Sequence record: OM386654.1
DNA from: Escherichia phage vB_EcoM_ESCO9
Reading direction: 5' to 3' (one strand)
DNA length: 64,000 bases
This document shows, one piece after another, positions 1 through 64,000 of this stretch. The notes beneath the pieces were generated by a model. It worked only from the letters and a program-made list of their open reading frames with translations, ran no database searches and was not told the DNA's origin. Made by a program: the position numbers and the translations under genes. How positions within the stretch are numbered: the stretch's first letter is position 1; every line of letters begins with the position of its first letter.

Positions 1-350
1 TCTAAAATACGTTCAGACATAGCTTCAATGATTGCTGATCGTGCTTTCACCTTAGTTTCTGCTTCTTTAATTTTCTTTTCAAGTTCTGCAATGTACTTCA
101 GTAGTGCACTAACAACATCTGGAGTATTTTCTTGATCATCTTGGGAAATTTTTACCAAAGAAGAAGCTGCTCTGCAACGGACTTTAGGTTCTACGTAGCC
201 AAAAGTCATATTTTCAGAAGAAGATTGTTGTGAAAACCAGTGTTTGTTCGAAAACACAGGTTCATCTTCAAACCAGAACACATCTCCAGTGATATCACGA
301 GCCATGAAATTTGCATTGTCTGGGACTTCGTAACGATGACCTTCAAACAT
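1..350 (-). CDS. hypothetical protein, partial (C-terminus beyond window start)
   Basis: Open minus-strand frame to the window edge; candidate ATG at 350 with AAAGAG RBS. Confidence 0.4.
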   Translation of the reverse strand, partial: MFEGHRYEVPDNANFMARDITGDVFWFEDEPVFSNKHWFSQQSSSENMTFGYVEPKVRCRAASSLVKISQDDQENTPDVVSALLKYIAELEKKIKEAETKVKARSAIIEAMSERIL

Positions 351-361
351 AATCTCTTTCA

Positions 362-946
362 TTACACATCCTCCATTTGGAACATCTCTTTGTGGTTAGA
401 ATAGATCTGTTTGAAAATCTTGTCAAGACGTTCATATGATTCTTTATGCTCTTGTTTCCATCCTTGATTTCGGATTTTATCTGCCAGATCATAAACCTCG
501 CATAAAACTTTGGCAAAATTGGTATTATCTATAGCACAAGCCTCAAAACCCTGAACTAAACCCTCTACATCGTACCACGTATAGTCAGAGTTACTAGGAG
601 GCTTTCCTGCATCGGCTAAACGTTGCCTTACCCATTCAATACGTTTTTCATTCAAATGGCACTTACCTTCTCTGCACTCTTGTTCTAATTCTTCTTTAGA
701 TTCGTTGAATGGGTGAAGGACAGGAAGTTCTGCTTTTTGCAATTGCTCCAGGTATTCACCTACAATGCGCATAGCTTCACTGTGTGTACACTTTCTGCCT
801 GTGTGCCAATAACGGAAGATACTTTCCGTTAAACAGATATTTTTACTAAACATCGCATTGTCTTTAACATTCGATCTAGTAACCCAGTCTATATAATATA
901 CGTAAAACTGCAATAATTCATAACTGCTTGGTATAATTTTACTCAT
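362..946 (-). CDS. hypothetical protein; paralog of 1570..1938
   Basis: 194 aa ORF; AAGGAGAGG RBS; shares LLQFY...HPFN...HLN..R..WV motifs with 1570..1938. Confidence 0.6.
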   Translation of the reverse strand: MSKIIPSSYELLQFYVYYIDWVTRSNVKDNAMFSKNICLTESIFRYWHTGRKCTHSEAMRIVGEYLEQLQKAELPVLHPFNESKEELEQECREGKCHLNEKRIEWVRQRLADAGKPPSNSDYTWYDVEGLVQGFEACAIDNTNFAKVLCEVYDLADKIRNQGWKQEHKESYERLDKIFKQIYSNHKEMFQMEDV

Positions 947-955
947 GACCTCTCC

Positions 956-1123
956 TTAATTGTGAAAAATGTTATCGATCAGTATGACTAGTAGTACGAG
1001 GATAGAAGGGAGCAGGAATAGAAATCTTAACATTATGTGATGCGTGTGAGAAGCGGCTTTAGCTCCAGCCGCCAATAAGCCTACTAATCCTACAATAAAG
1101 AGCAGTTGTTCAGGGACACCCAT
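956..1123 (-). CDS. small hydrophobic membrane protein (55 aa), approximate
   Basis: ORF below track cutoff; start overlaps stop of upstream gene (TAATATG); hydrophobic. Confidence 0.3.
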   Translation of the reverse strand: MGVPEQLLFIVGLVGLLAAGAKAASHTHHIMLRFLFLLPSILVLLVILIDNIFHN

Positions 1124-1124
1124 A

Positions 1125-1349
1125 TTATGGAACACTTGGATACTCCGTAAGTTTGGCTAACAGTTGAATATGTGGACACGTGAATTGTTGTCCTGGATAG
1201 CGTGAGCTAATATCATCCAGTAAAGCAATCACAGCATTGTGCAATGCTTCGTAATCTTCATAATACACCATTTCTCCATTAGGATCTTCAACAATATCGC
1301 AGTGACAAGCGTGAGCAGTACACGCATCCCATTCCAGACGTTTTACCAT
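1125..1349 (-). CDS. hypothetical protein, Cys/His-rich
   Basis: 74 aa ORF packed in minus-strand operon. Confidence 0.5.
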   Translation of the reverse strand: MVKRLEWDACTAHACHCDIVEDPNGEMVYYEDYEALHNAVIALLDDISSRYPGQQFTCPHIQLLAKLTEYPSVP

Positions 1350-1358
1350 AAATTCTCC

Positions 1359-1577
1359 TTACTCATACGTTTGATATGATACATAACGATTGCAATCAAG
1401 TGCGAGAAACTTTTCAGCATCTCTTTGATGCTTGAACACAATACACTGTTCTTTTTTAGCTGCACTTTCACGAGCTTCTCTTGCCATATACTCACCTAAA
1501 CGAACGATACCAGAGAATAACACGTATGCAAGAATAAGACAAACAGTGATTGCACAGAAAGTTTTAAACTTAACCAT
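1359..1577 (-). CDS. small membrane protein
   Basis: Internal ATG at 1577 preceded by GGAGAAA RBS; hydrophobic N-terminus. Confidence 0.5.
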   Translation of the reverse strand: MVKFKTFCAITVCLILAYVLFSGIVRLGEYMAREARESAAKKEQCIVFKHQRDAEKFLALDCNRYVSYQTYE

Positions 1578-1938
1578 TGTATTTCTCCATATCACGAATA
1601 CGATCAATCACCCATTGTACACGTTCTTTATTAAGGTGTGCAATGCCTAGCTCTGTTTCCGTAAAGTAGTGCGAGAAATCCGTATTAAACGGATGTAAAT
1701 GGTTCAAACCCGCTTTCTTAAATTGTTCCTTCATTTCCTCTCGTACAGAGGATTGGAGCTTTGATACATTCTCAACATCTTTTATCCAAGCAATGTTGTA
1801 TAAGAAGTCTACAAGACACGTGCAAAGACCATAATGCTTTTTGCTAAAGTTTGTATCTTCTTGTTCCAACCACCACTCATAAAATTGTAGCAAATAGGGG
1901 CTGCTTTTCATGTTACACACTTTATTATTCTCTTGCAT
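1570..1938 (-). CDS. hypothetical protein; paralog of 362..946
   Basis: 122 aa ORF; AAGGAG RBS 7 nt upstream. Confidence 0.6.
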   Translation of the reverse strand: MQENNKVCNMKSSPYLLQFYEWWLEQEDTNFSKKHYGLCTCLVDFLYNIAWIKDVENVSKLQSSVREEMKEQFKKAGLNHLHPFNTDFSHYFTETELGIAHLNKERVQWVIDRIRDMEKYNG

Positions 1939-1947
1939 GGCTGCTCC

Positions 1948-2247
1948 TTAATGCCAATCTACGATCACTGAATCTACAAAACCCTCTTTGGTGTTTAAAG
2001 CATACACCTTACTAAGTCCACGCTCTCGTAGTGCTTCCATAGCAAGATCAATCAAATCAACTTGGCGTTTCCTTGCTTGTTCATTTGTCGGATAGTCATC
2101 CAAACCGAAAACAGATGGTTTAAATGCTTTGGAGTATTTGCCAGTCTTAGCCTTATCATAACAGTCCTGAATAATTTCATCAATAGGAAACCACAAACCT
2201 TCCCCGCTTTGCTTTGCAATACAACGCAGTTTTTCTGTAACAGTCAT
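1948..2247 (-). CDS. hypothetical protein
   Basis: 99 aa ORF; AAGGAGAGG RBS. Confidence 0.6.
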   Translation of the reverse strand: MTVTEKLRCIAKQSGEGLWFPIDEIIQDCYDKAKTGKYSKAFKPSVFGLDDYPTNEQARKRQVDLIDLAMEALRERGLSKVYALNTKEGFVDSVIVDWH

Positions 2248-2456
2248 TCTTCCTCTCCTTTCAATTTACACTCAAAGATACCATTCTTAATGTTATCTGT
2301 CAAATAAAGGCTATCTTCTATCTCTTCTTTTGTATACACATAAGCCTCCTTTTCCACGTCTGTCAGACCTTGCATCGGAGCTAGTAGCCACCAGCCCCGC
2401 CAGTCAAACATAGGAGACTTATCAGATACACGAAGAATGTATCTATCATTACACAT
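2244..2456 (-). CDS. hypothetical protein
   Basis: ATG at 2456 coupled to stop of upstream gene; track start at 2465 is TTG. Confidence 0.45.
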   Translation of the reverse strand: MCNDRYILRVSDKSPMFDWRGWWLLAPMQGLTDVEKEAYVYTKEEIEDSLYLTDNIKNGIFECKLKGEEE

Positions 2457-2457
2457 A

Positions 2458-2910
2458 TTATACAATGTTCACATGAACATCTGCAACACCAATAAGAGAA
2501 TATACTTCAACTACACTCTGTGTACGATCCAGCTTGTAACGTTTTGCCTCTTTTTCAACTTCCTCACGGGAGATGGTTTCCATGATTGGAACTCCATCCA
2601 CTACAAGCAGGTATTTCTCTTCATGCTTACTTTTTGGTGCTTCTTCTAATACTTCTACAAAGTATTCAAACTCACTTTTTGCAAGCAACGTGTAACACTG
2701 AAGAAAGTCTCCTTCATTTTGAGCGATAATTTCTTGTTCTCCTGCTAAGGATTGCAAAGCAGTGACACCATACCAGTCATCCACATCTAATACACGAAAA
2801 TAGGAATCACCTAAGAAAGAAGCAATCCTGCTATTGCACTCAGACACATTAGCAAACTTACGGATATAAGATGGGTTTTTAAAACGATACACTTTACCAA
2901 TTTCAAACAT
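2458..2910 (-). CDS. hypothetical protein
   Basis: 150 aa ORF; AAGGAG RBS. Confidence 0.6.
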   Translation of the reverse strand: MFEIGKVYRFKNPSYIRKFANVSECNSRIASFLGDSYFRVLDVDDWYGVTALQSLAGEQEIIAQNEGDFLQCYTLLAKSEFEYFVEVLEEAPKSKHEEKYLLVVDGVPIMETISREEVEKEAKRYKLDRTQSVVEVYSLIGVADVHVNIV

Positions 2911-2921
2911 TACACAACTCC

Positions 2922-3098
2922 TTATTGTTCAAGAGTAAAAGGAATGATCTCACCATAGCTGTATTGCATGGCATTCACTTCTGCTTCTGCACGTTGTGCT
3001 AGTTCTAATGTTGCACAGATTTTATAAGGTACAGTGCTGCATTGGCTCCAGCCTGGGGTATTCTTTGTTACTAAGTACACAGTAGTTTCTTTATTCAT
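2922..3098 (-). CDS. small hypothetical protein (58 aa), approximate
   Basis: ORF below track cutoff; AGGAGAGG RBS. Confidence 0.3.
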   Translation of the reverse strand: MNKETTVYLVTKNTPGWSQCSTVPYKICATLELAQRAEAEVNAMQYSYGEIIPFTLEQ

Positions 3099-3552
3099 AA
3101 CTTTCCTCTCCTAGTTCATCATACCATTTCAAAGCGTCTTTTGGAAGCATACCAAAATCTTCTTTCAGTTCTTTTTCAATCTCTTCTTTCATTTCATTCA
3201 ACACTTGCAGTTGGCGTATTTTCTTCCGTAACAAAGTTTCCCGCTCATTGTTGCTTGGTGTTACTTCATTTGCTGCCATCATCACATATCCGGTCGGGGA
3301 GCAAGGAAGATAATCATCAATATTTTCTAAAGCATAACGAAAATTGGAATCCAAGAAGTTTACATGCACTTGATCACATCCAAACAACTTGGCACGAAAT
3401 ACTTCATAACGAGTTTCAGATAAGATATGTCGCACACAGACAATACCTACATCATTTTGCACTGCACAGGTTACATCCAACAAACTTGAGTGTTCTTTGA
3501 CATAATCTGCAACACATTGCACATGTGCTTCCAGTATAGATAGTTGTCTCAT
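3091..3552 (-). CDS. hypothetical protein (first gene of left operon)
   Basis: 153 aa ORF; GGGGAGG RBS. Confidence 0.6.
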   Translation of the reverse strand: MRQLSILEAHVQCVADYVKEHSSLLDVTCAVQNDVGIVCVRHILSETRYEVFRAKLFGCDQVHVNFLDSNFRYALENIDDYLPCSPTGYVMMAANEVTPSNNERETLLRKKIRQLQVLNEMKEEIEKELKEDFGMLPKDALKWYDELGEESYE

Positions 3553-3961
3553 TTTCTACCTCCCCATAATGCTAACATTTTATTGAAAAATGGAAACGCG
3601 TCGTGCGCGGTATGCAAACCACTATACAGACATTTTTATTCAATGCAAGCATTATTTGCATCTTCGATTCTGTCTTTCACCCACTGCAATAATGGAGGAA
3701 TTAGTATAGGTATTCCCTATCAATTATTCTATATATACCTATTATTTTTAACACACCCCTTTGTACATAATATAGACAAATAAATATCTATGCCACAAAA
3801 ATTTTCCGGTATACCCGATTTATTTCGACACACCCCCTTTTCATAAGCGTAAAGTCAATAATATCAATAACTTGCCGCAAAATACTGCTCGCTTGCGAGA
3901 GGTGCTTAACGCGATTTTCAGCGCCCCCGATTTCTGCCGACCGTCCCCCTCAAATATCAAT

Positions 3962-3980
3962 GAGAATTATTATCATTTGC
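3962..3980. promoter_or_regulatory. Fur-box-like site
   Basis: gagaattattatcatttgc versus Fur consensus GATAATGATAATCATTATC (about 14 of 19). Confidence 0.35.
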
Positions 3981-4156
3981 ATTATCATTCAATGACTTAT
4001 AAGACTTTTGATTATTTTCTGAGCAAGAAAGGCACTACTCACAACAAAACAGATAAATTCTAAGTAAATCAATGGCTTGGCATTTCTAAACATCTATATA
4101 CACCTTGCCAAATGAAATGATCCTGCGTGAAATAGTGCTACCCGTGGAAGATAGCT

Positions 4157-4175
4157 GATAATGATTATCATTTGC
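4157..4175. promoter_or_regulatory. Fur-box-like site (best match)
   Basis: gataatgattatcatttgc matches Fur consensus at 16 of 19 positions. Confidence 0.5.
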
Positions 4176-4512
4176 ATATTTTCTATACTATAAAACACCC
4201 TAAAAATCAAGATAATTCTAATTTATTGCGCTTTTAAGAAAGTAGGCTCAACAAATGATAGGCTATATGGGGGGCAATAGTATGAAAAACCATCTATTCA
4301 TATATAAATAATTTTGCGCAATAGTGTTAATATTTTTCTTGACAAGAAAGATTTCTTTGTGTTCACATAGCGCCCCCTGGAAGGTGGCGCATTATGATCA
4401 TCAGCATCATTATTCACGATGTTTATTATTGTATAGCTTATTATTTAGCTTATATTATAGCCAATGTTCTAAACATTAGCTAATAATAACGCACCGCAAC
4501 AATGTAAGGGAT

Positions 4513-4556
4513 ACAATATACAATTGTATATTGTTGCGCTTGCAGTTGTTGCAAGC
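4513..4556. repeat. two adjacent perfect palindromes
   Basis: acaatatacaattgtatattgt (22 bp perfect inverted repeat) followed by gcttgca-gttgt-tgcaagc. Confidence 0.6.
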
Positions 4557-4695
4557 TACATAAGCACAAATAATGACTATCGGTGATGGTTATTATGTGG
4601 GGTGTGTAGTTGCGTTATTATTAGCCGCCTATGTGTCCGGCATAGGCTGCTAATGATACGCTTGCGAATTATATTTCTTGTTATAGTTATTGTAT

Positions 4696-5050
4696 GGAAT
4701 GATTACCACATGAAATGGTTACTGTATGCAATGATTACTGTATGAAATGATTATCTAAGTAATAGATAGGAAGGTAAAGATTAGACCATAAATAGATAGG
4801 ATGTGAATTATTTAGTAATGTTACTAACAATTTAATAGTTACTTTGTGCAACAATTCGATAGATTATAATTGTAGTTTTAAGGGTTAGATAGATTATATT
4901 TAGCTTAGTAATGATTTATATTAGTTATTATTGTTTAATACAATGTTATCAATGAGATAGTAACAGTAAGTTATAAATAAAGGTGAGATAATTAGTTTTA
5001 ATTTAGTTAGATAACTTATTATTTTATAGGTTAGATGGTCTTAAGTTAAG
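4696..5050. repeat. AT-rich iteron-like short direct repeats
   Basis: Repeated words aatgattac, tgtatg(a/c)aat, aatagatagg, ggttagat(a/g)g. Confidence 0.45.
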
Positions 5051-5122
5051 AATGATTCTCATTATTGCATTATGCAATTTATTGCATAAATAATCAGCTA
5101 TAAATAAGAATGATTATCATTT
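5051..5122. promoter_or_regulatory. Fur-box-like sites plus palindrome
   Basis: gaatgattctcattattgc and agaatgattatcattt; palindrome ttgcattatgcaa between them. Confidence 0.4.
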
Positions 5123-5320
5123 AAGAGGAAAGACAAGAAAAAGGCTGTTTTTGCCAGGTAATTACATGAAGAAATTAAAAATAAGCGGTCTAAAACACGT
5201 TGTAAGCGCCTTATGATCTTCATGGTATGGTTGTTCATCTGCTCCTTGATTAGCTCGATACCGCGATCTATTCACTTTTTTCGGTGAACGTTTTTGATAG
5301 GTAAAAGCTATCATCTTTAT

Positions 5321-5353
5321 TTAGGTAAAAAGAAAGGGCGCAATAAGCGCCCT
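5321..5353 (-). terminator. intrinsic terminator after gene 5369..5752
   Basis: Stem agggcgc/gcgccct followed by T-run on the minus strand. Confidence 0.55.
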
Positions 5354-5368
5354 TGTTTGAAATGTTAT

Positions 5369-5752
5369 TTACTGATAAGCTGGATCGTTTGTTATATCAA
5401 TCCAATGAGATAAATTAATTTTATTTTTTGCTTTCATTTTCTCGATCAAACGTTCGGCTAATGTTTCTGAACGAATATAAACATGCTCGCTAAAATCTTG
5501 CCCCGTTTCTTCGTCGATCATTTCTCTATATTCAACCTTGCCGATAAACGCATGATTCAGCGCATAAGTTTTACCCGTGTACCAGTTATGTAAATGGATC
5601 TCGCATTTATAATCATCGCTATACCCTTCGGTTGTTCTAACTTCAACCAAGTCACCTTTAAACACTGATAAGCACCACATAGGATCACGATCTACAGCGC
5701 CGTTAAAATCTTTACCGTTTACAGTAGCCGCCAGGTTGATGATATTGCTCAT
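5369..5752 (-). CDS. hypothetical early protein
   Basis: 127 aa ORF; GAGG RBS. Confidence 0.6.
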   Translation of the reverse strand: MSNIINLAATVNGKDFNGAVDRDPMWCLSVFKGDLVEVRTTEGYSDDYKCEIHLHNWYTGKTYALNHAFIGKVEYREMIDEETGQDFSEHVYIRSETLAERLIEKMKAKNKINLSHWIDITNDPAYQ

Positions 5753-5827
5753 GGTGATTCCTCGTTTACCGTTTAAAATGATTTGCCCTACACGATAACT
5801 ATAAGTTAACAGAGGCTATAAAGCAAG

Positions 5828-6058
5828 TTATTTTTCAAAAAATTTTTCTACTGTGATATTCTTCCCAGTGGGATTAGCTACTTTCAAAATTTTATCATGT
5901 ACTGGACGCCCAAAAGAATAAGATCCGTATACAGTAAACCAATAATCACCGTCAGGCTGTACTATCACCGCTGCATAGGGTACGCCTTTTTCGTTATTGC
6001 TGACAGAATAGATCACATTGCCGTTAATAGCTTCAGCGCGTTTAATTTGTTCGATCAT
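5828..6058 (-). CDS. hypothetical early protein
   Basis: 76 aa ORF downstream of promoter-hairpin cassette. Confidence 0.55.
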   Translation of the reverse strand: MIEQIKRAEAINGNVIYSVSNNEKGVPYAAVIVQPDGDYWFTVYGSYSFGRPVHDKILKVANPTGKNITVEKFFEK

Positions 6059-6075
6059 GATATGATTCCTATATT

Positions 6076-6137
6076 GAGCGGGAAACCACTTCCCGCCTTA
6101 CGTGATACATCTTAGTATAAGGGCGATCCGGTGTCAA
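6076..6137 (-). promoter_or_regulatory. early promoter plus leader stem-loop cassette
   Basis: Minus strand: TTGACA, 17 nt, TAAGAT, then hairpin GGCGGGAAGTGGTTTCCCGC. Confidence 0.6.
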
Positions 6138-6481
6138 TAGGTAGGATTGTAAATATTTGATAGTTTATTCCTTTGATGTTTTGTTGTTTGATAGGTATTA
6201 GCTATTAATATATAGCGGGATCTTCCGGTGATTATCTTCCCCTGTCCCCAGGTGCCGCCCGTTCCATAATAATAATCAAAAGCAGGATAAAAGGCAAGAT
6301 AAAAAGCAAATTATTTCCTATGTGCTTTAAACGCTCTAGATAGCTTTATAACAGCTTTTTCATCCTGGTAAGGTGATTAATCATTCCTACCTTGTTTAAG
6401 CGGTTACAGTCGGTTTTAGATGGTTTTACGCCACCTTTACGCCTATTCTTTACGTGTCGCTTCCATTGTGAAAAAGAATAC

Positions 6482-6513
6482 AAAAAAGGGCGCTTAGTGC
6501 GCCCCTTTCTTTT
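6482..6513. terminator. bidirectional terminator-like hairpin
   Basis: aaaaaa-gggcgc-ttagt-gcgccc-ctttctttt. Confidence 0.5.
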
Positions 6514-6521
6514 ACCGTGTA

Positions 6522-6911
6522 TTAATATTCGTTATAATACATCGCTAACTTTTCATCAAAAGCCGATTGACGATCTGCATACTCCCAGAACATTTCCTGA
6601 TCCTGTTGTTCGTCATCATCCATCATATTAAATTGCGCAACCTCCTGGTAAGTGATCGCCATATTATAACGATAGGTGATCTCTTCTGCGATGTTTTCCG
6701 GTAAAGATGATTCTACACTGTCTAACAGCATATTTAACATCATTTCAGCCGCTTTTTCATCATTATCAAAGCAGTAAGCAGACCATGCCGCATGATGTTT
6801 ATTTTTCATCTTTGCAATCAAGCCATTGACTAAAAAAGGCGCTACGTTGTTAACGATACCCTGTAAAGATTGGAATTTTTCAACGTTAGAAACAGAAACC
6901 AGGTTGCGCAT
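6522..6911 (-). CDS. hypothetical early protein
   Basis: Start moved to internal ATG at 6911; track start at 6947 lies inside the leader hairpin. Confidence 0.5.
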   Translation of the reverse strand: MRNLVSVSNVEKFQSLQGIVNNVAPFLVNGLIAKMKNKHHAAWSAYCFDNDEKAAEMMLNMLLDSVESSLPENIAEEITYRYNMAITYQEVAQFNMMDDDEQQDQEMFWEYADRQSAFDEKLAMYYNEY

Positions 6912-6934
6912 AGTATTTACCTTTTTGATTACCT

Positions 6935-6993
6935 GGCGGGAAACCATTTCCCGCCTACGTGGTAAATAATAACATATTGGGGATCGGTGTCAA
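6935..6993 (-). promoter_or_regulatory. early promoter plus leader stem-loop cassette
   Basis: TTGACA, 16 nt, TATTAT, hairpin GGCGGGAAATGGTTTCCCGCC. Confidence 0.6.
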
Positions 6994-6999
6994 TACTTT

Positions 7000-7386
7000 T
7001 TATTCAATATAAATCAAATTATCTTCACCAATGTAAGCATGCACCGATGGCATTAATTTAGCTGCATTTGTTAGGCGGTTGGCGGTGTTAGTAGTGTATA
7101 TTTCAGGGCGATCCCAAAAGCCTACGCCGTGACCGTTACGGGTAAAATGTAAATCATTCCCGATCTGGTTTGCTGTAGCGCCGTCGCTCATTGCCTCAGA
7201 GATAGCAGCATCATTGGCATCACAATAAGCCGCTACGTCATGAATGATCCGCTGATGGGCTTGATCTGAAAAATCATAATCGTCTAAGTTATCAATAAAA
7301 TAGCCTTCATGATCCCTGGCCGATTCAGCAAAAATAAAGGCTTCTTTATAACCGTTGATGATTTCAATAATGATTTCAGTTTTCAT
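7000..7386 (-). CDS. hypothetical early protein
   Basis: 128 aa ORF. Confidence 0.6.
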   Translation of the reverse strand: MKTEIIIEIINGYKEAFIFAESARDHEGYFIDNLDDYDFSDQAHQRIIHDVAAYCDANDAAISEAMSDGATANQIGNDLHFTRNGHGVGFWDRPEIYTTNTANRLTNAAKLMPSVHAYIGEDNLIYIE

Positions 7387-7598
7387 GCTGTACGCTCGAC
7401 AATAATAATGGTTTGCGGTATCTCGTTTTCTACTACTAACAAGGCTTTTTTCTGCGTGATAGATATTTTAACACGTTGTAAAGTAGCGGTAAAATCTTTC
7501 ATTTCATTATGCGCGGATTTAGTGCAATGCCAGATCTCAGGTTTACCTATTTGCAAGCCGCGTAAAAATTCTGTTTTACCTGTCTTATTCGTGATCAT
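7383..7598 (-). CDS. hypothetical early protein
   Basis: ATG at 7598 with AAGGTG RBS; track start at 7616 is TTG. Confidence 0.45.
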   Translation of the reverse strand: MITNKTGKTEFLRGLQIGKPEIWHCTKSAHNEMKDFTATLQRVKISITQKKALLVVENEIPQTIIIVERTA

Positions 7599-7608
7599 TT
7601 GATTCACC

Positions 7609-7713
7609 TTATCCAATACCGTGGGAAGATAGGATCATGTTAGCCATAGTTGCAACCAATCCAACCGATAACGCCAGGCCAACTATTACAACCGTGAAAA
7701 TTTTCTCTAACAT
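7609..7713 (-). CDS. small single-TM peptide (34 aa), approximate
   Basis: MLEKIFTVVIVGLALSVGLVATMANMILSSHGIG; GAGGGTAG RBS. Confidence 0.3.
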   Translation of the reverse strand: MLEKIFTVVIVGLALSVGLVATMANMILSSHGIG

Positions 7714-7794
7714 GATTCTACCCTCATTAATGGGCGTTGCCTTATTGCCCCGCCCTATGTCGTACACTTTACCAGATAACCGCGTATTGTCAAA

Positions 7795-7989
7795 CTATTT
7801 TTTATAAGGGATCAGTAAACTTCTTGCTACCGCTTCACGTAAACCTTCCCTTTTTATCAGGTCTATTGTTGCAGGGTGGCAAGTAAAAGCCTTTGACCAT
7901 TTTTGATCACCTGGTTTACGGGCGAAAATGTAAACTTCTCCGTCGATTTCATCCCAACGAGTATTGCTTGTTAGTTTTTTAAGCGCCAT
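7795..7989 (-). CDS. hypothetical early protein
   Basis: Start moved to ATG at 7989; longer ORF runs into leader hairpin. Confidence 0.5.
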   Translation of the reverse strand: MALKKLTSNTRWDEIDGEVYIFARKPGDQKWSKAFTCHPATIDLIKREGLREAVARSLLIPYKK

Positions 7990-8010
7990 GCTGATTTCTC
8001 TTTTAGTTGT

Positions 8011-8068
8011 GAGCGGCACTATTGCCGCCCTACGAAATACATTCTACCCGATTTATAATTGTTGTCAA
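8011..8068 (-). promoter_or_regulatory. early promoter plus leader stem-loop cassette
   Basis: TTGACA, 16 nt, TAGAAT, hairpin GGGCGGCAATAGTGCCGCTC. Confidence 0.6.
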
Positions 8069-8069
8069 A

Positions 8070-8339
8070 CTATTTTTTCAAGCTCGACCAGTCAAAACAC
8101 GGGGCGATCTCGTTAAAACTTGTACCCTGTAAAGCACATAATTTTTTAGCAATAGCCGCCGTAACCTGGCGTTGTACGCGCGGATCTGCTACTGATTGGA
8201 GAAAATAGGCGGTTTTATATGTGATCATGCTTTCGCCTGTTTCCTTGTTAACGTGGTGCACGGTTTTAGCCTTATCATCTTTTACCAGGGTGTAACCGGA
8301 TTCAATGGCCTTGATTGCAACGTCCAAAGATATTTTCAT
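8070..8339 (-). CDS. hypothetical early protein
   Basis: 89 aa ORF; AAAGAGGTAAATC RBS. Confidence 0.6.
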   Translation of the reverse strand: MKISLDVAIKAIESGYTLVKDDKAKTVHHVNKETGESMITYKTAYFLQSVADPRVQRQVTAAIAKKLCALQGTSFNEIAPCFDWSSLKK

Positions 8340-8358
8340 GATTTACCTCTTTATTGAC

Positions 8359-8379
8359 GGCGGGGAATACTCCCCCGCC
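8359..8379 (-). promoter_or_regulatory. leader stem-loop with no own promoter
   Basis: ggcggggaatactcccccgcc about 19 nt upstream of start codon; upstream gene ends immediately before it. Confidence 0.5.
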
Positions 8380-8386
8380 TTATTAA

Positions 8387-8557
8387 TTACTCTTCATCGT
8401 CGCCGTTATAGTATTCAATGCCGTTTTCATCGGTTACAGTAATGTTAACGCCACCGATAGCAACACGATCACGGGCAAACGTCATGGCTTCATTTAAATC
8501 TTCAGACCAAAAAATATTGTGACCTTTGCGCGATACATAAAACATAGTTGGGATCAT
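8387..8557 (-). CDS. small hypothetical protein (56 aa), approximate
   Basis: ORF below track cutoff; AGAAGAGAAA RBS; sits downstream of cassette 8579..8640. Confidence 0.35.
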   Translation of the reverse strand: MIPTMFYVSRKGHNIFWSEDLNEAMTFARDRVAIGGVNITVTDENGIEYYNGDDEE

Positions 8558-8578
8558 GATTTGTTTCTCTTCTGTTGT

Positions 8579-8640
8579 GAGCGGGAAACCATTTCCCGCC
8601 CTATGTGATAAACTTTACTACGTTGTTTGCCTAGTGTCAA
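8579..8640 (-). promoter_or_regulatory. early promoter plus leader stem-loop cassette
   Basis: TTGACA, 17 nt, TAAAGT, hairpin GGGCGGGAAATGGTTTCCCGCTC. Confidence 0.6.
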
Positions 8641-8641
8641 A

Positions 8642-8926
8642 TTATTTTTTAATGTTTTGCCCTACAAAATTGATCACTTCCTTAAGCTGTTTCTCAGTCA
8701 TGATCGTGCCTGGTAATTCTTCTTTGATTTCTTCCGGTAGATAGATATTACCGCGCCAGGTTAATAAACAACCGTTTTGATCTTCGCAGATAGAATAAGA
8801 GAAGATCCACTCATTATCATTCTCAAGCTCCCAAAAGCACAAAAAATCTTCTTTCCCTAAATTTTCAACGGTTAAACATAATCCGCGACGTGCTGCATAG
8901 TTGGAAAGTGCTTTTGTGATCTTCAT
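8642..8926 (-). CDS. hypothetical early protein
   Basis: 94 aa ORF. Confidence 0.6.
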   Translation of the reverse strand: MKITKALSNYAARRGLCLTVENLGKEDFLCFWELENDNEWIFSYSICEDQNGCLLTWRGNIYLPEEIKEELPGTIMTEKQLKEVINFVGQNIKK

Positions 8927-8945
8927 AGCTTATCTCTTCTGTTAA

Positions 8946-9008
8946 GGCGGGGAAACCATTTCCCCGCTCTATGAGATACAATATACTATCTGTTAGGTGT
9001 GCTGTCAA
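8946..9008 (-). promoter_or_regulatory. early promoter plus leader stem-loop cassette
   Basis: TTGACA, 17 nt, TATATT, hairpin GCGGGGAAATGGTTTCCCCGCC. Confidence 0.6.
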
Positions 9009-9332
9009 TCAATAATCTTTAAGATTTTCTACATTTACAAAAGTGCGTTTATTTTCTAAGTTTTCGCCGTACCATTGCCCCATGTTGATTTCTGCGGTGC
9101 GCAACCAGGACATGCCGCGTTGTATCTTTTTACTTGCAATCTCGATCCGGCTTTTGCATAGTGCTTTCGCTTGCAATGTAAAAACACTATTGCCCTGTAA
9201 TGCTTCCAGGTCATCATGTGCAAGGCGATACTCTTTAAAGCCTGATTCTATCATTTCAATAGCATCAAGTAAACGCGCGCGATGATAGAAAAAATCAGAG
9301 TTATCCAAATAAACACCGATCACAGATTTCAT
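9009..9332 (-). CDS. hypothetical early protein
   Basis: Start moved to ATG at 9332 (MKSVIGVY...) with AAAAGGGTAAAATT RBS. Confidence 0.5.
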   Translation of the reverse strand: MKSVIGVYLDNSDFFYHRARLLDAIEMIESGFKEYRLAHDDLEALQGNSVFTLQAKALCKSRIEIASKKIQRGMSWLRTAEINMGQWYGENLENKRTFVNVENLKDY

Positions 9333-9432
9333 AATTTTACCCTTTTGTTTGCGGCCTTTGCCGTTTTCAAGATATAGTTTAAAGCATAACAAAAAATTGT
9401 CAAGCCTTTAAAGCGTACAACTATAAAACCTA

Positions 9433-9552
9433 TTAAAACACAATGTATAACAACATGGCTATAGTAGCAATACAACATAAAGCCATGCTTGTTTTCCTTC
9501 CTTCCTCGTATGCTGGATTTATTACGCTATATTGTACGGGAATAATTTTCAT
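9433..9552 (-). CDS. small hydrophobic peptide (39 aa), approximate
   Basis: MKIIPVQYSVINPAYEEGRKTSMALCCIATIAMLLYIVF; AAGGAAACAGC RBS. Confidence 0.3.
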   Translation of the reverse strand: MKIIPVQYSVINPAYEEGRKTSMALCCIATIAMLLYIVF

Positions 9553-9561
9553 GCTGTTTCC

Positions 9562-9657
9562 TTAATGTCTTAAAACGTGGTTTACAATAGAAACAAGCAT
9601 ACAGAAGAAAAAAGATCCTGTCAATAAGATACCGAAAAATAAATGTAAATAGGGCAT
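9562..9657 (-). CDS. small hydrophobic peptide (31 aa), approximate
   Basis: MPYLHLFFGILLTGSFFFCMLVSIVNHVLRH; AAGGAG RBS. Confidence 0.3.
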   Translation of the reverse strand: MPYLHLFFGILLTGSFFFCMLVSIVNHVLRH

Positions 9658-9661
9658 GGTT

Positions 9662-9964
9662 TTACTCCTTAAAAAAATCATTGACAATTAAACTGATAAC
9701 GCCCAGCACCAGATCACCAGGTAGTGCCGCGCTTTCGTTGTTGCTTGTTTGCACTTCCTCACTAGTACCAGCACGATAGATTGCATGGTAAGCAATAGTA
9801 TAATAACCTTTCGTTATTTCTTTAAGATTAATGATTAGCACGTTATTTGTTTCATCTTGAAACAATTTAGCGGTGATAGTATTGTTTTCTTTTACACTAT
9901 CGACTTTTATTGATGGATCATTTACACCAGAAAAAAGAAAAAACGTTTTAGCTATGCCGTTCAT
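9662..9964 (-). CDS. hypothetical early protein
   Basis: 100 aa ORF; AAGGAG RBS. Confidence 0.55.
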   Translation of the reverse strand: MNGIAKTFFLFSGVNDPSIKVDSVKENNTITAKLFQDETNNVLIINLKEITKGYYTIAYHAIYRAGTSEEVQTSNNESAALPGDLVLGVISLIVNDFFKE

Positions 9965-10011
9965 GTAGTTCTCCTTTGTTGTGTGTATCTTATAACGTGC
10001 TTTCTATGTTG

Positions 10012-10413
10012 TCAATCTTTTATCTCGGTGCATTTTGCTAGGGTATACGTTGCAAGTGCTGACACTAGTTTTTCATTGCTACGATCTGCGGCTGTACTGT
10101 GTACTTTTTGAATACTTTTTAACCACGGCGTAAAATTTTGAGTAGTCAGCACACTGGTAATAATTTCACATGGCACATCTTCATTTAAGCCGTTAACAAT
10201 AGATTTATCTATTTTTGCCGTTAGTTGTGTAACAGCACCATAAGCGATCATGTGTGAATCCTCCATGATTTCATCGGGGATCGCATTATTAATAAGCATG
10301 ACGTTTTCCATTGCATCAACGGCGCTTAATTCTGCTACTGTGGAGGATATCGCCGCGCTAGATGTTCCAACCATGCCAAAAGAGATTAAACCAGCGATCA
10401 ATAATTTTTTCAT
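10012..10413 (-). CDS. secreted protein with N-terminal signal peptide
   Basis: MKKLLIAGLISFGMVGTSSAA signal-peptide-like N-terminus; GAGG RBS. Confidence 0.55.
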   Translation of the reverse strand: MKKLLIAGLISFGMVGTSSAAISSTVAELSAVDAMENVMLINNAIPDEIMEDSHMIAYGAVTQLTAKIDKSIVNGLNEDVPCEIITSVLTTQNFTPWLKSIQKVHSTAADRSNEKLVSALATYTLAKCTEIKD

Positions 10414-10421
10414 TTCTTGCC

Positions 10422-10604
10422 TCATATATGTTTTATTGAGATTATATTGTCACTATATACAACGTTTTTCAACGTGTCAATAAAAATCTTATTGCCTTCA
10501 ATCCCCAGGATCACGCCGCTAGTTATGAAGCCATATTGATCACGATATCGGGCGCATAACCTTTGCCCCTGGGCTAGTGCCTTGCTTATTTCGTCTAATT
10601 TCAT
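10422..10604 (-). CDS. hypothetical early protein
   Basis: 60 aa ORF; AGGAG RBS. Confidence 0.5.
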   Translation of the reverse strand: MKLDEISKALAQGQRLCARYRDQYGFITSGVILGIEGNKIFIDTLKNVVYSDNIISIKHI

Positions 10605-10696
10605 TTTTAAAGCTCCTGTAAAGCCGTCTAACGTTGATTTATAGGCTTATCCTGGCGTTACCATTGCCTATGGGTAACAAGCCTCTATATAAGCTA

Positions 10697-10724
10697 AAAG
10701 GGCGCTTATTGCGCCCTTTTTTGT
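10697..10724. terminator. bidirectional terminator-like hairpin
   Basis: aaagggcgc-ttatt-gcgccc-ttttttg. Confidence 0.5.
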
Positions 10725-10876
10725 TATTCGTTCCAGTATCTTTTTGTGCTGCGATCTCTCTTTGTTTTGTTCCGCTTGTCGCCTTTTTTGGTGATCTCTT
10801 CGTTCCAATCTTTACGCGCCTTGCTGCGGTTGAATTTTTCGATCTGCTGTGATGCGTTCATGTTTCTTCCTCTTAA

Positions 10877-11236
10877 TTACGCCACGTTATGCTGTTTTGC
10901 CAGGATTACGATCATGCTTGCAATATATAACCAATAATTTTCCCGCTCACGGGTAACGGTTGTTTCTTTGCTTGTTTCTTTTATGTACTTCCATTCAATT
11001 AATAAATGATCAATCTCGTTATAATCAAAGGCGATGTTAATGTCTGACGGTAAACCTTGTAACCATGAGGCTATCGCCTTGATCACGTTATAATTGTAAC
11101 GTTTTTGATTATCGGGATACCAGTATTCAGAGTTAAAACGGCGCATCAGTTCGGTGATCTTTTCTTTTTCGGTTGTAGTACCATCAAAAGAAATAGCCGA
11201 CACAATGTAAGTTTTAATTGCTTTTACTGATTTCAT
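10877..11236 (-). CDS. hypothetical early protein
   Basis: 119 aa ORF downstream of cassette. Confidence 0.6.
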   Translation of the reverse strand: MKSVKAIKTYIVSAISFDGTTTEKEKITELMRRFNSEYWYPDNQKRYNYNVIKAIASWLQGLPSDINIAFDYNEIDHLLIEWKYIKETSKETTVTRERENYWLYIASMIVILAKQHNVA

Positions 11237-11256
11237 GATCTTATCTCTTTATTGAT

Positions 11257-11315
11257 GGCGGGAAACCATTTCCCGCCGTTGTTGTTACTTTACTTATAAA
11301 TGATGCTACTGTCAA
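11257..11315 (-). promoter_or_regulatory. early promoter plus leader stem-loop cassette
   Basis: TTGACA, 17 nt, TAAAGT, hairpin GGCGGGAAATGGTTTCCCGCC. Confidence 0.6.
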
Positions 11316-11322
11316 GCGGATT

Positions 11323-11493
11323 TTATTTATTTTTTAGCGTTAACGTTCCCAGCTTATCAGCGTGACGCAGACCAGGGAAGATCCATTTACCTGATTCATC
11401 TTTTACCGGGGCTTTAAGCGTAGCGCCCAGGTTGGCGGCGTTAACTTTACGTGCAACGTTGCGAGCGGCTTCACGGGTAGCGAAAGTGATCAT
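11323..11493 (-). CDS. hypothetical early protein (56 aa)
   Basis: Start moved to ATG at 11493 with AAGAGGAAA RBS. Confidence 0.45.
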   Translation of the reverse strand: MITFATREAARNVARKVNAANLGATLKAPVKDESGKWIFPGLRHADKLGTLTLKNK

Positions 11494-11516
11494 GATGTTT
11501 CCTCTTCTCTTTGTTA

Positions 11517-11577
11517 GGCGGTGGGCTATTCCACCGCCTTGATGAATACAGTTTACTTTATTTTTGCAGTATTGCAA
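11517..11577 (-). promoter_or_regulatory. leader stem-loop with variant -35
   Basis: Hairpin ggcggtgggctattccaccgcc (compensatory stem changes); TTGCAA in place of TTGACA. Confidence 0.45.
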
Positions 11578-11583
11578 GCGGTT

Positions 11584-11799
11584 TTATGAAATAAATGTCA
11601 AAGTAAAATCATAATCTTTTGACAGTTTATATTGCACCTTGTTACCGTATATGTCACCTTTACGTAAAGATCCACGGATACCGATAACATCCTTCACGTC
11701 TTTTAAATTTTTCACGCCTGTAATGTCTTTGTTGAAATACTCGTCATCTGAAAATAAAACTTGACTTGCATTTTTTAACAGTGTGCGGATATTAGCCAT
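11584..11799 (-). CDS. hypothetical early protein (71 aa)
   Basis: Start moved to ATG at 11799. Confidence 0.45.
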   Translation of the reverse strand: MANIRTLLKNASQVLFSDDEYFNKDITGVKNLKDVKDVIGIRGSLRKGDIYGNKVQYKLSKDYDFTLTFIS

Positions 11800-11820
11800 C
11801 TTGATAATCTCTCTCACTAG

Positions 11821-11878
11821 GAGCGGCACTATTGCCGCCCTATGCATTACATTTTACTGATTTTAGTTATCTTGTCAA
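11821..11878 (-). promoter_or_regulatory. early promoter plus leader stem-loop cassette
   Basis: TTGACA, 16 nt, TAAAAT, hairpin GGGCGGCAATAGTGCCGCTC. Confidence 0.6.
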
Positions 11879-11886
11879 TATTATTT

Positions 11887-12114
11887 TTAGTTTAATTGAT
11901 CCAGGCACAACAAGCGATCAACATTTAGATCGGTTAGGCTAATCGTTGGCACCTGGTAGGATTCGATGTACTCAACGCTCGACCATTGCCCAAAGTTAGC
12001 GACCGCCCAGCTATTCAAGGAGGAGTGAAGATCATCCCCTTTCTTCTCTGTGATAACTGCTACTACCTGGGAGCTTCCAACCGTACCGGATACGCGAACA
12101 ATAACGATAGCCAT
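11887..12114 (-). CDS. hypothetical early protein
   Basis: 75 aa ORF; AAAGAAAGG RBS. Confidence 0.5.
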   Translation of the reverse strand: MAIVIVRVSGTVGSSQVVAVITEKKGDDLHSSLNSWAVANFGQWSSVEYIESYQVPTISLTDLNVDRLLCLDQLN

Positions 12115-12136
12115 AATGATAACCTTTCTTTGATTT

Positions 12137-12196
12137 GGCGGGAAACCATTTCCCGCCCTATGTGATAAACTATACCAGAATTTTAAACAGTGTCAA
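12137..12196 (-). promoter_or_regulatory. early promoter plus leader stem-loop cassette
   Basis: TTGACA, 16 nt, TATAGT, hairpin GGGCGGGAAATGGTTTCCCGCC. Confidence 0.6.
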
Positions 12197-12291
12197 ATTA
12201 TTTTCTATTTCTTCCGTAATAGCCTAACTTATGATCTAAGCTAAAACGTTTTGTGAGATAGGTCGAACGATGTTTCATTTTTATACCTCCT

Positions 12292-12531
12292 TTACATTCC
12301 AACCATAGCGGCACGGATCGCGGTTTTACTGAACTTGAATCCGTCTGGCGTTTTATCTTGATCCATACTTTCAAGAAATAACATCATATCCCGCGCTGCG
12401 TCATTCTTATTGGTGTTAGCTGCGATAAATTCACGCGCAAGATTATAAAAACCTTCATCGTTGTTGATCCAAAGGCTTACATTCCAATGAGTTTTGTTTT
12501 TGTGACCTAAGAACATTTTAGATTTAGCCAT
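12292..12531 (-). CDS. hypothetical early protein
   Basis: 79 aa ORF; AAAGAGATTAACATC RBS. Confidence 0.55.
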   Translation of the reverse strand: MAKSKMFLGHKNKTHWNVSLWINNDEGFYNLAREFIAANTNKNDAARDMMLFLESMDQDKTPDGFKFSKTAIRAAMVGM

Positions 12532-12555
12532 GATGTTAATCTCTTTTTCAGTGAG

Positions 12556-12614
12556 GCGGGAACTATTCCCGCTCTCGATATAAGTATTATATGCTTTTTA
12601 TTCGTGCTGTCAAT
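12556..12614 (-). promoter_or_regulatory. early promoter plus leader stem-loop cassette
   Basis: TTGACA, 16 nt, TATAAT (perfect -10), hairpin gcgggaa-cta-ttcccgc. Confidence 0.65.
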
Positions 12615-12619
12615 GCTTT

Positions 12620-12985
12620 TTATAAATCTTTTTTACGTTTAACATCGCTTGCATGACTGTATACAGCGATCCCATTATCACGGCAAAAACGGGAAAGGTA
12701 TGCATAATTTGAAAACTCTTTACCTTCCATATTAATAACCTTGCTAAATTCTTCCAGGGCGACGGTATCAAAATGATCCCCATAACCATATTGAAACGGA
12801 ACGTTAACGACTTCAATCAGTTTACCGCCGATCTCAACGTCAACCATCAAAGAGAAATAAGTATTACCATAAGACTTTTGAAACCAGCGACGGGCGCTAA
12901 TATGTACCGCTTCAATGCTGGATAGTTCAATTTTAGCAGTGTTAGCCAGGGTAGCATAAGCAGAAACATTGATATTTTTAGCCAT
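12620..12985 (-). CDS. hypothetical early protein
   Basis: 121 aa ORF; AAAAGAGATTAAAG RBS. Confidence 0.6.
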   Translation of the reverse strand: MAKNINVSAYATLANTAKIELSSIEAVHISARRWFQKSYGNTYFSLMVDVEIGGKLIEVVNVPFQYGYGDHFDTVALEEFSKVINMEGKEFSNYAYLSRFCRDNGIAVYSHASDVKRKKDL

Positions 12986-13080
12986 AGTCTTTAATCTCTT
13001 TTGATTAGTTAGGAGTATTCCCGATAAAAGTTATTATGCTTGTACTATCGTTCGTTGTCAATAGCACAAGACTAAAACTT

Positions 13081-13260
13081 TTAACGATAATCATCATATG
13101 CTTTATTGACCTGGCGAATATAGCATTCAAAAGCTAGATCAATAGATTTATATTCACGGATATAATCACCATAGGAAACCACATACATTTCTATAGCTTC
13201 CTCATATGCCAGGATGATAGAATCTAAACCTACGATCTCAGTCTTTGCAATAATAGCCAT
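13081..13260 (-). CDS. small hypothetical protein (59 aa), approximate
   Basis: ORF below track cutoff; AAGGA RBS. Confidence 0.3.
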   Translation of the reverse strand: MAIIAKTEIVGLDSIILAYEEAIEMYVVSYGDYIREYKSIDLAFECYIRQVNKAYDDYR

Positions 13261-13408
13261 GCTTTTATTCCTTAGTCATGTTTCAATCTATATAAGCATT
13301 ATAGCTTACTGATTTCAGGTGTCAAGTGATTTTTTTTATTTCACCTTATGGGGCGTTGCCCCGCTTTATGTGGTACATATTACGGGGCTTGTTCGCATAT
13401 GTCAAGCC

Positions 13409-13963
13409 TTACACAAGACAATTTTCATAATTTTTTAGGGCTTGTCTTTTTTCCTCTTCCGTCGGCATGTATGGCTGGATCTCTTCCTCTTCCAGGGTAG
13501 GCATGATTTCTTCCTCTTCCTCCTGGTCGTCCTGGTCTTCCTCTTGCGCTACTGCAACAAGTTTATTGATCTTCTCCTGGGCTTTAATCAATTTTGCATC
13601 TAGCACCATTTTAGCGGTGTTGTATACCGTCCATGCCATGCGTTTTTCTTCGTATGCTTTATCTAGTGCGGCTAATTTAGCGGGATATTCTTCTAACACC
13701 TTAAAAGCCGGATCAATGCTGTATAAGGGATTATTTTTAGCGTCATCGCTTGGATCTGCGGCGCTTGCAATGTCAGCGTTACCATTTGCCAGCCAACCAG
13801 GGCGAACAGATCGCGCCTTTGTGTTGCCGTTGCTCTTTGCCGCTCGATTTCCTATCTGCTCCCCGCTATACCCTACCATGTGATCGATCATGTCATCTGG
13901 TATTATGCGCGGATCATTAGCGTCATGCTTTACCCAGGACTGGATCACATACTCACGCCCCAT
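13409..13963 (-). CDS. hypothetical early protein with strongly acidic C-terminal region
   Basis: 184 aa ORF; EEDQDDQEEEEE tract. Confidence 0.6.
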   Translation of the reverse strand: MGREYVIQSWVKHDANDPRIIPDDMIDHMVGYSGEQIGNRAAKSNGNTKARSVRPGWLANGNADIASAADPSDDAKNNPLYSIDPAFKVLEEYPAKLAALDKAYEEKRMAWTVYNTAKMVLDAKLIKAQEKINKLVAVAQEEDQDDQEEEEEIMPTLEEEEIQPYMPTEEEKRQALKNYENCLV

Positions 13964-13964
13964 G

Positions 13965-14225
13965 CTAATTTGCCTCTTCTGTTAGTAGTTTACATACCTT
14001 AAACATGCTTGCCGCGTCTTTTGACGGTAGCCAGCCTATGCGATACACTCCCGGATCTGGATTAGTTATATCAGTCAGTTGCGCGTTGCGATGATTAAAA
14101 ATAGTGTAACCGCCGCCAGCACGGGGATAAACATTATCTTTAAACCTGATAGCGTATCTCGCCAGGTTGAACGTTGCAGCATGTTCAAAAGCGATCACAT
14201 TATCAAAAACTTTTAGAAAAAACAA
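13965..14225 (-). CDS. hypothetical early protein
   Basis: 86 aa ORF. Confidence 0.55.
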   Translation of the reverse strand: MFFLKVFDNVIAFEHAATFNLARYAIRFKDNVYPRAGGGYTIFNHRNAQLTDITNPDPGVYRIGWLPSKDAASMFKVCKLLTEEAN

Positions 14226-14227
14226 GA

Positions 14228-14374
14228 TTATCCTCCCCAGCGTTTAAAGCCCGTTGCACGGTTGTTTTTTAGCTCTCGTTTTAGTCTCTTGCAACGGTTT
14301 ACAAGTGCAAACCGTGCCGGAGTCGTAACAGTAGCGCCGTTTTTGGTGTGAATACTCATTACATATTGTTTCAT
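14228..14374 (-). CDS. small basic protein (48 aa), approximate
   Basis: ORF below track cutoff; K/R-rich; AGGA RBS. Confidence 0.3.
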   Translation of the reverse strand: MKQYVMSIHTKNGATVTTPARFALVNRCKRLKRELKNNRATGFKRWGG

Positions 14375-14393
14375 AAAGTTTTATCCTATGTAA

Positions 14394-14446
14394 GCGGGAA
14401 CTATTCCCGCTTTAAGATAGCTTATCAGGTTTTAGTGCAATGTCAA
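14394..14446 (-). promoter_or_regulatory. early promoter plus leader stem-loop cassette
   Basis: TTGACA, 16 nt, TAAGCT, hairpin GCGGGAATAGTTCCCGC. Confidence 0.55.
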
Positions 14447-14452
14447 CCGTTT

Positions 14453-14815
14453 TTATTCGTAAATTTTACCGCTTTCTACCCATACCATAACACGGCGCAT
14501 GTTATCCCATGCATCTTGTCGCAGATTTAAGGCATGCAATTCTTCGGTTGTGCTCATACCTGGTACGGGCTTGCTATATGTTACAAAGAGATCGCCAGCA
14601 TATTCATAAGCCAGGGTAAGATCACATTGAATCATCTTTTTAAGCATAGCATTAAGCATCATATTAGCGGCATGTTGATCACGTTTTAGCGGTAGCGTTG
14701 CGATCTGTGAGCGATAGCTTTCGATCCGTGCATCCACTGCATCACGTGGAAGATTTTTCACGTCGTCGCGGAAAGATACCAGGTTTAACATGATAGTATT
14801 GATTTGCTTGCTCAT
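14453..14815 (-). CDS. hypothetical early protein
   Basis: 120 aa ORF. Confidence 0.6.
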   Translation of the reverse strand: MSKQINTIMLNLVSFRDDVKNLPRDAVDARIESYRSQIATLPLKRDQHAANMMLNAMLKKMIQCDLTLAYEYAGDLFVTYSKPVPGMSTTEELHALNLRQDAWDNMRRVMVWVESGKIYE

Positions 14816-14840
14816 TGTGTTACCCTTTCTTTGATGGCCT

Positions 14841-14901
14841 GGCGGGAAACCATTTCCCCGCCTTATGTGGTATATATTACCAAATTATTTTTCAGTGTCA
14901 A
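14841..14901 (-). promoter_or_regulatory. early promoter plus leader stem-loop cassette
   Basis: TTGACA, 16 nt, TAATAT, hairpin GGCGGGGAAATGGTTTCCCGCC. Confidence 0.6.
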
Positions 14902-14904
14902 GCC

Positions 14905-15177
14905 TTAAAGCAAAAACGCTACATCTTGCGCTTTTAGTGTAGTATCAACCATTTTCGGGCTTTTATAATCAACAAAGCGCGCGGTTTTTTCAATAACGAA
15001 GCCGAGATAATCTTGTTTATTGAAATTACATTCTTTTTTAAATGTTTCCCGTGCCACGGTGATCGCTGCATCCAGGGATAAACGCCCATCAATATTGATG
15101 TTAGCGAAAGATCCGCCACCGCGCATAGGTTTACCAGTGATGCCCATTACGATCATTGATGCGCTATATGATGCCAT
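14905..15177 (-). CDS. hypothetical early protein
   Basis: 90 aa ORF. Confidence 0.55.
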   Translation of the reverse strand: MASYSASMIVMGITGKPMRGGGSFANINIDGRLSLDAAITVARETFKKECNFNKQDYLGFVIEKTARFVDYKSPKMVDTTLKAQDVAFLL

Positions 15178-15199
15178 GATTATTTCTCTCTTCTGTTAT

Positions 15200-15257
15200 G
15201 AGCGGCACTATTGCCGCCCTATGTGATACATCTTATCAGATTAAAAAACGTTGTCAA
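15200..15257 (-). promoter_or_regulatory. early promoter plus leader stem-loop cassette
   Basis: TTGACA, 16 nt, TAAGAT, hairpin GGGCGGCAATAGTGCCGCT. Confidence 0.6.
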
Positions 15258-15632
15258 GAATATTTTTAAAAAATAATAACCGCAACTACAATCCAAAATG
15301 GAACGGCAAGAATGATAGCGTTAATCGTTCCAACCGTCAAGCTGTTTTCTTTCTTGATCATCGTTATCAACCTTTTATAAGTAATGTTATTGTGACGGTG
15401 GATTATGGAGATCCTCACCTTTGCCCGTCCTACATTGCGCCCTCCTTTTGTTTATTGTCGTTGTGCCTCGCCCCCTCGACAAGATGAATAATACGCTACC
15501 AGGTGAGGAACGTCAACCCCTTTTTTAATCTTTTTTTCATTTCTTTTTTTTTTTGCTTGCTATCTATAAAGGAAAGGGCTATTATCTTTCTACCGCGCCA
15601 ACCAGGGCGCACATCAAAGAAAGGGCGATACC

Positions 15633-15899
15633 ATGACAAATACTACTCTACACCTCATGCACTCATTAGGCTGGCAAGGCGGCACGGTGCACCAGGTAGC
15701 AAGCGCAACGGGCTTAAAGGTTGAAACCGTTCTCAACCTGGGCGATCATAAGGTGGAAGAAATAGATCATTTTGATCCGTTCGCCAATGGTTATCTATGG
15801 GCTTGCAGTGGCGGCGGGGAAAGCAAGATACCACCAGGGGCGCGGGGCGATATGTATTTTTGGTTAGGTGTCCTATCCTGGCAAGAAAACAAAAAGTAA
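15633..15899 (+). CDS. hypothetical protein (uncertain)
   Basis: 88 aa plus-strand ORF in a locally GC-rich patch; weak AAAGGG RBS. Confidence 0.3.
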   Translation: MTNTTLHLMHSLGWQGGTVHQVASATGLKVETVLNLGDHKVEEIDHFDPFANGYLWACSGGGESKIPPGARGDMYFWLGVLSWQENKK

Positions 15900-15901
15900 T
15901 A

Positions 15902-15930
15902 TTGACAAGCCCAGGGATCGGGCTTATACT
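15902..15930 (+). promoter_or_regulatory. near-consensus sigma70-type promoter with no obvious downstream ORF
   Basis: TTGACA, 17 nt, TATACT. Confidence 0.5.
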
Positions 15931-16160
15931 GTTTTACATACAGAAGAGGAAACGCCACCCCCACGGCGTAAAGGCGGGGCTAACATACCAGGGGGCACTG
16001 GTTGGAAGGTTGATCGCCGGTAGCTCGTCTAAAATAAATTTGTAAAGAAATGTAAAGATAAAAATAATCGCTTGCTTTTGTTGTTGGTTATGCTATTCTT
16101 ATTGTATGGCGAGGGGACACGGGAGCGCGAGACAAACACCGCCCCTGCGCGTTATTCTCT

Positions 16161-16275
16161 AAATGAGAAAATTCTCATTTGCTAATGATTCTCATTCTCT
16201 TACTGAGAATGATTATCACTTACATAGTTAAATGATAATGATTCTCATTTACAAACGAAAATGATTCTCATTAAC
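16161..16275. promoter_or_regulatory. cluster of about five Fur-box-like sites
   Basis: aaatgagaaaattctcattt palindrome, gagaatgattatcacttac, aaatgataatgattctcattt, aaaatgattctcattaac. Confidence 0.5.
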
Positions 16276-16289
16276 ACACCTATAAAAAC

Positions 16290-16500
16290 ACGAAATTGAA
16301 CTTTTCATTTTTGATTTTTCTACGGAAAAAGGCAAAAAAACTTTAAATAAACTGGGGAATTTTTAAAAAATTGAAGTTTTCATTTTCAAAATCTGGATAG
16401 AAATACATACAAAAACTTTAAATAATTTTGACCAAACTTGAACTTTTCATTTTCAAAATTTGTACCCAAAAATCTGTAAAAACTTTAAATAATTTTGTAC
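16290..16500. repeat. three tandem ~67 bp direct repeats
   Basis: Each unit has TTGAAcTTTTCATTTTcaaaat ... aaaaactttaaataatttt. Confidence 0.6.
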
Positions 16501-16711
16501 TTTTTATAAAAATGATTTTACTGTTCTGTTATAAGTAGTAGTTAAGAGATAGTATGTCTTTTAAAGATCAGATACCATAGTCAAACAAACAAATTAAATA
16601 CTTTATTAACAGAGTACAGAATAATATTTACTCTGGATATATTATTCAGAGGGTGGATTTCCGTACATGAAACCCACACCCCTTTTTATAAAAATAAAAA
16701 TTTTCAAAATA

Positions 16712-17263
16712 TCAGGAAATATCAGATTGTGCTTTTAGATAAACAGCAAGGTCTGTATGCCATTTTCCTAAAAGATTTTGTCCTTTCCAACAGTCCTTAT
16801 TTTCCACGTCACGATCCCACATTCCCATTTTGATACCATAAATAGAATCATAAGGGCTTGCCTCTACGAACTCCTTATCTGCGTAAGCGATAAGTTTATT
16901 TTTGAGATCTTCATTTTGTGTGTATTTAAGATACAAACCACGCTTGACAATCTTCTCCCGTAAAGAAGTCCAAGTAGCTTCATCGTAATCTTTAACTAAT
17001 CTACCTAGTCGCTTATAATATGCTTGTTCTTTTTCTCCTGTATATCTTAGATCTCCGGTTAAAATAGAAGATGCAATACTGTAATCATAAAACAAACATG
17101 CTTTTCTCCACATCATATATTGTTCCACACAAGTAAATTCAACAGAACTTGTAATAGAATTATTATACTTGGGTGCTAAAGGTTCAATAAAAGATGATAG
17201 ATACCAGTTGCTAAATTCATCTTTTGCTGAAAAGAAGAACACATACTTATCAGTAATCCGCAT
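16712..17263 (-). CDS. NADAR-domain protein (YbiA-like)
   Basis: FFFSAKDEFSNWYLSSF ... EQYMMWRKACLF ... EASPYDSIYGIKMG ... KGQNLLGKWHTDL resemble E. coli YbiA motifs. Confidence 0.75.
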   Translation of the reverse strand: MRITDKYVFFFSAKDEFSNWYLSSFIEPLAPKYNNSITSSVEFTCVEQYMMWRKACLFYDYSIASSILTGDLRYTGEKEQAYYKRLGRLVKDYDEATWTSLREKIVKRGLYLKYTQNEDLKNKLIAYADKEFVEASPYDSIYGIKMGMWDRDVENKDCWKGQNLLGKWHTDLAVYLKAQSDIS

Positions 17264-18253
17264 TTACACCTCCTTATTGTATACTAACTTGCCACCATAT
17301 TGTGTAATAATTTTTTGAAGATTTTCCAAATCAGAAACACTTACTGTTTCTGTATGACCGTCTTTCAACTCTCTTGCTGTTAAAATACCAGTTTTTAATT
17401 TTTTCTTTATAGCTCTTTCAGCAGCCTTACACTGTTTCACTGTGCTAAAATCATATAAACAAATACGTTCCATAAAAAACAGATTACGGCTATTTTGAAT
17501 GTTTAATCGCCTATCACTATCTTTAGCTATACCAAACTTAAGAGCAACTATAATATTATCATCCTTAACAATATTAATATATAACTGCTGCTGACTATGA
17601 CCAGCACACATAGGACAACCTCGACCGAGGCTTAATAAATTATGAGCACTCCCTATCTGCTCACCATGCACAAGACAAAGATATTTAAACTTACCTATAG
17701 AAGAGGGTTTGGTAATCCAATCTACCCAGACATACCCTTTCCCTTCTACTTCCTTTTTTACCCTATAGGTGATCTGGTCTTCTGTATACCGATAGTTCCC
17801 ACAACGACACGGAATATACCCTCGTTTAAGGTTATCTCCTTCAGAGTAAAATTTACCATCACAAACACCTGCTTGAACATATTCATCATGAGAGCAAACA
17901 GGACATTCAACCATCCAGATAATATTCCTACATCCTTTACCCCGTGTTCCTGTGTTAGTGAAGATAGTGCCTTCCTTAAATTCCCCTGTAGAAAAGAAAT
18001 CTGCAATATGTTGATCGTCGGACATTGTTTGTGACTTCCTTATATTCTTCCTCCTACATTGTGGACAACCGCTACCACATTTAAAACTGTTAATACTTGT
18101 AGTATCCCATTTATAACCACAATGGCACAACAAATCAAGTTTTGTGTGGACCCCTTTCCATTGTCCCGTCCATCCTAAGATTTGGATTTGCTTACTCTCT
18201 GCTATTGGTATACACTCTTCTTTATATTGTTCCCATGATTTTGGTGCTGCCAT
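17264..18253 (-). CDS. Cys-rich zinc-ribbon protein with T5orf172/GIY-YIG-like C-terminal region
   Basis: Four CxxC-type pairs; C-terminal LYINIV...KFGIAKDSDRRL; stop abuts NADAR start. Confidence 0.45.
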   Translation of the reverse strand: MAAPKSWEQYKEECIPIAESKQIQILGWTGQWKGVHTKLDLLCHCGYKWDTTSINSFKCGSGCPQCRRKNIRKSQTMSDDQHIADFFSTGEFKEGTIFTNTGTRGKGCRNIIWMVECPVCSHDEYVQAGVCDGKFYSEGDNLKRGYIPCRCGNYRYTEDQITYRVKKEVEGKGYVWVDWITKPSSIGKFKYLCLVHGEQIGSAHNLLSLGRGCPMCAGHSQQQLYINIVKDDNIIVALKFGIAKDSDRRLNIQNSRNLFFMERICLYDFSTVKQCKAAERAIKKKLKTGILTARELKDGHTETVSVSDLENLQKIITQYGGKLVYNKEV

Positions 18254-18289
18254 CTACTACTCCTCTTATTAAATCTGGCATTAATGCAA

Positions 18290-18315
18290 GAAAACCCGCC
18301 GAAGCGGGTTTTTAT
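18290..18315. terminator. terminator-like hairpin after AAA ATPase gene
   Basis: acccgc-cgaa-gcgggt flanked by A-run and T-run. Confidence 0.5.
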
Positions 18316-18327
18316 TTGCTGGCTTAC

Positions 18328-19455
18328 TTAAAACACACTTGCCAAAGTTGCACCATTGGTGATAGTTGGTTCCAGAACAATACGGAAAGAATCTTCTGGA
18401 TCATCACTAAACACAACGATTTTACCGCCTGTGATAAGATCTGCTTTCATTTTTGTCGCATTCAATGGAATTCGAGCATCGCCTTCATCATCAAAAACCA
18501 CGTAAGAGCTATTAGCAAGGGCTTCTTTAGAATCTGCATCACTTGGAGATGACAAGTACACGTCTAGTGTGCACGAGCCACCTAAAAAGATTGCAGGTGT
18601 AAAGTTATGCCAACTAGATACCCAGCTAACTTTCTGAAGTTTCCCATTAATAACAACACTGCTGATATCCCATTTATTACCACCACCTAAAGAAACGCCC
18701 ATCATAGAGATGCATTCTTTAAAGGATAAATCAGGGTAGAAATTAAGTTCTTCTACTATACCTTGGATCACATCAAAGGACAACTCTAAACTTACATCCC
18801 AAAGTCTTTGGAAATTATCAAAGTGTGCTTTGTTATCCAGGTTTTTATCTAAATAGTCAATCATAGTTTCTAGTGAGATTTTATCATAATTAAAATTATA
18901 AAACACACGACTAGGACGATTTAAAAAGAATTCAGAGATAAAACCACTGTTTTTAGTCAGAATAAACAGTTTATTACCACTGCCAGTACCATCTAACAAA
19001 GTGAGAAGTGCTTCTTGATCTTGTTTCTTCTCATACACTTTATCAAACTCGTCAAAAATAATCACTGCTTTGTCTGTGATCTTGCTAATAAGTTCAATGA
19101 AATTAGCATCGCTGTAGGCTTGAGTAACCATAATAGTTGGAATACCTTCTTCTACAAGGTCACGACTAATGAGTTTGGCTAACATAGTTTTACCACTGCC
19201 CTTAGTGCCTGTCAGGAGCAAACCTGTATTTTTACCTTGTGCACTCCGGCGATGGAATGTACGAATAACGTGATTTGCTCGTTTTTCTGTTTCACCATAC
19301 AGAACATCCGGTACACCTGTTAGATTACCACGGCTTAAAAAGTAATTGCCAAGGGGATCACGACTAACAGTATAGAATCCAGGTGGAAGATAGTTAGATT
19401 CCACGCCCATATCTTTATTTACACTTACAATATCACCATAAATCGTGTATTTCAT
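18328..19455 (-). CDS. AAA-family ATPase; paralog of 33435..34595
   Basis: Walker A GTKGSGKT, Walker B IIFDEFDK, LFILTKN...RPSR region. Confidence 0.7.
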   Translation of the reverse strand: MKYTIYGDIVSVNKDMGVESNYLPPGFYTVSRDPLGNYFLSRGNLTGVPDVLYGETEKRANHVIRTFHRRSAQGKNTGLLLTGTKGSGKTMLAKLISRDLVEEGIPTIMVTQAYSDANFIELISKITDKAVIIFDEFDKVYEKKQDQEALLTLLDGTGSGNKLFILTKNSGFISEFFLNRPSRVFYNFNYDKISLETMIDYLDKNLDNKAHFDNFQRLWDVSLELSFDVIQGIVEELNFYPDLSFKECISMMGVSLGGGNKWDISSVVINGKLQKVSWVSSWHNFTPAIFLGGSCTLDVYLSSPSDADSKEALANSSYVVFDDEGDARIPLNATKMKADLITGGKIVVFSDDPEDSFRIVLEPTITNGATLASVF

Positions 19456-19467
19456 TTTAAACCCCTT

Positions 19468-19905
19468 TTATCTTTGTTGAGATGAACGAATTAAATCAGC
19501 AGCAAATTCAATCAGATACACTTTTGGTGCAATAATAATTTTTAGCCAATCGAAATTCGAAAAGAAAATAACAAATCCTAAAAAGAAAAAGAAAGCACAG
19601 ACAACAAGACCAACAATAGGCAAAGCAGATACCTCACCATAGCGATCTCGTGACCACAGACATTCTTTATCTTTAATTGCTTTTATGAGGTTCCGCACAA
19701 CAATAAAAGTAATAAACATAAAGCAAATACTAAAAAGTTGCCATAAACCTGCGGATACTGCTTTCCACATTAATAATTGATGAATTACTTCTGGAATTTG
19801 TTGTTTTCCAAACTCTACAACATCACTCATTGTTTGAATAGTGACGTTAACCATGTTCAGAAGTACATCAGTTGCTTTATCTGCGATTGCGTTTGTTTTA
19901 CTCAT
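19468..19905 (-). CDS. membrane protein
   Basis: 145 aa with hydrophobic helices. Confidence 0.6.
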   Translation of the reverse strand: MSKTNAIADKATDVLLNMVNVTIQTMSDVVEFGKQQIPEVIHQLLMWKAVSAGLWQLFSICFMFITFIVVRNLIKAIKDKECLWSRDRYGEVSALPIVGLVVCAFFFFLGFVIFFSNFDWLKIIIAPKVYLIEFAADLIRSSQQR

Positions 19906-19919
19906 TCTTTATTCCTCAC

Positions 19920-20093
19920 TTACCTTTTAAGGAAACCAATCATAATGAAGAACCACATCCAGGCAGGAGAGATAATAAAGCCAAAGAAACCGCAAATAAC
20001 CGCTTTCTTAATCTCTTCCAGACAACCCACCAGGAAAAGAACGAGTGAGACTACAATCCAGATAGCCATAAATACTGTAACAAAGAAACTCAT
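19920..20093 (-). CDS. small membrane protein (57 aa), approximate
   Basis: ORF below track cutoff; GGAGAAAGG RBS; two hydrophobic segments. Confidence 0.3.
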   Translation of the reverse strand: MSFFVTVFMAIWIVVSLVLFLVGCLEEIKKAVICGFFGFIISPAWMWFFIMIGFLKR

Positions 20094-20113
20094 ACCTTTC
20101 TCCCGTCTGTATT

Positions 20114-20365
20114 TTAAAATTCAACCACTACTTTGTCGAGGTGCTCTGCTTCAACTTGATCTAATGTTAACACCTCAACTAAACCCTTGTCAATACCTAA
20201 TTTAATAACATCAACATATTGTCCAAACAGATCCTGAATAGATATCTTGTGTTCGACAACAACCACTACTTCATTCCCTTTTGTGAATTCTCTCCATACA
20301 CGTCCACATTTGAAAATAAAGTCTGCTTCGTCTTCTGTTATCATTTTAGGTTTGATGCTTAACAT
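20114..20365 (-). CDS. hypothetical protein
   Basis: 83 aa ORF. Confidence 0.5.
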   Translation of the reverse strand: MLSIKPKMITEDEADFIFKCGRVWREFTKGNEVVVVVEHKISIQDLFGQYVDVIKLGIDKGLVEVLTLDQVEAEHLDKVVVEF

Positions 20366-20916
20366 TATAAAACTCCGTATTCCGGCTCAAAATCATATTT
20401 TTCACAAATCATGTCCCAGCGTTCGTTGCCGAAGCTGCGACCACAAATTGCATCGTAAGCATAATGCTCTGCTAACCATTTTACAACAGTGTCTACATCG
20501 TTATCAAGTGGTAATCTGAATTCTTTGCCGTATCGCATACGAAGAACAAATTCATCCCCTTCTTCAAACAAGTGCATATGGCTTTTTGCATAAGAAGCAA
20601 GGTTGAAAAAAGATACCTTTTCCCAGCATTCTTTTTCCACTGCAATTCCGTGATCAACAACTAAAGTACCGATAACGCGATACATAATAGGACTAAACAG
20701 TGCGCTTGGGCTAGGCTGCTCTTCAACTATAGACCAACCTGTCCCCTGCCAAATTTCATTTTTGAACCATTGTTGCATGTCATTCCCTTTTTCATCTACA
20801 ATGGATCGGTTACGCATTTCAAACCATTCTCCTTCGCAAAAGTATTTATGTTTAACGCGTTTGCCTTTTAACATTGCTTCTTTGGCTTCTATCCAAGTCA
20901 GATCGGTGTTTTGCAT
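20365..20916 (-). CDS. hypothetical protein
   Basis: Start moved to ATG at 20916 with GAGGAG RBS 8 nt upstream. Confidence 0.55.
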   Translation of the reverse strand: MQNTDLTWIEAKEAMLKGKRVKHKYFCEGEWFEMRNRSIVDEKGNDMQQWFKNEIWQGTGWSIVEEQPSPSALFSPIMYRVIGTLVVDHGIAVEKECWEKVSFFNLASYAKSHMHLFEEGDEFVLRMRYGKEFRLPLDNDVDTVVKWLAEHYAYDAICGRSFGNERWDMICEKYDFEPEYGVL

Positions 20917-21035
20917 TCGTTTATCTCCTCTCATTTGTGTATGCATTAAGATTAGCACAATAAAACAGTATGTCAATACTTGATCTGAAATTAATTTCTG
21001 GTACTCTGTGTGTATCGTAACAAAAGAGGTTAGAT

Positions 21036-21326
21036 ATGAACATCACACTAGCAACTAAGAATATTACAGAAACTTTTGATGGTTTTGGCATTATTATTGC
21101 TGTTCATGGGCATAACGAAAAATGGTTAGCCTCTTTTGAAGAGGACAAAGAACGCAATGTACGTTTGAATGCACCAATCAAAGTTTTACACCAGGTAGGT
21201 GAGAATAAGAAACAATGGAGATCATACAAAGAGTGGAACATTACGAACGAGTTAATACACAAACTTGACAAAGTGATAGACATGTTCGACAATGCACCCA
21301 TCGGTACAAAACGTGTCTTAATGTGA
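21036..21326 (+). CDS. hypothetical protein
   Basis: 96 aa; AAGAGG RBS; first gene of plus-strand block. Confidence 0.55.
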   Translation: MNITLATKNITETFDGFGIIIAVHGHNEKWLASFEEDKERNVRLNAPIKVLHQVGENKKQWRSYKEWNITNELIHKLDKVIDMFDNAPIGTKRVLM

Positions 21327-21338
21327 GAGGAGAACAAA

Positions 21339-21623
21339 ATGTACTATTCACAAGACGAAGCAGCAAACATTAAACTGGCAGTTGGCGATCTTATTGTGTC
21401 ACCTAACTACCATTGGGATAACACAGATTTGGTTGAAGTAGTAACTCATGTTGGGTTTGAGGGTGTTGTGCTCTACACACTGGGTGGAGGTGTTGTTGGG
21501 GAAATGGAACGTTATACAACAACGAAGAAACTGGTAAGCTCTTATCGCATGTTTTTACACCAAGGCTCGGAAGAGTATACAGCTTTCTTGTTGAAATTAG
21601 ACGCAGATCGGGAGAAGGCATGA
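21339..21623 (+). CDS. hypothetical protein
   Basis: 94 aa; GAGAGGAG RBS. Confidence 0.55.
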   Translation: MYYSQDEAANIKLAVGDLIVSPNYHWDNTDLVEVVTHVGFEGVVLYTLGGGVVGEMERYTTTKKLVSSYRMFLHQGSEEYTAFLLKLDADREKA

Positions 21624-21976
21624 TGAAAATTGTACACGATGAAATTCAATTTGAAGAGAGTGATCTTCTTGATCTAGATGTGACACTAAGTAAACTGATC
21701 TACAATGCACTTTCTACATATCGTGCAAAAGTGATAGCCACAAACAATGTTAAAATTCCTAGTGGGTTACTTCGTCGGATGTACCCACACGCTAAAGGTG
21801 ACTATCTACCTTATATGGAAGAACGAGCAGCAGAACACTGGCTAGAAATTCTTGAAAAAATGGAGTCCTCTTTTAAGGATTCAACTCCACCAGAAGAAGT
21901 TAATGAAAAACAGCGGCAAGATCGTTTAGAAGGTCGCATTTTGTTTGCTAAGTATTTCCATAATCTGTGGATGTAA
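21620..21976 (+). CDS. hypothetical protein
   Basis: 118 aa; ATGA start-stop overlap. Confidence 0.55.
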   Translation: MMKIVHDEIQFEESDLLDLDVTLSKLIYNALSTYRAKVIATNNVKIPSGLLRRMYPHAKGDYLPYMEERAAEHWLEILEKMESSFKDSTPPEEVNEKQRQDRLEGRILFAKYFHNLWM

Positions 21977-21988
21977 CAAGGAGTAAAC

Positions 21989-22144
21989 ATGGTTATCTAC
22001 AAAAATAAGTTCACTGGCTGTCTGCGTAAATTTATTGACAAAAAAGGGTATGTTTCTGTTGACAATGGTGTTACGTGGGTGCAAAATGGCACTTCAGAAC
22101 AACTGATCAAGGCTTTACCTTACTATGAGGAGTTTACAAAATGA
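21989..22144 (+). CDS. small hypothetical protein (51 aa)
   Basis: AAGGAG RBS; stop overlaps next start. Confidence 0.35.
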   Translation: MVIYKNKFTGCLRKFIDKKGYVSVDNGVTWVQNGTSEQLIKALPYYEEFTK

Positions 22145-22341
22145 CAGGATGGGTAAAAGTAGAAGATCCATACGATATTCCACTAGGTGAGTATGTGGTG
22201 GTAATGGAAGATGGTGAAAAAGGGTATTGTGAAGTGCATAAAAGTATGTCTGGTAAGATTATTGTGGTGAACCATCATTTTCACTTTGATTACCCTCCTA
22301 TTGTGGCATATATGCCTTTACCTAAATATGAAGGGGATTAA
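22141..22341 (+). CDS. hypothetical protein
   Basis: 66 aa; GAGGAG RBS. Confidence 0.5.
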   Translation: MTGWVKVEDPYDIPLGEYVVVMEDGEKGYCEVHKSMSGKIIVVNHHFHFDYPPIVAYMPLPKYEGD

Positions 22342-22488
22342 ATGTTATTCTTTAAACTTAATATTGCTTTTTGTTTGTTTGCAAACATTGCATTCTGGGT
22401 ACTAGGTAGTGTAAAATTAGGCTACTTCTTTATTGTACTACAAGCTATTTGTTTAGCTGGTCAAATAATCACTAAGGGGCGAGTATGA
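22342..22488 (+). CDS. small membrane peptide (48 aa)
   Basis: AAGGGGA RBS; hydrophobic; ATGA overlap with next gene. Confidence 0.35.
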   Translation: MLFFKLNIAFCLFANIAFWVLGSVKLGYFFIVLQAICLAGQIITKGRV

Positions 22489-22913
22489 CACAACAAATTC
22501 AAGACAAGTTTAATGAACTCTATCCAGCAAGCGAAAGCGGCACTCATAACGTGCGTAAATCGCTCTATAACGTCTTTAAAGCAGGATGGGAGGCTTGCCT
22601 TCAGGCTCAAGAAAAACCAGTGTCAGGGACGCGTAACGGCTTTTATATCCCGATTGTTGAAAGTGAGGAAGGATGGGGTAGCAAACATGATGGTTATATG
22701 GTAGGATTCACCATAGAAGATCTTGAAGAACGCCGTAAAGTCTTTGAGGCAGCTAATACAGAAAAGTATGGCTACTATTATGAACGACCTGTTCGTTACA
22801 TTCCTGTTGTGCTTAGTCCTAAAGCTGTTGAAACAATGTCTGCAACAGAAAAAGAAAGGACTCGCCATTGTGTATGGTTTGATGATATTGACGACTTTCG
22901 ATTTGGAGACTAA
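22485..22913 (+). CDS. hypothetical protein
   Basis: 142 aa. Confidence 0.6.
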   Translation: MTQQIQDKFNELYPASESGTHNVRKSLYNVFKAGWEACLQAQEKPVSGTRNGFYIPIVESEEGWGSKHDGYMVGFTIEDLEERRKVFEAANTEKYGYYYERPVRYIPVVLSPKAVETMSATEKERTRHCVWFDDIDDFRFGD

Positions 22914-22916
22914 TTT

Positions 22917-23189
22917 ATGAAAAATAAACACCCTTACTATCAACTATTGCATGTACTGCGCCGATTGCGCAATAAGCAGATTGAAGATTTCCGTCACTTC
23001 AAGCGTGATCGTGTGAATCGTCAATGGATGGATCATCGTTTCTTCTCTTTAACTGTACGTAAGTTCCGTGAAGAGATTAAGAAGACAGACCAGGTAATTG
23101 CAGGTGCTAAACGTGCAATCTCTATGTCAAAAATCACAGGTGTAAATCATATGTACGACTTCAAAACAGACTCTGTTGTACCTATGTAA
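22917..23189 (+). CDS. hypothetical protein
   Basis: 90 aa. Confidence 0.55.
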   Translation: MKNKHPYYQLLHVLRRLRNKQIEDFRHFKRDRVNRQWMDHRFFSLTVRKFREEIKKTDQVIAGAKRAISMSKITGVNHMYDFKTDSVVPM

Positions 23190-23353
23190 AAGTATTTTGT
23201 AAAGTTTTGTGGAGAGTATTGACTTTTTCAGAAAAACATGCTACCCTAAACCTGAAAGGTGACGAGCGAAGCGAGTTAGTATTCTCTATAGATATTGTTC
23301 CTGTCACTCATGGAGGGGCAGGAACAGAGTGTATTACTGTATAGGAGAATACT

Positions 23354-23620
23354 ATGGATGTTACTACACTAAGGTTTATACTTCTCTTCTTACTTATAGT
23401 TATAGGATTAATTGTTATACCCTATCTATACGTCTACATGTTATCTCGTAAGTATGGTTATGATCGTATACCATTTTACTATTTAATACCTGTCTTAGTT
23501 ATCTATCTATTTCTCTTTTGTAGATATTGCCCTGAATTAGTTCCTGAACATTGGAAGTTAGAACCTGTTGAAGTTTACCATTGTGAATGGAAGACAGAGT
23601 ACAGATCTAACAGTAATTAG
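23354..23620 (+). CDS. membrane protein
   Basis: 88 aa; two hydrophobic helices; AGGAGAATACT RBS. Confidence 0.55.
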   Translation: MDVTTLRFILLFLLIVIGLIVIPYLYVYMLSRKYGYDRIPFYYLIPVLVIYLFLFCRYCPELVPEHWKLEPVEVYHCEWKTEYRSNSN

Positions 23621-23623
23621 TTA

Positions 23624-23652
23624 TTGACTCTATCTACTAAATAATCTAGACT
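23624..23652 (+). promoter_or_regulatory. sigma70-type promoter
   Basis: TTGACT, 17 nt, TAGACT. Confidence 0.45.
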
Positions 23653-23680
23653 CTATGTAAAATTTACTAAGGAGACTACT

Positions 23681-23845
23681 ATGCAAAACATTTCTATCAC
23701 TAAAACAAAAAGGTCTGTACCTAAACTTACTCACTCTACATATCCTGTTATCATCCGTAAAGGAAAAGAATGGATTAAAGATGATCATGGTGGTTATGTA
23801 GAAGTGTCAAAGCTGAAAGAAGCAGAAGTTAACTTTGTACGCTAA
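23681..23845 (+). CDS. small hypothetical protein (54 aa)
   Basis: AAGGAG RBS. Confidence 0.35.
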   Translation: MQNISITKTKRSVPKLTHSTYPVIIRKGKEWIKDDHGGYVEVSKLKEAEVNFVR

Positions 23846-23855
23846 GGAGTAGACT

Positions 23856-24137
23856 ATGACTGAAGAGTTTAAGCAATGGTTTGATAAAAACTTTCCACCA
23901 CATATGTGGCCTAACGAAGAAGAACGTCAAGAAGTGATGATCTACACTTGGCTTGCCTGGCGGGATGGTATCCGTAGCAAAGAAGCCCAGGAAGAGGAAC
24001 CTATTGCTTACATCTTTAAACATCCAGCAGGTAAGTTGTTTTGGGCTTTAACAGATGAAAGTAATAAAGATCATGATGATGTTATTCCTGTGTATGCCAA
24101 GGACAATGTAAAGGATCAATCAGATGACAATGTATAG
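23856..24137 (+). CDS. hypothetical protein
   Basis: 93 aa; AAGGAG RBS. Confidence 0.55.
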   Translation: MTEEFKQWFDKNFPPHMWPNEEERQEVMIYTWLAWRDGIRSKEAQEEEPIAYIFKHPAGKLFWALTDESNKDHDDVIPVYAKDNVKDQSDDNV

Positions 24138-24606
24138 CATATGGGGTAGAATGGGCGAAGACCATGATTACTATTGCTTGAAAAGTAATGTTGAACAGGA
24201 AGATGTTGATAAAATTATAAAGCACTACCTGAAAACATGGCGTGAAGTGGAGTTTAGAGAGTTTGCTATCCTCCATAGTCAAGAAGGAGAAAAGGAGATA
24301 GACATGAGTACACTAACTAAAGCAGTACAAACGCATAAAGAATATGAGGAAGCAGTTAAAGATGAAGTAAACCCTACTTCACTGACCTTCGAAAACCTTA
24401 CCCCTTTGTTTTGGTCATACGATGGTAATGAAATTCTTACACATGATACACCAGAGGCTGTTAAAAATTGGGAAGGTTGTTGTAATTCCTATGAGGTATT
24501 ATATGTCGTAGAAGAAGATGATACGTACATTATGTTCCGCATAGATAACGGCTGTGGTGATCAATGGGATATTGTTCTTTCTAAACATTTACAATTGGGT
24601 GGTTAA
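24124..24606 (+). CDS. hypothetical protein
   Basis: 160 aa. Confidence 0.6.
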   Translation: MTMYSIWGRMGEDHDYYCLKSNVEQEDVDKIIKHYLKTWREVEFREFAILHSQEGEKEIDMSTLTKAVQTHKEYEEAVKDEVNPTSLTFENLTPLFWSYDGNEILTHDTPEAVKNWEGCCNSYEVLYVVEEDDTYIMFRIDNGCGDQWDIVLSKHLQLGG

Positions 24607-24607
24607 A

Positions 24608-24970
24608 ATGCTAAAGTACCTGATGATCACTTGGTTATGTTTACTTTCATTTGCGGGACATGCAACAGAGGGTTTTAAACTTGGTGCTGACGGTACTAAA
24701 TTCTTTACATATTGGGGTGGGAAAGCCTTATACCAAGAAGAAAAGAATAGCATAGAGTGTACGGTTAGTAAGAAGATTAAATCAGTAGATCAATATGGGG
24801 ATGCCTATACTGGTGTAGGTTTTAACTGTGGAAAAGATTTATTTCTATTTGTTAAGAAGTATTTAGATGTTAACCTTGTATTGCTTATTGTTGTAGATCC
24901 TGCTAAGTTTGAAGAGCGTAAAGCATATCGTGCAGATATGTTCCTAGAATATGATGATAAGGAGAAATAA
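24608..24970 (+). CDS. secreted protein with signal peptide
   Basis: MLKYLMITWLCLLSFAGHA signal-like N-terminus; start moved from 24554. Confidence 0.5.
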   Translation: MLKYLMITWLCLLSFAGHATEGFKLGADGTKFFTYWGGKALYQEEKNSIECTVSKKIKSVDQYGDAYTGVGFNCGKDLFLFVKKYLDVNLVLLIVVDPAKFEERKAYRADMFLEYDDKEK

Positions 24971-25321
24971 ATGCTTGATGTAACTATTAATGGTGTTAAA
25001 TATATTCCTTATGTAGAGAAAAGCAATCCTGATGCCTTGGATGTTATGTTTGAGGATTCAGATCTTGGTACTGTCACTGTACGGGAATATTTCCGACAAC
25101 TACTCTCTACGTTATGGAGAGAAGAAGAGTGTTTTAATGGTAAACGTCCATTTGGTAACTCATGCTGGCAATTTGATATGATCCGCGCCTTAATTGAGGC
25201 AGGGTATATTGAAGGTACAGTTGTGTACGATGAAGATGGATATCCAGAAGAGACTGACTACGACAGTAAAGAAGCTAATAAATTTATACAGGGCTTGATT
25301 GCACAGATGTGTTTGGGTTAA
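24971..25321 (+). CDS. hypothetical protein
   Basis: 116 aa. Confidence 0.55.
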   Translation: MLDVTINGVKYIPYVEKSNPDALDVMFEDSDLGTVTVREYFRQLLSTLWREEECFNGKRPFGNSCWQFDMIRALIEAGYIEGTVVYDEDGYPEETDYDSKEANKFIQGLIAQMCLG

Positions 25322-25322
25322 T

Positions 25323-25709
25323 ATGAAAGTATTAAATTTTTACCACTTAGGTAAAGTAATACCTGAAGGTGCAGTTTACATTGGCAGAGCTATGCCTCAT
25401 ATGGGGTTAAAAGCCTCAAAGTTTGCAAATCCTTTTAAGTTAAAGGATGATGAACCACGAGGGTCAACTATACAAAGATATAAAGAGTGGTTGTGGGAAC
25501 AAATTCGTTGTGGTAAAATCACTCTTGAGGATTTGTTAGAATTAGAAGGGAAAGACTTAGTTTGCTTCTGCGCACCTCAACCTTGTCATGGTGATGTGTT
25601 GGTAGCAGCGGTTGCTTGGGCTAGAGCAGAGTGGGATAAAAGGCATCCTACTTACACAGATGATTATTGGATTTGGGAGGATATTTATGAAGACTACACA
25701 AGAAATTAA
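25323..25709 (+). CDS. DUF4326-like protein
   Basis: VYIGR...NPF...Y..WL...L..L.GK.L.C.C.P..CHGDVL pattern; start moved to ATG at 25323. Confidence 0.5.
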   Translation: MKVLNFYHLGKVIPEGAVYIGRAMPHMGLKASKFANPFKLKDDEPRGSTIQRYKEWLWEQIRCGKITLEDLLELEGKDLVCFCAPQPCHGDVLVAAVAWARAEWDKRHPTYTDDYWIWEDIYEDYTRN

Positions 25710-26052
25710 CGTATTTGATCTGTCAGGTTTAGATATGGAAAAAGCAACCCTGTATCATCACGATAAAGATAACATTACGTACATCTACATCGGAGCAGAT
25801 AAATATAACATTCCTGAAAACTCCCTAGCGGTAATGAAGGAAGGGGATATGCCTTTGCAAGAGAAGATGATTGGTTTTTCCTTTCGTCAAGATGTTAAGA
25901 TGGATGGTGTTATTGCTGTCTTCCAGGTGGACGAGTTTTATATGGTTACTTTTGTCACACCAAATTTCACCAATATCAATGGGGAAGAGGCAGCAAACGA
26001 TGTTATTGTTCTAACGTTGGGTAATGCCTTAAAAGATTTAGAAAACGTTTAA
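25687..26052 (+). CDS. hypothetical protein
   Basis: Start moved to ATG at 25687 with GGAGG RBS. Confidence 0.5.
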   Translation: MKTTQEINVFDLSGLDMEKATLYHHDKDNITYIYIGADKYNIPENSLAVMKEGDMPLQEKMIGFSFRQDVKMDGVIAVFQVDEFYMVTFVTPNFTNINGEEAANDVIVLTLGNALKDLENV

Positions 26053-26073
26053 CAAACCAATAAGGAAAATATA

Positions 26074-26589
26074 ATGTTTTTTGATGCTCAATCTCCACTT
26101 GTTGACTCTGTAAGCAGGGCGGTAATATATCCAGACTTTGATGAAAGAGAAATATGGCTTAAGGAACACCACTATGATCCAGAAAATGTCAACTGGTGCA
26201 ATCTGGATGTTGGTAAGTATCCGCGAGATAAGGGCATCTTGAAATATTATGCTTGCTATACGGTGGATAACATCTATGAATACTACGTGTTTCGTAGTTT
26301 GATTATCCATCTAAATAAATTGGGTGCTCTAACAGGAGATTCTCAATTTACTCTAGGCCACTATAAACCATTTAAGAAAGGTGGAGAGCACTTTCCAAGC
26401 AATTGGATTATACAAACATTAAAAGATAATTCTCGTGCTAGTGATGTTATCCCAGACAAAAAAGAAAAGTGGACATGGCATGAGCAAATGGAGTATATTA
26501 TACAACATATGCCACAACGTGTATTGTATGAGGAAAAGTTGGTCAACCGTTGTGCCGAGTTAATACAGATTGTTAAAGGGTTTTACTAG
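26074..26589 (+). CDS. hypothetical protein
   Basis: 171 aa; AAGGAAA RBS. Confidence 0.6.
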   Translation: MFFDAQSPLVDSVSRAVIYPDFDEREIWLKEHHYDPENVNWCNLDVGKYPRDKGILKYYACYTVDNIYEYYVFRSLIIHLNKLGALTGDSQFTLGHYKPFKKGGEHFPSNWIIQTLKDNSRASDVIPDKKEKWTWHEQMEYIIQHMPQRVLYEEKLVNRCAELIQIVKGFY

Positions 26590-26597
26590 GGGGAAAT

Positions 26598-27074
26598 ATG
26601 TCTAAACGTTTTGGTCGTAATCAAAAAAGAAAGTTAAGTGCTCAACTAGCAGCTTTGCAAAAAGAGGTTAACACTTTACAAAAAAGTGTTTGTGAACTTA
26701 AGGAACAAAACCAACTTGAAAAAGAGTGTATCCAGCTTACACAGGAAGTTATTGGTGAGTATTTTCCTTCACTAGTTCCTAAGAAGGTGGCTCTTAGGGA
26801 AAATCTACCTTTTACCTTGTCCTTAATGCAAGCAAATGATAGATTCCAAACTGAAACTGATGATTTGATGTTTGCAATGCATCAATTACATGGTTTAGAA
26901 TATACAGCACAAGTGGATAAACTTCGTAACATGTTATATGTGCGGGTAGAAACACCTAAAGGTGAGACAGTAGCTTTTAATTATAATTTCCAACAGCTAC
27001 CTGATCATATTATTGAACAAATTTTAAAACGAGATTTTGTTCCTATGCTTGTTAAACAAATTAAGAGAGGTTGA
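26598..27074 (+). CDS. hypothetical protein (coiled-coil N-terminus)
   Basis: 158 aa. Confidence 0.6.
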   Translation: MSKRFGRNQKRKLSAQLAALQKEVNTLQKSVCELKEQNQLEKECIQLTQEVIGEYFPSLVPKKVALRENLPFTLSLMQANDRFQTETDDLMFAMHQLHGLEYTAQVDKLRNMLYVRVETPKGETVAFNYNFQQLPDHIIEQILKRDFVPMLVKQIKRG

Positions 27075-27075
27075 A

Positions 27076-28812
27076 ATGGCTAAGAAAGAGTTGAGCTTCA
27101 CTCCGACAGAAGAGCAAACAGCTATTAAGGAGGCTTTTCCAGATCATCGCTTTTTAACTATCCAAGCTAAATCTGGATCAGGTAAAACGTCAACACTTTA
27201 TTTGCTGGCTAACAGTACAGAAGATCGCATTCTTTACTTAGCTTTCAATAAAAGCATGGCAGAAGAAGCACGGCGTAAGATGCCACCAAATGTAGAATGC
27301 CGTACATTGCATTCCATTTGCTATCAATTCCTGGATCATCGCTTACGTGCAAAACTGTCACGACCAGAAGGACAATATGTTAACGTTGCAGGTACAGGTA
27401 GCGAGATAGCAAAGAAATTTAAGATTAATAATCTTATTGATAAACGAGGGAAAACACTTTTAACTCGTGCTATGATTGGTTTAATGATCAAGCAAACAGT
27501 AGGTAAGTTTGAATTTTCGGATGATCCTTTTATCAGCCGTAAACATTTTCCTAGTGTACATCTTGCAGATATTAAAAGAAAAGGTATTAACGAACACAAA
27601 CTAATTACAGAAGTAGTTAAGTATGCAAAACAATTGTGGCGAGAGCGCATTGATCCTAATACAGATACTTTGATGACGCATGACACCTATGTAAAATTGT
27701 TTGAATTATCAGGTGCTGATCTTGGTTATGACATTATTTTTGGGGATGAATTCCAGGATGTTAACCCTGCATTCTTGTCTATTCTGCGAAATGCTAAATC
27801 TGCAAAACAAGTAGTAGTGGTCGGGGACGAATATCAGAGCATCTACCAGTTCCGTGGAAGCCAAAATATGATGAAGGAAACCTCTACATATGGGGCAGAG
27901 CTTCCATTAACTGCTTGCTTCCGTTTTGGCCCCAAAGTGGCAAACATTGCCAATATGATTTTAAGCGATAAAGAACCTTTGCGTCATCCTTTGGTTGGTA
28001 AAGGCTTTGATACTGTAGTAGGTAGCTACAAATCAGATGTTGTAGACTATACAAAACCTTACACTATCATCTTTCGCAAGAATTTAACCTTGCTTATGGA
28101 GGCAATGGATCGTATTGCAGATGGGGAAGAAATTATTATTAACGTAGATACCAGGGATTTTATCTCTATGGTAGATAGTGTTAATGCTCTTCGGAGAGGA
28201 GATATTGAGAAAGTAAAACATGAAACTGTATTACCTTACGCAGACTGGAATGAATTTGTTGAGTGTGCAGAGGCTGATCCAGATGCTAAACGCTTGTTAA
28301 ACATCGTAGTTTCTGGTAAGGCGAACACTATAGCACATACACTTAGAACGCATAGAAATTCTCCTACAGCAAAAGTCACACTGACTACAGCACACAAGTC
28401 TAAAGGTTTGGAGTGGGATCAGGTTATTGTTGCTAATGATTTTCCTTCCAACTATGATAAAAAGACTGGTGAATGGGTAGGACTGGAAGAGGCAGAGCGA
28501 AACCTACTGTATGTAGCGCATACCCGTTGTGTTAAATGCTTACAATGGAACACAACCGTACAGGAGATTATAGATATCAACCGTGTTGCAACAGAGAAAG
28601 TACCAACAAGCACCACTTTACCGATCAATGGTATTAAACTTGGTGTATTTGGCGCTGGCACATCTCGAAAAACTGTAGAAAAATTTGTTGCAGATTCTTT
28701 TGATGGTAACTATAATCATGCACAAGCATATGAGAGTTGGCTAGAGGAAGGTGAAGGTGATTTCTTAGGTGAAATAAATCTTTTACCAGACATAAATAAA
28801 CTGGTAAACTAA
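27076..28812 (+). CDS. SF1 DNA helicase, UvrD/PcrA-like
   Basis: Walker A SGSGKT; IIFGDEFQD; VVVVGDEYQSIYQFRG; TAHKSKGLEWDQVIV. Confidence 0.8.
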   Translation: MAKKELSFTPTEEQTAIKEAFPDHRFLTIQAKSGSGKTSTLYLLANSTEDRILYLAFNKSMAEEARRKMPPNVECRTLHSICYQFLDHRLRAKLSRPEGQYVNVAGTGSEIAKKFKINNLIDKRGKTLLTRAMIGLMIKQTVGKFEFSDDPFISRKHFPSVHLADIKRKGINEHKLITEVVKYAKQLWRERIDPNTDTLMTHDTYVKLFELSGADLGYDIIFGDEFQDVNPAFLSILRNAKSAKQVVVVGDEYQSIYQFRGSQNMMKETSTYGAELPLTACFRFGPKVANIANMILSDKEPLRHPLVGKGFDTVVGSYKSDVVDYTKPYTIIFRKNLTLLMEAMDRIADGEEIIINVDTRDFISMVDSVNALRRGDIEKVKHETVLPYADWNEFVECAEADPDAKRLLNIVVSGKANTIAHTLRTHRNSPTAKVTLTTAHKSKGLEWDQVIVANDFPSNYDKKTGEWVGLEEAERNLLYVAHTRCVKCLQWNTTVQEIIDINRVATEKVPTSTTLPINGIKLGVFGAGTSRKTVEKFVADSFDGNYNHAQAYESWLEEGEGDFLGEINLLPDINKLVN

Positions 28813-28822
28813 GGGGGTTAAA

Positions 28823-29074
28823 GTGGCAGGGTATCATTTGAAGGAGATTAGCAAAGAGGAATATGGTTCTGTTGCTAAGATTCAAGAAGAGCTTTATGAA
28901 CTTCAAGATGCTATTGATCAAGATTGCAAGCTGATGCAACTTATTGAGTTATCAGATATTGTAGGCGCTGTTGAAGGTGTTCTTGAACAGTATTTTCCTG
29001 ATATGACGCTTCAAGATTTGATCACTATGTCAAACATTACTAAACGTGCATTCCGCAATGGAGGTCGATCATGA
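28823..29074 (+). CDS. hypothetical protein, possibly MazG-like all-alpha NTP pyrophosphatase (weak)
   Basis: 83 aa; E..EL.DAI...L.ELSDIVGA pattern; GTG start. Confidence 0.3.
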   Translation: MAGYHLKEISKEEYGSVAKIQEELYELQDAIDQDCKLMQLIELSDIVGAVEGVLEQYFPDMTLQDLITMSNITKRAFRNGGRS

Positions 29075-29643
29075 ATGTTGCAGTAATAGCTCAAGCTATT
29101 GATTACTATGGTCGATTTGCACAAATGTTAGAAGTTCCATATCTCGTGGATGCTGATATACTGGCGTACACACTACCAGAAAATAAAGAGGATCGCCCAT
29201 TAGGGCATCCTAACGGTAAATACTATGTAGCTAGTGCAGAACAATCTTTCCTGCAAATGGAGAAGGATGGTTTTGAATTTGCAGCAGGTAATCCGTATAT
29301 GGCACTAACGCCATGTTACCGTACAGAAGAAAATTTAGATGATACCCATTTTAATATTTTCTTGAAATTGGAGTTGATTGAGTTCTACCCTGGTGCTACA
29401 ATTGAAGAGTATGCTAACGCTATGCGCTGTTTCTTCTCTACTTATTATGGAGTTAAAACATATTTAGTACCCACTAATATTGGGGTTGACGTAGAGGATG
29501 AATATGGTTTAGAATTAGGTTCATTCGGTATGAGGGAGTCTCCAAACGGTCATCCTTATATCTATGCAACAGGTGTTGCGGAGCCTAGGGCTTCACTGGC
29601 AATAAACCGTGTTGTAAATAACATTCAAAGCATTAGCAAATAA
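29071..29643 (+). CDS. hypothetical protein
   Basis: 190 aa. Confidence 0.6.
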   Translation: MNVAVIAQAIDYYGRFAQMLEVPYLVDADILAYTLPENKEDRPLGHPNGKYYVASAEQSFLQMEKDGFEFAAGNPYMALTPCYRTEENLDDTHFNIFLKLELIEFYPGATIEEYANAMRCFFSTYYGVKTYLVPTNIGVDVEDEYGLELGSFGMRESPNGHPYIYATGVAEPRASLAINRVVNNIQSISK

Positions 29644-29655
29644 GAGGAGAATAGA

Positions 29656-30090
29656 ATGTCTATTGTGACACAAATGAAAGCAGATCGTATCTTAGCACGT
29701 ACAACCGACAAGGGTGCTTTTGCTTTGTTAACTAATATTATTGGTGAGTTTGACCTTGCTCGTACTCAAAAGGCAAATCTGAACAAATCAGAAGATGATA
29801 TTATGATTAACATTGTTAAGATTGGTATTGCACACGCTAAAGAGGAACTAGACTCGCTTAAGAAAGTTAATGCTTCCATTAGCAAATGTGAGCGAGCTAT
29901 GCGTGATATCACCACTCTGGAAAAATATTTACCAGAAATGCTATCTGAAGATGACCTTCGAGCGATTGCTGAAGAATTTGCCTTGACAGGCAAGAAAATG
30001 CCAGATATGATGAAACACCTTAAAGCAGAGTATCCTAATCAATATGATGGAAAACTTGCTTCTACCATTGCCAAAGAAATTTTAAACTAA
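29656..30090 (+). CDS. GatB/YqeY-domain protein
   Basis: C-terminal LEKYLPEMLSEDDLRAIAEEF...DGKLASTIAKEILN resembles YqeY. Confidence 0.65.
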   Translation: MSIVTQMKADRILARTTDKGAFALLTNIIGEFDLARTQKANLNKSEDDIMINIVKIGIAHAKEELDSLKKVNASISKCERAMRDITTLEKYLPEMLSEDDLRAIAEEFALTGKKMPDMMKHLKAEYPNQYDGKLASTIAKEILN

Positions 30091-30107
30091 TTTAGAAGGA
30101 GAACATA

Positions 30108-31058
30108 ATGATTGCATTTTACGCTAATAAACTGGAAGTTAAAAAAGCAGCAGAAGAGATGGGTATCCTGCATATTCTTAATGAAGCAATTCACAAAAGT
30201 TTTGGTTACACATCTGAAGCAGAAATCAATGATCTGATTCATAGTGTTAATGACTTGTTCTTCTATCCTAACTTCCTACAGCAATTAGATGGTTGTGGAT
30301 TTGAATATATGGAACTTCACCCTGAATACACATTTATGGAAGTAACACCTGAAGGTTTTCTGGAGATTATTCGTACTGAATATCTTGCCAACGAGGATAA
30401 AGAAATGGATATGGTTGCAAAAGTACAACTGACTGTGCATAATACGTGTTTCCTGGATACTAGTGCAACGGAAGAAGATATTAGTTATCTGCTTTCCGTT
30501 TGTAATCCGCATTGTCCACAACCACATTGGAAAGATGCAGACCATTATCTAACATATTCAACTGAAGAAAACATTACTTTCTTCGATGAAAACAGTGGTA
30601 TTAATGGTGCACATAAGAATTCTCCATATAGGAAAGATCGGTTTGTAGTTGATGTAAAAACATTTACTAAACTGTTTGAGGAGTATTATTCAAAAAATGA
30701 AAGTAAGACTGAATCTTCACCAAAACCACGTTTTCGCCGACCGCGTAAACCTGTGCCTACTCGTTCTGTAAGTTATGTTCGTATCATTTACACTACGCAG
30801 CAGGTATATACTCTTAAGAACGTAAGCACTCTTACTGTACAAGAAGATGTAATTAATATTGTGCGTAATAATGTTATTACAGAGGGTATTGAGGAAAAGA
30901 TTATGTCTGTTATCGATCCTAAACTTGTTATGGCAATCATTATTAATGAACCAAAAGGTGTAACAACATTGTTCCGAAATATTCATGGCACTTGGGAAAC
31001 TCAAGTTGACGGTTTGACTTCTGACGGTTGTACACGTATTACCAAAAACCTTGACTAA
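30108..31058 (+). CDS. hypothetical protein
   Basis: 316 aa; AAGGAG RBS. Confidence 0.6.
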   Translation: MIAFYANKLEVKKAAEEMGILHILNEAIHKSFGYTSEAEINDLIHSVNDLFFYPNFLQQLDGCGFEYMELHPEYTFMEVTPEGFLEIIRTEYLANEDKEMDMVAKVQLTVHNTCFLDTSATEEDISYLLSVCNPHCPQPHWKDADHYLTYSTEENITFFDENSGINGAHKNSPYRKDRFVVDVKTFTKLFEEYYSKNESKTESSPKPRFRRPRKPVPTRSVSYVRIIYTTQQVYTLKNVSTLTVQEDVINIVRNNVITEGIEEKIMSVIDPKLVMAIIINEPKGVTTLFRNIHGTWETQVDGLTSDGCTRITKNLD

Positions 31059-31105
31059 GATCAAGGACAATCTTACGAAAAAGATTTAAAATAAAGATCC
31101 ACCCT

Positions 31106-31134
31106 AAAGCCAGCTTAATGCTGGCTTTTATTTT
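31106..31134 (+). terminator. intrinsic terminator
   Basis: aaagccagc-ttaat-gctggcttt then tatttt. Confidence 0.6.
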
Positions 31135-31147
31135 CCACGGAGGATTA

Positions 31148-32947
31148 ATGACCCAAAAACTATATGAGGATGTAATCGGATTCCTCGAACAAACATCCGA
31201 AGAATTTACTCGTGAAAATGCAAACAAACCTGCAATGATTGTTAATACTCACCGAGATTTACTAGCAGGTATCCTAAGCAAGCACATGGCAATGACCCAT
31301 ATTTTACCTGAAGATTTAGCAGAATGGCATAAAAGTGGGTATGGTCACATCCACGATTTAGATTATTTACTCTCACCTTTAACTAATTGTTGCCTGGTAA
31401 ATTACCAAGATATGCTTGAGAACGGTTTCCGTATTGGTAATGCACATATTGAAAAACCAAAATCTATCGGTGTAGCGACTACTGTCCTAACTCAAATTAT
31501 TCAAGCAGTAGCTTCTAGCCAATATGGTGGACAAACTTGTGCACATGTTGATACTGGGCTTAGTCAATACGTTAAAGCAAGTTTTAATAAAATATATGCT
31601 GATGTTGGCGATTATGATATTGCTATGCGTATGGTAGATAAACAGGTCTATGATGCAATGCAAACTTTAATCTACCAGGTGAACACTCTAATGAGTGTAA
31701 ATGGTCAGTCACCTTTTATAACAATTAGTTTAGGTTTGGATACCTCTGCTTTTGGTAGAATGATCACTAAAAACTACCTAATGGTGCACAAACAAGGGTT
31801 GGGAAAAGATAGGGTAACTCCTGTGTTTCCTAAAGTTATCTTCTTCTTGGAAGATGGTGTTAACATGAAAGCTGGCGATCCAAATTATGATTTGAAGCAA
31901 CTGGCAATGGAGTGTTGTGCTGAACGCATTTATCCTGATTTTATCTCTGTACCTTTAAACAAAGAAGTTACAGGATCTTCAGATGGTCGCGTCACAAGCA
32001 TGGGTTGCCGTAGCTTCTTGTCATACTATGCAACAGAGCAAGGTGAAAAATATGATGGTCGTTTCAACTTAGGCGTAGTTTCTTTAAACTTACCTATCAT
32101 TGCAGCAGAGTCCCGTGAAAAGGGCATCTTATTTACTGAACTGTTGGAACAACATATGGAGATGGCGTATAAGGCACATATGCTACGTGTTAACCGTATT
32201 AGACATACCAAAGCATCTCAAAACCCTACATTGTTTATGGAAGGGGCTTTAGCTCGACTAGAAGCTAATGAAGAGATTGGTAAACTATTCGAAGGTGGTT
32301 ATGCCTCTATTAGTATCGGTTATGTAGGTTTAGCAGAAGCTATGGAGATTTTATACCCAGGTAACACCAATCCAAAAGCAATGGGTAAAAACATCCTTCA
32401 ATATATGAAGGATATCTGTGGCACATTTAAAGAACGTTCTGGTTTAGCTTTTAGTTTGTATGGAACACCAGCAGAATCCTTGTGCTATAAATTTGCCAAA
32501 GCATTAAATGATCGCTATCCTGGTTCTATTGATCGTGACTACTTGACAAACTCTTTCCATCAACCTGTGTGGATGCACACTACCCCGTTCCAAAAGTGGG
32601 ATTATGAGGAAGGTTTTGCACAAATCAGTAATGGTGGGAACATAGGCTATGTAGAAACACCAAACCTTAAAAATAACTTGCAAGCACTGGAAACCCTTGT
32701 AGATTATGCCTACAACAAAATTCCTTATTTTGGCGTGAACCAACCTGTAGATCAGTGTTTCAAATGTGGTTTTCATGGTGAATTTAAGGCAACAGCTAAA
32801 GGCTTCGAGTGTCCAATTTGTGGCAATCATGAGGAAGAATCTATATCTGTAATCAGAAGAGTGTCAGGATACCTGTCTGCCCCTAACTCTCGCCCTTATA
32901 ATAAAGGTAAAATGCAAGAGGTATTAGAAAGGGAGAAACATTTTTGA
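31148..32947 (+). CDS. nrdD: anaerobic ribonucleoside-triphosphate reductase (class III)
   Basis: C-terminal glycyl-radical RVSGYL motif and Zn ribbon CFKCG...CPICG; start moved to ATG 31148 after GGAGG. Confidence 0.9.
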   Translation: MTQKLYEDVIGFLEQTSEEFTRENANKPAMIVNTHRDLLAGILSKHMAMTHILPEDLAEWHKSGYGHIHDLDYLLSPLTNCCLVNYQDMLENGFRIGNAHIEKPKSIGVATTVLTQIIQAVASSQYGGQTCAHVDTGLSQYVKASFNKIYADVGDYDIAMRMVDKQVYDAMQTLIYQVNTLMSVNGQSPFITISLGLDTSAFGRMITKNYLMVHKQGLGKDRVTPVFPKVIFFLEDGVNMKAGDPNYDLKQLAMECCAERIYPDFISVPLNKEVTGSSDGRVTSMGCRSFLSYYATEQGEKYDGRFNLGVVSLNLPIIAAESREKGILFTELLEQHMEMAYKAHMLRVNRIRHTKASQNPTLFMEGALARLEANEEIGKLFEGGYASISIGYVGLAEAMEILYPGNTNPKAMGKNILQYMKDICGTFKERSGLAFSLYGTPAESLCYKFAKALNDRYPGSIDRDYLTNSFHQPVWMHTTPFQKWDYEEGFAQISNGGNIGYVETPNLKNNLQALETLVDYAYNKIPYFGVNQPVDQCFKCGFHGEFKATAKGFECPICGNHEEESISVIRRVSGYLSAPNSRPYNKGKMQEVLEREKHF

Positions 32948-33414
32948 ATTACGCCGGATATGAACCTGTTGACATGCTCAACGGTGATGGTGTAAGATGC
33001 TCTTTGTGGGTGAGCGGTTGTAGCCACGGTTGCCGTGGCTGCTTTAACCAGAAAGCCTGGTCGTATAACTACGGACAAGAGTTCACTACTGAAACATTAG
33101 ATCTTATCTTGAAAGATTTATCTCGACCTTTCATTAAAGGATTAACAGTTTTAGGTGGTGAACCTCTTGACAAAGAGAACATTGACACTGTAGAGTATGT
33201 TCTTGAGAAGGTAAGAGATTGTTTTGGAAACAAAAAAGATATTGTCTTATATACAGGATATCTTTTTGAAGAAATTCCAGAAAAAATTAAAAAACTGGTT
33301 GACATAGTGATAGATGGTAAGTATGATATGAATCAACCAACAACGAAACGTTATAGAGGCTCAGATAATCAACGAATGTGGGTTAAGAAAGACAACATTT
33401 GGGAATCTGACTAA
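32944..33414 (+). CDS. nrdG: anaerobic RNR activating protein (radical SAM)
   Basis: CSHGCRGC radical-SAM cluster motif; TTG start overlapping nrdD stop. Confidence 0.85.
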   Translation: MNYAGYEPVDMLNGDGVRCSLWVSGCSHGCRGCFNQKAWSYNYGQEFTTETLDLILKDLSRPFIKGLTVLGGEPLDKENIDTVEYVLEKVRDCFGNKKDIVLYTGYLFEEIPEKIKKLVDIVIDGKYDMNQPTTKRYRGSDNQRMWVKKDNIWESD

Positions 33415-33434
33415 ATTAAATAGAGGAGAAAACT

Positions 33435-34595
33435 ATGTTTACAGTATTCGGCAATCAAATCTTTCTGCGTCAGAAATCTGGTACAGATATTGAAGAAATT
33501 CCAGCAGGAACTTTTGGTGTAGGTGTTACTCAAAGTGGTGAGTTCTTCCTGTATCCTAAAAACGATATGGAAGTCCCTTCAGTAACATACGGTGATACTG
33601 ATGATAAATCAGAACGTATTATCAAAACGTTCCTTAGCCGCAAAGGTAAAAACACAGGTGTTCTCCTTGAAGGTACGAAAGGTAGCGGTAAAACTTTGCA
33701 AGCTAAAATGCTGTCTTCTGCTCTTCGTGAAATGGGTATTCCTACTATTTCTATCGGTAGTGCTTTTAATGGTGAAGGCTTTATCAATTTTATGTCTAAA
33801 ATCACACAACCTGTGATGATTATGATCGATGAATTTGATAAACTGTATGCTGAAAAAGATGCACAAGATGGTTTGCTTACCCTGCTGGATGGTGTTGGTG
33901 GCTACGACAAACTGTTTGTATTGACTAAAAATGATGGTTATGTATCAGAATTTTTGCGTAATCGTCCTAGCCGTATTTTCTACAGTTTTAGCTATAAGAA
34001 ACTACCTAAAGCTACTATGGATGATTATCTGGCTAAAAATCTGGAGAACAAAGCCTTCTTACCAGATTTTGAAACGCTTTATAATCTCTCCGTGGATTTG
34101 AACTTTGATATTGTTCAGTCATTAGTAGAAGAACTTAACCGTTACCCTAATGACAAATTCTCTGATGCACTTGCATTGATGGGTATCAGTATTACTGAAC
34201 ACCGCTATGCTGCAAAAGAGGTTAAACTTCTGAAAGTTAACGGTGTAGATCGTACAGGAGATGTTTCGTCAGATACCGATATTGACGGTATGACAGCACA
34301 AGGTTTGTTTAGCGGTAATCGTTATGTTGTAGCTGTAGACCATAAACTAGGTGAAGAGCATCTTCCTGAAATGGAAGGGATTGTTACCGTAGAAGATAAA
34401 GATGAAGAAGGTGATTACTACTGGGGTGTAGACCGTATCTTGCTAACGTATGATGAAAAACACATTCGTACAATGGGTGGTGACGGCTATCACTTTATGT
34501 TCACCGATGATAAAGGTAACAACATTGAAGTTGTTATTAAAAACAAAGAACGTAAAAACTACACAGAGTATGTGTTTGGTGGTCGTTCTTACTAA
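33435..34595 (+). CDS. AAA-family ATPase; paralog of 18328..19455
   Basis: GTKGSGKT, IMIDEFDK, LFVLTKN...RPSR; roughly half of aligned residues shared with the paralog. Confidence 0.7.
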   Translation: MFTVFGNQIFLRQKSGTDIEEIPAGTFGVGVTQSGEFFLYPKNDMEVPSVTYGDTDDKSERIIKTFLSRKGKNTGVLLEGTKGSGKTLQAKMLSSALREMGIPTISIGSAFNGEGFINFMSKITQPVMIMIDEFDKLYAEKDAQDGLLTLLDGVGGYDKLFVLTKNDGYVSEFLRNRPSRIFYSFSYKKLPKATMDDYLAKNLENKAFLPDFETLYNLSVDLNFDIVQSLVEELNRYPNDKFSDALALMGISITEHRYAAKEVKLLKVNGVDRTGDVSSDTDIDGMTAQGLFSGNRYVVAVDHKLGEEHLPEMEGIVTVEDKDEEGDYYWGVDRILLTYDEKHIRTMGGDGYHFMFTDDKGNNIEVVIKNKERKNYTEYVFGGRSY

Positions 34596-34603
34596 GTGAT
34601 AAA

Positions 34604-34628
34604 AGGAGGCGAAAGCCTCCTTTATTTA
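34604..34628 (+). terminator. intrinsic terminator
   Basis: aggaggc-gaaa-gcctcct then ttatttat (GNRA loop). Confidence 0.6.
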
Positions 34629-34641
34629 TATGGAGGGTATT

Positions 34642-34833
34642 ATGGATCATTATTTTGTTTTTAAAGATAAAGTTGATACCGCAGGTGGTCACGTTGCTAA
34701 AAATGATCGTGACATTAAAGAAGTATTAGGAGATCTGATTAACATTTTAGAACAAAAAGAGTTGCTTTTAGATAAGGATATTGCTAGACTTCTTGGTGTG
34801 GGGATAAGTGACATACAAAGATTACCATTCTAA
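34642..34833 (+). CDS. small hypothetical protein
   Basis: GGAGGG RBS before ATG 34642. Confidence 0.4.
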   Translation: MDHYFVFKDKVDTAGGHVAKNDRDIKEVLGDLINILEQKELLLDKDIARLLGVGISDIQRLPF

Positions 34834-34845
34834 AGGGGGAAGAAA

Positions 34846-34998
34846 ATGCTTACAGATGATGAATATAAAGCTATCCAAGAAAAACTAACGGAGCTTGAAA
34901 TTCTTGCTGTCAATATTAAAGATCAATCACATGCTGGAAAGTTACTACATCAAGAGATCAATAAAATTAAGCAGATGATATTCTTTTGGACGGAGGAT
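34846..34998 (+). CDS. small hypothetical protein (50 aa)
   Basis: ORF below track cutoff; GGGGGAAGAAA RBS. Confidence 0.3.
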
Positions 34999-35003
34999 TA
35001 AAA

Positions 35004-35660
35004 ATGACTGTTAAGCATATTTCTTTTGATGTATGGAATACTCTTATTACTGCTAATCCTTTGTATGCAGAAGAACGCAACAAGGTTATTGCCGAGTATG
35101 CCTCTTGTTCTGAGGCAGAAGCAGCTACTGTTTATAAAGAGGTAAAAACTCTCTTAGATTTAAAAGCAGAAAAAGGCATTTGTGGAACGTCTAAGGATGC
35201 TTGGGTAACACTTTCTACTCGTTTGAACATTGATCTTGACAAAGTGGATGGGTTAAAAAGAGATTGTTTGGCAATGTTTATAAAACATCCTCCAACATTG
35301 AATCCTGAACTTTGCAAGAAGTTGGAAGAGCTAAGTTCAACCTACTCTTTGAGTATTAAGAGCAATACTAATTTTGTACCAGGTAGTTTCTTAGCTGTAT
35401 ATTCTGGTTTAACAAAATTACCATTCGACTTTATGCATTTTTCTGACGAGTTTTGCTTGTGTAAACCAGATCCTAGGTTTTTTAAACTCTCTTTTGATGA
35501 AATGGTGACGTTTGATCTCGCACCAGAGGAGATTTTACACGTTGGAGATAGTTTGATTTATGATGGAAAAGCTGTTGACATAGGGATGAAGTTCTGTCAT
35601 ATTATTAATCCAGAAGACTTGTTGGCTAAACTTAAAAAAGAGGAACTTATTAATGCGTAA
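35004..35660 (+). CDS. HAD-superfamily hydrolase
   Basis: Motif I FDVWNTL, motif II SIKSNTN, motif III KPDPRFF, motif IV HVGDSLIYD. Confidence 0.75.
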   Translation: MTVKHISFDVWNTLITANPLYAEERNKVIAEYASCSEAEAATVYKEVKTLLDLKAEKGICGTSKDAWVTLSTRLNIDLDKVDGLKRDCLAMFIKHPPTLNPELCKKLEELSSTYSLSIKSNTNFVPGSFLAVYSGLTKLPFDFMHFSDEFCLCKPDPRFFKLSFDEMVTFDLAPEEILHVGDSLIYDGKAVDIGMKFCHIINPEDLLAKLKKEELINA

Positions 35661-36510
35661 TCAAATTCAACATTTTGCTAATACTTTTACTAACCTGAAG
35701 GAAGCAAAATTTAACATTGCAGATTATTCCAAACTAAAGTTTGGTAGTAACCAGGCAGCAAAAAGAATGGGGCGCATTCTGGCTGAAAGTTTCTTTTCTA
35801 AGTATGAAGAACGACTGGTAAATGAAAGTTTTGTTGTTATTCCATCTCCATATAACTATGTGAAAAATGCAGCTACAGTGTTATCTGAACATTTTGTAGA
35901 TCACCTCAACTACCTAATCTCTATCAAAGGTGGTAAACCAGTGGAGTGGGATATCGTTCATCGTAAAGTGAGCTATATCAATGATTATGGATTTCTTAGC
36001 AAAGAAGATCGTAAGGCTTTGATCGATGGTGACACTTTCTCTATCAATCGTGATTTCTGGGGTAATAAAACTCTGATTTTCATTGATGATGTTAATATTA
36101 CAGGAACGCACGAAGAAAAACTTATTGAAATTTTAGACAAAGAAGGTGTTGAAAACGATACGTTTTTCCTGTACTTTGCAAAGTATGAAGGTACAGAAGC
36201 CAACACCGAAGCTGCACTTAACTTCAACTATATCAATAACCTGGCAGCTTTTATTAAGATGATTAAGCAAGAAACTGATGCTAAATGTTTGGTTCGTCCT
36301 ATTAAGTATCTAATGAGTCAAAGCGAAGTTGATTTTAAAATTGCACTTTCACAGCTTCCTTTGTATTATGTAGAACAACTGTTCTTTGGTTGCCTTGCAG
36401 AAGGCTACAATAACATTGAAAAATATAAAGAGAACTTTGATTTTCTACGTCAATTTTTTGAAAGCAACATTATCAATAAATCTAATGTTAAAGGGGATTA
36501 TTATGTCTAA
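35653..36510 (+). CDS. phosphoribosyltransferase-like protein (type I PRTase motif)
   Basis: PRPP-binding-like TLIFIDDVNITGTHEE; overlaps HAD gene stop. Confidence 0.55.
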   Translation: MRNQIQHFANTFTNLKEAKFNIADYSKLKFGSNQAAKRMGRILAESFFSKYEERLVNESFVVIPSPYNYVKNAATVLSEHFVDHLNYLISIKGGKPVEWDIVHRKVSYINDYGFLSKEDRKALIDGDTFSINRDFWGNKTLIFIDDVNITGTHEEKLIEILDKEGVENDTFFLYFAKYEGTEANTEAALNFNYINNLAAFIKMIKQETDAKCLVRPIKYLMSQSEVDFKIALSQLPLYYVEQLFFGCLAEGYNNIEKYKENFDFLRQFFESNIINKSNVKGDYYV

Positions 36511-37219
36511 TAAAGTAATGACTTTCGGAGATCCTATCACCAATATTACAGAAAAAGATTTTGGGCGTGTAGCAACAGATAAAGATGGTGTCTTAAGAAT
36601 TCGTGTACAAGGTATTACAGCACAGGATGAATATGCTGTGTATGTTTCAGGTCTTAACTATATTGATGATCGCATTACACAAAACTTTGCACTGATCGGT
36701 GGTGTAGAGAAAATGTACTGGGAAGATGAAATTGTAACAAGTTATCCAGCAGGTATCATTGAGGTATACGGTGATCTTTTAGCAGCAGCCGAGAGAGGCG
36801 ATATAGACGCTATAGCACACTGCTGTAACTGTTTTTGCACTATGGGTAGTGGTATTGCACCAAAAATTAAAAGTAAGTGGCCTGGGGCGTTTAAAGCAGA
36901 CTGTGCCACTAAACGTGGTGATTATAAAAAATTAGGTACGTTTACCAAGTATACAGAAAACAATTTGACAATTTATAATTTATATGGACAATATGGTTAT
37001 AGTCGTCGTGAGGAAGGCAAGCGTGACCTGAATTATGAAGCTATCTATAATGCGTTAGATAGTATGGGAGACGATGTTGTATCTTCAGGCGGTAAAATTG
37101 TAGGTTTACCAATGCTTGGTTGTGGTTTGGCTGGAGGTTCTTGGAATATTGTAAAACTTATGATCGAAGAAACTCTAGTAAACAAAGGTTTAAATGTAAT
37201 TGTTTACAAACTGAAATAA
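36503..37219 (+). CDS. macro-domain protein, TARG1/OARD1-like
   Basis: IDAIAHCCNCFCTMGSGIAPKIK and LPMLGCGLAGGSWNIVKLMIEE...VIVYKL resemble human TARG1 LAHCISEDCRMGAGIA / MPRIGCGLDRLQW; about 95 aa N-terminal extension. Confidence 0.75.
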   Translation: MSNKVMTFGDPITNITEKDFGRVATDKDGVLRIRVQGITAQDEYAVYVSGLNYIDDRITQNFALIGGVEKMYWEDEIVTSYPAGIIEVYGDLLAAAERGDIDAIAHCCNCFCTMGSGIAPKIKSKWPGAFKADCATKRGDYKKLGTFTKYTENNLTIYNLYGQYGYSRREEGKRDLNYEAIYNALDSMGDDVVSSGGKIVGLPMLGCGLAGGSWNIVKLMIEETLVNKGLNVIVYKLK

Positions 37220-37228
37220 GGAGAAAGT

Positions 37229-37435
37229 ATGGCAGGTGTTTTAGCAGTATTAGGTTGTTTTATTGTTGTGTTCTTGATTGTGTTAATCCCTAGTTGGCTA
37301 CTGCTTTTAGCATACAATTATATGATTGACATTATCGGCTTAGACTGGCATCATGTTCCTGTAACGTTTTGGAGTGTAGTCTGTGTGACGTTCATTCTTG
37401 CGGTACTCCGTGGTATCTTTCAATCTAACAAATAA
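37229..37435 (+). CDS. small membrane protein
   Basis: 68 aa, two TM helices; AAGGAG RBS. Confidence 0.5.
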   Translation: MAGVLAVLGCFIVVFLIVLIPSWLLLLAYNYMIDIIGLDWHHVPVTFWSVVCVTFILAVLRGIFQSNK

Positions 37436-37449
37436 GAGAGGATCTTTAT

Positions 37450-37698
37450 ATGCGTAAAGTAAATGTTGAAGTGCTTGAAAAATTTATAAACACCCGTGAT
37501 TGTACTATCGGCAAGGTTTACGAGGCTATTCTCATTGAAGATGGGGATGAAGTTCCTGCCCCGTATCATGCCTTTAACGGTCAGGTTAGCAAAGTGGAAG
37601 GTGGTCTTGCTATTTGCTTTATTGATGATGTAGGTGATGCTGTAGCTTTCCCTATCATTAACAAAGAAGATAAACTTAAAATTACAGAACTGAACTAG
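37450..37698 (+). CDS. hypothetical protein
   Basis: 82 aa; AGAGAGG RBS. Confidence 0.5.
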   Translation: MRKVNVEVLEKFINTRDCTIGKVYEAILIEDGDEVPAPYHAFNGQVSKVEGGLAICFIDDVGDAVAFPIINKEDKLKITELN

Positions 37699-37757
37699 TT
37701 GACTTTCTTTAAAAACAGTTTATAGTATAAGATATAGAGCGGAGGATTGTCCTCCGC
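37699..37757 (+). promoter_or_regulatory. promoter plus leader stem-loop upstream of TerC gene
   Basis: TTGACT, 17-18 nt, TAGTAT, then hairpin gcggagga-ttgt-cctccgc, then AAGAGGAG RBS. Confidence 0.5.
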
Positions 37758-37775
37758 ATTAAAGAGGAGATAAGA

Positions 37776-38753
37776 ATGCAACTGGGTTTCCCAATTATTG
37801 ATGTGGTTGTTTTAGTGGGTATTTTAGTGTTGTCGATTTGTATTGATTTCTTTGGCCACAGAGAAAACAAAGAAATTTCATTTAAATCTGCAATTGGTTG
37901 GTCAATTTTTTGGATTGGGGTATCATTAGCCTACTATGGTTTTGTATACTTCCAGCACGGTGCTGATTTTGCGAGCTTGTTCTTGAGTGGGTATGTGTTG
38001 GAGAAATCTCTTTCTGTAGATAACTTAGTAGTATTTGTGGCAGTATTCGCAAGTTTTGGTATTAAAAGCACACACTTGCAACACAAGATTCTACTTTGGG
38101 GTATTGCAGGTGCGATTGTCTTCCGAGGTGTGTTTGTAGCAGTAGGCACTTACTTGTTGAGTTTGGGTTGGTATGTTAATATCTTCTTCGGTGCTGTCAT
38201 CCTTTTCTGTGCGGCTAAAATGGTATTCGCTGGAGATAATGATGCAGAAGTTGATTACTCTAAACACTGGGCTACTCGCATTGTTCGTAAGCTGTTCCCT
38301 GTATCTGATCAGATGGATGGTGAGAAGTTCTTCACAATCAAAAATGGTGTTCGTGTAGCAACTCCGGCTCTGGTTTGTGTGTTTGTAATGGAAATGGTTG
38401 ACGTAATCTTTGCAGTAGACTCTGTTCCAGCAGTAATTGCAGTGACACAAGAACCTCTGCTGGTGTTCTCTTCGATGCTCTGTGCAATCTTAGGTTTACG
38501 TGCTCTGTTCTTTGTTCTTAGTGTTGCACTGAAGTATTTGGTTCATCTGGAGAAAGCAGTTATCGTAGTCCTGGTATTTGTGGGTGTAAAACTGATGTAT
38601 CATCCGTTTGCAGAAACTCTGCACGCAAAAGTGAGTTTCCTGCCAGCACACATTGATCCGACGATCAGTATGTATATTGTGTTAGGTACTCTTGGGTTGG
38701 GTGTTATTGCAAGTTTAATCTTCCCTGAAAAAGAAGACCAGACTGTTGCTTAA
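37776..38753 (+). CDS. TerC-family integral membrane protein
   Basis: Multi-pass membrane protein with YVLEKSLSVDNLVVF signature. Confidence 0.8.
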   Translation: MQLGFPIIDVVVLVGILVLSICIDFFGHRENKEISFKSAIGWSIFWIGVSLAYYGFVYFQHGADFASLFLSGYVLEKSLSVDNLVVFVAVFASFGIKSTHLQHKILLWGIAGAIVFRGVFVAVGTYLLSLGWYVNIFFGAVILFCAAKMVFAGDNDAEVDYSKHWATRIVRKLFPVSDQMDGEKFFTIKNGVRVATPALVCVFVMEMVDVIFAVDSVPAVIAVTQEPLLVFSSMLCAILGLRALFFVLSVALKYLVHLEKAVIVVLVFVGVKLMYHPFAETLHAKVSFLPAHIDPTISMYIVLGTLGLGVIASLIFPEKEDQTVA

Positions 38754-38759
38754 TTCATT

Positions 38760-38782
38760 AAGCCCCTTCGGGGGCTTTGTTG
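38760..38782 (+). terminator. intrinsic terminator
   Basis: agcccc-ttcg-ggggct then ttgtt (UUCG loop). Confidence 0.6.
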
Positions 38783-38792
38783 AGGTGATCTG

Positions 38793-38999
38793 ATGGTAGT
38801 TTTACGTGTTCTTTGGATTCTGTTTGAAAATATTTGTTTTGCTTTAGGGTTATTTTGTTTGATTTTTATCTTGACAACATACATTGATAACCATACAATT
38901 ACTATCAACAGGAACGGAGAACAGATGTATTGTTTCTCTAGGGATTTTAAAAATTGTGTTGAGACTTTAAATGAGAGGGTTACAAATGAAAAACATTAA
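38793..38999 (+). CDS. small membrane protein
   Basis: 68 aa hydrophobic N-terminus. Confidence 0.4.
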   Translation: MVVLRVLWILFENICFALGLFCLIFILTTYIDNHTITINRNGEQMYCFSRDFKNCVETLNERVTNEKH

Positions 39000-39576
39000 A
39001 TCTTTTATTGTTGCAGTTGTTTTAGGTAGTGCATTGCTGGTAGGTTGTGATGATTCTGAAAATGTACAAAATCAACGTTACCAACAAACACCAAATCAGA
39101 TGGTAGATGAACAATATGTAAATCAGCCTGCACCTCAAGTTGTTCAAGCAGCACCTGCACAACCTTCAACAGTTGTTGTGCAAGGAGGCGGCAGTGGTTC
39201 TTCTGGTGTAGGTGAGTTTGCTACAGGTATGCTTCTTGGTCATATGTTGAGTGGTAATAGTGGCGGTGGTGGTTATAGAGATGGTGGTAGCAGCACAACA
39301 ATTATTAATAACAACGCTGCTCCTACAACTAACAGTAAAGCATATACAACACAAAAGCATAGTTTTTATGATAAACAAGGAAATACATATACAACCACTA
39401 AACAAAACACAATTAAGCAGCAAAGTGTACAAACGTATTCACGCCCATCAACAACAAAAGTGAATAGTGATTACTCTGCTCGTAAGTCTTACTCAAGCCC
39501 TATTAGCTCTTATAGTAAGTCTTCGAAAAGTTATTCTTCGTCGAAACGTAGTTTTAGTAGCTCACGTCGTCGTTAA
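38986..39576 (+). CDS. lipoprotein with Gly-rich and Ser/Tyr/Lys-rich low-complexity regions
   Basis: Signal peptide with lipobox LLVGC; GGGSGSSGVG...GNSGGGG; C-terminal SYSKSSKSYSSSKRSFSSSRRR. Confidence 0.6.
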   Translation: MKNIKSFIVAVVLGSALLVGCDDSENVQNQRYQQTPNQMVDEQYVNQPAPQVVQAAPAQPSTVVVQGGGSGSSGVGEFATGMLLGHMLSGNSGGGGYRDGGSSTTIINNNAAPTTNSKAYTTQKHSFYDKQGNTYTTTKQNTIKQQSVQTYSRPSTTKVNSDYSARKSYSSPISSYSKSSKSYSSSKRSFSSSRRR

Positions 39577-39611
39577 TAATTTAATACAGATTAAATAAGA
39601 AGGAGAAACAG

Positions 39612-40463
39612 ATGAAACTAGAAGTTGGTAAAGTATATCGCCTGGAAGGTTGGATCTTTAATCAAGAAATCCTTGAGAAGAATAAAGATGGTTTTGAGTT
39701 TGTTGGTACTACCAAGGAAAGTATGCACGATGACGAATACTGTAAATTCGTTGGTAAAAATACAGGTCAAGAACAATTTTGCTTTAAGAGCGCAATCGGG
39801 GACTATGCTTCTGTAATGCCAACACCAGAAAAGACTTCGAAGCAATATACTGTCTTTGGTGTAAAACTTGAAGAACTTGTAGAACACCCACGTTTTGAAG
39901 AGTTCAAGGTTGCTGCAATGCGCAAGCATTCTGAAATTAAAATACATAATTTGTTTGATTTAGAAGATCGGTTTGATATCTTTATGTATGATCGCAGGGA
40001 AAAGCATTTTGATGCAACGACTTCAAAATTTGCTGCAACAGAGGATATTAAAATCCTTGATGTTGATACCTTTCTTGAGAGTGTATCGTTTGTATTCATT
40101 CCTAAATACAAAAAACGTAGTGATCATAAACGTGTGAAAGGAACTCCTCGTAAGAAACGTACTGTAAACAAAGCAACTTTGCACTTCACTTCTGGTGATA
40201 AATATACTCTCAAAGGGTTTGAAAGTGTTTTATATGATGCTGGAACAGGTAATATCAAGTTTATCATTAAGGCAACCTACAAAGGTACGGTATTGCACGA
40301 AGAGGCTGTTACACTACCTGTATTCGATATCTCTCGTGTTGAGGTACGGGGTGTTAAAGAGTCCTTCGATCTGGATTTCTTAACTACTAATGCTACTGGT
40401 TATGTTAATCTGGAAGCAGATGGAGCATTTATTACTACAAATTATTTAGATATGTTTGTTTAA
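39612..40463 (+). CDS. hypothetical protein
   Basis: 283 aa; AAGGAG RBS. Confidence 0.6.
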   Translation: MKLEVGKVYRLEGWIFNQEILEKNKDGFEFVGTTKESMHDDEYCKFVGKNTGQEQFCFKSAIGDYASVMPTPEKTSKQYTVFGVKLEELVEHPRFEEFKVAAMRKHSEIKIHNLFDLEDRFDIFMYDRREKHFDATTSKFAATEDIKILDVDTFLESVSFVFIPKYKKRSDHKRVKGTPRKKRTVNKATLHFTSGDKYTLKGFESVLYDAGTGNIKFIIKATYKGTVLHEEAVTLPVFDISRVEVRGVKESFDLDFLTTNATGYVNLEADGAFITTNYLDMFV

Positions 40464-40531
40464 TACTTAATTTGTGTTATGATGGTGGTACAGAGGTATC
40501 ACCATCTACTAAAGAATATGGAGGAAATTGA

Positions 40532-41635
40532 ATGTCCAGTCCTTTTATCAGTGCCGTAAAAAGCAAACCGTCTGAAATGAGTGTATTCACGGCAACAACA
40601 GAAAAAAGTAAGTCTTTGTTTGCTCCAAGTGCTATGGATGCAAGCCCTGTATATGCCCCTGCTGTTGCACGACCTGTACAAATGCTGCCTCCAATGTCTC
40701 GTGAAGAGATTGAACAGGTTGGTGCTGATGCAGGACTTACTCTTCGTAACCTTAATGCTGAAGTGCTTAAACACCAGCGTTCATCTCAGGGAGATGAAAT
40801 GAGTGAACGTTTAACTGCACTTATTAAGCAAGCAAAGCAACTTGATCCTAACTCTATTAAACAATCTAAAGGCTTAGGTAAACTAGTTAAGAAAGTATTA
40901 GGTATGAAAGAAGATTTGTTTGGTGAATTTGACACCATCAATAATCGTATTGAAGGTTTGGTAAAGACACTACAAACAGACTTGAAAAAAGAAGAAGATT
41001 CTTTACGATATCTGCAACGTTTAGAAGAGGCTATTGCAAAATATGCTCTTAGCTTAAACAGGGATATAGAGCTTCTAACAGCTACTTATGAAAAAGAAGA
41101 AGTTCGCCTTAATACACTACCTGAAAATGAAGTAGAAGAGCGTCAACGTACTCGTGACACTATGGATCTGCTTGAAATTCGTATTGCAGATCTGAAAGCC
41201 TTACGTTTACTGTGCGTTCAGATGGGGCCACGTGTACAAAGTATGCAGAAAGTATCTGCAAGTTTGATGCGATCAGCCCGTAATATTGTGAATAATGTTA
41301 TTCCTGCTTACTCTGCAAACTTTTCTATGTATATTGAAAGTCTACGCCAGAAGAAAGCAGCCGATACGCAGAACAATGTACTGAATGAATTTAATGCTGC
41401 TATTGCAATGGGTAGTGATCTGGCTGCACAAAACCAGATTGAAGCTACACAACTTGCTAATCGTCAAGTATTGGATATTGAAACATTGCGTCGTGATCAA
41501 GAAAACTTAGTTAAAATGTTGGAAGAAACTAACCGAATCAACACTGAAGCCCGTGCTGCTCGTATTGATTACATTCAAGAAGTGCAATCTCTTGAAGATG
41601 GTATGATTCAAACTGTTAAACGTGGTCTACTTTAA
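40532..41635 (+). CDS. TelA-like (toxic anion resistance) protein candidate
   Basis: 367 aa, largely helical/coiled-coil; size and LDPNSIKQSKGLGKL region fit my recollection of TelA. Confidence 0.45.
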   Translation: MSSPFISAVKSKPSEMSVFTATTEKSKSLFAPSAMDASPVYAPAVARPVQMLPPMSREEIEQVGADAGLTLRNLNAEVLKHQRSSQGDEMSERLTALIKQAKQLDPNSIKQSKGLGKLVKKVLGMKEDLFGEFDTINNRIEGLVKTLQTDLKKEEDSLRYLQRLEEAIAKYALSLNRDIELLTATYEKEEVRLNTLPENEVEERQRTRDTMDLLEIRIADLKALRLLCVQMGPRVQSMQKVSASLMRSARNIVNNVIPAYSANFSMYIESLRQKKAADTQNNVLNEFNAAIAMGSDLAAQNQIEATQLANRQVLDIETLRRDQENLVKMLEETNRINTEARAARIDYIQEVQSLEDGMIQTVKRGLL

Positions 41636-41648
41636 GGAGAAATATATT

Positions 41649-41855
41649 ATGAATATTAAAATTTACAAACTGTCTGGTTCTATGATTGCTGTTCAGTATG
41701 ACAATGAAGATCGTTATGTTCTCCTCCAGGATGCTTGGTTAGATGATCCTAATGTATTCACTGTCCTGCGAGAACTACGTTCTGTCTATACCTATTCTTC
41801 TAAAGATGGTTTTGACAATTCAACGATGGAATTGGTAAAAGAGGAGAATGTGTAA
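41649..41855 (+). CDS. hypothetical protein
   Basis: Start moved to ATG 41649 with AAGGAG RBS. Confidence 0.5.
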   Translation: MNIKIYKLSGSMIAVQYDNEDRYVLLQDAWLDDPNVFTVLRELRSVYTYSSKDGFDNSTMELVKEENV

Positions 41856-42055
41856 TGAGTAAAGATATTCACTTAACTCGTGAAGAATTGCAAACCATTA
41901 TGGAAGATGCTTTCATTGATGGTTGGAAACAAGGTCAAGAATCAGATTGGTATGATGCCGAAGATTTTTTGTATTATCATATGACTGCACCTGTAGACGA
42001 GCAAACACACTCTGAAACAACTTTGGCTTTAATTGATCTTAAGGCTGGTGTATAA
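41855..42055 (+). CDS. hypothetical protein
   Basis: 66 aa; shares EL..I...AF..GWK.G motif with C-terminus of next ORF. Confidence 0.5.
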   Translation: MSKDIHLTREELQTIMEDAFIDGWKQGQESDWYDAEDFLYYHMTAPVDEQTHSETTLALIDLKAGV

Positions 42056-42618
42056 TGGGGTGTTTTAGTTTCTTGTGCAAAGAGTCTGGTAATGCTGCTC
42101 TTTCTACCTCTTTCGATGGCTCTCCTTGCTACCTATTTCTTTTGAAAGGTGGTAAGGTTGTCGAAGAGATGTATGGGAATTATGATAGCTATGGTAGTGT
42201 TTTCTCTAACGAAGAAGATAAACATGGCAATCGTAAAAGATTTAAGTGGTCTATGCCTTGGGAAGAAGTTTGTAATTTGATGTTCTCTTCCGATCTTGGA
42301 GATGGGATTGCTCTAGTATTAGAAGAGCACTTTACAGGCGAGATCCCAACAGAAAGATCTGAAGAAGACCCTAACCAGGGTTGGGGTGATGGGGAAGAAG
42401 ATCCAGATTGCTTCTTCAGCACTGAAAATAATAAATTTAAACGTGTTGACAATCCTTACCACAAAGTGCATAATACTTGCATTGAGACAGAAGAAGACTC
42501 AAAGCTAGAAATTGAAGATGATTTAGTTGTAACTATCTCTTTAAACGAGTTGCAAAAAATCACTAGAGAGGCTTTCTATTTAGGTTGGAAAGTAGGTAAA
42601 GGAGGAGATAGTGCTTAA
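42055..42618 (+). CDS. hypothetical acidic protein
   Basis: 187 aa. Confidence 0.55.
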   Translation: MGCFSFLCKESGNAALSTSFDGSPCYLFLLKGGKVVEEMYGNYDSYGSVFSNEEDKHGNRKRFKWSMPWEEVCNLMFSSDLGDGIALVLEEHFTGEIPTERSEEDPNQGWGDGEEDPDCFFSTENNKFKRVDNPYHKVHNTCIETEEDSKLEIEDDLVVTISLNELQKITREAFYLGWKVGKGGDSA

Positions 42619-42880
42619 ATTTAATATCAAAGACGACAAATCAGATGAACCTAAATGTTTTGGAGAACTTGACGTAGGTGATACATTTGTATATTATGTT
42701 GCCTATCAAGATTCTGGTTTAGATACATTCAGAAATTTAGTGTTTATTAAGGTTAATACAAACCAAGCAATGTGTCTGAACGGTTCGCAAAGAGGTCAAC
42801 TTAGCTGTATTTCGTATGATACAGAAATGGTAGAAGTGGATTTAGAAGTTACTAACATTACACTCAGAAAGGAGAAATAA
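42611..42880 (+). CDS. hypothetical protein
   Basis: 89 aa; GTG start after AAAGGAGGAG. Confidence 0.5.
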   Translation: MLKFNIKDDKSDEPKCFGELDVGDTFVYYVAYQDSGLDTFRNLVFIKVNTNQAMCLNGSQRGQLSCISYDTEMVEVDLEVTNITLRKEK

Positions 42881-42881
42881 T

Positions 42882-43676
42882 ATGTCCAATAAAATCAGTC
42901 TTAAAAAACGTCAAGAAACTCTTACCGTATCTCTGCGTAAGAAAAAGATTAACGATGTTGTTCTTCGTGTCGGTAGTGCCTTAGATATTTCGGGTAGTAT
43001 GTGTGAGCTGTATCGTGATGGCACTGTTAGTGATTTTGTAGGTAAACTGCTGCCGTTTGGTATGAAGTTTGATGATAATGCACAGATTGACATGTGGGCT
43101 TTCAATAGTTCTTCTTTTGAACTGCCTCCTGCAACGGCTGATGTATATGATGATTATGTCGGCTCTTGTATGTCTAATGTTTGCATCAATGGTGGTACAG
43201 CTTATGCCCCAGTAATGCAAGAGATCTATGATACATACTTCGGTAGTGTACCTATGAAAAATATTACACGCGAAGTCGTTGAGTATGAAGAAGTTCCGGC
43301 TAAGGGTTTCCTTGCTAAACTAACTGGTAAAAAAGAACGTGTAGAAGTTACACGTACTGTTGTAGAACAGGTTGTAGATACTGATGCACAAGTTGATCGT
43401 ACTCCTGCAATGATTTTCTTCCAAACTGACGGGGAGAACATGGATACTTCAGCAGTACGTAGTTTGCTGAACAAACACCGCAACACTCCTGTTTACTGGT
43501 TTATGGTTGGTGTAGGCAATGCAAACTTTAAATTCCTGAAAGACTTGGCAAAAGAATACGATAATGTTGATTTTATCGGTATTGCAGATTTGTCCTTGTC
43601 TGACGAAGAACTTTACGATAAACTGCTATCCGAAGAGTTTGGTGAGTGGGTTAAAAAATTTGGAGCAAAAGCGTAA
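42882..43676 (+). CDS. vWA-domain protein, TerY-like
   Basis: MIDAS-like motifs DISGSM, GGTAYAPV, FFQTDGENMD; N-terminus ISLKK...VSL resembles TerD N-termini. Confidence 0.65.
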   Translation: MSNKISLKKRQETLTVSLRKKKINDVVLRVGSALDISGSMCELYRDGTVSDFVGKLLPFGMKFDDNAQIDMWAFNSSSFELPPATADVYDDYVGSCMSNVCINGGTAYAPVMQEIYDTYFGSVPMKNITREVVEYEEVPAKGFLAKLTGKKERVEVTRTVVEQVVDTDAQVDRTPAMIFFQTDGENMDTSAVRSLLNKHRNTPVYWFMVGVGNANFKFLKDLAKEYDNVDFIGIADLSLSDEELYDKLLSEEFGEWVKKFGAKA

Positions 43677-43683
43677 AAAACGC

Positions 43684-43711
43684 TTGACTTTGTAGAAAAG
43701 ATTAGTAAAAT
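43684..43711 (+). promoter_or_regulatory. sigma70-type promoter upstream of TerD gene
   Basis: TTGACT, 16 nt, TAAAAT. Confidence 0.55.
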
Positions 43712-43748
43712 AGACAACGTAAATTAACAACAAAGGAGATAATAAATT

Positions 43749-44345
43749 ATGACTCAGAAAATTTCCCTGAAAAAAGGTTCTAGCGAAAAAGTTTCTCTGA
43801 AAAAGATTGCACCAGCACTGAAACGCATTCGTCTGGAATTCTCTTGGAAATCTAACGAAAAACTGGATCTGGATGTTAGTGCTCTGATTTGCCGACACAA
43901 TGCATCTGGTCTGCCGGAACTGTTGTCTCCTCGCCACCTGGTGTGCTACGCGCAGAAATTTGATCCTGAACGTTCTACTTTTGCAGGTGAAGATGTTCGT
44001 GATGGTGTAGGACAGATGGAGCAGATTGATGTTACACTGGATAATATCTCTGCTGAAGCACAGGAAATTGCATTCGTAATTACTATTGATGACGAAACGG
44101 GTAAGAAACGCCTTGGTCACGCTACCGAAGGTTTCCTTAAAATCTTCGATGATGAACGTAATGTTGAACTGCTGGATTTTGACTTCTTGGCTCCAGAACT
44201 TGCAGGTAATACCATTTGCCACGTTGCCTCCCTGGTGCGGGAAGATAGCGAATGGAAACTGAAAGCATATGGTGTAGGTAAAGCTGGACTTGACATTTAT
44301 GATGTAGTTAAAGCGTTTGGCGCTGGCGACGATTGGTTCGAGTAA
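43749..44345 (+). CDS. TerD-domain protein
   Basis: ISLKKG..VSLKK, DLDVSAL, IAFVITIDD, SEWKLKAYGVG align with E. coli TerD. Confidence 0.85.
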   Translation: MTQKISLKKGSSEKVSLKKIAPALKRIRLEFSWKSNEKLDLDVSALICRHNASGLPELLSPRHLVCYAQKFDPERSTFAGEDVRDGVGQMEQIDVTLDNISAEAQEIAFVITIDDETGKKRLGHATEGFLKIFDDERNVELLDFDFLAPELAGNTICHVASLVREDSEWKLKAYGVGKAGLDIYDVVKAFGAGDDWFE

Positions 44346-44353
44346 TAAATCAT

Positions 44354-44377
44354 AGCGCCCTTCGGGGCGCATATTTT
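44354..44377 (+). terminator. intrinsic terminator
   Basis: gcgccc-ttcg-gggcgc then atatttt. Confidence 0.6.
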
Positions 44378-44397
44378 AAATAGAAGAGGAGAAAACA

Positions 44398-45000
44398 ATG
44401 GGTATTACTTTAGAAGGTCAAAAACTTATTCGTAGCGGTAATTTTCTTGTGGATATTGACAACAATGAAGATTATGCTTTAGAAGTTAGTGATGTACTGT
44501 TTAATGCTTTGCAGTCTGGTTTCAATTTTGAAGTTTATGAAGTAATCCGTGGAACTAAACTCAGAGATACCCTTGGATCAACTAGTGATGTTTATTCGGC
44601 AATCTGGCAATATTTCGGGTTAATGGATGGTAAGACATACCTTACTGATAGTTATTCTGAAGATGTTGTTTATCTTGATATGGAAGAGTTTCGTCGTCTG
44701 TTCAAAAATGAAGAAAATGAAGAAGAGGGTGAACTTTTTGAAGGAATTACTCTCGAAGGTAATGTTGAAATTGTGTATAAAGCAGGAAAAACATTCCACT
44801 TGCGCGAAAACGGTAAAGCAAAAGTTGATTTTGTAAACAAGACAGTAACAACTGAACATAATTATCTTAAAGATGGTCAACCAGCTTTTGAACGTGTAAC
44901 AATTAAATTTAAAGTATTGTCTGCACTAATTACGGATCAAGAACGTATTGATTTTGTAGAAGATGGTGTAGTAACTCATACGAAGGTCTACAACATCTAA
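44398..45000 (+). CDS. hypothetical protein
   Basis: 200 aa; AGAGGAG RBS. Confidence 0.6.
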   Translation: MGITLEGQKLIRSGNFLVDIDNNEDYALEVSDVLFNALQSGFNFEVYEVIRGTKLRDTLGSTSDVYSAIWQYFGLMDGKTYLTDSYSEDVVYLDMEEFRRLFKNEENEEEGELFEGITLEGNVEIVYKAGKTFHLRENGKAKVDFVNKTVTTEHNYLKDGQPAFERVTIKFKVLSALITDQERIDFVEDGVVTHTKVYNI

Positions 45001-45092
45001 CAGGGTGTAAGAGGGGGATAATCCCCCTCAACTTGCAAAACAGCCTCTTCTGTGTTACAATAAAAGTTCGTTTAACAAAATAGGAGGCAAGT

Positions 45093-45602
45093 TTGTCAAT
45101 AAAAACCTTTGTCGCAATTGCGTTACTATCCTTAACTGCTTTTACATTTACACCTGTCGTGGCGCAAGCCGAAGCTGCAAACGTAAAAACTGCTAAAGTA
45201 GTTCACAAGTGTACAAAGCGTGATAGTAAAGAAAATCTATTAGCTTGTGCAATCTATGCAGAAAGTCGTAATCAAGGAAAGCGCGGTATGTCTGCTGTTG
45301 GTAATGTAGTATTAAATAGGGCTAGAGATTCATATTTCCCTGATACTATAAAAGAAGTTTTGTTTCAAAAAGGACAATTCTCTTACACAAAGACATTCAA
45401 CGTTATGGAACGTGATAAGTGGAAGGAAGCTAAGGCTATAGCAGAACGTCTGCTTTATCTCGATACGCATTTTCCAGAATTACGAATTGCATTAGATATT
45501 ACAAAAGGAGCATTATACTTTAAAAAATCTACAATAAGAGCACACTGGGAAAAAGATATGGTTCTAGTGTACCGCTACAAAGAACATCAATTCTATCGCT
45601 AA
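45093..45602 (+). CDS. secreted cell-wall hydrolase, SleB-like (candidate endolysin)
   Basis: Signal peptide; LLACAIYAESRNQGKRGMSAVGNVVLNRARDSYFPDTI; TTG start after GGAGG. Confidence 0.65.
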   Translation: MSIKTFVAIALLSLTAFTFTPVVAQAEAANVKTAKVVHKCTKRDSKENLLACAIYAESRNQGKRGMSAVGNVVLNRARDSYFPDTIKEVLFQKGQFSYTKTFNVMERDKWKEAKAIAERLLYLDTHFPELRIALDITKGALYFKKSTIRAHWEKDMVLVYRYKEHQFYR

Positions 45603-45612
45603 GGAGATATAG

Positions 45613-45891
45613 ATGAAAGATGGCGTTATCGTTGCAAGTTATCTTGTTATTGGTCTTACAGAAGAGGATGTACATTACATTAGGAAACATTTAGAACAGT
45701 TTGCAATGATGTTCATCGAAGACGAAGACAATATGGATGTTTATTCAATTGAAATGATCAATGATAACGTCTATCCTTGTATAGCTTTACGAGTCGATGA
45801 AGATGTTTGGGAACGTTTTTCACGTAGTCACGATAATGTTGAATGTTCTATGGTTATGTCACAAAACAACATACTGGGAGTGTTACACTGA
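45613..45891 (+). CDS. hypothetical protein
   Basis: 92 aa. Confidence 0.5.
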   Translation: MKDGVIVASYLVIGLTEEDVHYIRKHLEQFAMMFIEDEDNMDVYSIEMINDNVYPCIALRVDEDVWERFSRSHDNVECSMVMSQNNILGVLH

Positions 45892-46121
45892 TGGCTGATG
45901 TTATTGAGGTTAACTTTAAAACAAAAAAGAAAGTTGATAAGTATACAATCTTAAAAAATATTTGCGTTGTGTGCTTCAATTCTGTAATATATGACTCACG
46001 TAAGGGCGAAAATGAAAATGAACCTTACATCCAGATTTCTAAAGGTAAAGGGCAGTGTATCTGCAAAAACTGTGCTGTAGCAATTAAGGAGGTTGTAGAT
46101 GAAAACCATTGGGATCAATGA
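45891..46121 (+). CDS. hypothetical protein with CxxC pairs
   Basis: Start moved to ATG 45891 (TGATG overlap). Confidence 0.45.
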   Translation: MADVIEVNFKTKKKVDKYTILKNICVVCFNSVIYDSRKGENENEPYIQISKGKGQCICKNCAVAIKEVVDENHWDQ

Positions 46122-46293
46122 TACTGGTGAAGTTGTAAAATCTTGGGATGATCTTAGTGGTATCCCTACAGATAAGCTGATTAAACTGCGTGATGTTTGT
46201 CGTGATCATCTTAATGAAACATATAAAGAGTATATGGAAGCACGAGATCACAGTTTAGCTATCCAAATGGAACTCGCAAAACGTAATCAATAG
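46099..46293 (+). CDS. hypothetical protein
   Basis: 64 aa; AAGGAGG RBS. Confidence 0.45.
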   Translation: MKTIGINDTGEVVKSWDDLSGIPTDKLIKLRDVCRDHLNETYKEYMEARDHSLAIQMELAKRNQ

Positions 46294-46350
46294 GTAAAAC
46301 CATTTGGACTTTTTAGTCTAAAAATGCTAAAGTAATAATACGGAGGGAGT

Positions 46351-46914
46351 ATGATATTTCACATAACTCCCTATCTTTCTGGAGATATTGGAAAAGGTAT
46401 CAATGACACAATAAGTGTCTTACCAGAAGATAGTTGGATTTGCCTAAGAGACATTGATACAATGTTTCTTCTTCCAGAACAACCTGCTTGGCTGGAATCA
46501 ATTGTCCGTTCAAATCCTGATTTTGATGTTCTTGGTGCATCTTGTAACAGATTGGGATCAACATATCAATTATTTAATAATGAAAGAAGTGAAGATCCGA
46601 ATATATTACACCACATTGAGATTGCAAAAAGAGCACATCTAGAATGGGGAAACTCAATAGAGGAAGTACCTACAGATGCTATCTTAGCAGGATTCTTTCT
46701 TCTCTTTCGTAAGAGTCTGTGGAATGAAATTCCTTTTGAGGAAAGATCAATACAGTTTGATATAATTTTCTCTAAAGCATTGCACGCTAACAATAAAAGG
46801 CTAGGTTTACTACGTGGGTTATATTTATTTCACACATACCGTTTAGGTAATGATGATCCTAGAAAAGCTGTTTCACACCTTTTACATTGTCAAGACATGA
46901 ATAAAATTATTTAA
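46351..46914 (+). CDS. possible GT-A-like glycosyltransferase (weak)
   Basis: DxD-like LRDIDTMF; position in glycosyltransferase cluster. Confidence 0.35.
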   Translation: MIFHITPYLSGDIGKGINDTISVLPEDSWICLRDIDTMFLLPEQPAWLESIVRSNPDFDVLGASCNRLGSTYQLFNNERSEDPNILHHIEIAKRAHLEWGNSIEEVPTDAILAGFFLLFRKSLWNEIPFEERSIQFDIIFSKALHANNKRLGLLRGLYLFHTYRLGNDDPRKAVSHLLHCQDMNKII

Positions 46915-46923
46915 GGAGTTATT

Positions 46924-47610
46924 TTGGAAAATACAAAAATTGGTGTTGGTGTTATTACTGTAGGTAAGCGTCCTCTTAAAGATTATCTTGTGACTGATCC
47001 TAGTGCTACTTTTGTTGTACAGTATGATCGGGAACGAAAAGGTGTTGCATATGCTCGTAATGAACTGATGAAAAAGTTTTATGATGAAGGATATGATTAC
47101 TGGTTTATTTTTGATGATGATTGCTATCCTGTTGTTCAAGGTTGGGAAACATATTTTGTAAAACAGGCGAAGGAAAATGGTTGGGATTTCTTTGGTATGC
47201 CTGAATACTTTAAAGATAAAGTAAAAGGTATTGAAGGGGAAGTGGTTATTTGGGAGCTAGGAATGTGCCAGTTTGGTATGTATTCCCGTGCAGTTATTGA
47301 GAAAGCTGGCTATTTCCGCTCATACACCCACGGCTATGGGTATGAAGATGCAGAGTGGATTCATCGCGTCCCACTGGCAGGTTTGAACCGAGGTATTCAA
47401 GGCGTACCATGTCCTATTCGAATTATGGCGTTTATCCATCCTGATGATGTATTTGGAGACAATCCTTTACCTTTTGCGAATCTGTCAAAAGAAGAGAAAG
47501 AACAGGGGATTGGTGTAAACTGGGAACAATATAAACAATCCCTGGAGGATCTTCGCAATGGTAAAACTTTTATCTCTTATGAGGAGGCTCAAAAATATGG
47601 TAAATCCTAA
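46924..47610 (+). CDS. GT-A fold glycosyltransferase (family-2-like)
   Basis: WFIFDDDCYP DxD motif and GYGYEDAEW..R. Confidence 0.6.
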   Translation: MENTKIGVGVITVGKRPLKDYLVTDPSATFVVQYDRERKGVAYARNELMKKFYDEGYDYWFIFDDDCYPVVQGWETYFVKQAKENGWDFFGMPEYFKDKVKGIEGEVVIWELGMCQFGMYSRAVIEKAGYFRSYTHGYGYEDAEWIHRVPLAGLNRGIQGVPCPIRIMAFIHPDDVFGDNPLPFANLSKEEKEQGIGVNWEQYKQSLEDLRNGKTFISYEEAQKYGKS

Positions 47611-48571
47611 TACTCCTGTACTTAAGTGTGATAATAAGTTAGGCAGTGGTTGTGATTACCATCGTATTGTAATGCCATTTGCTGGAAATACGTTTAAACC
47701 TAAGAAAGACGTTTTAGTTTTTAATAGAGTGTATTCTCGTGGATCAGACGAAGTTAAACGCCTGAAGGCACAAGGTGTTAAGATTATTGTTGATTTAGAT
47801 GATTTTTATTCGCTTAATCCTGAACATTATATGGCTGGCGTATTTACTAATCACTCAAAGACTATTGTAGAGATGATTAAGTTAGCAGATGTGGTTACTG
47901 TAACAACAGAATACCTAGCTTACAAAATTCGTCATTTAAATCGTAATGTTGTCGTTATTAGAAACGCACTACCTTACGACGAAGGTCAATTTACTTTGAC
48001 AAAAGACCGTTATTCTGACACGCCTATTATTTGGGCGGGAGGAGCAAGCCATGAACCTGATTTATCTCTTGTAGCTAATACATTTGATGATACGCTATTG
48101 ACAATTGCAGGGTATGAAGTGTATCCTTCTGCACCTGTTGGAAATAATAGTCAGTATCTAACTACTGCGGAGTGGGTTAAAGTAAAACGTAAAATTCCAA
48201 ATGCACAGTATAAACCAGCTATTAAAAATTTAGGTGAGTATATGTCTGTGTATGACGGTCACAGTATTGCAATTGCTCCTCTGGTAGATAATGACTTCAA
48301 CAACTGTAAAAGCAATTTGAAGATTTTGGAAGCAGGTGCAAAGGGTCTTCCTATTATCTGTTCTCCTGTGCTGCCGTACTTCAATCCGGTAGATGCAAAG
48401 GCTGTTATCTATGCAGACTCTAAAGCATCTTGGCATTATAAAGTTGTCAAGCTAATGAGGAACCCTAGATACACAGAAGATCGTGGTATGATGCTTGCAG
48501 AACACGTTCGTCTTAATTATAATCTTGCAGATGCTAATGAACTGCGTCGTCAAGTTATTGAAAGTCTTTAA
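47597..48571 (+). CDS. GT-B fold glycosyltransferase; paralog of 48583..49527
   Basis: C-terminal KSNLKILEAGAKGLPIICSP; start moved to ATG 47597 after GAGGAGG. Confidence 0.6.
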   Translation: MVNPNTPVLKCDNKLGSGCDYHRIVMPFAGNTFKPKKDVLVFNRVYSRGSDEVKRLKAQGVKIIVDLDDFYSLNPEHYMAGVFTNHSKTIVEMIKLADVVTVTTEYLAYKIRHLNRNVVVIRNALPYDEGQFTLTKDRYSDTPIIWAGGASHEPDLSLVANTFDDTLLTIAGYEVYPSAPVGNNSQYLTTAEWVKVKRKIPNAQYKPAIKNLGEYMSVYDGHSIAIAPLVDNDFNNCKSNLKILEAGAKGLPIICSPVLPYFNPVDAKAVIYADSKASWHYKVVKLMRNPRYTEDRGMMLAEHVRLNYNLADANELRRQVIESL

Positions 48572-48582
48572 TAAGGAGCTAT

Positions 48583-49527
48583 ATGCCTAATATTATTCTT
48601 GACACACGCGGAAATGAAAAGTATAGTGTATGTGATTTTCATAGAATCATTTTGCCATATAAACGCAAACTGACCATTAATCCTAAGCATAATATTTTTG
48701 TGTTCAATGGAGTACCAACACGTGGAAAGCCAGGTTTCCTGGCTCTTAAACAACTTGGGTTTAAATTGGTAATGGATCTGGATGATTCTTTAATTATTCC
48801 TGAAGGGCATATGCTTGAAGGATTATTTGAAAATCAAATCCGAGATGACCTAAAATGGTTCCTTGAAAGAAGTGATCTTGTAACTACAACAACTCCGGCA
48901 TTAAAGGTTGAATTAAGCCAATACAATGATAATGTACATATTGTGCCTAACGGACTACCTTTTGATGAAGGACAGTTTGTTCTTACTAAAGATCGTTATT
49001 CTAAAAGTCCACTGGTTTGGGCGGGAAGTGAAACACATAAACATGATTTAGCAATTCTTCCTGATTTTGGTAAAGATTTAACTTTATGTGGATTTCGTAG
49101 AGATCACGAAGAGTTAAGTAGTGCTCAATGGTTGCAAATTAAAGAAAATATTCAACCAGATTGTGTTTATGAAGGTATTCGTCCTTATGAGTGTTATATG
49201 GAAGCATACGATGGTCATCAAATCTCCATAGCTCCATTAGTAAATAATCATTTTAATAATGCCAAAAGTAATTTAAAAATTCTTGAAGCTGGTGCTAAAG
49301 GTTTGCCACTCGTTTGTTCGCCACGAGAGAACTATTATACTGAAGAATTTAAAGATCTAATCTTCTTTGCTGATTCAGTTAAAGAGTGGAAAGATATTGT
49401 AGAATACTTAATCGAATCCCCTGATGTTTGTATTGAGAAAGGATTGGCTCTTGCTAAGTATGTAAGAGATAACTACAATATTGATGATTTAAATGAAACC
49501 CGCAGACTGCTTATCGAGGATTTATAA
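48583..49527 (+). CDS. GT-B fold glycosyltransferase; paralog of 47597..48571
   Basis: KSNLKILEAGAKGLPLVCSP; shared DGH.I.IAPLV.N.FNN.KSNLKILEAGAKGLP block. Confidence 0.6.
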   Translation: MPNIILDTRGNEKYSVCDFHRIILPYKRKLTINPKHNIFVFNGVPTRGKPGFLALKQLGFKLVMDLDDSLIIPEGHMLEGLFENQIRDDLKWFLERSDLVTTTTPALKVELSQYNDNVHIVPNGLPFDEGQFVLTKDRYSKSPLVWAGSETHKHDLAILPDFGKDLTLCGFRRDHEELSSAQWLQIKENIQPDCVYEGIRPYECYMEAYDGHQISIAPLVNNHFNNAKSNLKILEAGAKGLPLVCSPRENYYTEEFKDLIFFADSVKEWKDIVEYLIESPDVCIEKGLALAKYVRDNYNIDDLNETRRLLIEDL

Positions 49528-49796
49528 TGCACACTTTTGATTTTGAGTATAAACAAGATAATAAAGAACCTATTATTGTTGAAGTAGATTACTATTATGA
49601 AGAACCTAACCCTTTCTCACGAGAAAGTGATTGGGATTATTATGGTGGTCTTATTGTTGATGGTATTAGGTTTTATTCTGGTACAAAAGACCTTTTTGAT
49701 ATAGATATTTCCCCATCGGAAATTGTTTACCAATTTAAGAAACATATGGAAGATTTGGAAATGCAATATATTATGGAGACAAACGAATCATTTTAG
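49527..49796 (+). CDS. hypothetical protein
   Basis: 89 aa. Confidence 0.5.
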   Translation: MHTFDFEYKQDNKEPIIVEVDYYYEEPNPFSRESDWDYYGGLIVDGIRFYSGTKDLFDIDISPSEIVYQFKKHMEDLEMQYIMETNESF

Positions 49797-49808
49797 TAGG
49801 AGAATCCT

Positions 49809-51581
49809 GTGTCTTATGTTGTAAATAAATATGGGTATAACATTGATCTAAGTCAAGAAGGACATACTGGGTGTCCTCGTTGTATGAAAGGAGGGCGTGA
49901 TCGATCACAAAACAATTTGATGGTATATGGCTTAGATGCCGATGAAGACCATCGAGGCGCACATTGTTTTTCTTGTGGCTTTACTATCCCTGATCAAAAA
50001 TGGTTAAATGCACACGGCGAAGAAATTGAAGAGGAGGATATCTTGGGTAGTGAGTTTAATCCAGAAGTACATGATAAACTAAAAGCCAGCACTGGAACTA
50101 ATCCAAAAGGTTATCGCGGTATTCGTGAAGATATCTCTAAGCCTTTCGGTGTACGTTATATGTACGATGAAGCTACTGGCGAAGTAATTTCAACACTATA
50201 CCCTACAACTAAAGATTACAATATTGCTGGGTATAAACAACGTATCGATCCAAAAGATTTCTCACATCCTATCGGTGAAACAGGAAAGGATTGTGATCTT
50301 TTTGGGGAGTTTAAATATCGTAACCACAGCGGTACTATTCTAATCGTTGGTGGTGAACACGATATGCTGGCTGCAACACAGATGCTAAAAGATTATAACA
50401 AGGGTGGTAAATATCCTGTTCCTGCTGTAGTATCTGGTACTTGTGGCGAAACATCTCTGCATAAGCAGCTTCAACATCGTTATAAATTCTTAGATCAATT
50501 TAAAAAGATTGTTCTATGTATGGATAATGATGAAGCTGGACGTGCAGCAGTTGAGAAATGTGTTAAAATCTTACCACGTAATAAAGTTTACGTGATGGAA
50601 CTAACGGATGTTAAAGATCCTAACCAGGCACTAGTAGAAGGAAAAATTGATCATTTTATTGATCGCTTTTTCAAAGCTAAACTGTACACACCTGCTGGTG
50701 TTTACGCTTCTAACGTACTATATGAAGCAGCCTTGGAATGCCTGGAAGCTAAAATGATCACCCTTCCTCCATTCATGCGTGTTGCTTCGAATATGTTAGG
50801 TGGAGGCTTGGTAGAAGAAGAAATTACTGTTATACTTGCAAAAACAAGTATCGGTAAGACACTGTTGGTTAACGAGATTACGAAACACATTATTCTTGCA
50901 CACCCAGAACATACTCTTGGTATTTTATCTTTGGAGGCAACGTATAAGAAGTATTCTCGTAACTTACTGTCTTCATTCTTGCATATCCCTCTTCACCGTA
51001 AAACGAAAGAAGAGAAGGAAAAGATTTTAAAAGATAATGAAGAAAAGATTCGTGATTTTTACGAACGAGAAGATGGAACACCACGTTTCTATGTTTGTGA
51101 TGATCGTGGAGCTAACGTAGATGTGATTAAAGAGAAGGTTCTGGAAATGATTATTTATTTCGGAGTAACCATTCTTGTTATCGACCCTTATTCTGACTTG
51201 CTTTCTGGTATGGACGTGTCACAACAAGAGGAACTTGCGACGTGGCTGAAACGCATTATGAAAGAGTATGCAATAACCATTGTTGTAATTTCACACGTTA
51301 AAAAGTCTTCTAACAATAGTAATGAACATATTGTAGAAGATGATGCAATGGGTAGTAGCTTCCTTGCTAAAGGTGCTGGTATCACAATTGCGCTGGAGCG
51401 TGATAAACAAGCTGAAGATCCTATGGAACGTAACCGCACATATTGCTACATTCTAAAGAACCGTGAGTTCTCAGAGACTGGTGCAGCAGGTAGTTTCTTC
51501 TATGAGATTAAAACAGCTACACTTCACGATTACGATCAATACACAAGTAACCCAGAGAATATTCCTGATGGTTCTTATTAA
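49809..51581 (+). CDS. bifunctional DNA primase-helicase (T7 gp4-like)
   Basis: N-terminal Zn finger CPRC...CFSCGF; TOPRIM-like VGGEHD / DNDEAG; Walker A AKTSIGKT; Walker B LVIDPYSD. Confidence 0.85.
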   Translation: MSYVVNKYGYNIDLSQEGHTGCPRCMKGGRDRSQNNLMVYGLDADEDHRGAHCFSCGFTIPDQKWLNAHGEEIEEEDILGSEFNPEVHDKLKASTGTNPKGYRGIREDISKPFGVRYMYDEATGEVISTLYPTTKDYNIAGYKQRIDPKDFSHPIGETGKDCDLFGEFKYRNHSGTILIVGGEHDMLAATQMLKDYNKGGKYPVPAVVSGTCGETSLHKQLQHRYKFLDQFKKIVLCMDNDEAGRAAVEKCVKILPRNKVYVMELTDVKDPNQALVEGKIDHFIDRFFKAKLYTPAGVYASNVLYEAALECLEAKMITLPPFMRVASNMLGGGLVEEEITVILAKTSIGKTLLVNEITKHIILAHPEHTLGILSLEATYKKYSRNLLSSFLHIPLHRKTKEEKEKILKDNEEKIRDFYEREDGTPRFYVCDDRGANVDVIKEKVLEMIIYFGVTILVIDPYSDLLSGMDVSQQEELATWLKRIMKEYAITIVVISHVKKSSNNSNEHIVEDDAMGSSFLAKGAGITIALERDKQAEDPMERNRTYCYILKNREFSETGAAGSFFYEIKTATLHDYDQYTSNPENIPDGSY

Positions 51582-51591
51582 GGAGAGAAAT

Positions 51592-51987
51592 ATGAAAGAC
51601 AACGAAAATATCCTTTATGGGGTATCCCCTTCTGCGTTAGGGTATGATTATACGAAAACTGTTGCTAAGTTTAAATTTCAAGATGGATCGGAGTTAGAAC
51701 CATACGGTTATGCTTATGGTGAACATTTGTGGTTTGAGGATGGTTGCCTATACCTTCTCATTCAAACTACCAGTGGTTTTGTGGGAGAGCTTGTAGATCG
51801 TATGCTGAAAAATGTTAGTGATAAAGTTGTTCTTGATATCGCTAGTAAGGATGAAAACATTAATAACATTGTTTCCACTTTTAATGGTTTGACAGGCACT
51901 GTTAAAATTGAACGTGTAGGCTTGAGAAATACCAATGGTGTCCCTAATTGCCTTATTAAAGTACAACTAAGTGCTGACAATAAATAA
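51592..51987 (+). CDS. hypothetical protein
   Basis: Start moved to ATG 51592 after AAGGAGAG. Confidence 0.5.
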   Translation: MKDNENILYGVSPSALGYDYTKTVAKFKFQDGSELEPYGYAYGEHLWFEDGCLYLLIQTTSGFVGELVDRMLKNVSDKVVLDIASKDENINNIVSTFNGLTGTVKIERVGLRNTNGVPNCLIKVQLSADNK

Positions 51988-51991
51988 CAAG

Positions 51992-52010
51992 AAGGGGCGA
52001 AAGCCCCTTT
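51992..52010 (+). terminator. terminator-like hairpin (weak U-tract)
   Basis: aggggc-gaaa-gcccct then tt. Confidence 0.4.
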
Positions 52011-52077
52011 ACAAAACAATTAATTTGTGGTACAGTATTAACAAATTAAGACTTTAGAAATATTTTAAGGAGGGAGA

Positions 52078-54657
52078 ATGGGAGCTTTTACTTTCGACAT
52101 TGAAAGTAACAACTTGCTTAATGACGAAAGTGTAGATTACTTGGCAAGTCCATATCGTTTAAAAGATAGTTTTGCAATGCACTGTATTGTGTGCGAAAGT
52201 CATGATACTGGAGAGATTATTGCTTTCCATGATGGTGATAAATATCTTTTCGATGGTCGTCCGTATATTGAGACTGACGGAAAGTATGAATACCGACTGG
52301 AGGAATATGAGCATTTAGAATATACCCATTTCCCTCTTAAAGATTTTCCTGATTTTGTAAATGGAACAGGTAAATTTAAAGGTAATTCAAACTATAAAAT
52401 TACCAAAGTAGTTGGACATAACATCATTAACTTTGACTTACTGGCAATTAAATTATTTTTTAAACTCAACTACAGTATTAAGTACAATACTTGGGGTAAT
52501 AGTAACATTGAAATTTGTGATACTATGATCTTAAGTAAGACACTAAACCCTGATCGCTTCGGTGGTCATAGTCTGGCAGAGTTATCTAAGAAAGCTGGAG
52601 GGGATGTTAAAATTGATTTTAGAAAAAACATCCCTGAAACTGAAAGATTTAAAACATTTGCAGCAGATATGCTGTATTACTGTATTTACGATAACAAAGC
52701 TAACACCGCAGTGTTCCGTTATTTGATGGAAGAGTGGGGTGATTATAATAAGTGGTCTGAACCATTTAACTTAGAACAACGTGTAGCTGATATTATTACA
52801 CGTCAAGAGCACCGTGGCTTTGCTTTCAATATGAAGCAAGCAGAAGATAATATTCGTGATCTGGATGCTCGAATGGAAGCATGTCGTTTAGAGGCAGAAC
52901 CTGTGCTACCTCCTAAACCTGCTACTAAAGGTTATTTGAAATCATTCATTCCACCTAAACTACAGTTTAAAAAGAATGGTGAACCTTCAAGTAACATGAT
53001 AAAGTTTGCAGAGAAACATTCTGGTGAACTTGTACAAAAAGAAGATGGTTGGTGGTTATTTGCATTAGGTAAAGAGTTTAAACTGCCTATTCCAGCAGAA
53101 GAACCTATTTGTGATCCTACAGTACCTGCTACTTTAGACGACACTACACATATTAAAAATTGGTTAGTTGGTTTAGGTTGGAGTCCATCTGAATATAAAG
53201 ATAAAGATATCACTCTTAAATCTGGCACTAAGATTAAGAAAGATGAAGCACAAATGGAGAAAGCTATTCGTGACTATGTTGATCAAACATTAGCATCTAA
53301 CTTCTGCCAGGATAGATGTGATCATCTGGAGTGCACACCAGAAACTTTGGAATGGAAACTAAGAGATCGTATTGCTAAAGCTAAAGGTCGTGGTGTTAAG
53401 GTGCTTACTAACCCTTCCTTTACAAAAGGGCAAGAGAAGGATATTTGTCCTAACTTGGAAGCACTAGGTGAAAAGTTTCCTTATGCTACGCAGATTGTGC
53501 AGTATCTTACGTATAAACATCGTAGAAACTCTATTCTAGGCGGTGGTGCTGATTGGGAAGAGGATGAAGAGGATTACGATAAAGGTTATCTGGCGGCAGT
53601 AAGGGCTGATGGTCGTATACCGACTCCTGCTGCAACGTGTGATGCAGCTACGTCTCGTATGAAACATAGGTTAGTAGCAAATATCCCACGTGTAACATCT
53701 CTGTACGGATATGAAATGCGTAACTTATTTGGTGTAGAAGTTCCAAAATACTTCCAAATTGGTTATGACTTTGATTCTCTTGAGGCAAAAATAGAATCAC
53801 ACTACTGTTGGCGGTACGAGCAGGAACCACATGAATATTGTAATGCTCTATTATTGGAAAAACCTAATGATGTTCATACAATGATGGCTCGACGTATTTC
53901 TGACACTATTGGTCGTAAGTTTGAACGAAGCCCTGCTAAATCTGTTAAGTATGGTATTACTTATGGTGCTCAAGCTGCAAAAGTAGCAAAAACTATAGGT
54001 AGTGATATGTATACAGGACAGCTTGTATACGATGCTTTCTGGGAAGCTGCAAAACCTCTTGCGCTTCTTAAAGAACGTCTGCATGATTTTTGGGTTAAAA
54101 CAGGTAAGAAATACATTCTTGGTATTGATGGTAGGAAAGTACCTACACGATCTGCACACGCAATACTTAACTCTCTGTTCCAGAGTGGTGGTGTTATTTG
54201 TGCAAAAAGAGCAATGGTTATCTACGACGATCTTATCGAAGAAGAAGGATTAGCTGTTGACTTTTTTGTTGATGACTGGAAAAATAAGTCATTCGTTCAA
54301 CAAATGATTGCATATCACGATGAAGCACAGCTTGAAGTAACTCGTGATCTGGTGCATTTTAAATGGTTCTCTAAAGAATCTTTAGGTTGGACTCAAGTTG
54401 ATGATCCAGAAGAACAAAAGAAAATTGATAAAGAATGTTTGGATAAGGTTAATGCCTGGAAAGAAGAGGAAGAGAAACGTACTGGCAAGATTTGGGCTAA
54501 CGTACATGAATCTCCGAAAGGTGGTTGGTTTACAGCCTACAGTCGTGCTGGAGAATTAGCATCTATCGCTGTTAATAAAGCTGGTGAGTATTACAATCTT
54601 AATGTACCTCTCACTGCTGGTTACGATGTTGGTAGTTCATGGTCAACTTGTCACTGA
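52078..54657 (+). CDS. family A DNA polymerase with 3'-5' exonuclease domain
   Basis: Exo I FDIES; motif A-like GYDFDSLEAKI; motif B RSPAKSVKYGITYG; motif C YHDEAQLEV. Confidence 0.9.
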   Translation: MGAFTFDIESNNLLNDESVDYLASPYRLKDSFAMHCIVCESHDTGEIIAFHDGDKYLFDGRPYIETDGKYEYRLEEYEHLEYTHFPLKDFPDFVNGTGKFKGNSNYKITKVVGHNIINFDLLAIKLFFKLNYSIKYNTWGNSNIEICDTMILSKTLNPDRFGGHSLAELSKKAGGDVKIDFRKNIPETERFKTFAADMLYYCIYDNKANTAVFRYLMEEWGDYNKWSEPFNLEQRVADIITRQEHRGFAFNMKQAEDNIRDLDARMEACRLEAEPVLPPKPATKGYLKSFIPPKLQFKKNGEPSSNMIKFAEKHSGELVQKEDGWWLFALGKEFKLPIPAEEPICDPTVPATLDDTTHIKNWLVGLGWSPSEYKDKDITLKSGTKIKKDEAQMEKAIRDYVDQTLASNFCQDRCDHLECTPETLEWKLRDRIAKAKGRGVKVLTNPSFTKGQEKDICPNLEALGEKFPYATQIVQYLTYKHRRNSILGGGADWEEDEEDYDKGYLAAVRADGRIPTPAATCDAATSRMKHRLVANIPRVTSLYGYEMRNLFGVEVPKYFQIGYDFDSLEAKIESHYCWRYEQEPHEYCNALLLEKPNDVHTMMARRISDTIGRKFERSPAKSVKYGITYGAQAAKVAKTIGSDMYTGQLVYDAFWEAAKPLALLKERLHDFWVKTGKKYILGIDGRKVPTRSAHAILNSLFQSGGVICAKRAMVIYDDLIEEEGLAVDFFVDDWKNKSFVQQMIAYHDEAQLEVTRDLVHFKWFSKESLGWTQVDDPEEQKKIDKECLDKVNAWKEEEEKRTGKIWANVHESPKGGWFTAYSRAGELASIAVNKAGEYYNLNVPLTAGYDVGSSWSTCH

Positions 54658-54684
54658 CATCTCTTTGATTTTAAAGGAGTTTTT

Positions 54685-55281
54685 ATGCTTACCGTATATG
54701 GTGAAGGTATTAATGATTTGGAAGGCGAGAGTACGCTACCTGGTAGTAAGAAACTAACGCCGCATTATATGAAATGGATGGCTATGTTGGGGAGGTGTTA
54801 CTCCCCTTGTCAACAAGAACGTGATCCTTGTTATAATGGGGTGACGGTTTGTGAAGAATGGAAACTGTTCTCCAATTTCTACTCTTGGTTGCAAACTTGG
54901 GATAACTGGGAAAACTTAGAACTTGATAAAGATATTATAGGAGGGAGAGTTTACTCTCCCGATACCTGTCTTTTAGTAACAGGAGATCTTAACAAGTTCT
55001 TAGCTTATAGAGTAAGTAAAAGATCTCATGGGACTATGGTAGGATGTAGTTACGAAAAAGATCGTAAAAAGTATAAAGCCCATATTCAACGTGATGGACG
55101 TGTTATAACACTGGGACGTTTTAATACTGAAATTGAAGCGCATCTTTGTTGGTTGAAGGCTAAGGCAGAACAGCTTACAAAATTCTTTGAAACTGAAGAT
55201 GAAAGAGTTGTTCCACATCTTAAAGCACTATATAATGAAATGCTTGAGCATGTAGAACAACACAAAGAGTGGACACGATAG
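54685..55281 (+). CDS. HNH-family homing endonuclease with AP2-like DNA-binding domain
   Basis: Y..W..M..RC N-terminal pattern; C-terminal YKAHIQRDGRVITLGRFNTEIEAHLCW AP2-like. Confidence 0.55.
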   Translation: MLTVYGEGINDLEGESTLPGSKKLTPHYMKWMAMLGRCYSPCQQERDPCYNGVTVCEEWKLFSNFYSWLQTWDNWENLELDKDIIGGRVYSPDTCLLVTGDLNKFLAYRVSKRSHGTMVGCSYEKDRKKYKAHIQRDGRVITLGRFNTEIEAHLCWLKAKAEQLTKFFETEDERVVPHLKALYNEMLEHVEQHKEWTR

Positions 55282-55289
55282 GAGAAAAT

Positions 55290-55883
55290 ATGAATATTGA
55301 AGATCAAAAAGTACGAGCTTTAGAAGTATTACGTATGTGCCAACTGGTAGATCCGTTTGCAATTGTAGCTGGCGGCGCTGTACGTGACTGGCGATTAGAG
55401 AAACCTGCGCAAGATATTGACATTTACTTGCGTATGCCTAACCACAATACACTCGTGCTAGTAGAGAAGTTTTTGATGTTGGGTGTTGGTGCACGTAATG
55501 TTAAACAACTTACTAAGCAAACAGAACACACTTATGCCGAACTACCACATTTGAAATGGGTATTTGAAGCATACTATAAAGACCTTAAGTTTAACTTTAT
55601 GATCATGGAAGAAGGTGTACGCAGTGAAATCGTATGGAACTTTGATGTAGCTATTTGCCTGTGTTACTGGGATGGTCAAAATTATGTATATCATCCAGAT
55701 TTTGAATTTGCACTGAAAACTAATATTTGTACTATTAATCACCGCTACACAGGTAAAGAAGCACACGTCCGTAAAATGGCAGAACGTTTCCCTATGTTCC
55801 GCTTTGTAAAAGACGTTTTCATTCCCAAAGAACCAGAAGTACGTACACTGGATTCATTTAACAACGAAGAATTTAAGATTTAA
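55290..55883 (+). CDS. nucleotidyltransferase, CCA-adding-enzyme head-domain-like
   Basis: VAGGAVRDWRLEKPAQDIDIY resembles GGAVRD...DxD motif. Confidence 0.5.
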   Translation: MNIEDQKVRALEVLRMCQLVDPFAIVAGGAVRDWRLEKPAQDIDIYLRMPNHNTLVLVEKFLMLGVGARNVKQLTKQTEHTYAELPHLKWVFEAYYKDLKFNFMIMEEGVRSEIVWNFDVAICLCYWDGQNYVYHPDFEFALKTNICTINHRYTGKEAHVRKMAERFPMFRFVKDVFIPKEPEVRTLDSFNNEEFKI

Positions 55884-55926
55884 GTGTTGACAAACATTAT
55901 AATTATGTGTTATTATTAGGACTTGA

Positions 55927-56325
55927 ATGACAGATAATCGTTCTAAAATCTTAGTCGAGACGTTCTACAGTAGAGAAACTAATCGTCTTGAGCTAACTAA
56001 AAAAGATGTTGAACCTCAAGATAATACCTTTTTTATTCAAATACTATGTCTCTTTGGTGGATACAATCGTTTAACAGTGAGAGTAGAAAACAAAGAGATA
56101 TCTGAAACCACTATCACAAAACGTGAACTAATGCTACTACAGGATACAATACGAGATGTTTTGGATAATCCTGGAAAAGCAAAAGTAATTAACCTTGGTG
56201 GAGAAAAGATACAAATCCTCCATTTCGAAAGTGGTGAAATAGGATTTGGTATTGGTCTTGGTAAATACCTGTTGGAAGAAACTGACGCTACTCTTTTACG
56301 AGAGTTTTGTGTTAAAGTAATGTAA
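55927..56325 (+). CDS. hypothetical protein
   Basis: 132 aa. Confidence 0.5.
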   Translation: MTDNRSKILVETFYSRETNRLELTKKDVEPQDNTFFIQILCLFGGYNRLTVRVENKEISETTITKRELMLLQDTIRDVLDNPGKAKVINLGGEKIQILHFESGEIGFGIGLGKYLLEETDATLLREFCVKVM

Positions 56326-56341
56326 TTATAGAGGAGAATTT

Positions 56342-57289
56342 ATGCCAGTAATTAATTCTGAAATCGATCGTCGTACTAAAAAAGAAGCATTCTGGGCTGA
56401 AGGTATCGTTGAATATGTCAAACTAGATAAGTTTGATGAAATGAAAGTCTCTTATATTAAGGTTGCAGGTCAGCCAGATAAGAAAATTGAATCAACTCAC
56501 AAAGCATCCCTGCTTATTAAAGAGAAAGGTGCTGGTGCTGATGATAAAGGTGTTTGGGTTAGCCTAGGTGAAGTTAAACTGCACCCAGAACATGAAAACC
56601 TGCAAGTTAAAGATGGTGATAAGTGGATTACTATCGAAAAAGGTGTAGAAGTAACTATGGATGTTAAACCTTCCGAATGGAATGGCAAAACATACTACAA
56701 CTCCTCTAAAGGTAAAATCACTGTTCTTTCAACAGAAGGTGTTCAGCAAGCACAATCTTCTTCAAAAGGTGGAAATAAGCCATCTAATAACGAAGGTAGC
56801 AAGCCTAACTACAAAAAACGTGATACCGTAGGGATTGAAACAGGACACGCTGTAAACGGCGCTCTGGAGCTTCTACGTGCTGGTGTGAAAGGTGATGCTT
56901 TCGACTTGGCTGGTGTGGTACAATCTGCAACTGTTAATCTGAAAGCAGAAATTGCTAAAGATCGTGGCGTTGATGTGACTGACTATGATCTTGGTGCTTC
57001 AGTTGGACACGCAATTCTTAACGCTTGTCGTGATCATACAGGTAAAACTGTAACGGCAGAAGAGATTATTGAAGCTGCTCGTGAAGTTCTTGCTTTGTCT
57101 GATAAAGTAGCTGCTGCTATCCGTGGAATGTCTACCCCAGTACAAGAAGTTAAGAAAGAAACTAAAAAAGTAGAGAAAAAAGAGCCAGCACCGAAAGAAC
57201 CAGAACCTGTTGTTCAAGATTTCGATGATGATATCCCATTTGCTCCTATTGGTTTGCAGTATGGTCGAAATTTCCTGCACTGTTTCTAA
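56342..57289 (+). CDS. putative ssDNA-binding protein (SSB-like acidic tail motif)
   Basis: DFDDDIPF motif near C-terminus; position between replication genes. Confidence 0.4.
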   Translation: MPVINSEIDRRTKKEAFWAEGIVEYVKLDKFDEMKVSYIKVAGQPDKKIESTHKASLLIKEKGAGADDKGVWVSLGEVKLHPEHENLQVKDGDKWITIEKGVEVTMDVKPSEWNGKTYYNSSKGKITVLSTEGVQQAQSSSKGGNKPSNNEGSKPNYKKRDTVGIETGHAVNGALELLRAGVKGDAFDLAGVVQSATVNLKAEIAKDRGVDVTDYDLGASVGHAILNACRDHTGKTVTAEEIIEAAREVLALSDKVAAAIRGMSTPVQEVKKETKKVEKKEPAPKEPEPVVQDFDDDIPFAPIGLQYGRNFLHCF

Positions 57290-57311
57290 TAGTTAAATAT
57301 TGTGTGAATAT

Positions 57312-57337
57312 AAGGAGCCTAACGGCTCCTTTTCTTT
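57312..57337 (+). terminator. intrinsic terminator
   Basis: aggagcc-taac-ggctcct then tttcttt. Confidence 0.6.
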
Positions 57338-57349
57338 GAAGGAGATATA

Positions 57350-58081
57350 ATGAGCGAATTTGTAAACAACACCGCATTAAACTACCTGCAAACCCTCGAA
57401 AGCAATAGTGTAGATTTGATTCTTACTGACCCACCATATGCTATTTCTCGTGACACAAATTTTCAGTCTGGAGAGCCTACTGGAAAAGATACGGATAGAT
57501 TCCGTGTATCTTACAACTTCGGTGATTGGGATGTTGTAGATATTCCTTACTTTAAAGAAGTATTCAAAGAAGCCTACAGGGTGCTTAGAAAAGGTGGTAC
57601 TTGCATAGTTTGGTATGATATCTGGAAGATCCAGGAACTACGTGAAATCCTTGAACCGCTTGGTTTTCGTATGTTCCGTACCATCGAATGGATTAAAACA
57701 AACCCTGTACCCATCAACAGTGGTGTTAACTACCTTAGTAACGCTAAAGAGATGGCTATTGTTTGTGTTAAAGGTTCGAAACCAACCTTCAATGCTTCCT
57801 ACCATAAGGGTGTGTTTGAGTATCCTATCTATCAAGGAGCAGATCGTTTTCATCCAACACAAAAACACTTGACTTTGTTTTGTGACCTTATTAATATACA
57901 CACCAACGAAGGAGATGTAGTCTTAGACTTCTTCTCTGGAAGTGCAACAACACAAGTTGCGGCACTTTTAACAGGTAGAGAATACTTAGGCTGTGAAGCC
58001 GATGTAAATATTTTTAAGCAAGCGGAGGAACGACTAAATGAGTACACTGAACAGCAAAATCACCCTGAAAGCACTGATTAA
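57350..58081 (+). CDS. DNA methyltransferase (N6-adenine or N4-cytosine, DPPY type)
   Basis: LILTDPPYAI motif IV precedes AdoMet motif VLDFFSGSATT. Confidence 0.8.
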   Translation: MSEFVNNTALNYLQTLESNSVDLILTDPPYAISRDTNFQSGEPTGKDTDRFRVSYNFGDWDVVDIPYFKEVFKEAYRVLRKGGTCIVWYDIWKIQELREILEPLGFRMFRTIEWIKTNPVPINSGVNYLSNAKEMAIVCVKGSKPTFNASYHKGVFEYPIYQGADRFHPTQKHLTLFCDLINIHTNEGDVVLDFFSGSATTQVAALLTGREYLGCEADVNIFKQAEERLNEYTEQQNHPESTD

Positions 58082-58469
58082 CAATGGTATGAACCTGGAC
58101 TCTGGTCTGTCTCCAAAGATTTCTATGGCACGACTGGAACAAGTTACTGGTCTTCGTCAAGTAAGTAATGGCGGTAAGATTATTCGTGATGACGCTGTAC
58201 CTTTTAATAAGTTTCAGATTGAACGTCATTACGATCCTGTAACTGCAAGCCTCACTGGTGTAACTTTCTCAGGTTATCGTACTGCCGGATACCAGCGTAA
58301 AGTTGTAGCTGAACGTATTAAGAGTCGCAAACAGAAAATTGCGACATTGAAGAAACTGGTAGAGAAAGATGTTTCAGAACTTCTTAACCTGTATGAAACT
58401 CTTGAGACAAAAGGTGAAGATCATAAACTCTTCTCTAAAGAAGATGTAAGCGTAATTTTCACTGATTAA
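58038..58469 (+). CDS. hypothetical protein
   Basis: GGAGG RBS 9 nt before ATG 58038; overlaps methyltransferase 3' end by 44 nt in another frame. Confidence 0.5.
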   Translation: MSTLNSKITLKALINNGMNLDSGLSPKISMARLEQVTGLRQVSNGGKIIRDDAVPFNKFQIERHYDPVTASLTGVTFSGYRTAGYQRKVVAERIKSRKQKIATLKKLVEKDVSELLNLYETLETKGEDHKLFSKEDVSVIFTD

Positions 58470-58475
58470 GATAAA

Positions 58476-58506
58476 AGAAAAGGAGCCTAATGGCTCCTTT
58501 TTGTTT
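58476..58506. terminator. bidirectional terminator between convergent genes
   Basis: aaaggagcc-taat-ggctccttttt, T-rich on both strands. Confidence 0.65.
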
Positions 58507-60391
58507 ATGTAACATTGACTGTAAATCTGACAAGAGGTGATAACACGTCATTATCAGCATCATAGTGTGCAACATCAAACACTGTTGTACCTGCTGCAAA
58601 TCCATATTGTTCAACCTGATCTGCATAAGTAAATGTGTAAGTGTTAGTATCCAGGGTTTGTTCTGTAAGAATTGCTGCTGTGAGGACGTTTACATTTCGG
58701 AAGTAATGTTTAGTATATCCTGCTGGTTCCCAAGAGACAATTGCATCTTGGTTAGCTTGTCTTACAGCGGCTCCTCCTGTTGGAACAGACATATCAACCC
58801 AAACAGGTGACGCTGATGTTAAGTCTGTACCGTCTGCTGCCGATTTAGCAAGTTTTGTAGCTGCTGTTTGATATACAGAAGAAATATAATGGATACGACC
58901 ATCAATACCTTCTTCATAAACATAACCACTGTAACGTTCAGCACCATCTACCCAAGAACCAATTATAACATCATCACGTGCTGTAGAGATGGTTCTTTGT
59001 ACATTTCTGTACTTCTGCCAATCCACACCATTAACTTCTACACCATATAAATAAGAACGTCCTAGGATCTGCCAAACAATTTTTGCTTGAGAAGCAGGAA
59101 CTATTGTACGCATCTTATCAAAGATAGCTATCGTAGCATCATGGTAACGTGTAGTGTTACTGTACCTACCTGCAACAGTCGAAGATGCTGATACAGCATC
59201 ATTTTCACCTTGTCCCCAAATAATTGCTTTAACCTTACTTGCATAAGGTGTGACTTTAGTGATAAAGTTAGTTAAGCATGGCCCATCTGCTGTGTTATCC
59301 AGATCATACCAGTAGTTGTCTGGTGTTCCTGTTCCGGCTTTATCATCTGCATATTTATCTGCTGCTGATGATCCAGAAGCTGCATTTAACGGAAGAACTT
59401 CAGCATTTGCTAAACCACGTTGCGTAGCATATGCATTACGGGCTGTTGTGCTACTCATTGCTGCTTTATTTGCACCAGATAGTTCTGTAAAGTGTGCATT
59501 TACGTTATCTTGTCCAGCAAAGACAATAACTTCTTTAATGAATGAATCATCTGTAGCTATTGAGCTATTAAAGATAACGGCTGCTGCTTTGGTGCTCTTA
59601 ACGCTAATTTTAAGGTATGTTGGAGCAAACCCATAAAGAGGAATAGAGTCAGAGATATCAAAGTAGGCGTAAGTATTTGTGGTTGTTGTAGTCCACTGGA
59701 CACTATTATCACTTAAATCTAATACTTCTACAGTATAAGTATCACCATCTAGCGGATCAGTTACATCCCAAGCAACACGAACGTCTCCATAACTGTTTGC
59801 CACGGCTGTTACATTAGAAATAACAGGAATAGCATTAACACCTAAATAAGAACTATCAGAGGCCACAACTGTTCCTTGATACGTTGCAGTACAACCTATA
59901 CGGCAATTACCATCTTTAAGAGCAGTTATTAATCCTGTAGGGCTTACAGTAGCTACTTCTGGATCTGTTGTGGTGTACGTAATTACCATGTCTGGAAGAT
60001 CTTTAGCACCTTCTGGACTGATTGTAGCAACCAACTGTTGAGTAGTGCCTACATCCATAGCTGATAGACTTTCAGTGTACACGCTTAATTCTGAAGCATA
60101 ACCACCAGATTGATCAGTTAAGACAGCACCTAAATTATTTTTAGCTGTCATTATTGCATCAAAACCACCTTCGGCAACAAACTCCATCATACCACTATTA
60201 TCTATAACCATTTTGGTATTATCTGAAGATGAAAAAGCTATATCAAATAACGCACCATCTTCCGGTGAAACTGTGTATGTCAGTTGCTTTTTACTACCAA
60301 CTATTGCAATACCAATAGAGGAAGTGGTTATAGATGTAGCTGTTACTACTGAAGCTGATGTTGTTGACATAAATAAAGGAATAGGATACAT
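58505..60391 (-). CDS. tail fibre / receptor-binding protein with Ig-like domains and SASA-type carbohydrate esterase domain
   Basis: BIG2-like TVSPTGLITALKDGNCRIGCTA; esterase-like VFAGQDN and IIWGQGEND. Confidence 0.6.
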   Translation of the reverse strand: MYPIPLFMSTTSASVVTATSITTSSIGIAIVGSKKQLTYTVSPEDGALFDIAFSSSDNTKMVIDNSGMMEFVAEGGFDAIMTAKNNLGAVLTDQSGGYASELSVYTESLSAMDVGTTQQLVATISPEGAKDLPDMVITYTTTDPEVATVSPTGLITALKDGNCRIGCTATYQGTVVASDSSYLGVNAIPVISNVTAVANSYGDVRVAWDVTDPLDGDTYTVEVLDLSDNSVQWTTTTTNTYAYFDISDSIPLYGFAPTYLKISVKSTKAAAVIFNSSIATDDSFIKEVIVFAGQDNVNAHFTELSGANKAAMSSTTARNAYATQRGLANAEVLPLNAASGSSAADKYADDKAGTGTPDNYWYDLDNTADGPCLTNFITKVTPYASKVKAIIWGQGENDAVSASSTVAGRYSNTTRYHDATIAIFDKMRTIVPASQAKIVWQILGRSYLYGVEVNGVDWQKYRNVQRTISTARDDVIIGSWVDGAERYSGYVYEEGIDGRIHYISSVYQTAATKLAKSAADGTDLTSASPVWVDMSVPTGGAAVRQANQDAIVSWEPAGYTKHYFRNVNVLTAAILTEQTLDTNTYTFTYADQVEQYGFAAGTTVFDVAHYDADNDVLSPLVRFTVNVT

Positions 60392-60400
60392 TTAATCTCC

Positions 60401-60428
60401 TTAAATAATAAGCCCCCGAAGGGGCTTT
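60401..60428 (-). terminator. terminator-like hairpin between tail genes
   Basis: Minus strand: aaagcccc-ttcg-ggggctt then attattt; followed by AAGGAG RBS. Confidence 0.5.
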
Positions 60429-60430
60429 GA

Positions 60431-62392
60431 TTATGTGCGTTTAGCAACAATAGCATCTACGTAATCGCCAACACCACAATATGTTAGTTGTAGTATTGTT
60501 ACTCCGTTAGGATCTGTATTAATATCACTAGAACCAATTACTTTGTAAGATGGATCTAAAGTAACAGTACGACCTCCAGTGGCATCTTGGATAAGATAAA
60601 CTATTGCAGAGAATGGTTTAGGTTTTGTGCTATCTTCGACACCAGGCCATGCTTTTATAGTAGAGTTACCAGTAAGATTCAACACATTCATGTTATGTGT
60701 TCCTGGAGGTGTCCAGTCACCTGTAACAGAGTTGTTGGTGTATGCTGTAACCTCTATAAAATTAGTTGTTACTTTTGTTGGAACTATATCTTGACCATCT
60801 ACAGAACTAGTGAGTTCTTCCCATGCTCCATCTTTACGAGCATAGATCTTACCGTCACTAGGTGCATCTGTGATGCTAGGCAGTGTACCTTGAGAAGTCC
60901 AGGCAGTTGCAGATGTTTTTAAGAACACCTCACCAGTGGAGATATTAAAGGCATAATCACCTTGTTTACCATCACTAGAAATTGGATCTGTTGTTTTAAC
61001 AATCCAAGTTGCACCGTCTGTACCGTTAGTACCAGCGTCACCTTTTTCACCCTTATCACCTTTCAAACTACCCATATCTACATATTCAGCAGTTTGAGTT
61101 TGTTCATCATAGGTGTAAATGTAAAGATGACCTGTATCTTCCGTCAGATAAGCATCACCGTAATTGGCTGTAGGAGGAAGTGCACTTGCAGACGCAACGT
61201 GTCCTTTTGCAGTGATTGGAGTACCAGCTAAACGACCAACATTTGTCCACTGTGTGGCTCCTTGCAACCAAACCCAAAGTTCATTATTGATCAGATAACC
61301 ATCACCATCTTCTCCAGTTTGTGGTAGTTCAGAAGTGTCAGTCAGAATATCAATAATTGTCAACCCTGCACCAGTTGGCCCCGTCAAGCCTTGTATACCC
61401 TGCTCACCTTGATCACCCTTGTCTCCCTTATCACCTTTTTCTCCTTTCAGAGAGGCAATATATTCATCAATAGTACCAACGTTACCAGCATTTAACCAGA
61501 CTTGATAAGCAGAATCACCAGTGTTACCCTTATCTCCTTTGTCGCCTTTATCTCCTTTTGGCCCCACTATAGCGCCCATATTGATCCATTCTACACCGTT
61601 TGACACGTATAGATATGTACCAATACTCCATGCTTGAGATGTGTTTCCAGGAGATGCAGAAGGAAGATCTGAAACAGAATTAGCTGCACCTTGGTAATCA
61701 AAACCATTAGCATTATTACCTGGTACACCTTGTGGCCCCTCTGGGCCAGGTTCCCCTTTATCACCTTTAATTGAAGCAAGATAATCTAGTTCTGTACCTT
61801 CATTTCCTGCTGCAAGCCATACTTCATAAGCAGATTTACCTTCTGGCCCCTGTGAGTTTACTTTTCTCCAAGCAGTGCCATCCCAAGCATACATATTCTC
61901 GCCTACAATCCATGCGTCACCTGCATTGTTTCCAGTTGTAGGTAATTGGTTGGTATTAGACAGCGTTCCTAATAGCTTTAATGGAGCACCTGGATCGCCT
62001 TTTAAAGAAGCCAACCACTCTGCCTCAGTACCTTGGAAACCATTGTCTACGGCAATCTGGTAAGCTGATTTACCAGCTTCTGGAATGGACTCTCTAAGAT
62101 CTTCAATTTCAGCTTCAATAGCATCTAATTCTGATTCTATTTGAGCAATGTCATCTGCATTACCCACATTTTTCCAAGCTGTATCTGAAATCCCTCCAGT
62201 AGATGTAGGAGTAGAGTTAGCAGGTACAACTTTAGGTAGAGAACCTTTCCACTGATAGTAGTTACCGTCAGTTTCAAAGAGCAATGCTTCACGAGCATCT
62301 CTTAAGGTAAAACCACTTGCAAAACTTCTACGCTTTCTATAGCGAGACTCTACCATGTCTGCAATGGCACTATTTGGACGTGTTAAAATCAC
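60431..62392 (-). CDS. tail fibre protein with collagen-like Gly-X-Y tracts and tandem fibre repeats
   Basis: GDKGDKGDKGNTGD, KGEKGDKGDKGDQGEQG; three repeats of SAYQ..W...G..GTE..YLASLKG; GTG start. Confidence 0.8.
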   Translation of the reverse strand: MILTRPNSAIADMVESRYRKRRSFASGFTLRDAREALLFETDGNYYQWKGSLPKVVPANSTPTSTGGISDTAWKNVGNADDIAQIESELDAIEAEIEDLRESIPEAGKSAYQIAVDNGFQGTEAEWLASLKGDPGAPLKLLGTLSNTNQLPTTGNNAGDAWIVGENMYAWDGTAWRKVNSQGPEGKSAYEVWLAAGNEGTELDYLASIKGDKGEPGPEGPQGVPGNNANGFDYQGAANSVSDLPSASPGNTSQAWSIGTYLYVSNGVEWINMGAIVGPKGDKGDKGDKGNTGDSAYQVWLNAGNVGTIDEYIASLKGEKGDKGDKGDQGEQGIQGLTGPTGAGLTIIDILTDTSELPQTGEDGDGYLINNELWVWLQGATQWTNVGRLAGTPITAKGHVASASALPPTANYGDAYLTEDTGHLYIYTYDEQTQTAEYVDMGSLKGDKGEKGDAGTNGTDGATWIVKTTDPISSDGKQGDYAFNISTGEVFLKTSATAWTSQGTLPSITDAPSDGKIYARKDGAWEELTSSVDGQDIVPTKVTTNFIEVTAYTNNSVTGDWTPPGTHNMNVLNLTGNSTIKAWPGVEDSTKPKPFSAIVYLIQDATGGRTVTLDPSYKVIGSSDINTDPNGVTILQLTYCGVGDYVDAIVAKRT

Positions 62393-62408
62393 TTTACTAC
62401 TCCTTTTA

Positions 62409-62429
62409 TAAAGGGGCTTTCGCCCCTTT
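62409..62429. terminator. hairpin, terminator-like
   Basis: aggggc-tttc-gcccct flanked by A and T runs. Confidence 0.4.
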
Positions 62430-62433
62430 TTAA

Positions 62434-63963
62434 TTAAGCATTATTGACAGTAACAAAAGTAACAGGGTTCAGAGCTTTAATTTGTGTATTCTCTGCTGTA
62501 GGTGTTACAATTGGATCTGCAATATCTATTGTGTACAAACTATTTGTCACATATGTAGCACGTGCTATAGTTGTCACAAGATCGCCGCCATTTGCACCTG
62601 CACCTGGAATAACAATCTTAGTACCTGCTGCTTTAGCGTAGCCATTACTAGCCCAGTTTAAAGCATTAGACTGTAGATAGGTTTGACCTGTAACAGTTGC
62701 TTTTATTTTCTCGTTGGCACTAAAGAAAGCACCACCTACTGTAACAACATGTTTTTTACCGCTTGCACAATGAATAACTGTTCCAGTAGGGAATTCACGC
62801 CCACCTGGGAATTCATCATAAGCTGTAAAATATTGTTCAGAGATAGTAGTTAAAACTGGCCCACGATGACCTGTTCCATCAACAGCAGTTGGAACACCAA
62901 AGTTATTTCCAACCTGATCGCAACGATCCGTGTAGATTTTAGCAAAAGAAACTGTTGTTTCATCTCCGCTAAGTGCTGTACATCCTACCCACTTCATATA
63001 CGTGAATTGGCTGCGAGTATAGAAACCGCCACCACTTCCTTCTCCGCTTCCGTGTTGACCAATAAAGTCAATACTACGGCAACGAATATTATTAAAGGTA
63101 GAGCTAGATGGTAGCCCACGCCATTTAAAAACATTACAATTGATATTACTAACAATTGTAGAGTTTTCCCAGTCATCTGATCCAGATGTTGCAATCTCAA
63201 TTGAAGATTCTGGAATATCCAAATTCTTAATTGTAAAGTTAATTGGTGGCCCCGCATATCTTCCACTGTTAACACCCCAGTCAATAAAGACCATGCGTGT
63301 TGAAACAGACGGATCATTAAGCAGATAACCAGTTAAACCATCAACTTCAAAATCTTGGCATCCGTATAATGCAACACCACAAGTAGTTAAACCTGTACCT
63401 GTTGAAACTGCTGTGTTAGGATAAACTTCATTATCACGTATTGTGAAGTTTTTACCCATTTCAACGTGTAAACATTGACGGCAATTGTAAACCCTATTCC
63501 CAACGATACTGAAATTACGTACATATTGTGAATCAGGAACATCAACACCATATGGGCCACTACCTGCTACACCAATACCAATACCCCAGTTTGCACCTTG
63601 TCCAGAAGCATCTACGTTAGCAATGTGGTTATTCTCGATAATCAAACCTTCAGTGTAGTGTTTTTGAACTACGTTAAGTTCAATAGCATCACCTTTAATA
63701 TCGTGAATATAGTTGTTAGAGTAACGCCCGTAGGTCATTACTTCTCCAGTACCTTGTTGCAGGATCGCATATTTACAACCATACATTTCGTTGTAACTGA
63801 AGTCCAACGTACCTTCACTTGTCATTGCTTGCATTAAGAATGCTGCTGTAGATGTTGCGTTGGAGAAGATATTACGATAGAATCGGCAATCGCCACCTAA
63901 CATCTTAACATAACATTTTTCAAAGCGAACGTTTTCCATCCAACAGGACACAGTAGAAATCAT
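62434..63963 (-). CDS. tailspike / depolymerase-like protein with parallel beta-helix repeats
   Basis: Repeats IENNHIANV, VGNRVYN, IRDNEVY; frame stays open upstream to the window end so the true N-terminus may lie beyond 64000. Confidence 0.6.
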   Translation of the reverse strand: MISTVSCWMENVRFEKCYVKMLGGDCRFYRNIFSNATSTAAFLMQAMTSEGTLDFSYNEMYGCKYAILQQGTGEVMTYGRYSNNYIHDIKGDAIELNVVQKHYTEGLIIENNHIANVDASGQGANWGIGIGVAGSGPYGVDVPDSQYVRNFSIVGNRVYNCRQCLHVEMGKNFTIRDNEVYPNTAVSTGTGLTTCGVALYGCQDFEVDGLTGYLLNDPSVSTRMVFIDWGVNSGRYAGPPINFTIKNLDIPESSIEIATSGSDDWENSTIVSNINCNVFKWRGLPSSSTFNNIRCRSIDFIGQHGSGEGSGGGFYTRSQFTYMKWVGCTALSGDETTVSFAKIYTDRCDQVGNNFGVPTAVDGTGHRGPVLTTISEQYFTAYDEFPGGREFPTGTVIHCASGKKHVVTVGGAFFSANEKIKATVTGQTYLQSNALNWASNGYAKAAGTKIVIPGAGANGGDLVTTIARATYVTNSLYTIDIADPIVTPTAENTQIKALNPVTFVTVNNA

Positions 63964-64000
63964 TGTTCCACCGTTACCAGTGAATGTACCACCATACCAA

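Follow-up and report, generated by a model that had tools for sequence, protein, structure and literature searches.

An adfN-type NADAR gene and its variable homing-endonuclease-family neighbour in a Justusliebigvirus coliphage

NADAR proteins and CapR/T5orf172 nucleases described to date

A near-identical relative of the phage protein considered here, AdfN^Bas60 (bas60_0111) of phage PaulScherrer (Bas60), has been studied through ectopic expression only (Johannesman, Carlson & LeRoux, Nat Commun 2025;16:1598; PMC11825919). In uninfected E. coli it neutralised DarT1, a DNA ADP-ribosyltransferase specific for guanine, with no additional phage factor required, and it restored RB69, T5, and Bas25, three unrelated phages that regained full titre on DarTG1 hosts, while DarTG2 was unaffected (PMC11825919). 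Another stand-alone phage NADAR, AdfN^T4 (gp30.3), also removes guanine ADP-ribose from DNA and counters DarTG1, but it performs well only in T-even infection and, unlike AdfN^Bas60, fails to neutralise DarT1 when cells are not infected (PMC11825919). The NADAR antitoxins associated with DarG1/DarT1 (E. coli C7 and G. lovleyi; Schuller et al. 2023, PDB 8BAT) have the same fold, and guanine-N2-ADP-ribose hydrolysis is the reaction common to them and to the family of the present NADAR. Finally, the NADAR of P. nicotianae (PDB 8BAU) is a eukaryotic protein, and it was the only solved structure found by sequence for the phage protein (phmmer E=6e-12).

The second group of relevance comprises homing endonucleases with a CapR/T5orf172 architecture (PMC10448857), in which repeated CapR modules are followed by a C-terminal T5orf172 domain, as reported for vibriophage ICP1 and other phages (PMC8096241, PMC10448857). 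Variation in repeat number and shuffling of DNA-binding modules have been described for these enzymes (Netter 2021, Barth 2023) and, as detailed below, occur in the nuclease gene of the present locus as well.

The NADAR gene and its protein

The window, a 64,000-nucleotide stretch of Escherichia phage vB_EcoM_ESCO9 (OM386654.1), belongs to a Justusliebigvirus coliphage with 99.7% identity to phage Antha. Two ORFs placed by the original prediction exist exactly as described, each on the minus strand (Table 1), and they share with AdfN^Bas60 both the genus and a slot consisting of ATPase, nuclease, and NADAR genes. The Bas60 nuclease allele differs, however, being 467 aa long with five modules, compared to 329 aa and three modules here. 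The NADAR gene is flanked by the nuclease gene on one side and by an ORF-poor repeat region on the other. The TAA of the nuclease gene (17266-17264) is followed directly by the ATG of the NADAR gene (17263-17261), and the Shine-Dalgarno sequence of the latter, AAGGAGGTG, overlaps the final nuclease codons (K-E-V). In all 29 of the loci examined, the nuclease stop abuts the NADAR ATG. As a separate observation, the 130-kb record of EP57 carries a deletion that removes the nuclease gene and two-thirds of the NADAR gene, which may have arisen in assembly or in the laboratory.

Table 1. Coordinates of the genes, domains, and signals discussed, as positions in the window.
Feature	Position	Strand	Evidence
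Hairpin, strong, ~30 nt past the NADAR stop	16648..16683	-	RNA fold, 14-pair stem
adfN-type NADAR gene, 183 aa	16712..17263	-	Pfam NADAR; 181/183 identity to bas60_0111
Predicted nuclease gene, 329 aa	17264..18253	-	CapR x3 + T5orf172
3' part of the nuclease gene, encoding the T5orf172/GIY-YIG domain (aa 220-329) and the stop	17264..17596	-	
Shine-Dalgarno sequence AAGGAGGTG of the NADAR gene	17267..17275	-	Direct sequence reading
5' part of the nuclease gene, encoding the three CapR-type DNA-binding modules with zinc fingers (aa 1-219)	17597..18253	-	
Intrinsic-terminator-like hairpin between ATPase and nuclease genes	18287..18312	-	9-bp stem, UUCG loop, U-rich tail
AAA+ ATPase gene, 375 aa, upstream of the nuclease	18328..19455	-	Pfam AAA E=1.5e-9; PHROG 2376 E=7e-108
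Macro-domain gene	36386-37219	+	Pfam Macro E=3e-7, 30.8 bits vs cut-off 22

The identification of the 183-aa protein as a NADAR was confirmed. All of the motifs quoted for it are there (VFFFSAKDEFSNWY, VEQYMMWRKA, EASPYDSIYGIKMG, and KGQNLLG), and the profile search that the original prediction had proposed matched Pfam PF08719 with E=3.1e-36 (125.5 bits vs a cut-off of 35.1), aligning residues 13-168 with profile positions 9-154 of 163. PHROG 1017 was matched at E=6e-50. Despite low overall identity to 8BAU (49 bits over ~130 aligned residues), eight of its nine named ADP-ribose-binding or catalytic residues (E43, K50, K75, R79, W89, R93, E125, D130, and W133) have identical counterparts in the phage protein, namely E47, K54, K84, R88, W98, R102, E134, and D139, the ninth position, W133, being occupied by Y142. 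Moreover, dN/dS values of 0.04-0.13 relative to other Justusliebigvirus alleles reflect strong purifying selection on the gene.

The protein departs from the other described NADARs in several ways. The T4-type AdfN belongs to another clade, in which a His replaces the active-site Glu that is otherwise conserved and is kept here as E134. Compared to the DarG1 type, there is no adjacent DarT1 gene and no N-terminal extension (the Pfam match begins at residue 13 of 183), and the active-site acid is of the Glu type, whereas DarT1-linked NADARs have an Asp (D171). AdfN^Bas60, on the other hand, is identical at 181 of 183 residues and has the same synteny; A96D and A178T are the sole differences, and neither of them affects an ADP-ribose-site residue. 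Many database records label the gene as "hypothetical", "GTP cyclohydrolase II", or "DNA methyltransferase", and literature searches on DUF6939 and on NADAR together with Justusliebigvirus returned nothing useful.

The suggestion that such an enzyme might reverse guanine ADP-ribosylation gains clear support from this near-identity to a protein that neutralises the guanine-specific DarT1 (PMC11825919), and the challenge with DarT-carrying hosts that the original prediction called for has already been published for the orthologue (PMC11825919). Since AdfN^Bas60 has been experimentally proven, the function of the NADAR gene can be regarded as already known, the enzymatic and anti-DarTG1 activities presumed here being taken from the literature on this 99%-identical protein. 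Likewise, because that protein has already been published, the finding is one of annotation and not of discovery.

It is very probable that the 183-aa protein is an AdfN countering DarT1, that the protein encoded upstream is a nuclease of the homing-endonuclease family, and that the NADAR is independent of this nuclease. In the proposed mechanism, DarT1, the toxin of the host's DarTG1 defence system, would modify guanine N2 in DNA with ADP-ribose, and the 183-aa protein, as the Justusliebigvirus AdfN ("anti-DarT factor NADAR") and a stand-alone NADAR-fold N-glycosidase, would strip the ADP-ribose from guanine N2 such that phage DNA replication could proceed. The 329-aa nuclease would be free-standing, its gene sitting between the terminator of the ATPase gene and the ribosome-binding site of the NADAR gene.

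A separate, second ADP-ribose-processing gene had also been proposed for this genome, and a Macro-domain gene was indeed found well apart from the NADAR, on the plus strand (Table 1). The occurrence of Macro and NADAR proteins in one phage genome is a common pairing.

The neighbouring nuclease and its variable DNA-binding modules

The original prediction ascribed a T5orf172/GIY-YIG-like tail to the 329-aa protein, and this holds, with a Pfam T5orf172 score of 21.5 bits that lies barely over the cut-off of 20; in several other alleles the score is under threshold or there is no match. The C-terminal domain has the GIY-YIG fold with its conserved Tyr, Arg, and Glu. The claim of four CxxC pairs was mistaken, however, as the protein has three CxxC (CPQC 63-66, CPVC 117-120, and CPMC 213-216), two CxC (CHC 43-45 and CRC 149-151), and one CxxH (CLVH 193-196). 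These make up three four-ligand zinc sites (C43/C45/C63/C66, C117/C120/C149/C151, and C193/H196/C213/C216) that match the three CapR modules recognised by Pfam (three stretches, E=2e-25, 89.2 bits vs a cut-off of 24.2). The ligands are invariant or almost so between alleles and include the CxxC...CxC zinc finger described in PMC8096241. In addition, the protein matches PHROG 681 "endonuclease" with E=9e-68, and putative homing endonucleases of ICP1 have 32% identity to it by tblastn. Taken from the sequence, these features predict a nuclease; structure prediction was run with database homologues as input. A PDB search with the nuclease profile returned no more than a weak resemblance to the zinc ribbon of ribosomal protein bL31 (E ~0.05), which supports only the presence of a zinc ribbon.

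Alleles of the nuclease gene possess three, four, or five DNA-binding modules, and it is in this part only that nucleotide identity to other alleles drops to 49-80%. While the modules are hypervariable, with dS up to about 1 vs about 0.1 in the flanks, hardly any variation is seen in the nuclease domain or in the two flanking genes; dN/dS is 0.10-0.28 for the nuclease domain, and its motif residues do not vary. Across one allele split, the DNA-binding part differs by 16-20 nonsynonymous and 1-3 synonymous codon changes, an excess that represents a single lineage event and for which a hand-made, simple binomial estimate against neutrality gives p~0.03. A diversity-generating retroelement was considered as the source of this excess and set aside, as Pfam searches of ~35 of the larger ORFs found no reverse transcriptase and the protein lacks the lectin fold of a retroelement target.

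The position of the gene is constant. An intact copy occurs at 29/29 Justusliebigvirus loci and in 10/10 distinct ATPase contexts from metagenomes, and the gene persists through two genera, Justusliebigvirus and Phapecoctavirus. No nuclease-free allele was found among close relatives by megablast/blastn of the locus, by a scan of IMG/VR that covered just 5 loci, or by a metagenome look-up based on the 100%-conserved ATPase. Sporadic presence and recognisable empty sites, as expected of a mobile element, were thus not seen in the sampled population, where every genome carries the gene at a single locus, in contrast to the homing endonucleases that it resembles. The survey of such enzymes emphasises structural or replication modules as their location (PMC10448857), whereas this gene adjoins an AAA ATPase gene and a putative anti-defence gene. 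The ATPase itself shows 99.7-100% amino-acid identity throughout Justusliebigvirus, and in all ten distinct contexts its stop is followed by a 74-nt spacer, with the nuclease start at 75 nt. On the left, the nuclease slot is always bordered by the ATPase gene, itself a candidate region for the homing target. What is new at this locus concerns only the adjoining nuclease, which occupies one slot in all sampled genomes and combines a near-constant nuclease domain with widely varying DNA-binding modules.

This distribution fits a fixed or domesticated nuclease as well as a selfish one. It is conceivable, albeit unlikely, that the nuclease has been domesticated as a specificity-diversifying weapon against co-infecting relatives, satellites, or invading DNA, much like Odn of ICP1, and that it forms, with AdfN, a small terminator-bounded cassette for counter-defence and competition. 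Its fixation in intact form in two genera, the purifying selection on its nuclease domain, the confinement of divergence and of changes in module number to the DNA-binding part, and the nonsynonymous excess would all suit such a role. Nevertheless, no target is known, and the nuclease gene had no match when 5,426 complete E. coli genomes were searched by blastn in sensitive mode. Odn-like genes were recognised through a RepA_N-type domain homologous to a phage-satellite gene, but blastn detected no such homology here, and the DNA-binding domain is instead the ordinary CapR of typical T5orf172 homing endonucleases. Moreover, the nonsynonymous excess stems from one event with p~0.03, and repeat shuffling has already been described for bona fide homing endonucleases. 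More doubtful still is the fuller proposal that swapped, positively selected zinc-finger modules cut the DNA of competitor phages or satellites, with a terminator-bounded nuclease-adfN cassette conserved in Stephanstirmvirinae.

Substrate of the NADAR and its relation to the nuclease

Returning to the reading of the NADAR as an AdfN, one might instead imagine that its main substrate is a soluble ADP-ribose derivative, such as an immune signal or an RNA-repair by-product, or, by analogy with E. coli YbiA, an intermediate of the riboflavin pathway, and that anti-DarT1 action is a side activity. The Glu at position 134, equivalent to E125 of 8BAU, is indeed typical of the YbiA-type active site and not of the T4-type AdfN with its His; several records carry annotations as a YbiA-like N-glycosidase or GTP cyclohydrolase II, and it has been argued that phage NADARs target mostly low-molecular-weight ADP-ribose derivatives (Iyer et al. 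2022, PMC9503650). Furthermore, YbiA removes guanine-ADP-ribose in vitro yet leaves cells unprotected from DarT1, which means that activity in vitro is not diagnostic by itself (PMC11125620). It is precisely in cells, however, that the proteins part ways, as neither YbiA nor the T4 protein gave protection from DarT1 (PMC11125620), whereas AdfN^Bas60 both protects cells and fully restores its three test phages (PMC11825919). A published phylogeny also groups AdfN^Bas60 with non-YbiA bacterial NADARs (PMC11825919), and no riboflavin or NAD-salvage genes adjoin the NADAR in the window. A non-DNA main substrate is accordingly a long shot.

As for the nuclease, the original prediction held that the two genes are co-transcribed, and this part of it is plausible. 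The coding sequences abut, the Shine-Dalgarno sequence of the NADAR gene lies inside the nuclease gene, no terminator was found between the two, and hairpins bracket the pair. The hairpin that follows the ATPase gene folds at -18 kcal/mol (z=-2.4) and corresponds in position to a terminator in the annotation of phage PATM; a consensus terminator scan did not list it, and it is the folding and the PATM annotation that reveal the terminator. The hairpin beyond the NADAR gene reaches -21.7 kcal/mol over an 86-nt stretch (z=-2.35) and probably marks where the nuclease-NADAR transcription unit ends, although we only infer termination there because a clean U-tract is absent. A promoter scan returned 20 sites vs 19.3 expected by chance, and no promoter was assigned. 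Nuclease and NADAR are probably co-transcribed, which would be no more than a consequence of the position of the nuclease gene.

The implied functional pairing is not supported, since the protein encoded upstream has the architecture of a homing endonuclease and no functional link is evident, which is essentially the outcome that the original prediction named as its refutation. NADAR homologues were found in 718 phage records, mostly from Staphylococcus, Listeria, Enterococcus, and Bacillus phages, and the nuclease family in 397, mostly from Escherichia and Vibrio phages; most NADAR-bearing phages lack this nuclease family, and nuclease homologues at 46% and 35% identity reside on contigs with neither ATPase nor NADAR nearby. 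In Tr1 and KP2025, the sole relatives without the nuclease, the orthologous ATPase is kept, nuclease and NADAR are both absent, and other genes fill the slot. A two-protein system acting on ADP-ribosylated DNA, in which the nuclease would, for example, recognise or excise modified sites and the NADAR remove the adduct, would be in keeping with the abutting, probably co-transcribed genes and with the junction kept throughout the 29 Justusliebigvirus loci, but is highly improbable given that AdfN^Bas60 suffices alone (PMC11825919), that the order in the sister genus Phapecoctavirus is ATPase, nuclease, orf121, orf62, NADAR, with two small, unrelated ORFs intervening, that the two families are not generally linked in phages, and that the DNA-binding modules vary while the NADAR stays constant, which is unexpected for co-adapted partners. 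These observations point to a NADAR that is independent of the nuclease in this phage. Because the nuclease-NADAR junction is strictly conserved in the genus, the two genes may still be coupled at the level of regulation.

If the nuclease does act as a weapon, the nuclease-adfN pair would constitute a compact "offence plus counter-defence" cassette. The nuclease provides a clean natural example for studying specificity change in homing-endonuclease-type proteins and for asking whether their genes become domesticated. Finally, the NADAR gene, as a likely adfN, would explain the potential for DarTG1 resistance in this group of therapeutic-candidate coliphages.

A NADAR protein with a characterized orthologue

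The 183-aa product of the NADAR gene possesses all of the family motifs named in the original prediction, and it matches both the Pfam NADAR profile (E=3.1e-36; 125.5 bits against a cut-off of 35.1) and PHROG 1017 (E=6e-50). The sole solved structure found by sequence was the Phytophthora NADAR-ADP-ribose complex 8BAU (E=6e-12). By alignment with 8BAU, the residues that Schuller et al. named as holding ADP-ribose or serving guanine de-ADP-ribosylation (PMC11543638) were transferred to the phage protein, where E47, K54, K84, R88, W98, R102, E134 and D139 are identical to those of the 8BAU ADP-ribose site, while W133 of 8BAU is replaced by Y142. The protein retains the YbiA-type Glu (E134). The His that marks T4-type phage NADARs is absent, as are the Asp arrangement and the N-terminal extension seen in antitoxins linked to DarT1. 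Strong purifying selection acts on the gene within the genus (dN/dS 0.04-0.13).

A distinct NADAR of BASEL phages Bas60, Bas61 and Bas62, named AdfN^Bas60 (anti-DarT factor NADAR), was described by Johannesman, Carlson and LeRoux (preprint PMC11257639; Nat Commun 2025;16:1598, PMC11825919). Ectopically expressed AdfN^Bas60 neutralized DarT1, the guanine-specific DNA ADP-ribosyltransferase toxin of DarTG1 defence, in uninfected E. coli and brought RB69, T5 and Bas25 back to full titre on DarTG1 hosts, but had no effect on a second system, DarTG2 (PMC11825919). Its gene, bas60_0111 of phage PaulScherrer (Bas60), occupies the same slot as the gene studied here, and the two products are identical at 181 of 183 residues; the NADAR of Bas61 (EmilieFrey) is 98.9% identical. 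By analogy with the literature on this 99%-identical, ectopically expressed protein, the window NADAR would most likely hydrolyse the N-glycosidic bond joining ADP-ribose to guanine N2 on DarT1-modified phage DNA, and this removal would most likely restore phage DNA replication. The earlier reading of the gene was right, although the function is not novel, having already been published and experimentally tested for the orthologue. Database labels for the gene include "hypothetical protein", "GTP cyclohydrolase II", "putative YbiA-like N-glycosidase", "N-glycosidase", "NADAR family protein" and, in phage Eryne, "DNA methyltransferase". None of these six labels captures the AdfN function as published, and the first two and the last are uninformative or wrong.

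Locus layout and gene neighbourhood

The window derives from a Justusliebigvirus-type coliphage (Stephanstirmvirinae); over positions 16000-19500 it shares 99.7% identity with Escherichia phage Antha and 96-99% with some 50 further records. Four "UNVERIFIED Campylobacter phage" records, A145, A150, C3 and A110a (MG0656xx), are Justusliebigvirus and ~97% identical to the locus; their assignment to Campylobacter as host is probably an error, for which contamination may be responsible. The NADAR and nuclease ORFs were confirmed exactly as first described.

Features of the NADAR locus and of the Ter-like cluster, in window coordinates
Feature	Coordinates	Strand	Remarks
NADAR ORF	16712-17263	-	183 aa
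Nuclease ORF	17264-18253	-	329 aa; head to tail with NADAR ORF
AAA+ ATPase gene	18328-19455		375 aa; upstream of nuclease gene, 74-nt spacer between
HAD hydrolase	34986-35660	+	Ter-like cluster
ComF-like phosphoribosyltransferase	35653-36510	+	Ter-like cluster
Macro-domain protein	36386-37219	+	277 aa; Ter-like cluster
TerC	37776-38753	+	Ter-like cluster
TelA	40532-41635	+	Ter-like cluster
vWA-TerF-like protein	42882-43676	+	Ter-like cluster
TerD	43749-44345	+	Ter-like cluster

The TAA of the nuclease gene directly abuts the NADAR ATG, and the NADAR Shine-Dalgarno sequence, AAGGAGGTG, is embedded in the final nuclease codons. Co-transcription of the two genes is plausible, since there is no terminator between them and hairpins lie on both sides of the pair: a 9-bp UUCG hairpin with a U-rich tail in the ATPase-nuclease spacer, and a second strong hairpin ~30 nt past the NADAR stop. 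It appears to be a consequence of where the nuclease gene was inserted.

Beyond the downstream hairpin is an AT-rich repeat region with few ORFs. Three direct repeats of ~70-79 nt, with spacings of 75 and 67 nt and 65-72% identity to the first of them, occupy 16293-16513; they may represent an origin or a promoter array. Annotations of phages muut, alia and tuntematon also show repeat regions at the corresponding location. E. coli Fur-box-like sequences are also enriched in the window, in zones 16181-16275 and 3959-5121, with five matches to the consensus GATAATGATAATCATTATC at three or fewer mismatches against 0.05 expected. Three exact copies of the core AATGAGAATCATT lie within 16184-16272 and an inverted partner at 16205-16218; the core is seen again in a second ORF-poor zone, at ~4-5 kb. 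Such sequences may serve the host Fur protein or, alternatively, act as operators or iterons for a phage protein.

The claim of a second ADP-ribose activity elsewhere in the genome was borne out at the domain level by a Macro-domain protein (E=3e-7) encoded within a Ter-like cluster spanning 34986-44345 (+), and the genome thus possesses two separate ADP-ribose-processing domains. DNA-virus genomes contain Macro and NADAR together more frequently than chance predicts, and NADAR is carried by 27% of myoviruses (Iyer et al. 2022; PMC9503650). In phage Antha, the Macro gene is labelled just "phosphatase". A second AAA ATPase, at 33435-34595 (+), shares 47% identity with the one bordering the nuclease slot across a stretch of 254 residues.

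A homing-endonuclease-family gene beside NADAR

The 329-aa protein contains three Pfam CapR modules (E=2e-25) and matches PHROG 681, "endonuclease" (E=9e-68), together with the predicted T5orf172 domain, at 21.5 bits barely above the threshold of 20. Zinc-ligand pairs are present as foreseen, although not as four CxxC pairs: three CxxC, two CxC and one CxxH yield three four-ligand sites. The same CxxC...CxC zinc finger is known for CapR and ICP1 T5orf172 homing endonucleases (PMC8096241; PMC10448857), and the protein is a member of this described family. Y225, K239, G241, R249, E279, E302 and T303 are invariant among homologues to as low as 30% identity, with a spacing that suits a GIY...YIG...R...E motif, for which we infer the roles of individual residues.

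The supposed functional link between nuclease and NADAR is unsupported, and several lines of evidence argue against it. AdfN^Bas60 works alone (PMC11825919). Phapecoctavirus, the sister genus, has the ATPase ahead of the nuclease but places two ORFs, the first of 121 aa and the second of 62-74 aa, between nuclease and NADAR, so that the nuclease's constant neighbour is the ATPase terminator rather than NADAR. Contigs bearing nuclease homologues (46% and 35% identical) have neither the ATPase nor NADAR close to them, and in one of them the homologue adjoins a DNA polymerase. Phage ranges also differ: the 718 phage records with a NADAR homologue come mainly from Staphylococcus, Listeria, Enterococcus and Bacillus phages, and the 397 with the nuclease family mainly from Escherichia and Vibrio phages. 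Finally, in Citrobacter phage Tr1 (locus L010, 3294-3911) and Klebsiella phage KP2025 (L011, 3171-3788), a DUF6939 protein of 205 aa (Pfam E=2e-7 and 2e-9) substitutes for both genes after the orthologous ATPase, which suggests a variable accessory-gene slot downstream of the ATPase; a literature search on DUF6939 found nothing. In Escherichia phage vB_EcoM_EP57 (OR544956.1, a 130.7-kb Phapecoctavirus record; L008, 2369-4231), an ATPase ORF extended to 501 aa precedes just NADAR residues 112-172, the final third, indicating deletion of the nuclease gene, the two small ORFs and most of NADAR; this may be a natural mutant or an assembly artefact.

Fixation and module variation of the nuclease

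Presence of the nuclease is not sporadic. All 29 collected Justusliebigvirus-type loci contain an intact copy whose stop codon adjoins the NADAR ATG; between them they carry 26 distinct nucleotide alleles, which encode 323-467 aa. The number of modules per allele is three, four or five. In the metagenome collection, 670 blocks index the identical ATPase protein, and in all ten distinct contexts returned the nuclease start was the same, with the same 74-nt spacer before it. The flanks are near-invariant in amino acid identity (ATPase 99.7-100%, NADAR 96.7-100%), whereas the nuclease is just 60-100% identical. In a 100-nt sliding comparison, nucleotide identity falls to 49-80% in the part encoding the zinc-finger modules, while identity over the final 300 nt, which encode the nuclease domain, is 92-100%, like that of the flanks. 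Synonymous divergence in the DNA-binding part of divergent alleles is ~0.9-1.2, versus 0.07-0.12 in the flanks, so these modules were acquired from old lineages through recombination and did not arise by mutation in situ. Repeat shuffling of this sort has already been reported for T5orf172 homing endonucleases (PMC10448857).

One split has the opposite pattern. Between the 329-aa group, which includes the window, and the 325-aa group (EmilieFrey, W22), the DNA-binding part differs at 16-20 nonsynonymous and just 1-3 synonymous codons (dN/dS ~5.6), while across allele comparisons the ATPase has 7-23 synonymous differences and 0 nonsynonymous ones. The split is a single lineage event, with p of only about 0.03 against neutrality by a simple binomial estimate made by hand. 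Fixation and the conserved nuclease domain leave room for a domesticated role, although blastn against 5,426 complete E. coli genomes turned up no related sequence as a candidate marker of a satellite target. Fixation of the nuclease together with hypervariability of its modules constitutes a modest new descriptive point.

Follow-up and report, generated by a model that had tools for sequence, protein, structure and literature searches.

The classical clade of AAA proteins (p97/Cdc48 D2, VAT, Afg2/Drg1, NVL/Rix7, Rpt/PAN and the FtsH motor) is marked by Walker A and B motifs with a sensor-1 Asn, an RPGR-type second region of homology with two arginines, an LLxxLDG block and an aromatic-x-Gly pore-loop 1. 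Further points of reference are Bcs1, the mitochondrial AAA heptamer that translocates the folded Rieske protein, and the bacterial Trip13/Pch2 protein of type III CBASS (6p8v). The classical set of motifs is shared, with the variations given below, by two proteins encoded in a 64,000-nt stretch (the window) of Escherichia phage vB_EcoM_ESCO9 (OM386654.1), which is a phi92-like Justusliebigvirus: ORF A (375 aa; 18328..19455, minus strand; equivalent to Phi92_gp221) and ORF B (386 aa; 33435..34595, plus strand). Both ORFs were found at exactly the coordinates and on the strands listed in the first-pass annotation.

Both proteins are complete members of the phage family PHROG 2376, which they match in length and three-part architecture: the family profile was matched by ORF A over aa 1-367 (E 6.6e-108; profile positions 1-357 of 363) and by ORF B over aa 1-376 (E 5.8e-104). 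This family is large, with 3,331 clusters at E<=1e-30; thousands of proteins matched a 358-position profile over its full length, and structure matches in BFVD covered ~390-400 columns with TM up to 0.73. Members also occur in phAPEC8-like phages (phAPEC8 gp014), GAP32/BF-like jumbo phages, Herelleviridae, Lactococcus 949-like phages and crAss-like phages. No characterized member was found in the literature, and GenBank relatives already annotate both genes as “ATPase”, “FtsH-like protease” or “putative ATPase or Zn metalloprotease”. One member contains an intein; apart from this, no informative domain fusion was found in the family.

ORF A consists of an N-terminal five-strand beta domain (aa 1-45), an AAA module with its lid (aa ~55-252) and a C-terminal beta domain (aa ~257-375), and ORF B has the same layout with a longer C-terminal domain (~135 aa). 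In 101 sequences including both proteins, the Walker A and B residues (G83, G86, G88, K89, D135 and E136) and those of the second region of homology (sensor-1 N169, R180 and R183) were invariant. The motif NRPSR of both ORFs corresponds to the family consensus NRPGR, which aligns with RPGR of p97 D2. The pore-loop 1 column was aromatic in 83 of the 101 sequences and was followed two positions on by Gly in 81, the middle residue being polar, not hydrophobic; ORF B carries the family consensus type (F-N-G) and ORF A carries Y-S-D, the change from Gly to Asp being found across the A clade including the single-copy phAPEC8. To judge from the alignment, all catalytic residues are intact and both proteins have an aromatic pore loop. 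An invariant F227-D228 (LSFDVIQ in one copy, LNFDIVQ in the other) resembles SGAD[IL] by inspection only, Pfam AAA_lid_3 being unmatched and the register provisional.

By motifs and fold, therefore, ORF A and ORF B belong to the classical AAA clade (p97 D2, Bcs1, Rpt and the FtsH motor). When the closest clade was sought by profile and fold comparison, p97 D2 and other classical AAA proteins scored best, and none of the best 60 profile matches was an RFC or DnaA/DnaC chain; the earlier reading of the two proteins as remodelers fits both motifs and fold. On the other hand, the pair differs from the described classical proteins in having just one, minimal-sized AAA module whose pore-loop-2 region is shortened, a ~45-aa beta N-domain and an extra ~120-aa beta domain past the lid, in lacking a protease domain, a transmembrane helix or a second ring, and in sharing only 13-20% sequence identity with them. 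Unlike Bcs1, they have neither a transmembrane anchor nor a match to the Bcs1_N domain, and because Bcs1 scores barely above many other classical AAA proteins, no specific relationship to it is shown. With Trip13/Pch2 (6p8v) only the ~200-aa AAA core aligns (13% identity), its N-domain is unmatched and the surroundings of the two genes hold nothing related to HORMA. No PADLOC defence-system model was matched significantly, the best being mad8 (E 8.5e-4, 16.9 bits) over the P-loop region only; these weak matches speak neither for nor against the counter-defence role suggested earlier.

Pairwise alignment of the two proteins showed a likeness reaching far past the P-loop and far beyond chance: BLASTP aligned aa 3-256 of ORF A with aa 2-253 of ORF B at 119/254 identities (47%; E 2e-81). 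By region, identity was 24% in the N-terminal domain, 52% in the AAA module and 14% in the C-terminal domain. BLASTP gave no alignment of the last ~120-135 residues; at 14% identity over the last ~120 aa the tails are unalignable by sequence, so that the paralogy claimed over the whole length is supported for family, architecture and ~254 residues, and is not confirmed for the full sequences. Direct profile-profile comparison of the A and B clades of C-domains was likewise not significant (E 0.0012, probability 19%; E 0.037, probability 1.4%). The general C-domain profile of the family was matched weakly by both (ORF A, E 5e-6, probability 86%; ORF B, E 1.6e-4, probability 50%), and AF2 models showed the three-part layout in both; therefore common descent of the whole architecture is plausible, though supported only indirectly. 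Among Pfam models the C-domain gave faint matches to DUF903 in three of 29 members (best E 1.8e-5), and a PDB profile search with it returned no match. The motifs quoted earlier for the pair (GTKGSGKT, DEFDK, LLTLLDG, TKN...NRPSR and EELN.YP) were all present, except that ORF A reads IIFDEFDK, not [IM]IDEFDK; EELN.YP, previously taken as a C-terminal block, falls at aa ~235-241, where the AAA lid ends, and not at the C-terminus of the protein.

The copies differ in history. ORF A is the ancestral, syntenic copy of the Stephanstirmvirinae, common to phAPEC8-like phages, and deposited proteins 100% identical to it exist. Its description as the end of the minus block is right by coordinates only: the gene is the fifth from a divergent intergenic region near 20977, the promoter-proximal end of this leftward block. 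Downstream of it lies a CapR + T5orf172 “endonuclease” gene (17264..18253, minus strand); this ATPase-endonuclease order is syntenic in phAPEC8, and the gene is probably a mobile homing-type gene, not a partner of ORF A. A membrane protein encoded upstream was considered as a trans-anchor and rejected, the upstream genes in phAPEC8 and the P0025 contig not being homologous.

ORF B, on the other hand, grouped with another phage lineage (bootstrap 98/100), was never the sister of ORF A (0/100 replicates) and is not present at the syntenic position of the sister genus Phapecoctavirus. Calling the pair duplicated is thus misleading: the bootstrap rules out a recent duplication within the genome, and this placement, together with the gap in Phapecoctavirus, points to a second copy that either split off long ago or was acquired horizontally. 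The presence of two family members in one genome, found in Justusliebigvirus and a few Klebsiella phages, is all that sets the pair apart within PHROG 2376, and purifying selection was found for the two genes.

As stated previously, ORF B directly follows nrdD-nrdG, which encode the anaerobic ribonucleotide reductase and its activase (31148..33414, plus strand). The spacer (33415..33434, plus strand) carries a GAGGAG ribosome-binding site 7 nt ahead of the ATG, and directly 3' of the stop lies a terminator-like hairpin with a 9-bp stem and a GAAA loop (34602..34623, plus strand), which the annotations of phages PATM and Paula list as a terminator. Together with a second such hairpin upstream of nrdD (31106..31128, plus strand), it encloses nrdD-nrdG-B. 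Next comes a small ORF of 67 aa (34630..34833, plus strand), whose counterpart in Phapecoctavirus (49% identity) adjoins nrdG directly and which marks the right-hand boundary of the presence/absence polymorphism of ORF B. The slot after nrdG is variable, and ORF B is an anciently diverged second copy, either acquired from another lineage or common to it.

This position could suggest that ORF B, as the last gene of an nrdD-nrdG-B unit beginning 20 nt past the nrdG stop and flanked by hairpins, is tied to anaerobic ribonucleotide reductase, for example as a chaperone of NrdD/NrdG. However, the adjacency is not kept in other lineages: the slot holds nrdD-nrdG without ORF B in Phapecoctavirus and an ORF B ortholog without adjoining nrdD-nrdG in Klebsiella phage KP13-26, for which reason we reject the coupling as very improbable. 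Moreover, when neighbouring ORFs from 80 IMG/VR loci and from 80 bacterial or MAG loci were clustered, nrdDG was not a recurrent neighbour among the 80 viral loci, and no universal neighbour emerged from either set. Those that recurred were a macro-domain protein (16 of 75 loci), a putative NAMPT (11, often directly upstream), rIIA/rIIB, a metallophosphoesterase, a GDSL hydrolase, a CMD-family protein and an SPFH protein. At Lachnospiraceae loci the neighbours were putatively LeuC/LeuD-like, from reading the sequences. The two products might also co-assemble into one hetero-oligomeric ring, a single machine like Pex1/Pex6, Rpt1-6 or Yta10/12: every phage-collection record with a B-type gene (at least 60% identity) has a second, A-type copy, the AAA modules that house the subunit interfaces and arginine fingers have kept their 52% identity, and transcription of both genes runs outward from one divergent intergenic region. 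Yet 14 kb separate the two genes, which belong to distinct units, ORF B with its own ribosome-binding site and terminator, and the nearest relatives of ORF B belong to another lineage; furthermore phAPEC8-like phages work with A alone, so that A does not need B. A mixed ring therefore appears quite improbable.

Other readings concern the activity itself. Several GenBank records use the labels “putative ATPase or Zn metalloprotease” or “FtsH-like protease”, and the AAA module does resemble the FtsH and FtsHi motors. Yet neither ORF has an HExxH motif or a match to Pfam Peptidase_M41, and neither is hydrophobic enough anywhere to suggest a membrane-spanning helix, the 19-residue Kyte-Doolittle means peaking at about 1.0 in both; AF2 models show a soluble beta domain at the N-terminus, and the C-terminal domain is a small beta domain, faintly DUF903-like. 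An FtsH or Zn-metalloprotease identity is thus rejected. A role in DNA replication, as accessory ATPases that act on DNA as ATP switches in the manner of a helicase loader, a clamp loader or Hda/DnaC, is unlikely. Weak matches to clamp-loader and DnaC-like PHROGs were obtained (E 1e-8 to 1e-6), certain relatives bear the labels “clamp loader”, “DNA replication protein” or “DnaC”, ORF B sits amid nucleotide-metabolism genes 4.6 kb downstream of a helicase gene, and one member has an intein, a feature often seen in replication proteins; distant crAss-like relatives belong to a set of four conserved genes in the replication block (PMC7886860). However, the clamp-loader and DnaC-type matches are confined to the P-loop region that such AAA+ switches share with the pair. 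Scores stayed far under the NCBIfam cut-offs for Hda (29.8 bits against 194.8), PRK08116 (27.5 against 189), IstB (19.9 against 200) and RFC and DnaX (about 13 bits against 250-300), and phrog_168 was matched at E 1e-8. The RPGR-type second region of homology with its two arginines, the LLxxLDG block and the ranking of p97 D2 and other classical proteins (0 RFC or DnaA/DnaC chains in the best 60) all speak for the classical clade; the C-terminal domain, rich in beta structure, forms no helical collar, and the pair also lacks the SRC motif and, by inspection, the sensor-2 arginine. In addition, a sliding-clamp gene is absent from the annotation of the relative phage muut, which covers positions ~10,000-39,000 of the window.

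We therefore favour, at a probability of roughly 0.55, the reading of ORF A and ORF B as two ATP-driven protein remodelers, minimal members of the classical AAA clade whose specificity is set by a fast-evolving C-terminal beta domain. What the analysis shows directly is the homology and architecture of the pair, the conservation of its motifs, its phylogeny and synteny, and purifying selection. Each protein would form a ring, as the two conserved arginine fingers suggest, hydrolyse ATP, engage a substrate (protein, presumably, rather than DNA) with its aromatic pore loop and remodel or unfold it. The conserved N-domain may serve as an entry collar or a common docking surface. If the fast-evolving C-domain chooses the partner or substrate, the two copies would act on different targets, in early or middle infection.

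A bolder proposal, which we regard as a long shot, is that PHROG 2376 proteins are phage unfoldases which dismantle host assemblies (oligomeric immune complexes or host-takeover targets) recognized by the C-terminal domain. If so, phi92-like phages would retain both copies to disarm separate host targets, and among the host-manipulation or counter-defence enzymes of large virulent phages that have gone unrecognised, this family would be one of the most widespread.

Since both genes are already deposited and annotated, the finding adds little alone; it does correct the recurrent annotations “FtsH-like protease / Zn metalloprotease” and “clamp loader”. A phage with two copies that diverged long ago and differ in their C-domains offers a natural system in which to ask what this domain recognizes. 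The wider point is the family, in which thousands of sequence clusters would, as their motifs indicate, encode an active motor for protein remodeling that carries a fast-evolving accessory domain.

The two AAA ATPase genes, ORF A (18328..19455, minus strand, 375 aa) and ORF B (33435..34595, plus strand, 386 aa), belong to a phage ATPase family that is known and catalogued but has no characterised function: each protein matches PHROG 2376 ("ATPase", category other) along its full length, as well as Pfam PF00004. Megablast of both loci hit 55-60 phage records, with identities of 95-99%; almost all are Escherichia phages from the phi92-like genus Justusliebigvirus (Stephanstirmvirinae), including AV123, Antha, BME3, muut and phi92 itself, where Phi92_gp221 is the counterpart of ORF A. 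More widely, tblastn placed relatives in 300-380 phage records, among them GAP32/BF-like jumbo phages, ~90-100 kb Aeromonas, Proteus and Salmonella phages, Herelleviridae of Bacillus, Enterococcus, Lactobacillus and Brochothrix, ~90-kb Staphylococcus phages, Lactococcus 949-like phages, Agrobacterium Atu_ph07 and, distantly, crAss-like phages. When 1.84 billion representatives were searched with a profile, 3,331 clusters matched at E<=1e-30, almost all of them 350-400 aa in length and covered end to end; one metagenomic member (P0206, 727 aa) carries a Hom_end/LAGLIDADG intein-like insertion within its AAA domain. No experimental characterisation of any PHROG 2376 member was found in the literature searched.

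The first-pass annotation had described A and B as duplicated paralogs alike over their whole length. BLASTP aligned 254 residues of the two (47% identical, 70% positives, E 2e-81), far beyond the P-loop, so the P-loop-only resemblance that would have refuted the paralogy is clearly not what the alignment shows; the similarity ended at residue ~255. Measured by region on the family alignment, identity is 52% across the AAA module (aa 51-252), 24% for the first 50 residues and 14% for everything after the module. Profile-profile comparison found no significant match between the A-clade and B-clade C-domains; each C-domain weakly matched a C-domain profile representing the remaining family members (A: E 5e-6, probability 86%; B: E 1.6e-4, probability 50%). 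AlphaFold2 models (pLDDT 91.1 for A and 88.7 for B) predict the same layout in both: residues 1-45 form a five-strand beta domain; a linker follows, containing a helix and a conserved YG motif; then come the alpha/beta AAA core and its helical lid and, last, a C-terminal beta-rich domain. This region-wise similarity and common predicted layout argue that A and B are homologous proteins of shared architecture, demonstrably alignable over the first two thirds only. Thus the paralogy stands with its extent corrected, and its interpretation is borne out in part; the EELN.YP block, previously placed at the C-terminus, sits where the AAA lid ends, ~130 residues short of the protein's real end.

Neighbour-joining trees (246 well-aligned columns, 100 replicates) recovered the A clade and the B clade in 100/100 replicates each. 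B joined proteins of uncultured ~154-kb phages (the P0024 group) in 98/100 replicates and was never sister to A (0/100), results that rule out the recent duplication which "duplicated" would suggest; A, B, the P0024 group and P0030 together were separate from the rest of the family in 100/100. These groupings point to an ancient split within an enterobacterial large-myovirus lineage, by either an old duplication with differential loss or horizontal acquisition of B. Both genes are under purifying selection: between the window and muut, synonymous and nonsynonymous differences numbered 10:1 in A and 9:0 in B, though these counts are small.

Among 101 family members, no variation was seen in the glycines and lysine of Walker A, in D135/E136 of Walker B, in N169 of sensor 1 or in R180/R183 of NRP[GS]R, and the LLTLLDG block was conserved; all of these are hallmarks of the classical AAA clade. 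The best PDB match of the family profile was p97/Cdc48 D2 (E 2e-13), followed by VAT, Afg2/Drg1, NVL, Rix7 and Bcs1. The column aligned to p97 pore-loop-1 (MWFG) is aromatic in 83/101 sequences, then x-Gly in 81/101: B reads F-N-G, and A with its entire clade, the single-copy phAPEC8 protein included, reads Y-[ST]-D. The pore-loop 2 counterpart is ~13 residues shorter than in p97. The C-domain is without a convincing known relative: the PDB profile search returned nothing for it, and DUF903, a small beta-barrel lipoprotein family, was faintly matched by 3/29 family C-domains (best E 1.8e-5). The C-domain diverges fastest among orthologs (42-52% identity in the B clade, versus 84-90% for the AAA module).

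ORF A lies ~1.5 kb from the divergent intergenic region heading the leftward block and is followed, as in phAPEC8, by a CapR + T5orf172 gene (17264-18253, minus strand; "endonuclease" in relatives). Since its length is 990 nt here, against 1191 nt for muut and 1185 nt for phAPEC8, this gene is variable and probably a mobile gene of homing type. On the plus strand, the helicase ORF (27037-28812) encodes 591 aa, versus a 925 aa "DNA helicase" CDS in muut, a ~1-kb indel comparable in size to an inserted intein or homing endonuclease. Downstream of B, also on the plus strand, lie genes for a HAD hydrolase (34986-35660), a ComF-like PRTase_3 protein (35653-36510), a Macro-domain protein (~36503-37219), a TerC-like membrane protein (37776-38753, as annotated in relatives) and TelA (40532-41635). 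This run resembles bacterial Ter/TelA stress-response and nucleoside-like-metabolite modules and is unusual cargo for a phage.

ORF clustering around 80 IMG/VR loci revealed no universal neighbour gene. Genes that recur nearby are of early or auxiliary kinds: macro-domain proteins (within a few kb of the ATPase in 16/75 loci), rIIA/rIIB, metallophosphoesterase, GDSL hydrolase, a CMD-family protein, an SPFH protein and, judged by reading of the sequence alone, a NAMPT-like gene. In these environmental viral contigs (loci L005-L084) the gene immediately 5' of the ATPase is often rIIB-like (gaps 15-42 nt), and such loci repeatedly hold an rIIA-like gene too, or it is the NAMPT-looking gene (gaps ~75-95 nt). 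Distant relatives (~30% identity over aa 1-238) occur in bacterial/MAG contigs of Lachnospiraceae and other Clostridia (L113-L161); in 12-13 such loci, a Lachnospiraceae group among them, the relative lies downstream of genes that look LeuC/LeuD-like when the sequence alone is read, and also adjoins an apparent low-molecular-weight phosphatase gene.

A and B are best explained as two protein remodelers of the classical AAA type that would form rings and be driven by ATP, remodelling being a role that the first-pass annotation had proposed beside counter-defence; neither protein had a significant PADLOC defence model match. The likeliest of four alternatives is a replication-associated ATP switch: an AAA+ ATPase is among the four conserved replication-block genes of a crAss-like comparative study (PMC7886860). 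Clamp-loader and Cdc6/ORC chains scored slightly lower, with larger rmsd, and clamp-loader, DnaC and Hda models matched the P-loop region only, far under curated cut-offs. Next in likelihood comes a single hetero-oligomeric ring of A and B. Two-copy genomes were confined to Justusliebigvirus and a few Klebsiella Stephanstirmvirinae, with one further two-place record, Lactobacillus phage Lpa804; Phapecoctavirus (phAPEC8-like) has a single copy, which shares 64.5% identity with A along its full length and 43% with B.

A role of B linked to the anaerobic ribonucleotide reductase and its activase (nrdD-nrdG), which we rank third, is contradicted by synteny. In the window a 20-nt gap separates nrdG from B, which has a GAGGAG ribosome-binding site of its own, and two strong plus-strand hairpins, each with a 9-bp stem and 5 GC pairs, bracket the genes before nrdD (31106-31128) and directly after B (34602-34623, annotated as a terminator by other authors), suggesting that nrdD-nrdG-B is a discrete three-gene unit. 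A sigma-70-like site (33299-33327, 11/12 match) lies inside the nrdG 3' end, ~108 nt before B, in a class of promoter-like sites showing no enrichment over shuffles. The slot between a 316-aa RNR-like gene (30108-31058) and a small ORF (34630-34833) is variable across Stephanstirmvirinae and holds nrdD-nrdG-B in Justusliebigvirus. In Phapecoctavirus Mt1B1_P17 (L085) it holds nrdD-nrdG only, with nrdG directly preceding the small-ORF ortholog (49% identity), and in Klebsiella phage KP13-26 (L166) the B ortholog only, without nrdD-nrdG alongside. Therefore B does not occur throughout the subfamily, nor is it linked to nrdDG. The last alternative, an FtsH-type protease, is refuted. Relatives label both ORFs "ATPase", "putative ATPase or Zn metalloprotease", "FtsH-like protease" or "hypothetical protein", and the protease labels are unfounded because A and B have no HExxH, no transmembrane-grade hydrophobic stretch and no M41 match.

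As remodelers, A and B would each form a ring powered by ATP and act on protein substrates. The conserved N-domain would supply a common collar or docking surface, and the fast-evolving C-domain would set partner or substrate specificity, so that A and B would have different targets, in early or middle infection. Novelty is low for the genes themselves, as they belong to an already catalogued family; the PHROG 2376 family as a whole is moderately interesting.

Follow-up and report, generated by a model that had tools for sequence, protein, structure and literature searches.

A YqeY-domain protein and a head-only nucleotidyltransferase of a phi92-like phage are probably unrelated accessory genes, one tRNA-linked and one replication-linked

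Introduction

The YqeY domain contributes to tRNA binding in the GlnRS of D. radiodurans and, as a YqeY-type domain, in the tail of GatB (PMC1865053; PMC2811023). The standalone YqeY of bacteria is uncharacterised (PMC13374519), so that "tRNA binding" by a free-standing member is extrapolated from gene context and from the fused proteins. Class II tRNA nucleotidyltransferases and PAP I (for example the CCA enzyme of B. stearothermophilus, PDB 1miv, the PAP of E. coli, 3aql, and E. coli Cca) combine the Pfam domains PF01743 and PF12627, and head-only relatives of these enzymes have been described in bacteria and phages. The 191-aa protein NP_344798.1 of S. pneumoniae (PDB 2la3) is a stand-alone "CCA-adding enzyme head domain", the T7/phiKMV-like phages LKD16, phiNV3, PP2, phiAS7 and Cd1 encode "poly A polymerase head domain" proteins, as does ICP1 with ORF223, and the head-only fold is found in many T7/phiKMV-like phages. 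Gp22 of Klebsiella phage fHe-Kpn01 (182 aa), likewise a head-only nucleotidyltransferase, is the sole relative with an experimental phenotype, being toxic in E. coli (PMC7291057); tRNA ends modified in the manner of MenT could also explain this toxicity. The literature searched holds no functional study of the short nucleotidyltransferase family or of phage YqeY.

We analysed a 64,000-nucleotide window of Escherichia phage vB_EcoM_ESCO9 (OM386654.1), a phi92/VEcB-like Justusliebigvirus sequence to which the VEcB genome is 98% identical; all coordinates below refer to features on its plus strand. A preliminary description of the window had joined a YqeY-domain protein and a CCA-like nucleotidyltransferase (here NTase) under the heading of tRNA-associated accessory genes. 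Both are ordinary genes that were annotated already. We consider it probable (about 0.6) that they are two unrelated accessory genes rather than one tRNA module, YqeY being a tRNA-linked helper and the NTase acting in replication-linked 3'-end tailing.

Results and Discussion

The NTase gene (55290..55883) encodes a protein of 197 aa that motif and fold identify as a stand-alone class II (poly(A)/CCA-type) head domain. Its ATG is preceded by AGGAGA, and an alternative GTG start at 55269 comes without a ribosome-binding site. The CCA-head motif GGAVRD...DIDI reported earlier is present, in the form AGGAVRDW...DIDIY, and aligns with motif A (GGxVRD...DxD) of CCA enzymes. In an alignment of 62 family sequences the sole invariant columns are G28, G29, W34, D42 and D44; since these are the motif residues, the resemblance is no chance match. 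Past the head, the structural model adds one helix and one strand, and conservation there is limited to K162 and F167. A word-indexed search for homologues gave 2 matches only and was replaced by an exhaustive HMMER search. The family comprises 522 clusters at 50% identity; among the best 150 representatives listed nearly all measure 170-260 aa, and Pfam scans of longer members revealed no known added domain and no informative fusion. Homologues carry the precomputed Pfam family PF26128, of which no mention was found in the literature searched. NCBIfam and PADLOC returned nothing useful for the NTase, for YqeY or for the two proteins encoded upstream of YqeY (p83 and mini-aaRS, below).

Judged by its sequence, the NTase is the catalytic head only of a CCA-type enzyme and not a full CCA-adding enzyme. 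It scores 19.1 bits on PolyA_pol (PF01743), below the cutoff of 23 and in line with the 19 bits of its relatives, and matches only positions 3-59 of the 126 in the profile, whereas a positive control, the 370-aa phage tRNA nucleotidyltransferase g183 of fHe-Yen9-04, reaches 67.2 bits over positions 2-125 and a further 41.7 bits on the RNA-binding domain PF12627. No PF12627 match was obtained for the NTase, and a neck with motif D (EDxxR, which serves as amino-acid template for C and A) and motif E was not recognizable. Motif B, the RRD of ribose and triphosphate recognition, is aligned by hhalign from g183 onto N-F-D of the NTase; the aligned family members shown lack both arginines and vary in the Asp column. 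Searching the PDB with the single sequence or with the profile recovered the motif A match only, over some 40 residues, and when the family profile was compared with E. coli Cca by hhalign, the alignment again spanned only 40 columns. The protein is half as long as class II tRNA nucleotidyltransferases and PAP I; it lacks the body and tail with which CCA enzymes, ~370-420 aa in total, grasp the acceptor/T-arm of tRNA.

ARAGORN and Rfam covariance models agree with the earlier statement that the window contains no tRNA genes, and the suggestion that such genes lie elsewhere is borne out in VEcB, in which ARAGORN detects 15 (13 of them annotated) that map about 32.7 kb beyond the window's 3' end. 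Could the NTase serve these tRNAs? It had been proposed to be a CCA-like repair enzyme, and a minimal phage enzyme for CCA addition or for mending tRNA 3' ends would, together with YqeY, shield the tRNA pool from CCA-clipping host nucleases. Host defences that hit tRNA 3' ends are indeed known, such as Cas12a3 (PMC12851939), toxSAS (PMC11559606) and MenT (PMC11541572), and several jumbo phages possess CCA-adding enzymes (PMC7824862); the class II CCA/PAP head fold and the GG...DxD of the NTase are intact, the VEcB genome type has its 15 tRNA genes, and in fHe-Yen9-04 the tRNA nucleotidyltransferase stands close to YqeY. We nevertheless regard CCA repair as quite unlikely, given the score below the Pfam cutoff and the missing RRD arginines, neck, body and tail. 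The gene contexts point the same way: the family occurs in tRNA-less phages (three NTase-carrying phages have zero tRNA genes), tRNAs are found near family members in only 4 of 80 loci, and in the loci compared YqeY never lies within 6 kb of an NTase gene. Moreover, CCA is encoded in 15/15 of the VEcB tRNA genes, and the host E. coli has its own Cca. The presence of a GGxVRD...DxD motif in a phage protein is therefore insufficient for calling a CCA-repair enzyme.

The neighbours of the NTase are replisome genes, unlike the tRNA genes that accompany class II tRNA nucleotidyltransferases. Upstream lie a DnaB-like replicative helicase (49809..51581, annotated "helicase" in VEcB) and a PolA-type DNA polymerase (52078..54657, "DNA polymerase I" in VEcB), followed by an HNH homing-endonuclease-like ORF (54685..55281; PHROG 953, E 8.5e-74). 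This ORF sits between polymerase and NTase and is missing there in the relatives L076-L080, where the NTase is closer behind PolA. Two ORFs of 132 and 315 aa come next (55927..57289; PHROG 16560 and 4477) and accompany the NTase at 10 of 80 loci, in close relatives only. Near its C-terminus the 315-aa protein carries DFDDDIPF, a sequence identical to the C-terminal tip of E. coli SSB. Of the 80 viral loci, 58 have a homologue of the DnaB-like helicase, and 42-43 one of PolA, at most 6 kb from the NTase. Linkage to the replisome holds in 63/80 loci, with a median gap of 0.9 kb and the same strand in 58/62, against 5/64 control loci (p 9e-19, which overstates the significance since the compared loci are not phylogenetically independent); fHe-Kpn01, BB8 and PsgM04F are annotated examples. 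The designation "tRNA-associated" appears not to suit the NTase, but its linkage to the replisome may reflect nothing but shared middle-gene timing.

The nearest folds to the NTase model are, by a clear margin, RNA 3'-end polymerases. The relationship of Gp22 to the NTase is distant (hhalign probability 87%, E 4e-6, 112 columns); identity is 9% with the pneumococcal head domain and, in Foldseek, 14-32% with the other head-only relatives. Gp22, the T7/phiKMV-like proteins and ICP1 ORF223 have GG, DxD and FD...N at positions matching those of the NTase and, like it, are encoded beside a PolA polymerase.

Fold and motifs show the NTase to be a stand-alone head domain from the lineage of class II poly(A)/CCA nucleotidyltransferases, and gene linkage shows its family to travel with a DNA-replication module of DnaB-like helicase, PolA polymerase and SSB-like protein. 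Because it keeps the two-metal GG...DxD centre, the NTase most likely moves a nucleoside monophosphate from an NTP onto a 3'-OH. It appears devoid of the elements that confer tRNA and C-C-A specificity, namely the RRD arginines, the EDxxR base-template neck, the body and the tail, and its role would be other than CCA repair of tRNA. Our best guess is a template-independent 3'-end tailing during the replication phase, on what we infer to be RNA or single-stranded DNA.

Three further readings of the NTase were weighed. The protein could be a host-takeover toxin that shuts down host expression, either by adding poly(A)-like decay tails or by extending tRNA acceptors in the manner of MenT, a possibility that we hold to be unlikely: toxicity upon over-expression is non-specific, the gene lies among middle/replication genes and not among early host-takeover genes in most loci, and neither a conserved antitoxin-like partner across the 80 loci nor a PADLOC match was found. 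Action on a small molecule or a protein, with an anti-defence or regulatory role, or a non-catalytic function as a replisome accessory subunit seems improbable in view of the fold similarity to RNA 3'-end polymerases; the invariant DxD argues for catalysis and against a non-catalytic subunit, and no conserved target gene or partner emerged from the 80 loci. Finally, the small size (197 aa) and the GG...DxD motif are also what one would expect of the minimal nucleotidyltransferase in an MNT/HEPN toxin-antitoxin system, the scenario named in the preliminary description as fatal to a tRNA enzyme. The combination of an MNT-type fold with an adjacent HEPN partner was not found, the Rx4-6H motif being absent from the neighbouring 132-aa protein, and this scenario is effectively refuted.

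YqeY presents a different picture. The gene (29656..30090) has a ribosome-binding site, GAGGAG, 7 nt upstream of its ATG and encodes 144 aa. Its resemblance to GatB/YqeY, already pointed out, is confirmed by 30.3 bits on PF09424 (cutoff 27), with residues 38-143 aligned to profile positions 34-143, and by matches to PHROG 1460 (E 1.5e-36), to B. subtilis YqeY (PDB 1ng6, E 1e-4) and to 8xjg (E 0.01); profile HMMs place YqeY in its family, while the NTase scores below the PF01743 cutoff. The phi92 protein gp195 is 100% identical, and homologues of 63-99% identity, which carry precomputed PF09424 annotations, occur in phage contigs of 140-157 kb. The match to the domain of YqeY, of the GatB C-terminal tail and of the Deinococcus GlnRS C-terminal domain is full-length, but the phage protein is free-standing, unlike the domain in GatB and GlnRS. 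The database label "tRNA amidotransferase" over-annotates the gene, as the protein consists of the YqeY domain only and has no GatB catalytic cradle; GatA, GatB and GatC are all missing from the VEcB annotations.

For YqeY, the earlier idea of an association with tRNA withstands scrutiny. The gene lies within a tRNA array in Vibrio phage Chester and at the edge of one in Pantoea phage AAS21, and in Yersinia phage fHe-Yen9-04 it is three genes from a homologue of a ribosome hibernation factor and a full-length tRNA nucleotidyltransferase. Among 20 distant viral YqeY loci, tRNAs lie no more than 6 kb away in 11, and either tRNAs or a full-length tRNA nucleotidyltransferase are nearby in 18, compared with 4/80 short-NTase loci (p 1e-6 and 4e-14, respectively, values that overstate the significance through the same non-independence of loci). 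These locations support a tRNA-linked role, and on this contextual basis we propose that phage YqeY is a tRNA-linked helper. It is a small helical protein of GatB-tail/YqeY type that would bind tRNA, or some other structured RNA, and help in trans.

In the phi92-like lineage, YqeY seems to have been recruited to the end of a tight unit, whose two upstream genes the preliminary description had missed. The first, p83 (28823..29074, 83 aa), is a tentative MazG/HisE-like all-alpha NTP pyrophosphatase belonging to PHROG 6408. Its signature EExxE...ELxD is invariant across 28 aligned homologues; the match to Pfam PRA-PH is weak (E 0.03), and the assignment is tentative since the MazG/HisE matches of its profile in the PDB are non-significant (E 0.27-0.64). 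The stop codon of p83 overlaps, in ATGA, with the start of mini-aaRS (29071..29643), a 190-aa minimal class II aminoacyl-tRNA-synthetase core, and YqeY starts 12 nt past the mini-aaRS stop. A terminator-like hairpin found by consensus scan only (31106..31128; 9 bp, 5 of them G-C, with a T-rich tail) probably ends a transcription unit formed by p83, mini-aaRS, YqeY and a 316-aa ORF.

The class II core of mini-aaRS has motifs 2 and 3 together with the TxE motif of SerRS, although no Pfam or NCBIfam synthetase model matched; the motif 2 loop is shortened, and 185 of the 190 aa align to the catalytic domain alone. The closest known systems are the catalytic domain of SerRS and the SerRS-like amino acid:carrier-protein ligases (Bll0957, 3mey). 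Compared with SerRS, mini-aaRS is only 190 aa long and is paired with an 83-aa MazG-like protein. It has neither the N-terminal coiled-coil arm of SerRS nor the anticodon-binding domain of HisRS, and without these tRNA-recognition elements the labels "seryl" and "histidyl tRNA synthetase" are over-annotations. The pairing with p83 is widespread, the two genes being adjacent in 62/64 viral loci, jumbo phages among them, with possible fusions in at least 3. YqeY, in contrast, is nearby in 2/64 mini-aaRS loci, those of the phi92-like lineage; YqeY and mini-aaRS as a generally conserved pair were thus rejected, and this distribution argues only weakly for a functional partnership.

A bolder scheme would unite the three proteins of this lineage in a split synthetase-like machine, with the NTase as a new replisome-associated 3'-end tailing enzyme besides. 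The 190-aa core would activate serine or a small amino acid like it, p83 would be its partner, YqeY would have been recruited as a trans-acting tRNA-binding module, and the three pieces would charge or modify a tRNA independently of the host SerRS; two tRNA-Ser genes are present in this genome type. We view the scheme as a long shot and retain the reading of YqeY and NTase as unrelated accessory genes.

Two leads arise from this work. One is a very widespread head-only NTase whose co-inheritance with replisomes of PolA and DnaB type extends from T7-like podophages up to myoviruses of 150 kb; the other is the conserved phage module of a MazG-like protein and a minimal SerRS-like core, of which the literature searched gives no description. 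Both leave the current understanding as it is until biochemistry is brought to bear on them. VEcB encodes a second "histidyl tRNA synthetase", gp048; the ORF upstream of it is not p83-like, and gp048 itself is barely related to mini-aaRS (23% identity, E 0.012).

A head-only nucleotidyltransferase among replication genes

The nucleotidyltransferase (NTase) gene lies on the plus strand at 55290..55883 and encodes 197 aa from an ATG preceded by AGGAGA; a GTG start at 55269, proposed by the ORF finder, lacks a ribosome-binding site and lies in an overlap with the preceding gene. The CCA-adding-type motif reported in the preliminary description was correctly called at the level of the fold. In sequence, only the ~40 residues around motif A resemble CCA enzymes: Pfam PolyA_pol scored 19.1 bits, below its cutoff of 23, over profile positions 3-59, the NCBIfam CCA models gave 15 bits against a cutoff of 290, the family profile reached E 0.011 against the PDB, and hhalign with E. 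coli Cca aligned 40 columns. Our positive control, the 370-aa enzyme of the Yersinia jumbo phage fHe-Yen9-04, is a genuine class II tRNA nucleotidyltransferase that matched over the whole head (67.2 bits) and the neck/RNA-binding domain (41.7 bits), whereas the NTase and two short relatives, fHe-Kpn01 Gp22 and BB8 p30, all reached ~19 bits, over no more than the first half of the head.

An exhaustive search returned 522 clusters of NTase homologues, and among the best 150 of these nearly all are 170-260 aa long. The sole invariant residues in the family alignment are G28, G29, W34, D42, and D44. The RRD of the control was placed by hhalign on N-F-D of the NTase; among the aligned family members listed, both RRD arginines are missing and the Asp column is variable. 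In the structural model, one helix and one strand follow the head; no body or tail domain was found in the NTase, and no recognisable extra domain in the longer family members. The motif call is right for the fold, but the other defining features of CCA enzymes fail. Two homologues (P0001 and P0002) carry the precomputed Pfam family PF26128, which is not mentioned in the papers searched; a Pfam family for head-only NTases has apparently already been defined.

Upstream of the NTase gene lie those of a DnaB-like helicase (49809..51581), an endonuclease, a PolA polymerase (52078..54657), and an HNH endonuclease (54685..55281). It is followed by a 132-aa ORF and then by a 315-aa ORF (56342..57289) that has a weak match to single-strand-binding proteins in PHROGs (E 0.005) and carries, 18 residues before its C terminus, the sequence DFDDDIPF, which we take to be identical to the C-terminal tip of E. 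coli SSB; this protein may be a phage SSB or an SSB-tip mimic. Pseudomonas phage PsgM04F has the same gene order, the gene for Gp22 overlaps the end of the DNA polymerase gene in the T7-like phage fHe-Kpn01, and one small ORF separates the NTase from the following polymerase in Bordetella phage BB8. A PolA polymerase or DnaB-like helicase gene was found within 6 kb of the NTase in 63 of 80 IMG/VR loci (median gap, 0.9 kb; same strand in 58/62), versus 5 of 64 control loci centered on the mini-synthetase described below (Fisher p 9e-19, lineage ignored). Foldseek searches of viral models recovered the same head-only protein from many T7/phiKMV-like phages, ICP1 (ORF223), and giant viruses, all uncharacterised. 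Within an incomplete literature coverage, we found no report of a replisome linkage for this family, and its quantitative description may be new.

tRNA genes and the substrate of the NTase

No tRNA or other RNA family was detected in the window by ARAGORN or Rfam, in agreement with the preliminary description, which had placed any tRNA genes elsewhere. This was borne out in the near-identical relative VEcB (NC_052663), whose array at ~50,994-54,104 (positions 1994..5104 of the extracted stretch L002, equivalent to VEcB 50994..54104) lies ~32.7 kb past the 3' end of the window. It comprises 13 annotated tRNA genes and 15 by ARAGORN, the extras being tRNA-Met(cat) at L002 1994 and tRNA-Ser(tga) at L002 2515. 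The annotated tRNA-Leu-GAA pseudogene of VEcB is a tRNA-Phe(gaa) according to ARAGORN.

The 3' CCA is gene encoded in all 15 VEcB tRNA genes, so that CCA synthesis is unnecessary for their maturation and a repair role alone would remain; in addition, the E. coli host possesses its own Cca. These two facts weigh against the CCA repair of tRNA that had been suggested for the NTase, which we now regard as quite unlikely, even though RNA 3' ends are the target of all close structural relatives with known function and a partner protein could supply tRNA binding. Any tRNA gene occurs in only 4 of the 80 NTase loci, three complete NTase-carrying genomes (Vibrio phage 409E50-1, Bordetella BB8, and Klebsiella fHe-Kpn01) have none, and the NTase was never within 5-6 kb of YqeY or the mini-synthetase in the loci compared.

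The NTase thus combines a Pol-beta/class II head fold and an invariant two-metal GG...DxD with the absence of tRNA- and base-specifying modules, and it is co-inherited with replisome genes. We propose that it would move an NMP onto a 3'-OH and that its substrate would be an RNA or single-stranded DNA end encountered during the replication phase, not a tRNA lacking CCA. The one experimental datum is the toxicity of fHe-Kpn01 Gp22 upon expression in E. coli (PMC7291057). Gp22 is distant from the NTase (hhalign E 4e-6 over 112 columns), and we judge it rather improbable that the NTase is a toxin tailing host RNA. A structural role, or one outside nucleic acids, is likewise quite unlikely.

YqeY as a candidate tRNA-associated protein

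The YqeY gene (29656..30090, plus strand) encodes 144 aa, and its ATG follows GAGGAG at a distance of 7 nt. Its domain assignment is sound (PF09424, 30.3 bits against a cutoff of 27; PHROG 1460, 1.5e-36; B. subtilis YqeY 1ng6 in the PDB, E 1e-4). The original observation of both ORFs with their motif and domain is confirmed. The protein is 100% identical to phi92 gp195. Phage contigs of 140-157 kb encode homologues that are 63-99% identical to it, and more distant copies occur in T5-like, Cbk-like, Sinorhizobium T4-like, and jumbo phages. YqeY is located within the tRNA array of Vibrio phage Chester, at the edge of that of Pantoea phage AAS21, and, in fHe-Yen9-04, three genes after the full-length tRNA nucleotidyltransferase (370 aa), with a homologue of a ribosome hibernation factor nearby. 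Of 23 IMG/VR loci, 20 remained once three phi92-like ones were set aside; tRNA genes lie within 6 kb of YqeY in 11 of them (101 tRNAs altogether), and 18 have either tRNAs or a tRNA nucleotidyltransferase of full length, versus the 4/80 obtained for the short NTase (p 1e-6 and 4e-14, shared ancestry ignored).

The only roles tested for the YqeY domain concern tRNA binding, where it is appended to the C terminus of Deinococcus GlnRS or forms the tail of GatB (PMC1865053, PMC2811023), and characterisation of the free-standing bacterial protein is still described as limited (PMC13374519). It is a reasonable inference from this context that the phage YqeY is a tRNA-associated accessory protein, which would bind RNA, presumably tRNA, in trans. 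The initial reading of the two genes as tRNA linked is therefore partly supported: it stands for YqeY and for where the tRNA genes lie, whereas a tRNA enzyme is a wrong or unsupported reading of the NTase.

Both proteins belong to known domain families, and GenBank relatives already label them "nucleotidyltransferase," "putative tRNA nucleotidyl transferase / poly(A) polymerase," "YqeY-like," and "tRNA amidotransferase." The last label is an over-annotation, because domain searches found no GatB catalytic domain in the YqeY protein and the VEcB annotation contains neither GatA nor GatC. Aeromonas phage Aeh1 has already been tabulated as carrying both a YqeY-like ORF and a true member of the poly(A) polymerase family (PMC1524935), and jumbo phages with CCA-adding enzymes have been described (PMC7824862).

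A MazG-like and mini-synthetase gene pair

YqeY closes a compact cluster of three genes (28823..30090) that the preliminary description missed. The first, p83 (28823..29074, 83 aa), overlaps through ATGA the start of the second, the mini-synthetase (29071..29643, 190 aa), whose stop lies 12 nt before YqeY; a terminator-like hairpin (31106-31128) is found one gene past YqeY. Single-sequence searches of Pfam, NCBIfam, and the PDB gave no match for the mini-synthetase. The alignment of 57 homologues cleanly displays the class II synthetase motifs SAEQSF, TPCYRxE, FLKLE, ELGSYG, and GTGLAEPR, with R84 and R173 invariant, and the profile matches SerRS (E 4e-5), with HisZ, the SerRS-like carrier-protein ligase Bll0957, and PylRS close behind. 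Judging from these motifs and the SerRS match, the protein is a minimal SerRS-like catalytic core without a tRNA-binding arm.

The p83 gene adjoins the mini-synthetase in 62 of 64 IMG/VR loci (L011-L074), including jumbo phages of 300-578 kb, and in at least three contigs (L063, L064, and L073) one uninterrupted reading frame covers the two. The MazG-like signature EExxE...ELxD is invariant in the 83-aa family, whose matches to MazG/HisE-type pyrophosphatases are weak and nonsignificant. YqeY was rejected as a conserved partner of the mini-synthetase, being nearby in 2/64 viral loci, both from close relatives; the conserved unit is thus the MazG-like protein plus the mini-synthetase, and YqeY is a lineage-specific addition. 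That YqeY serves the adjacent mini-synthetase in the phi92-like lineage finds little support. tRNA genes lie within 5 kb in 15/64 mini-synthetase loci. No literature on this two-gene phage module was found within our incomplete coverage, and it may be new.

The same genome type encodes a second, 189-aa ORF annotated "histidyl tRNA synthetase" (VEcB gp048; 18561..19133 of the extracted stretch L001), which is marginally similar to the mini-synthetase (23% identity, E 0.012), has no SAEQS motif, and is preceded by an ORF that is not p83-like. Between YqeY and the nrdD-like gene, a 316-aa ORF (30108..31058) is labeled "ribonucleotide reductase" in PHROGs (phrog_15930, E 6e-179) and has no Pfam match; since it is limited to close relatives (3/64 loci), this label may reflect guilt by association.

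Genome comparison

Megablast matches at 98-99% identity assign the window to the E. coli myoviruses of the phi92/VEcB group (Stephanstirmvirinae, Justusliebigvirus). Its alignment with VEcB runs along the reverse strand of that genome and pairs window 1..4248 with VEcB 4539..1 and window 4735..64000 with VEcB 147236..86761. VEcB has ~1.07 kb extra inside the UvrD-like helicase gene (124737..123666; missing at window 27832..27865) and ~0.78 kb extra inside the anaerobic ribonucleotide reductase gene (119526..118746; missing at window 32005..32015), and the HNH ORF between the polymerase and NTase genes of the window is absent from some relatives. All three look like mobile elements (introns, inteins, or homing endonucleases) whose presence varies among genomes. 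In the records "Campylobacter phage A150/A145" (MG065639, MG065645; host Campylobacter jejuni), these proteins are 99-100% identical to those of E. coli phi92-like phages, which suggests a mislabelled host or a contaminant.
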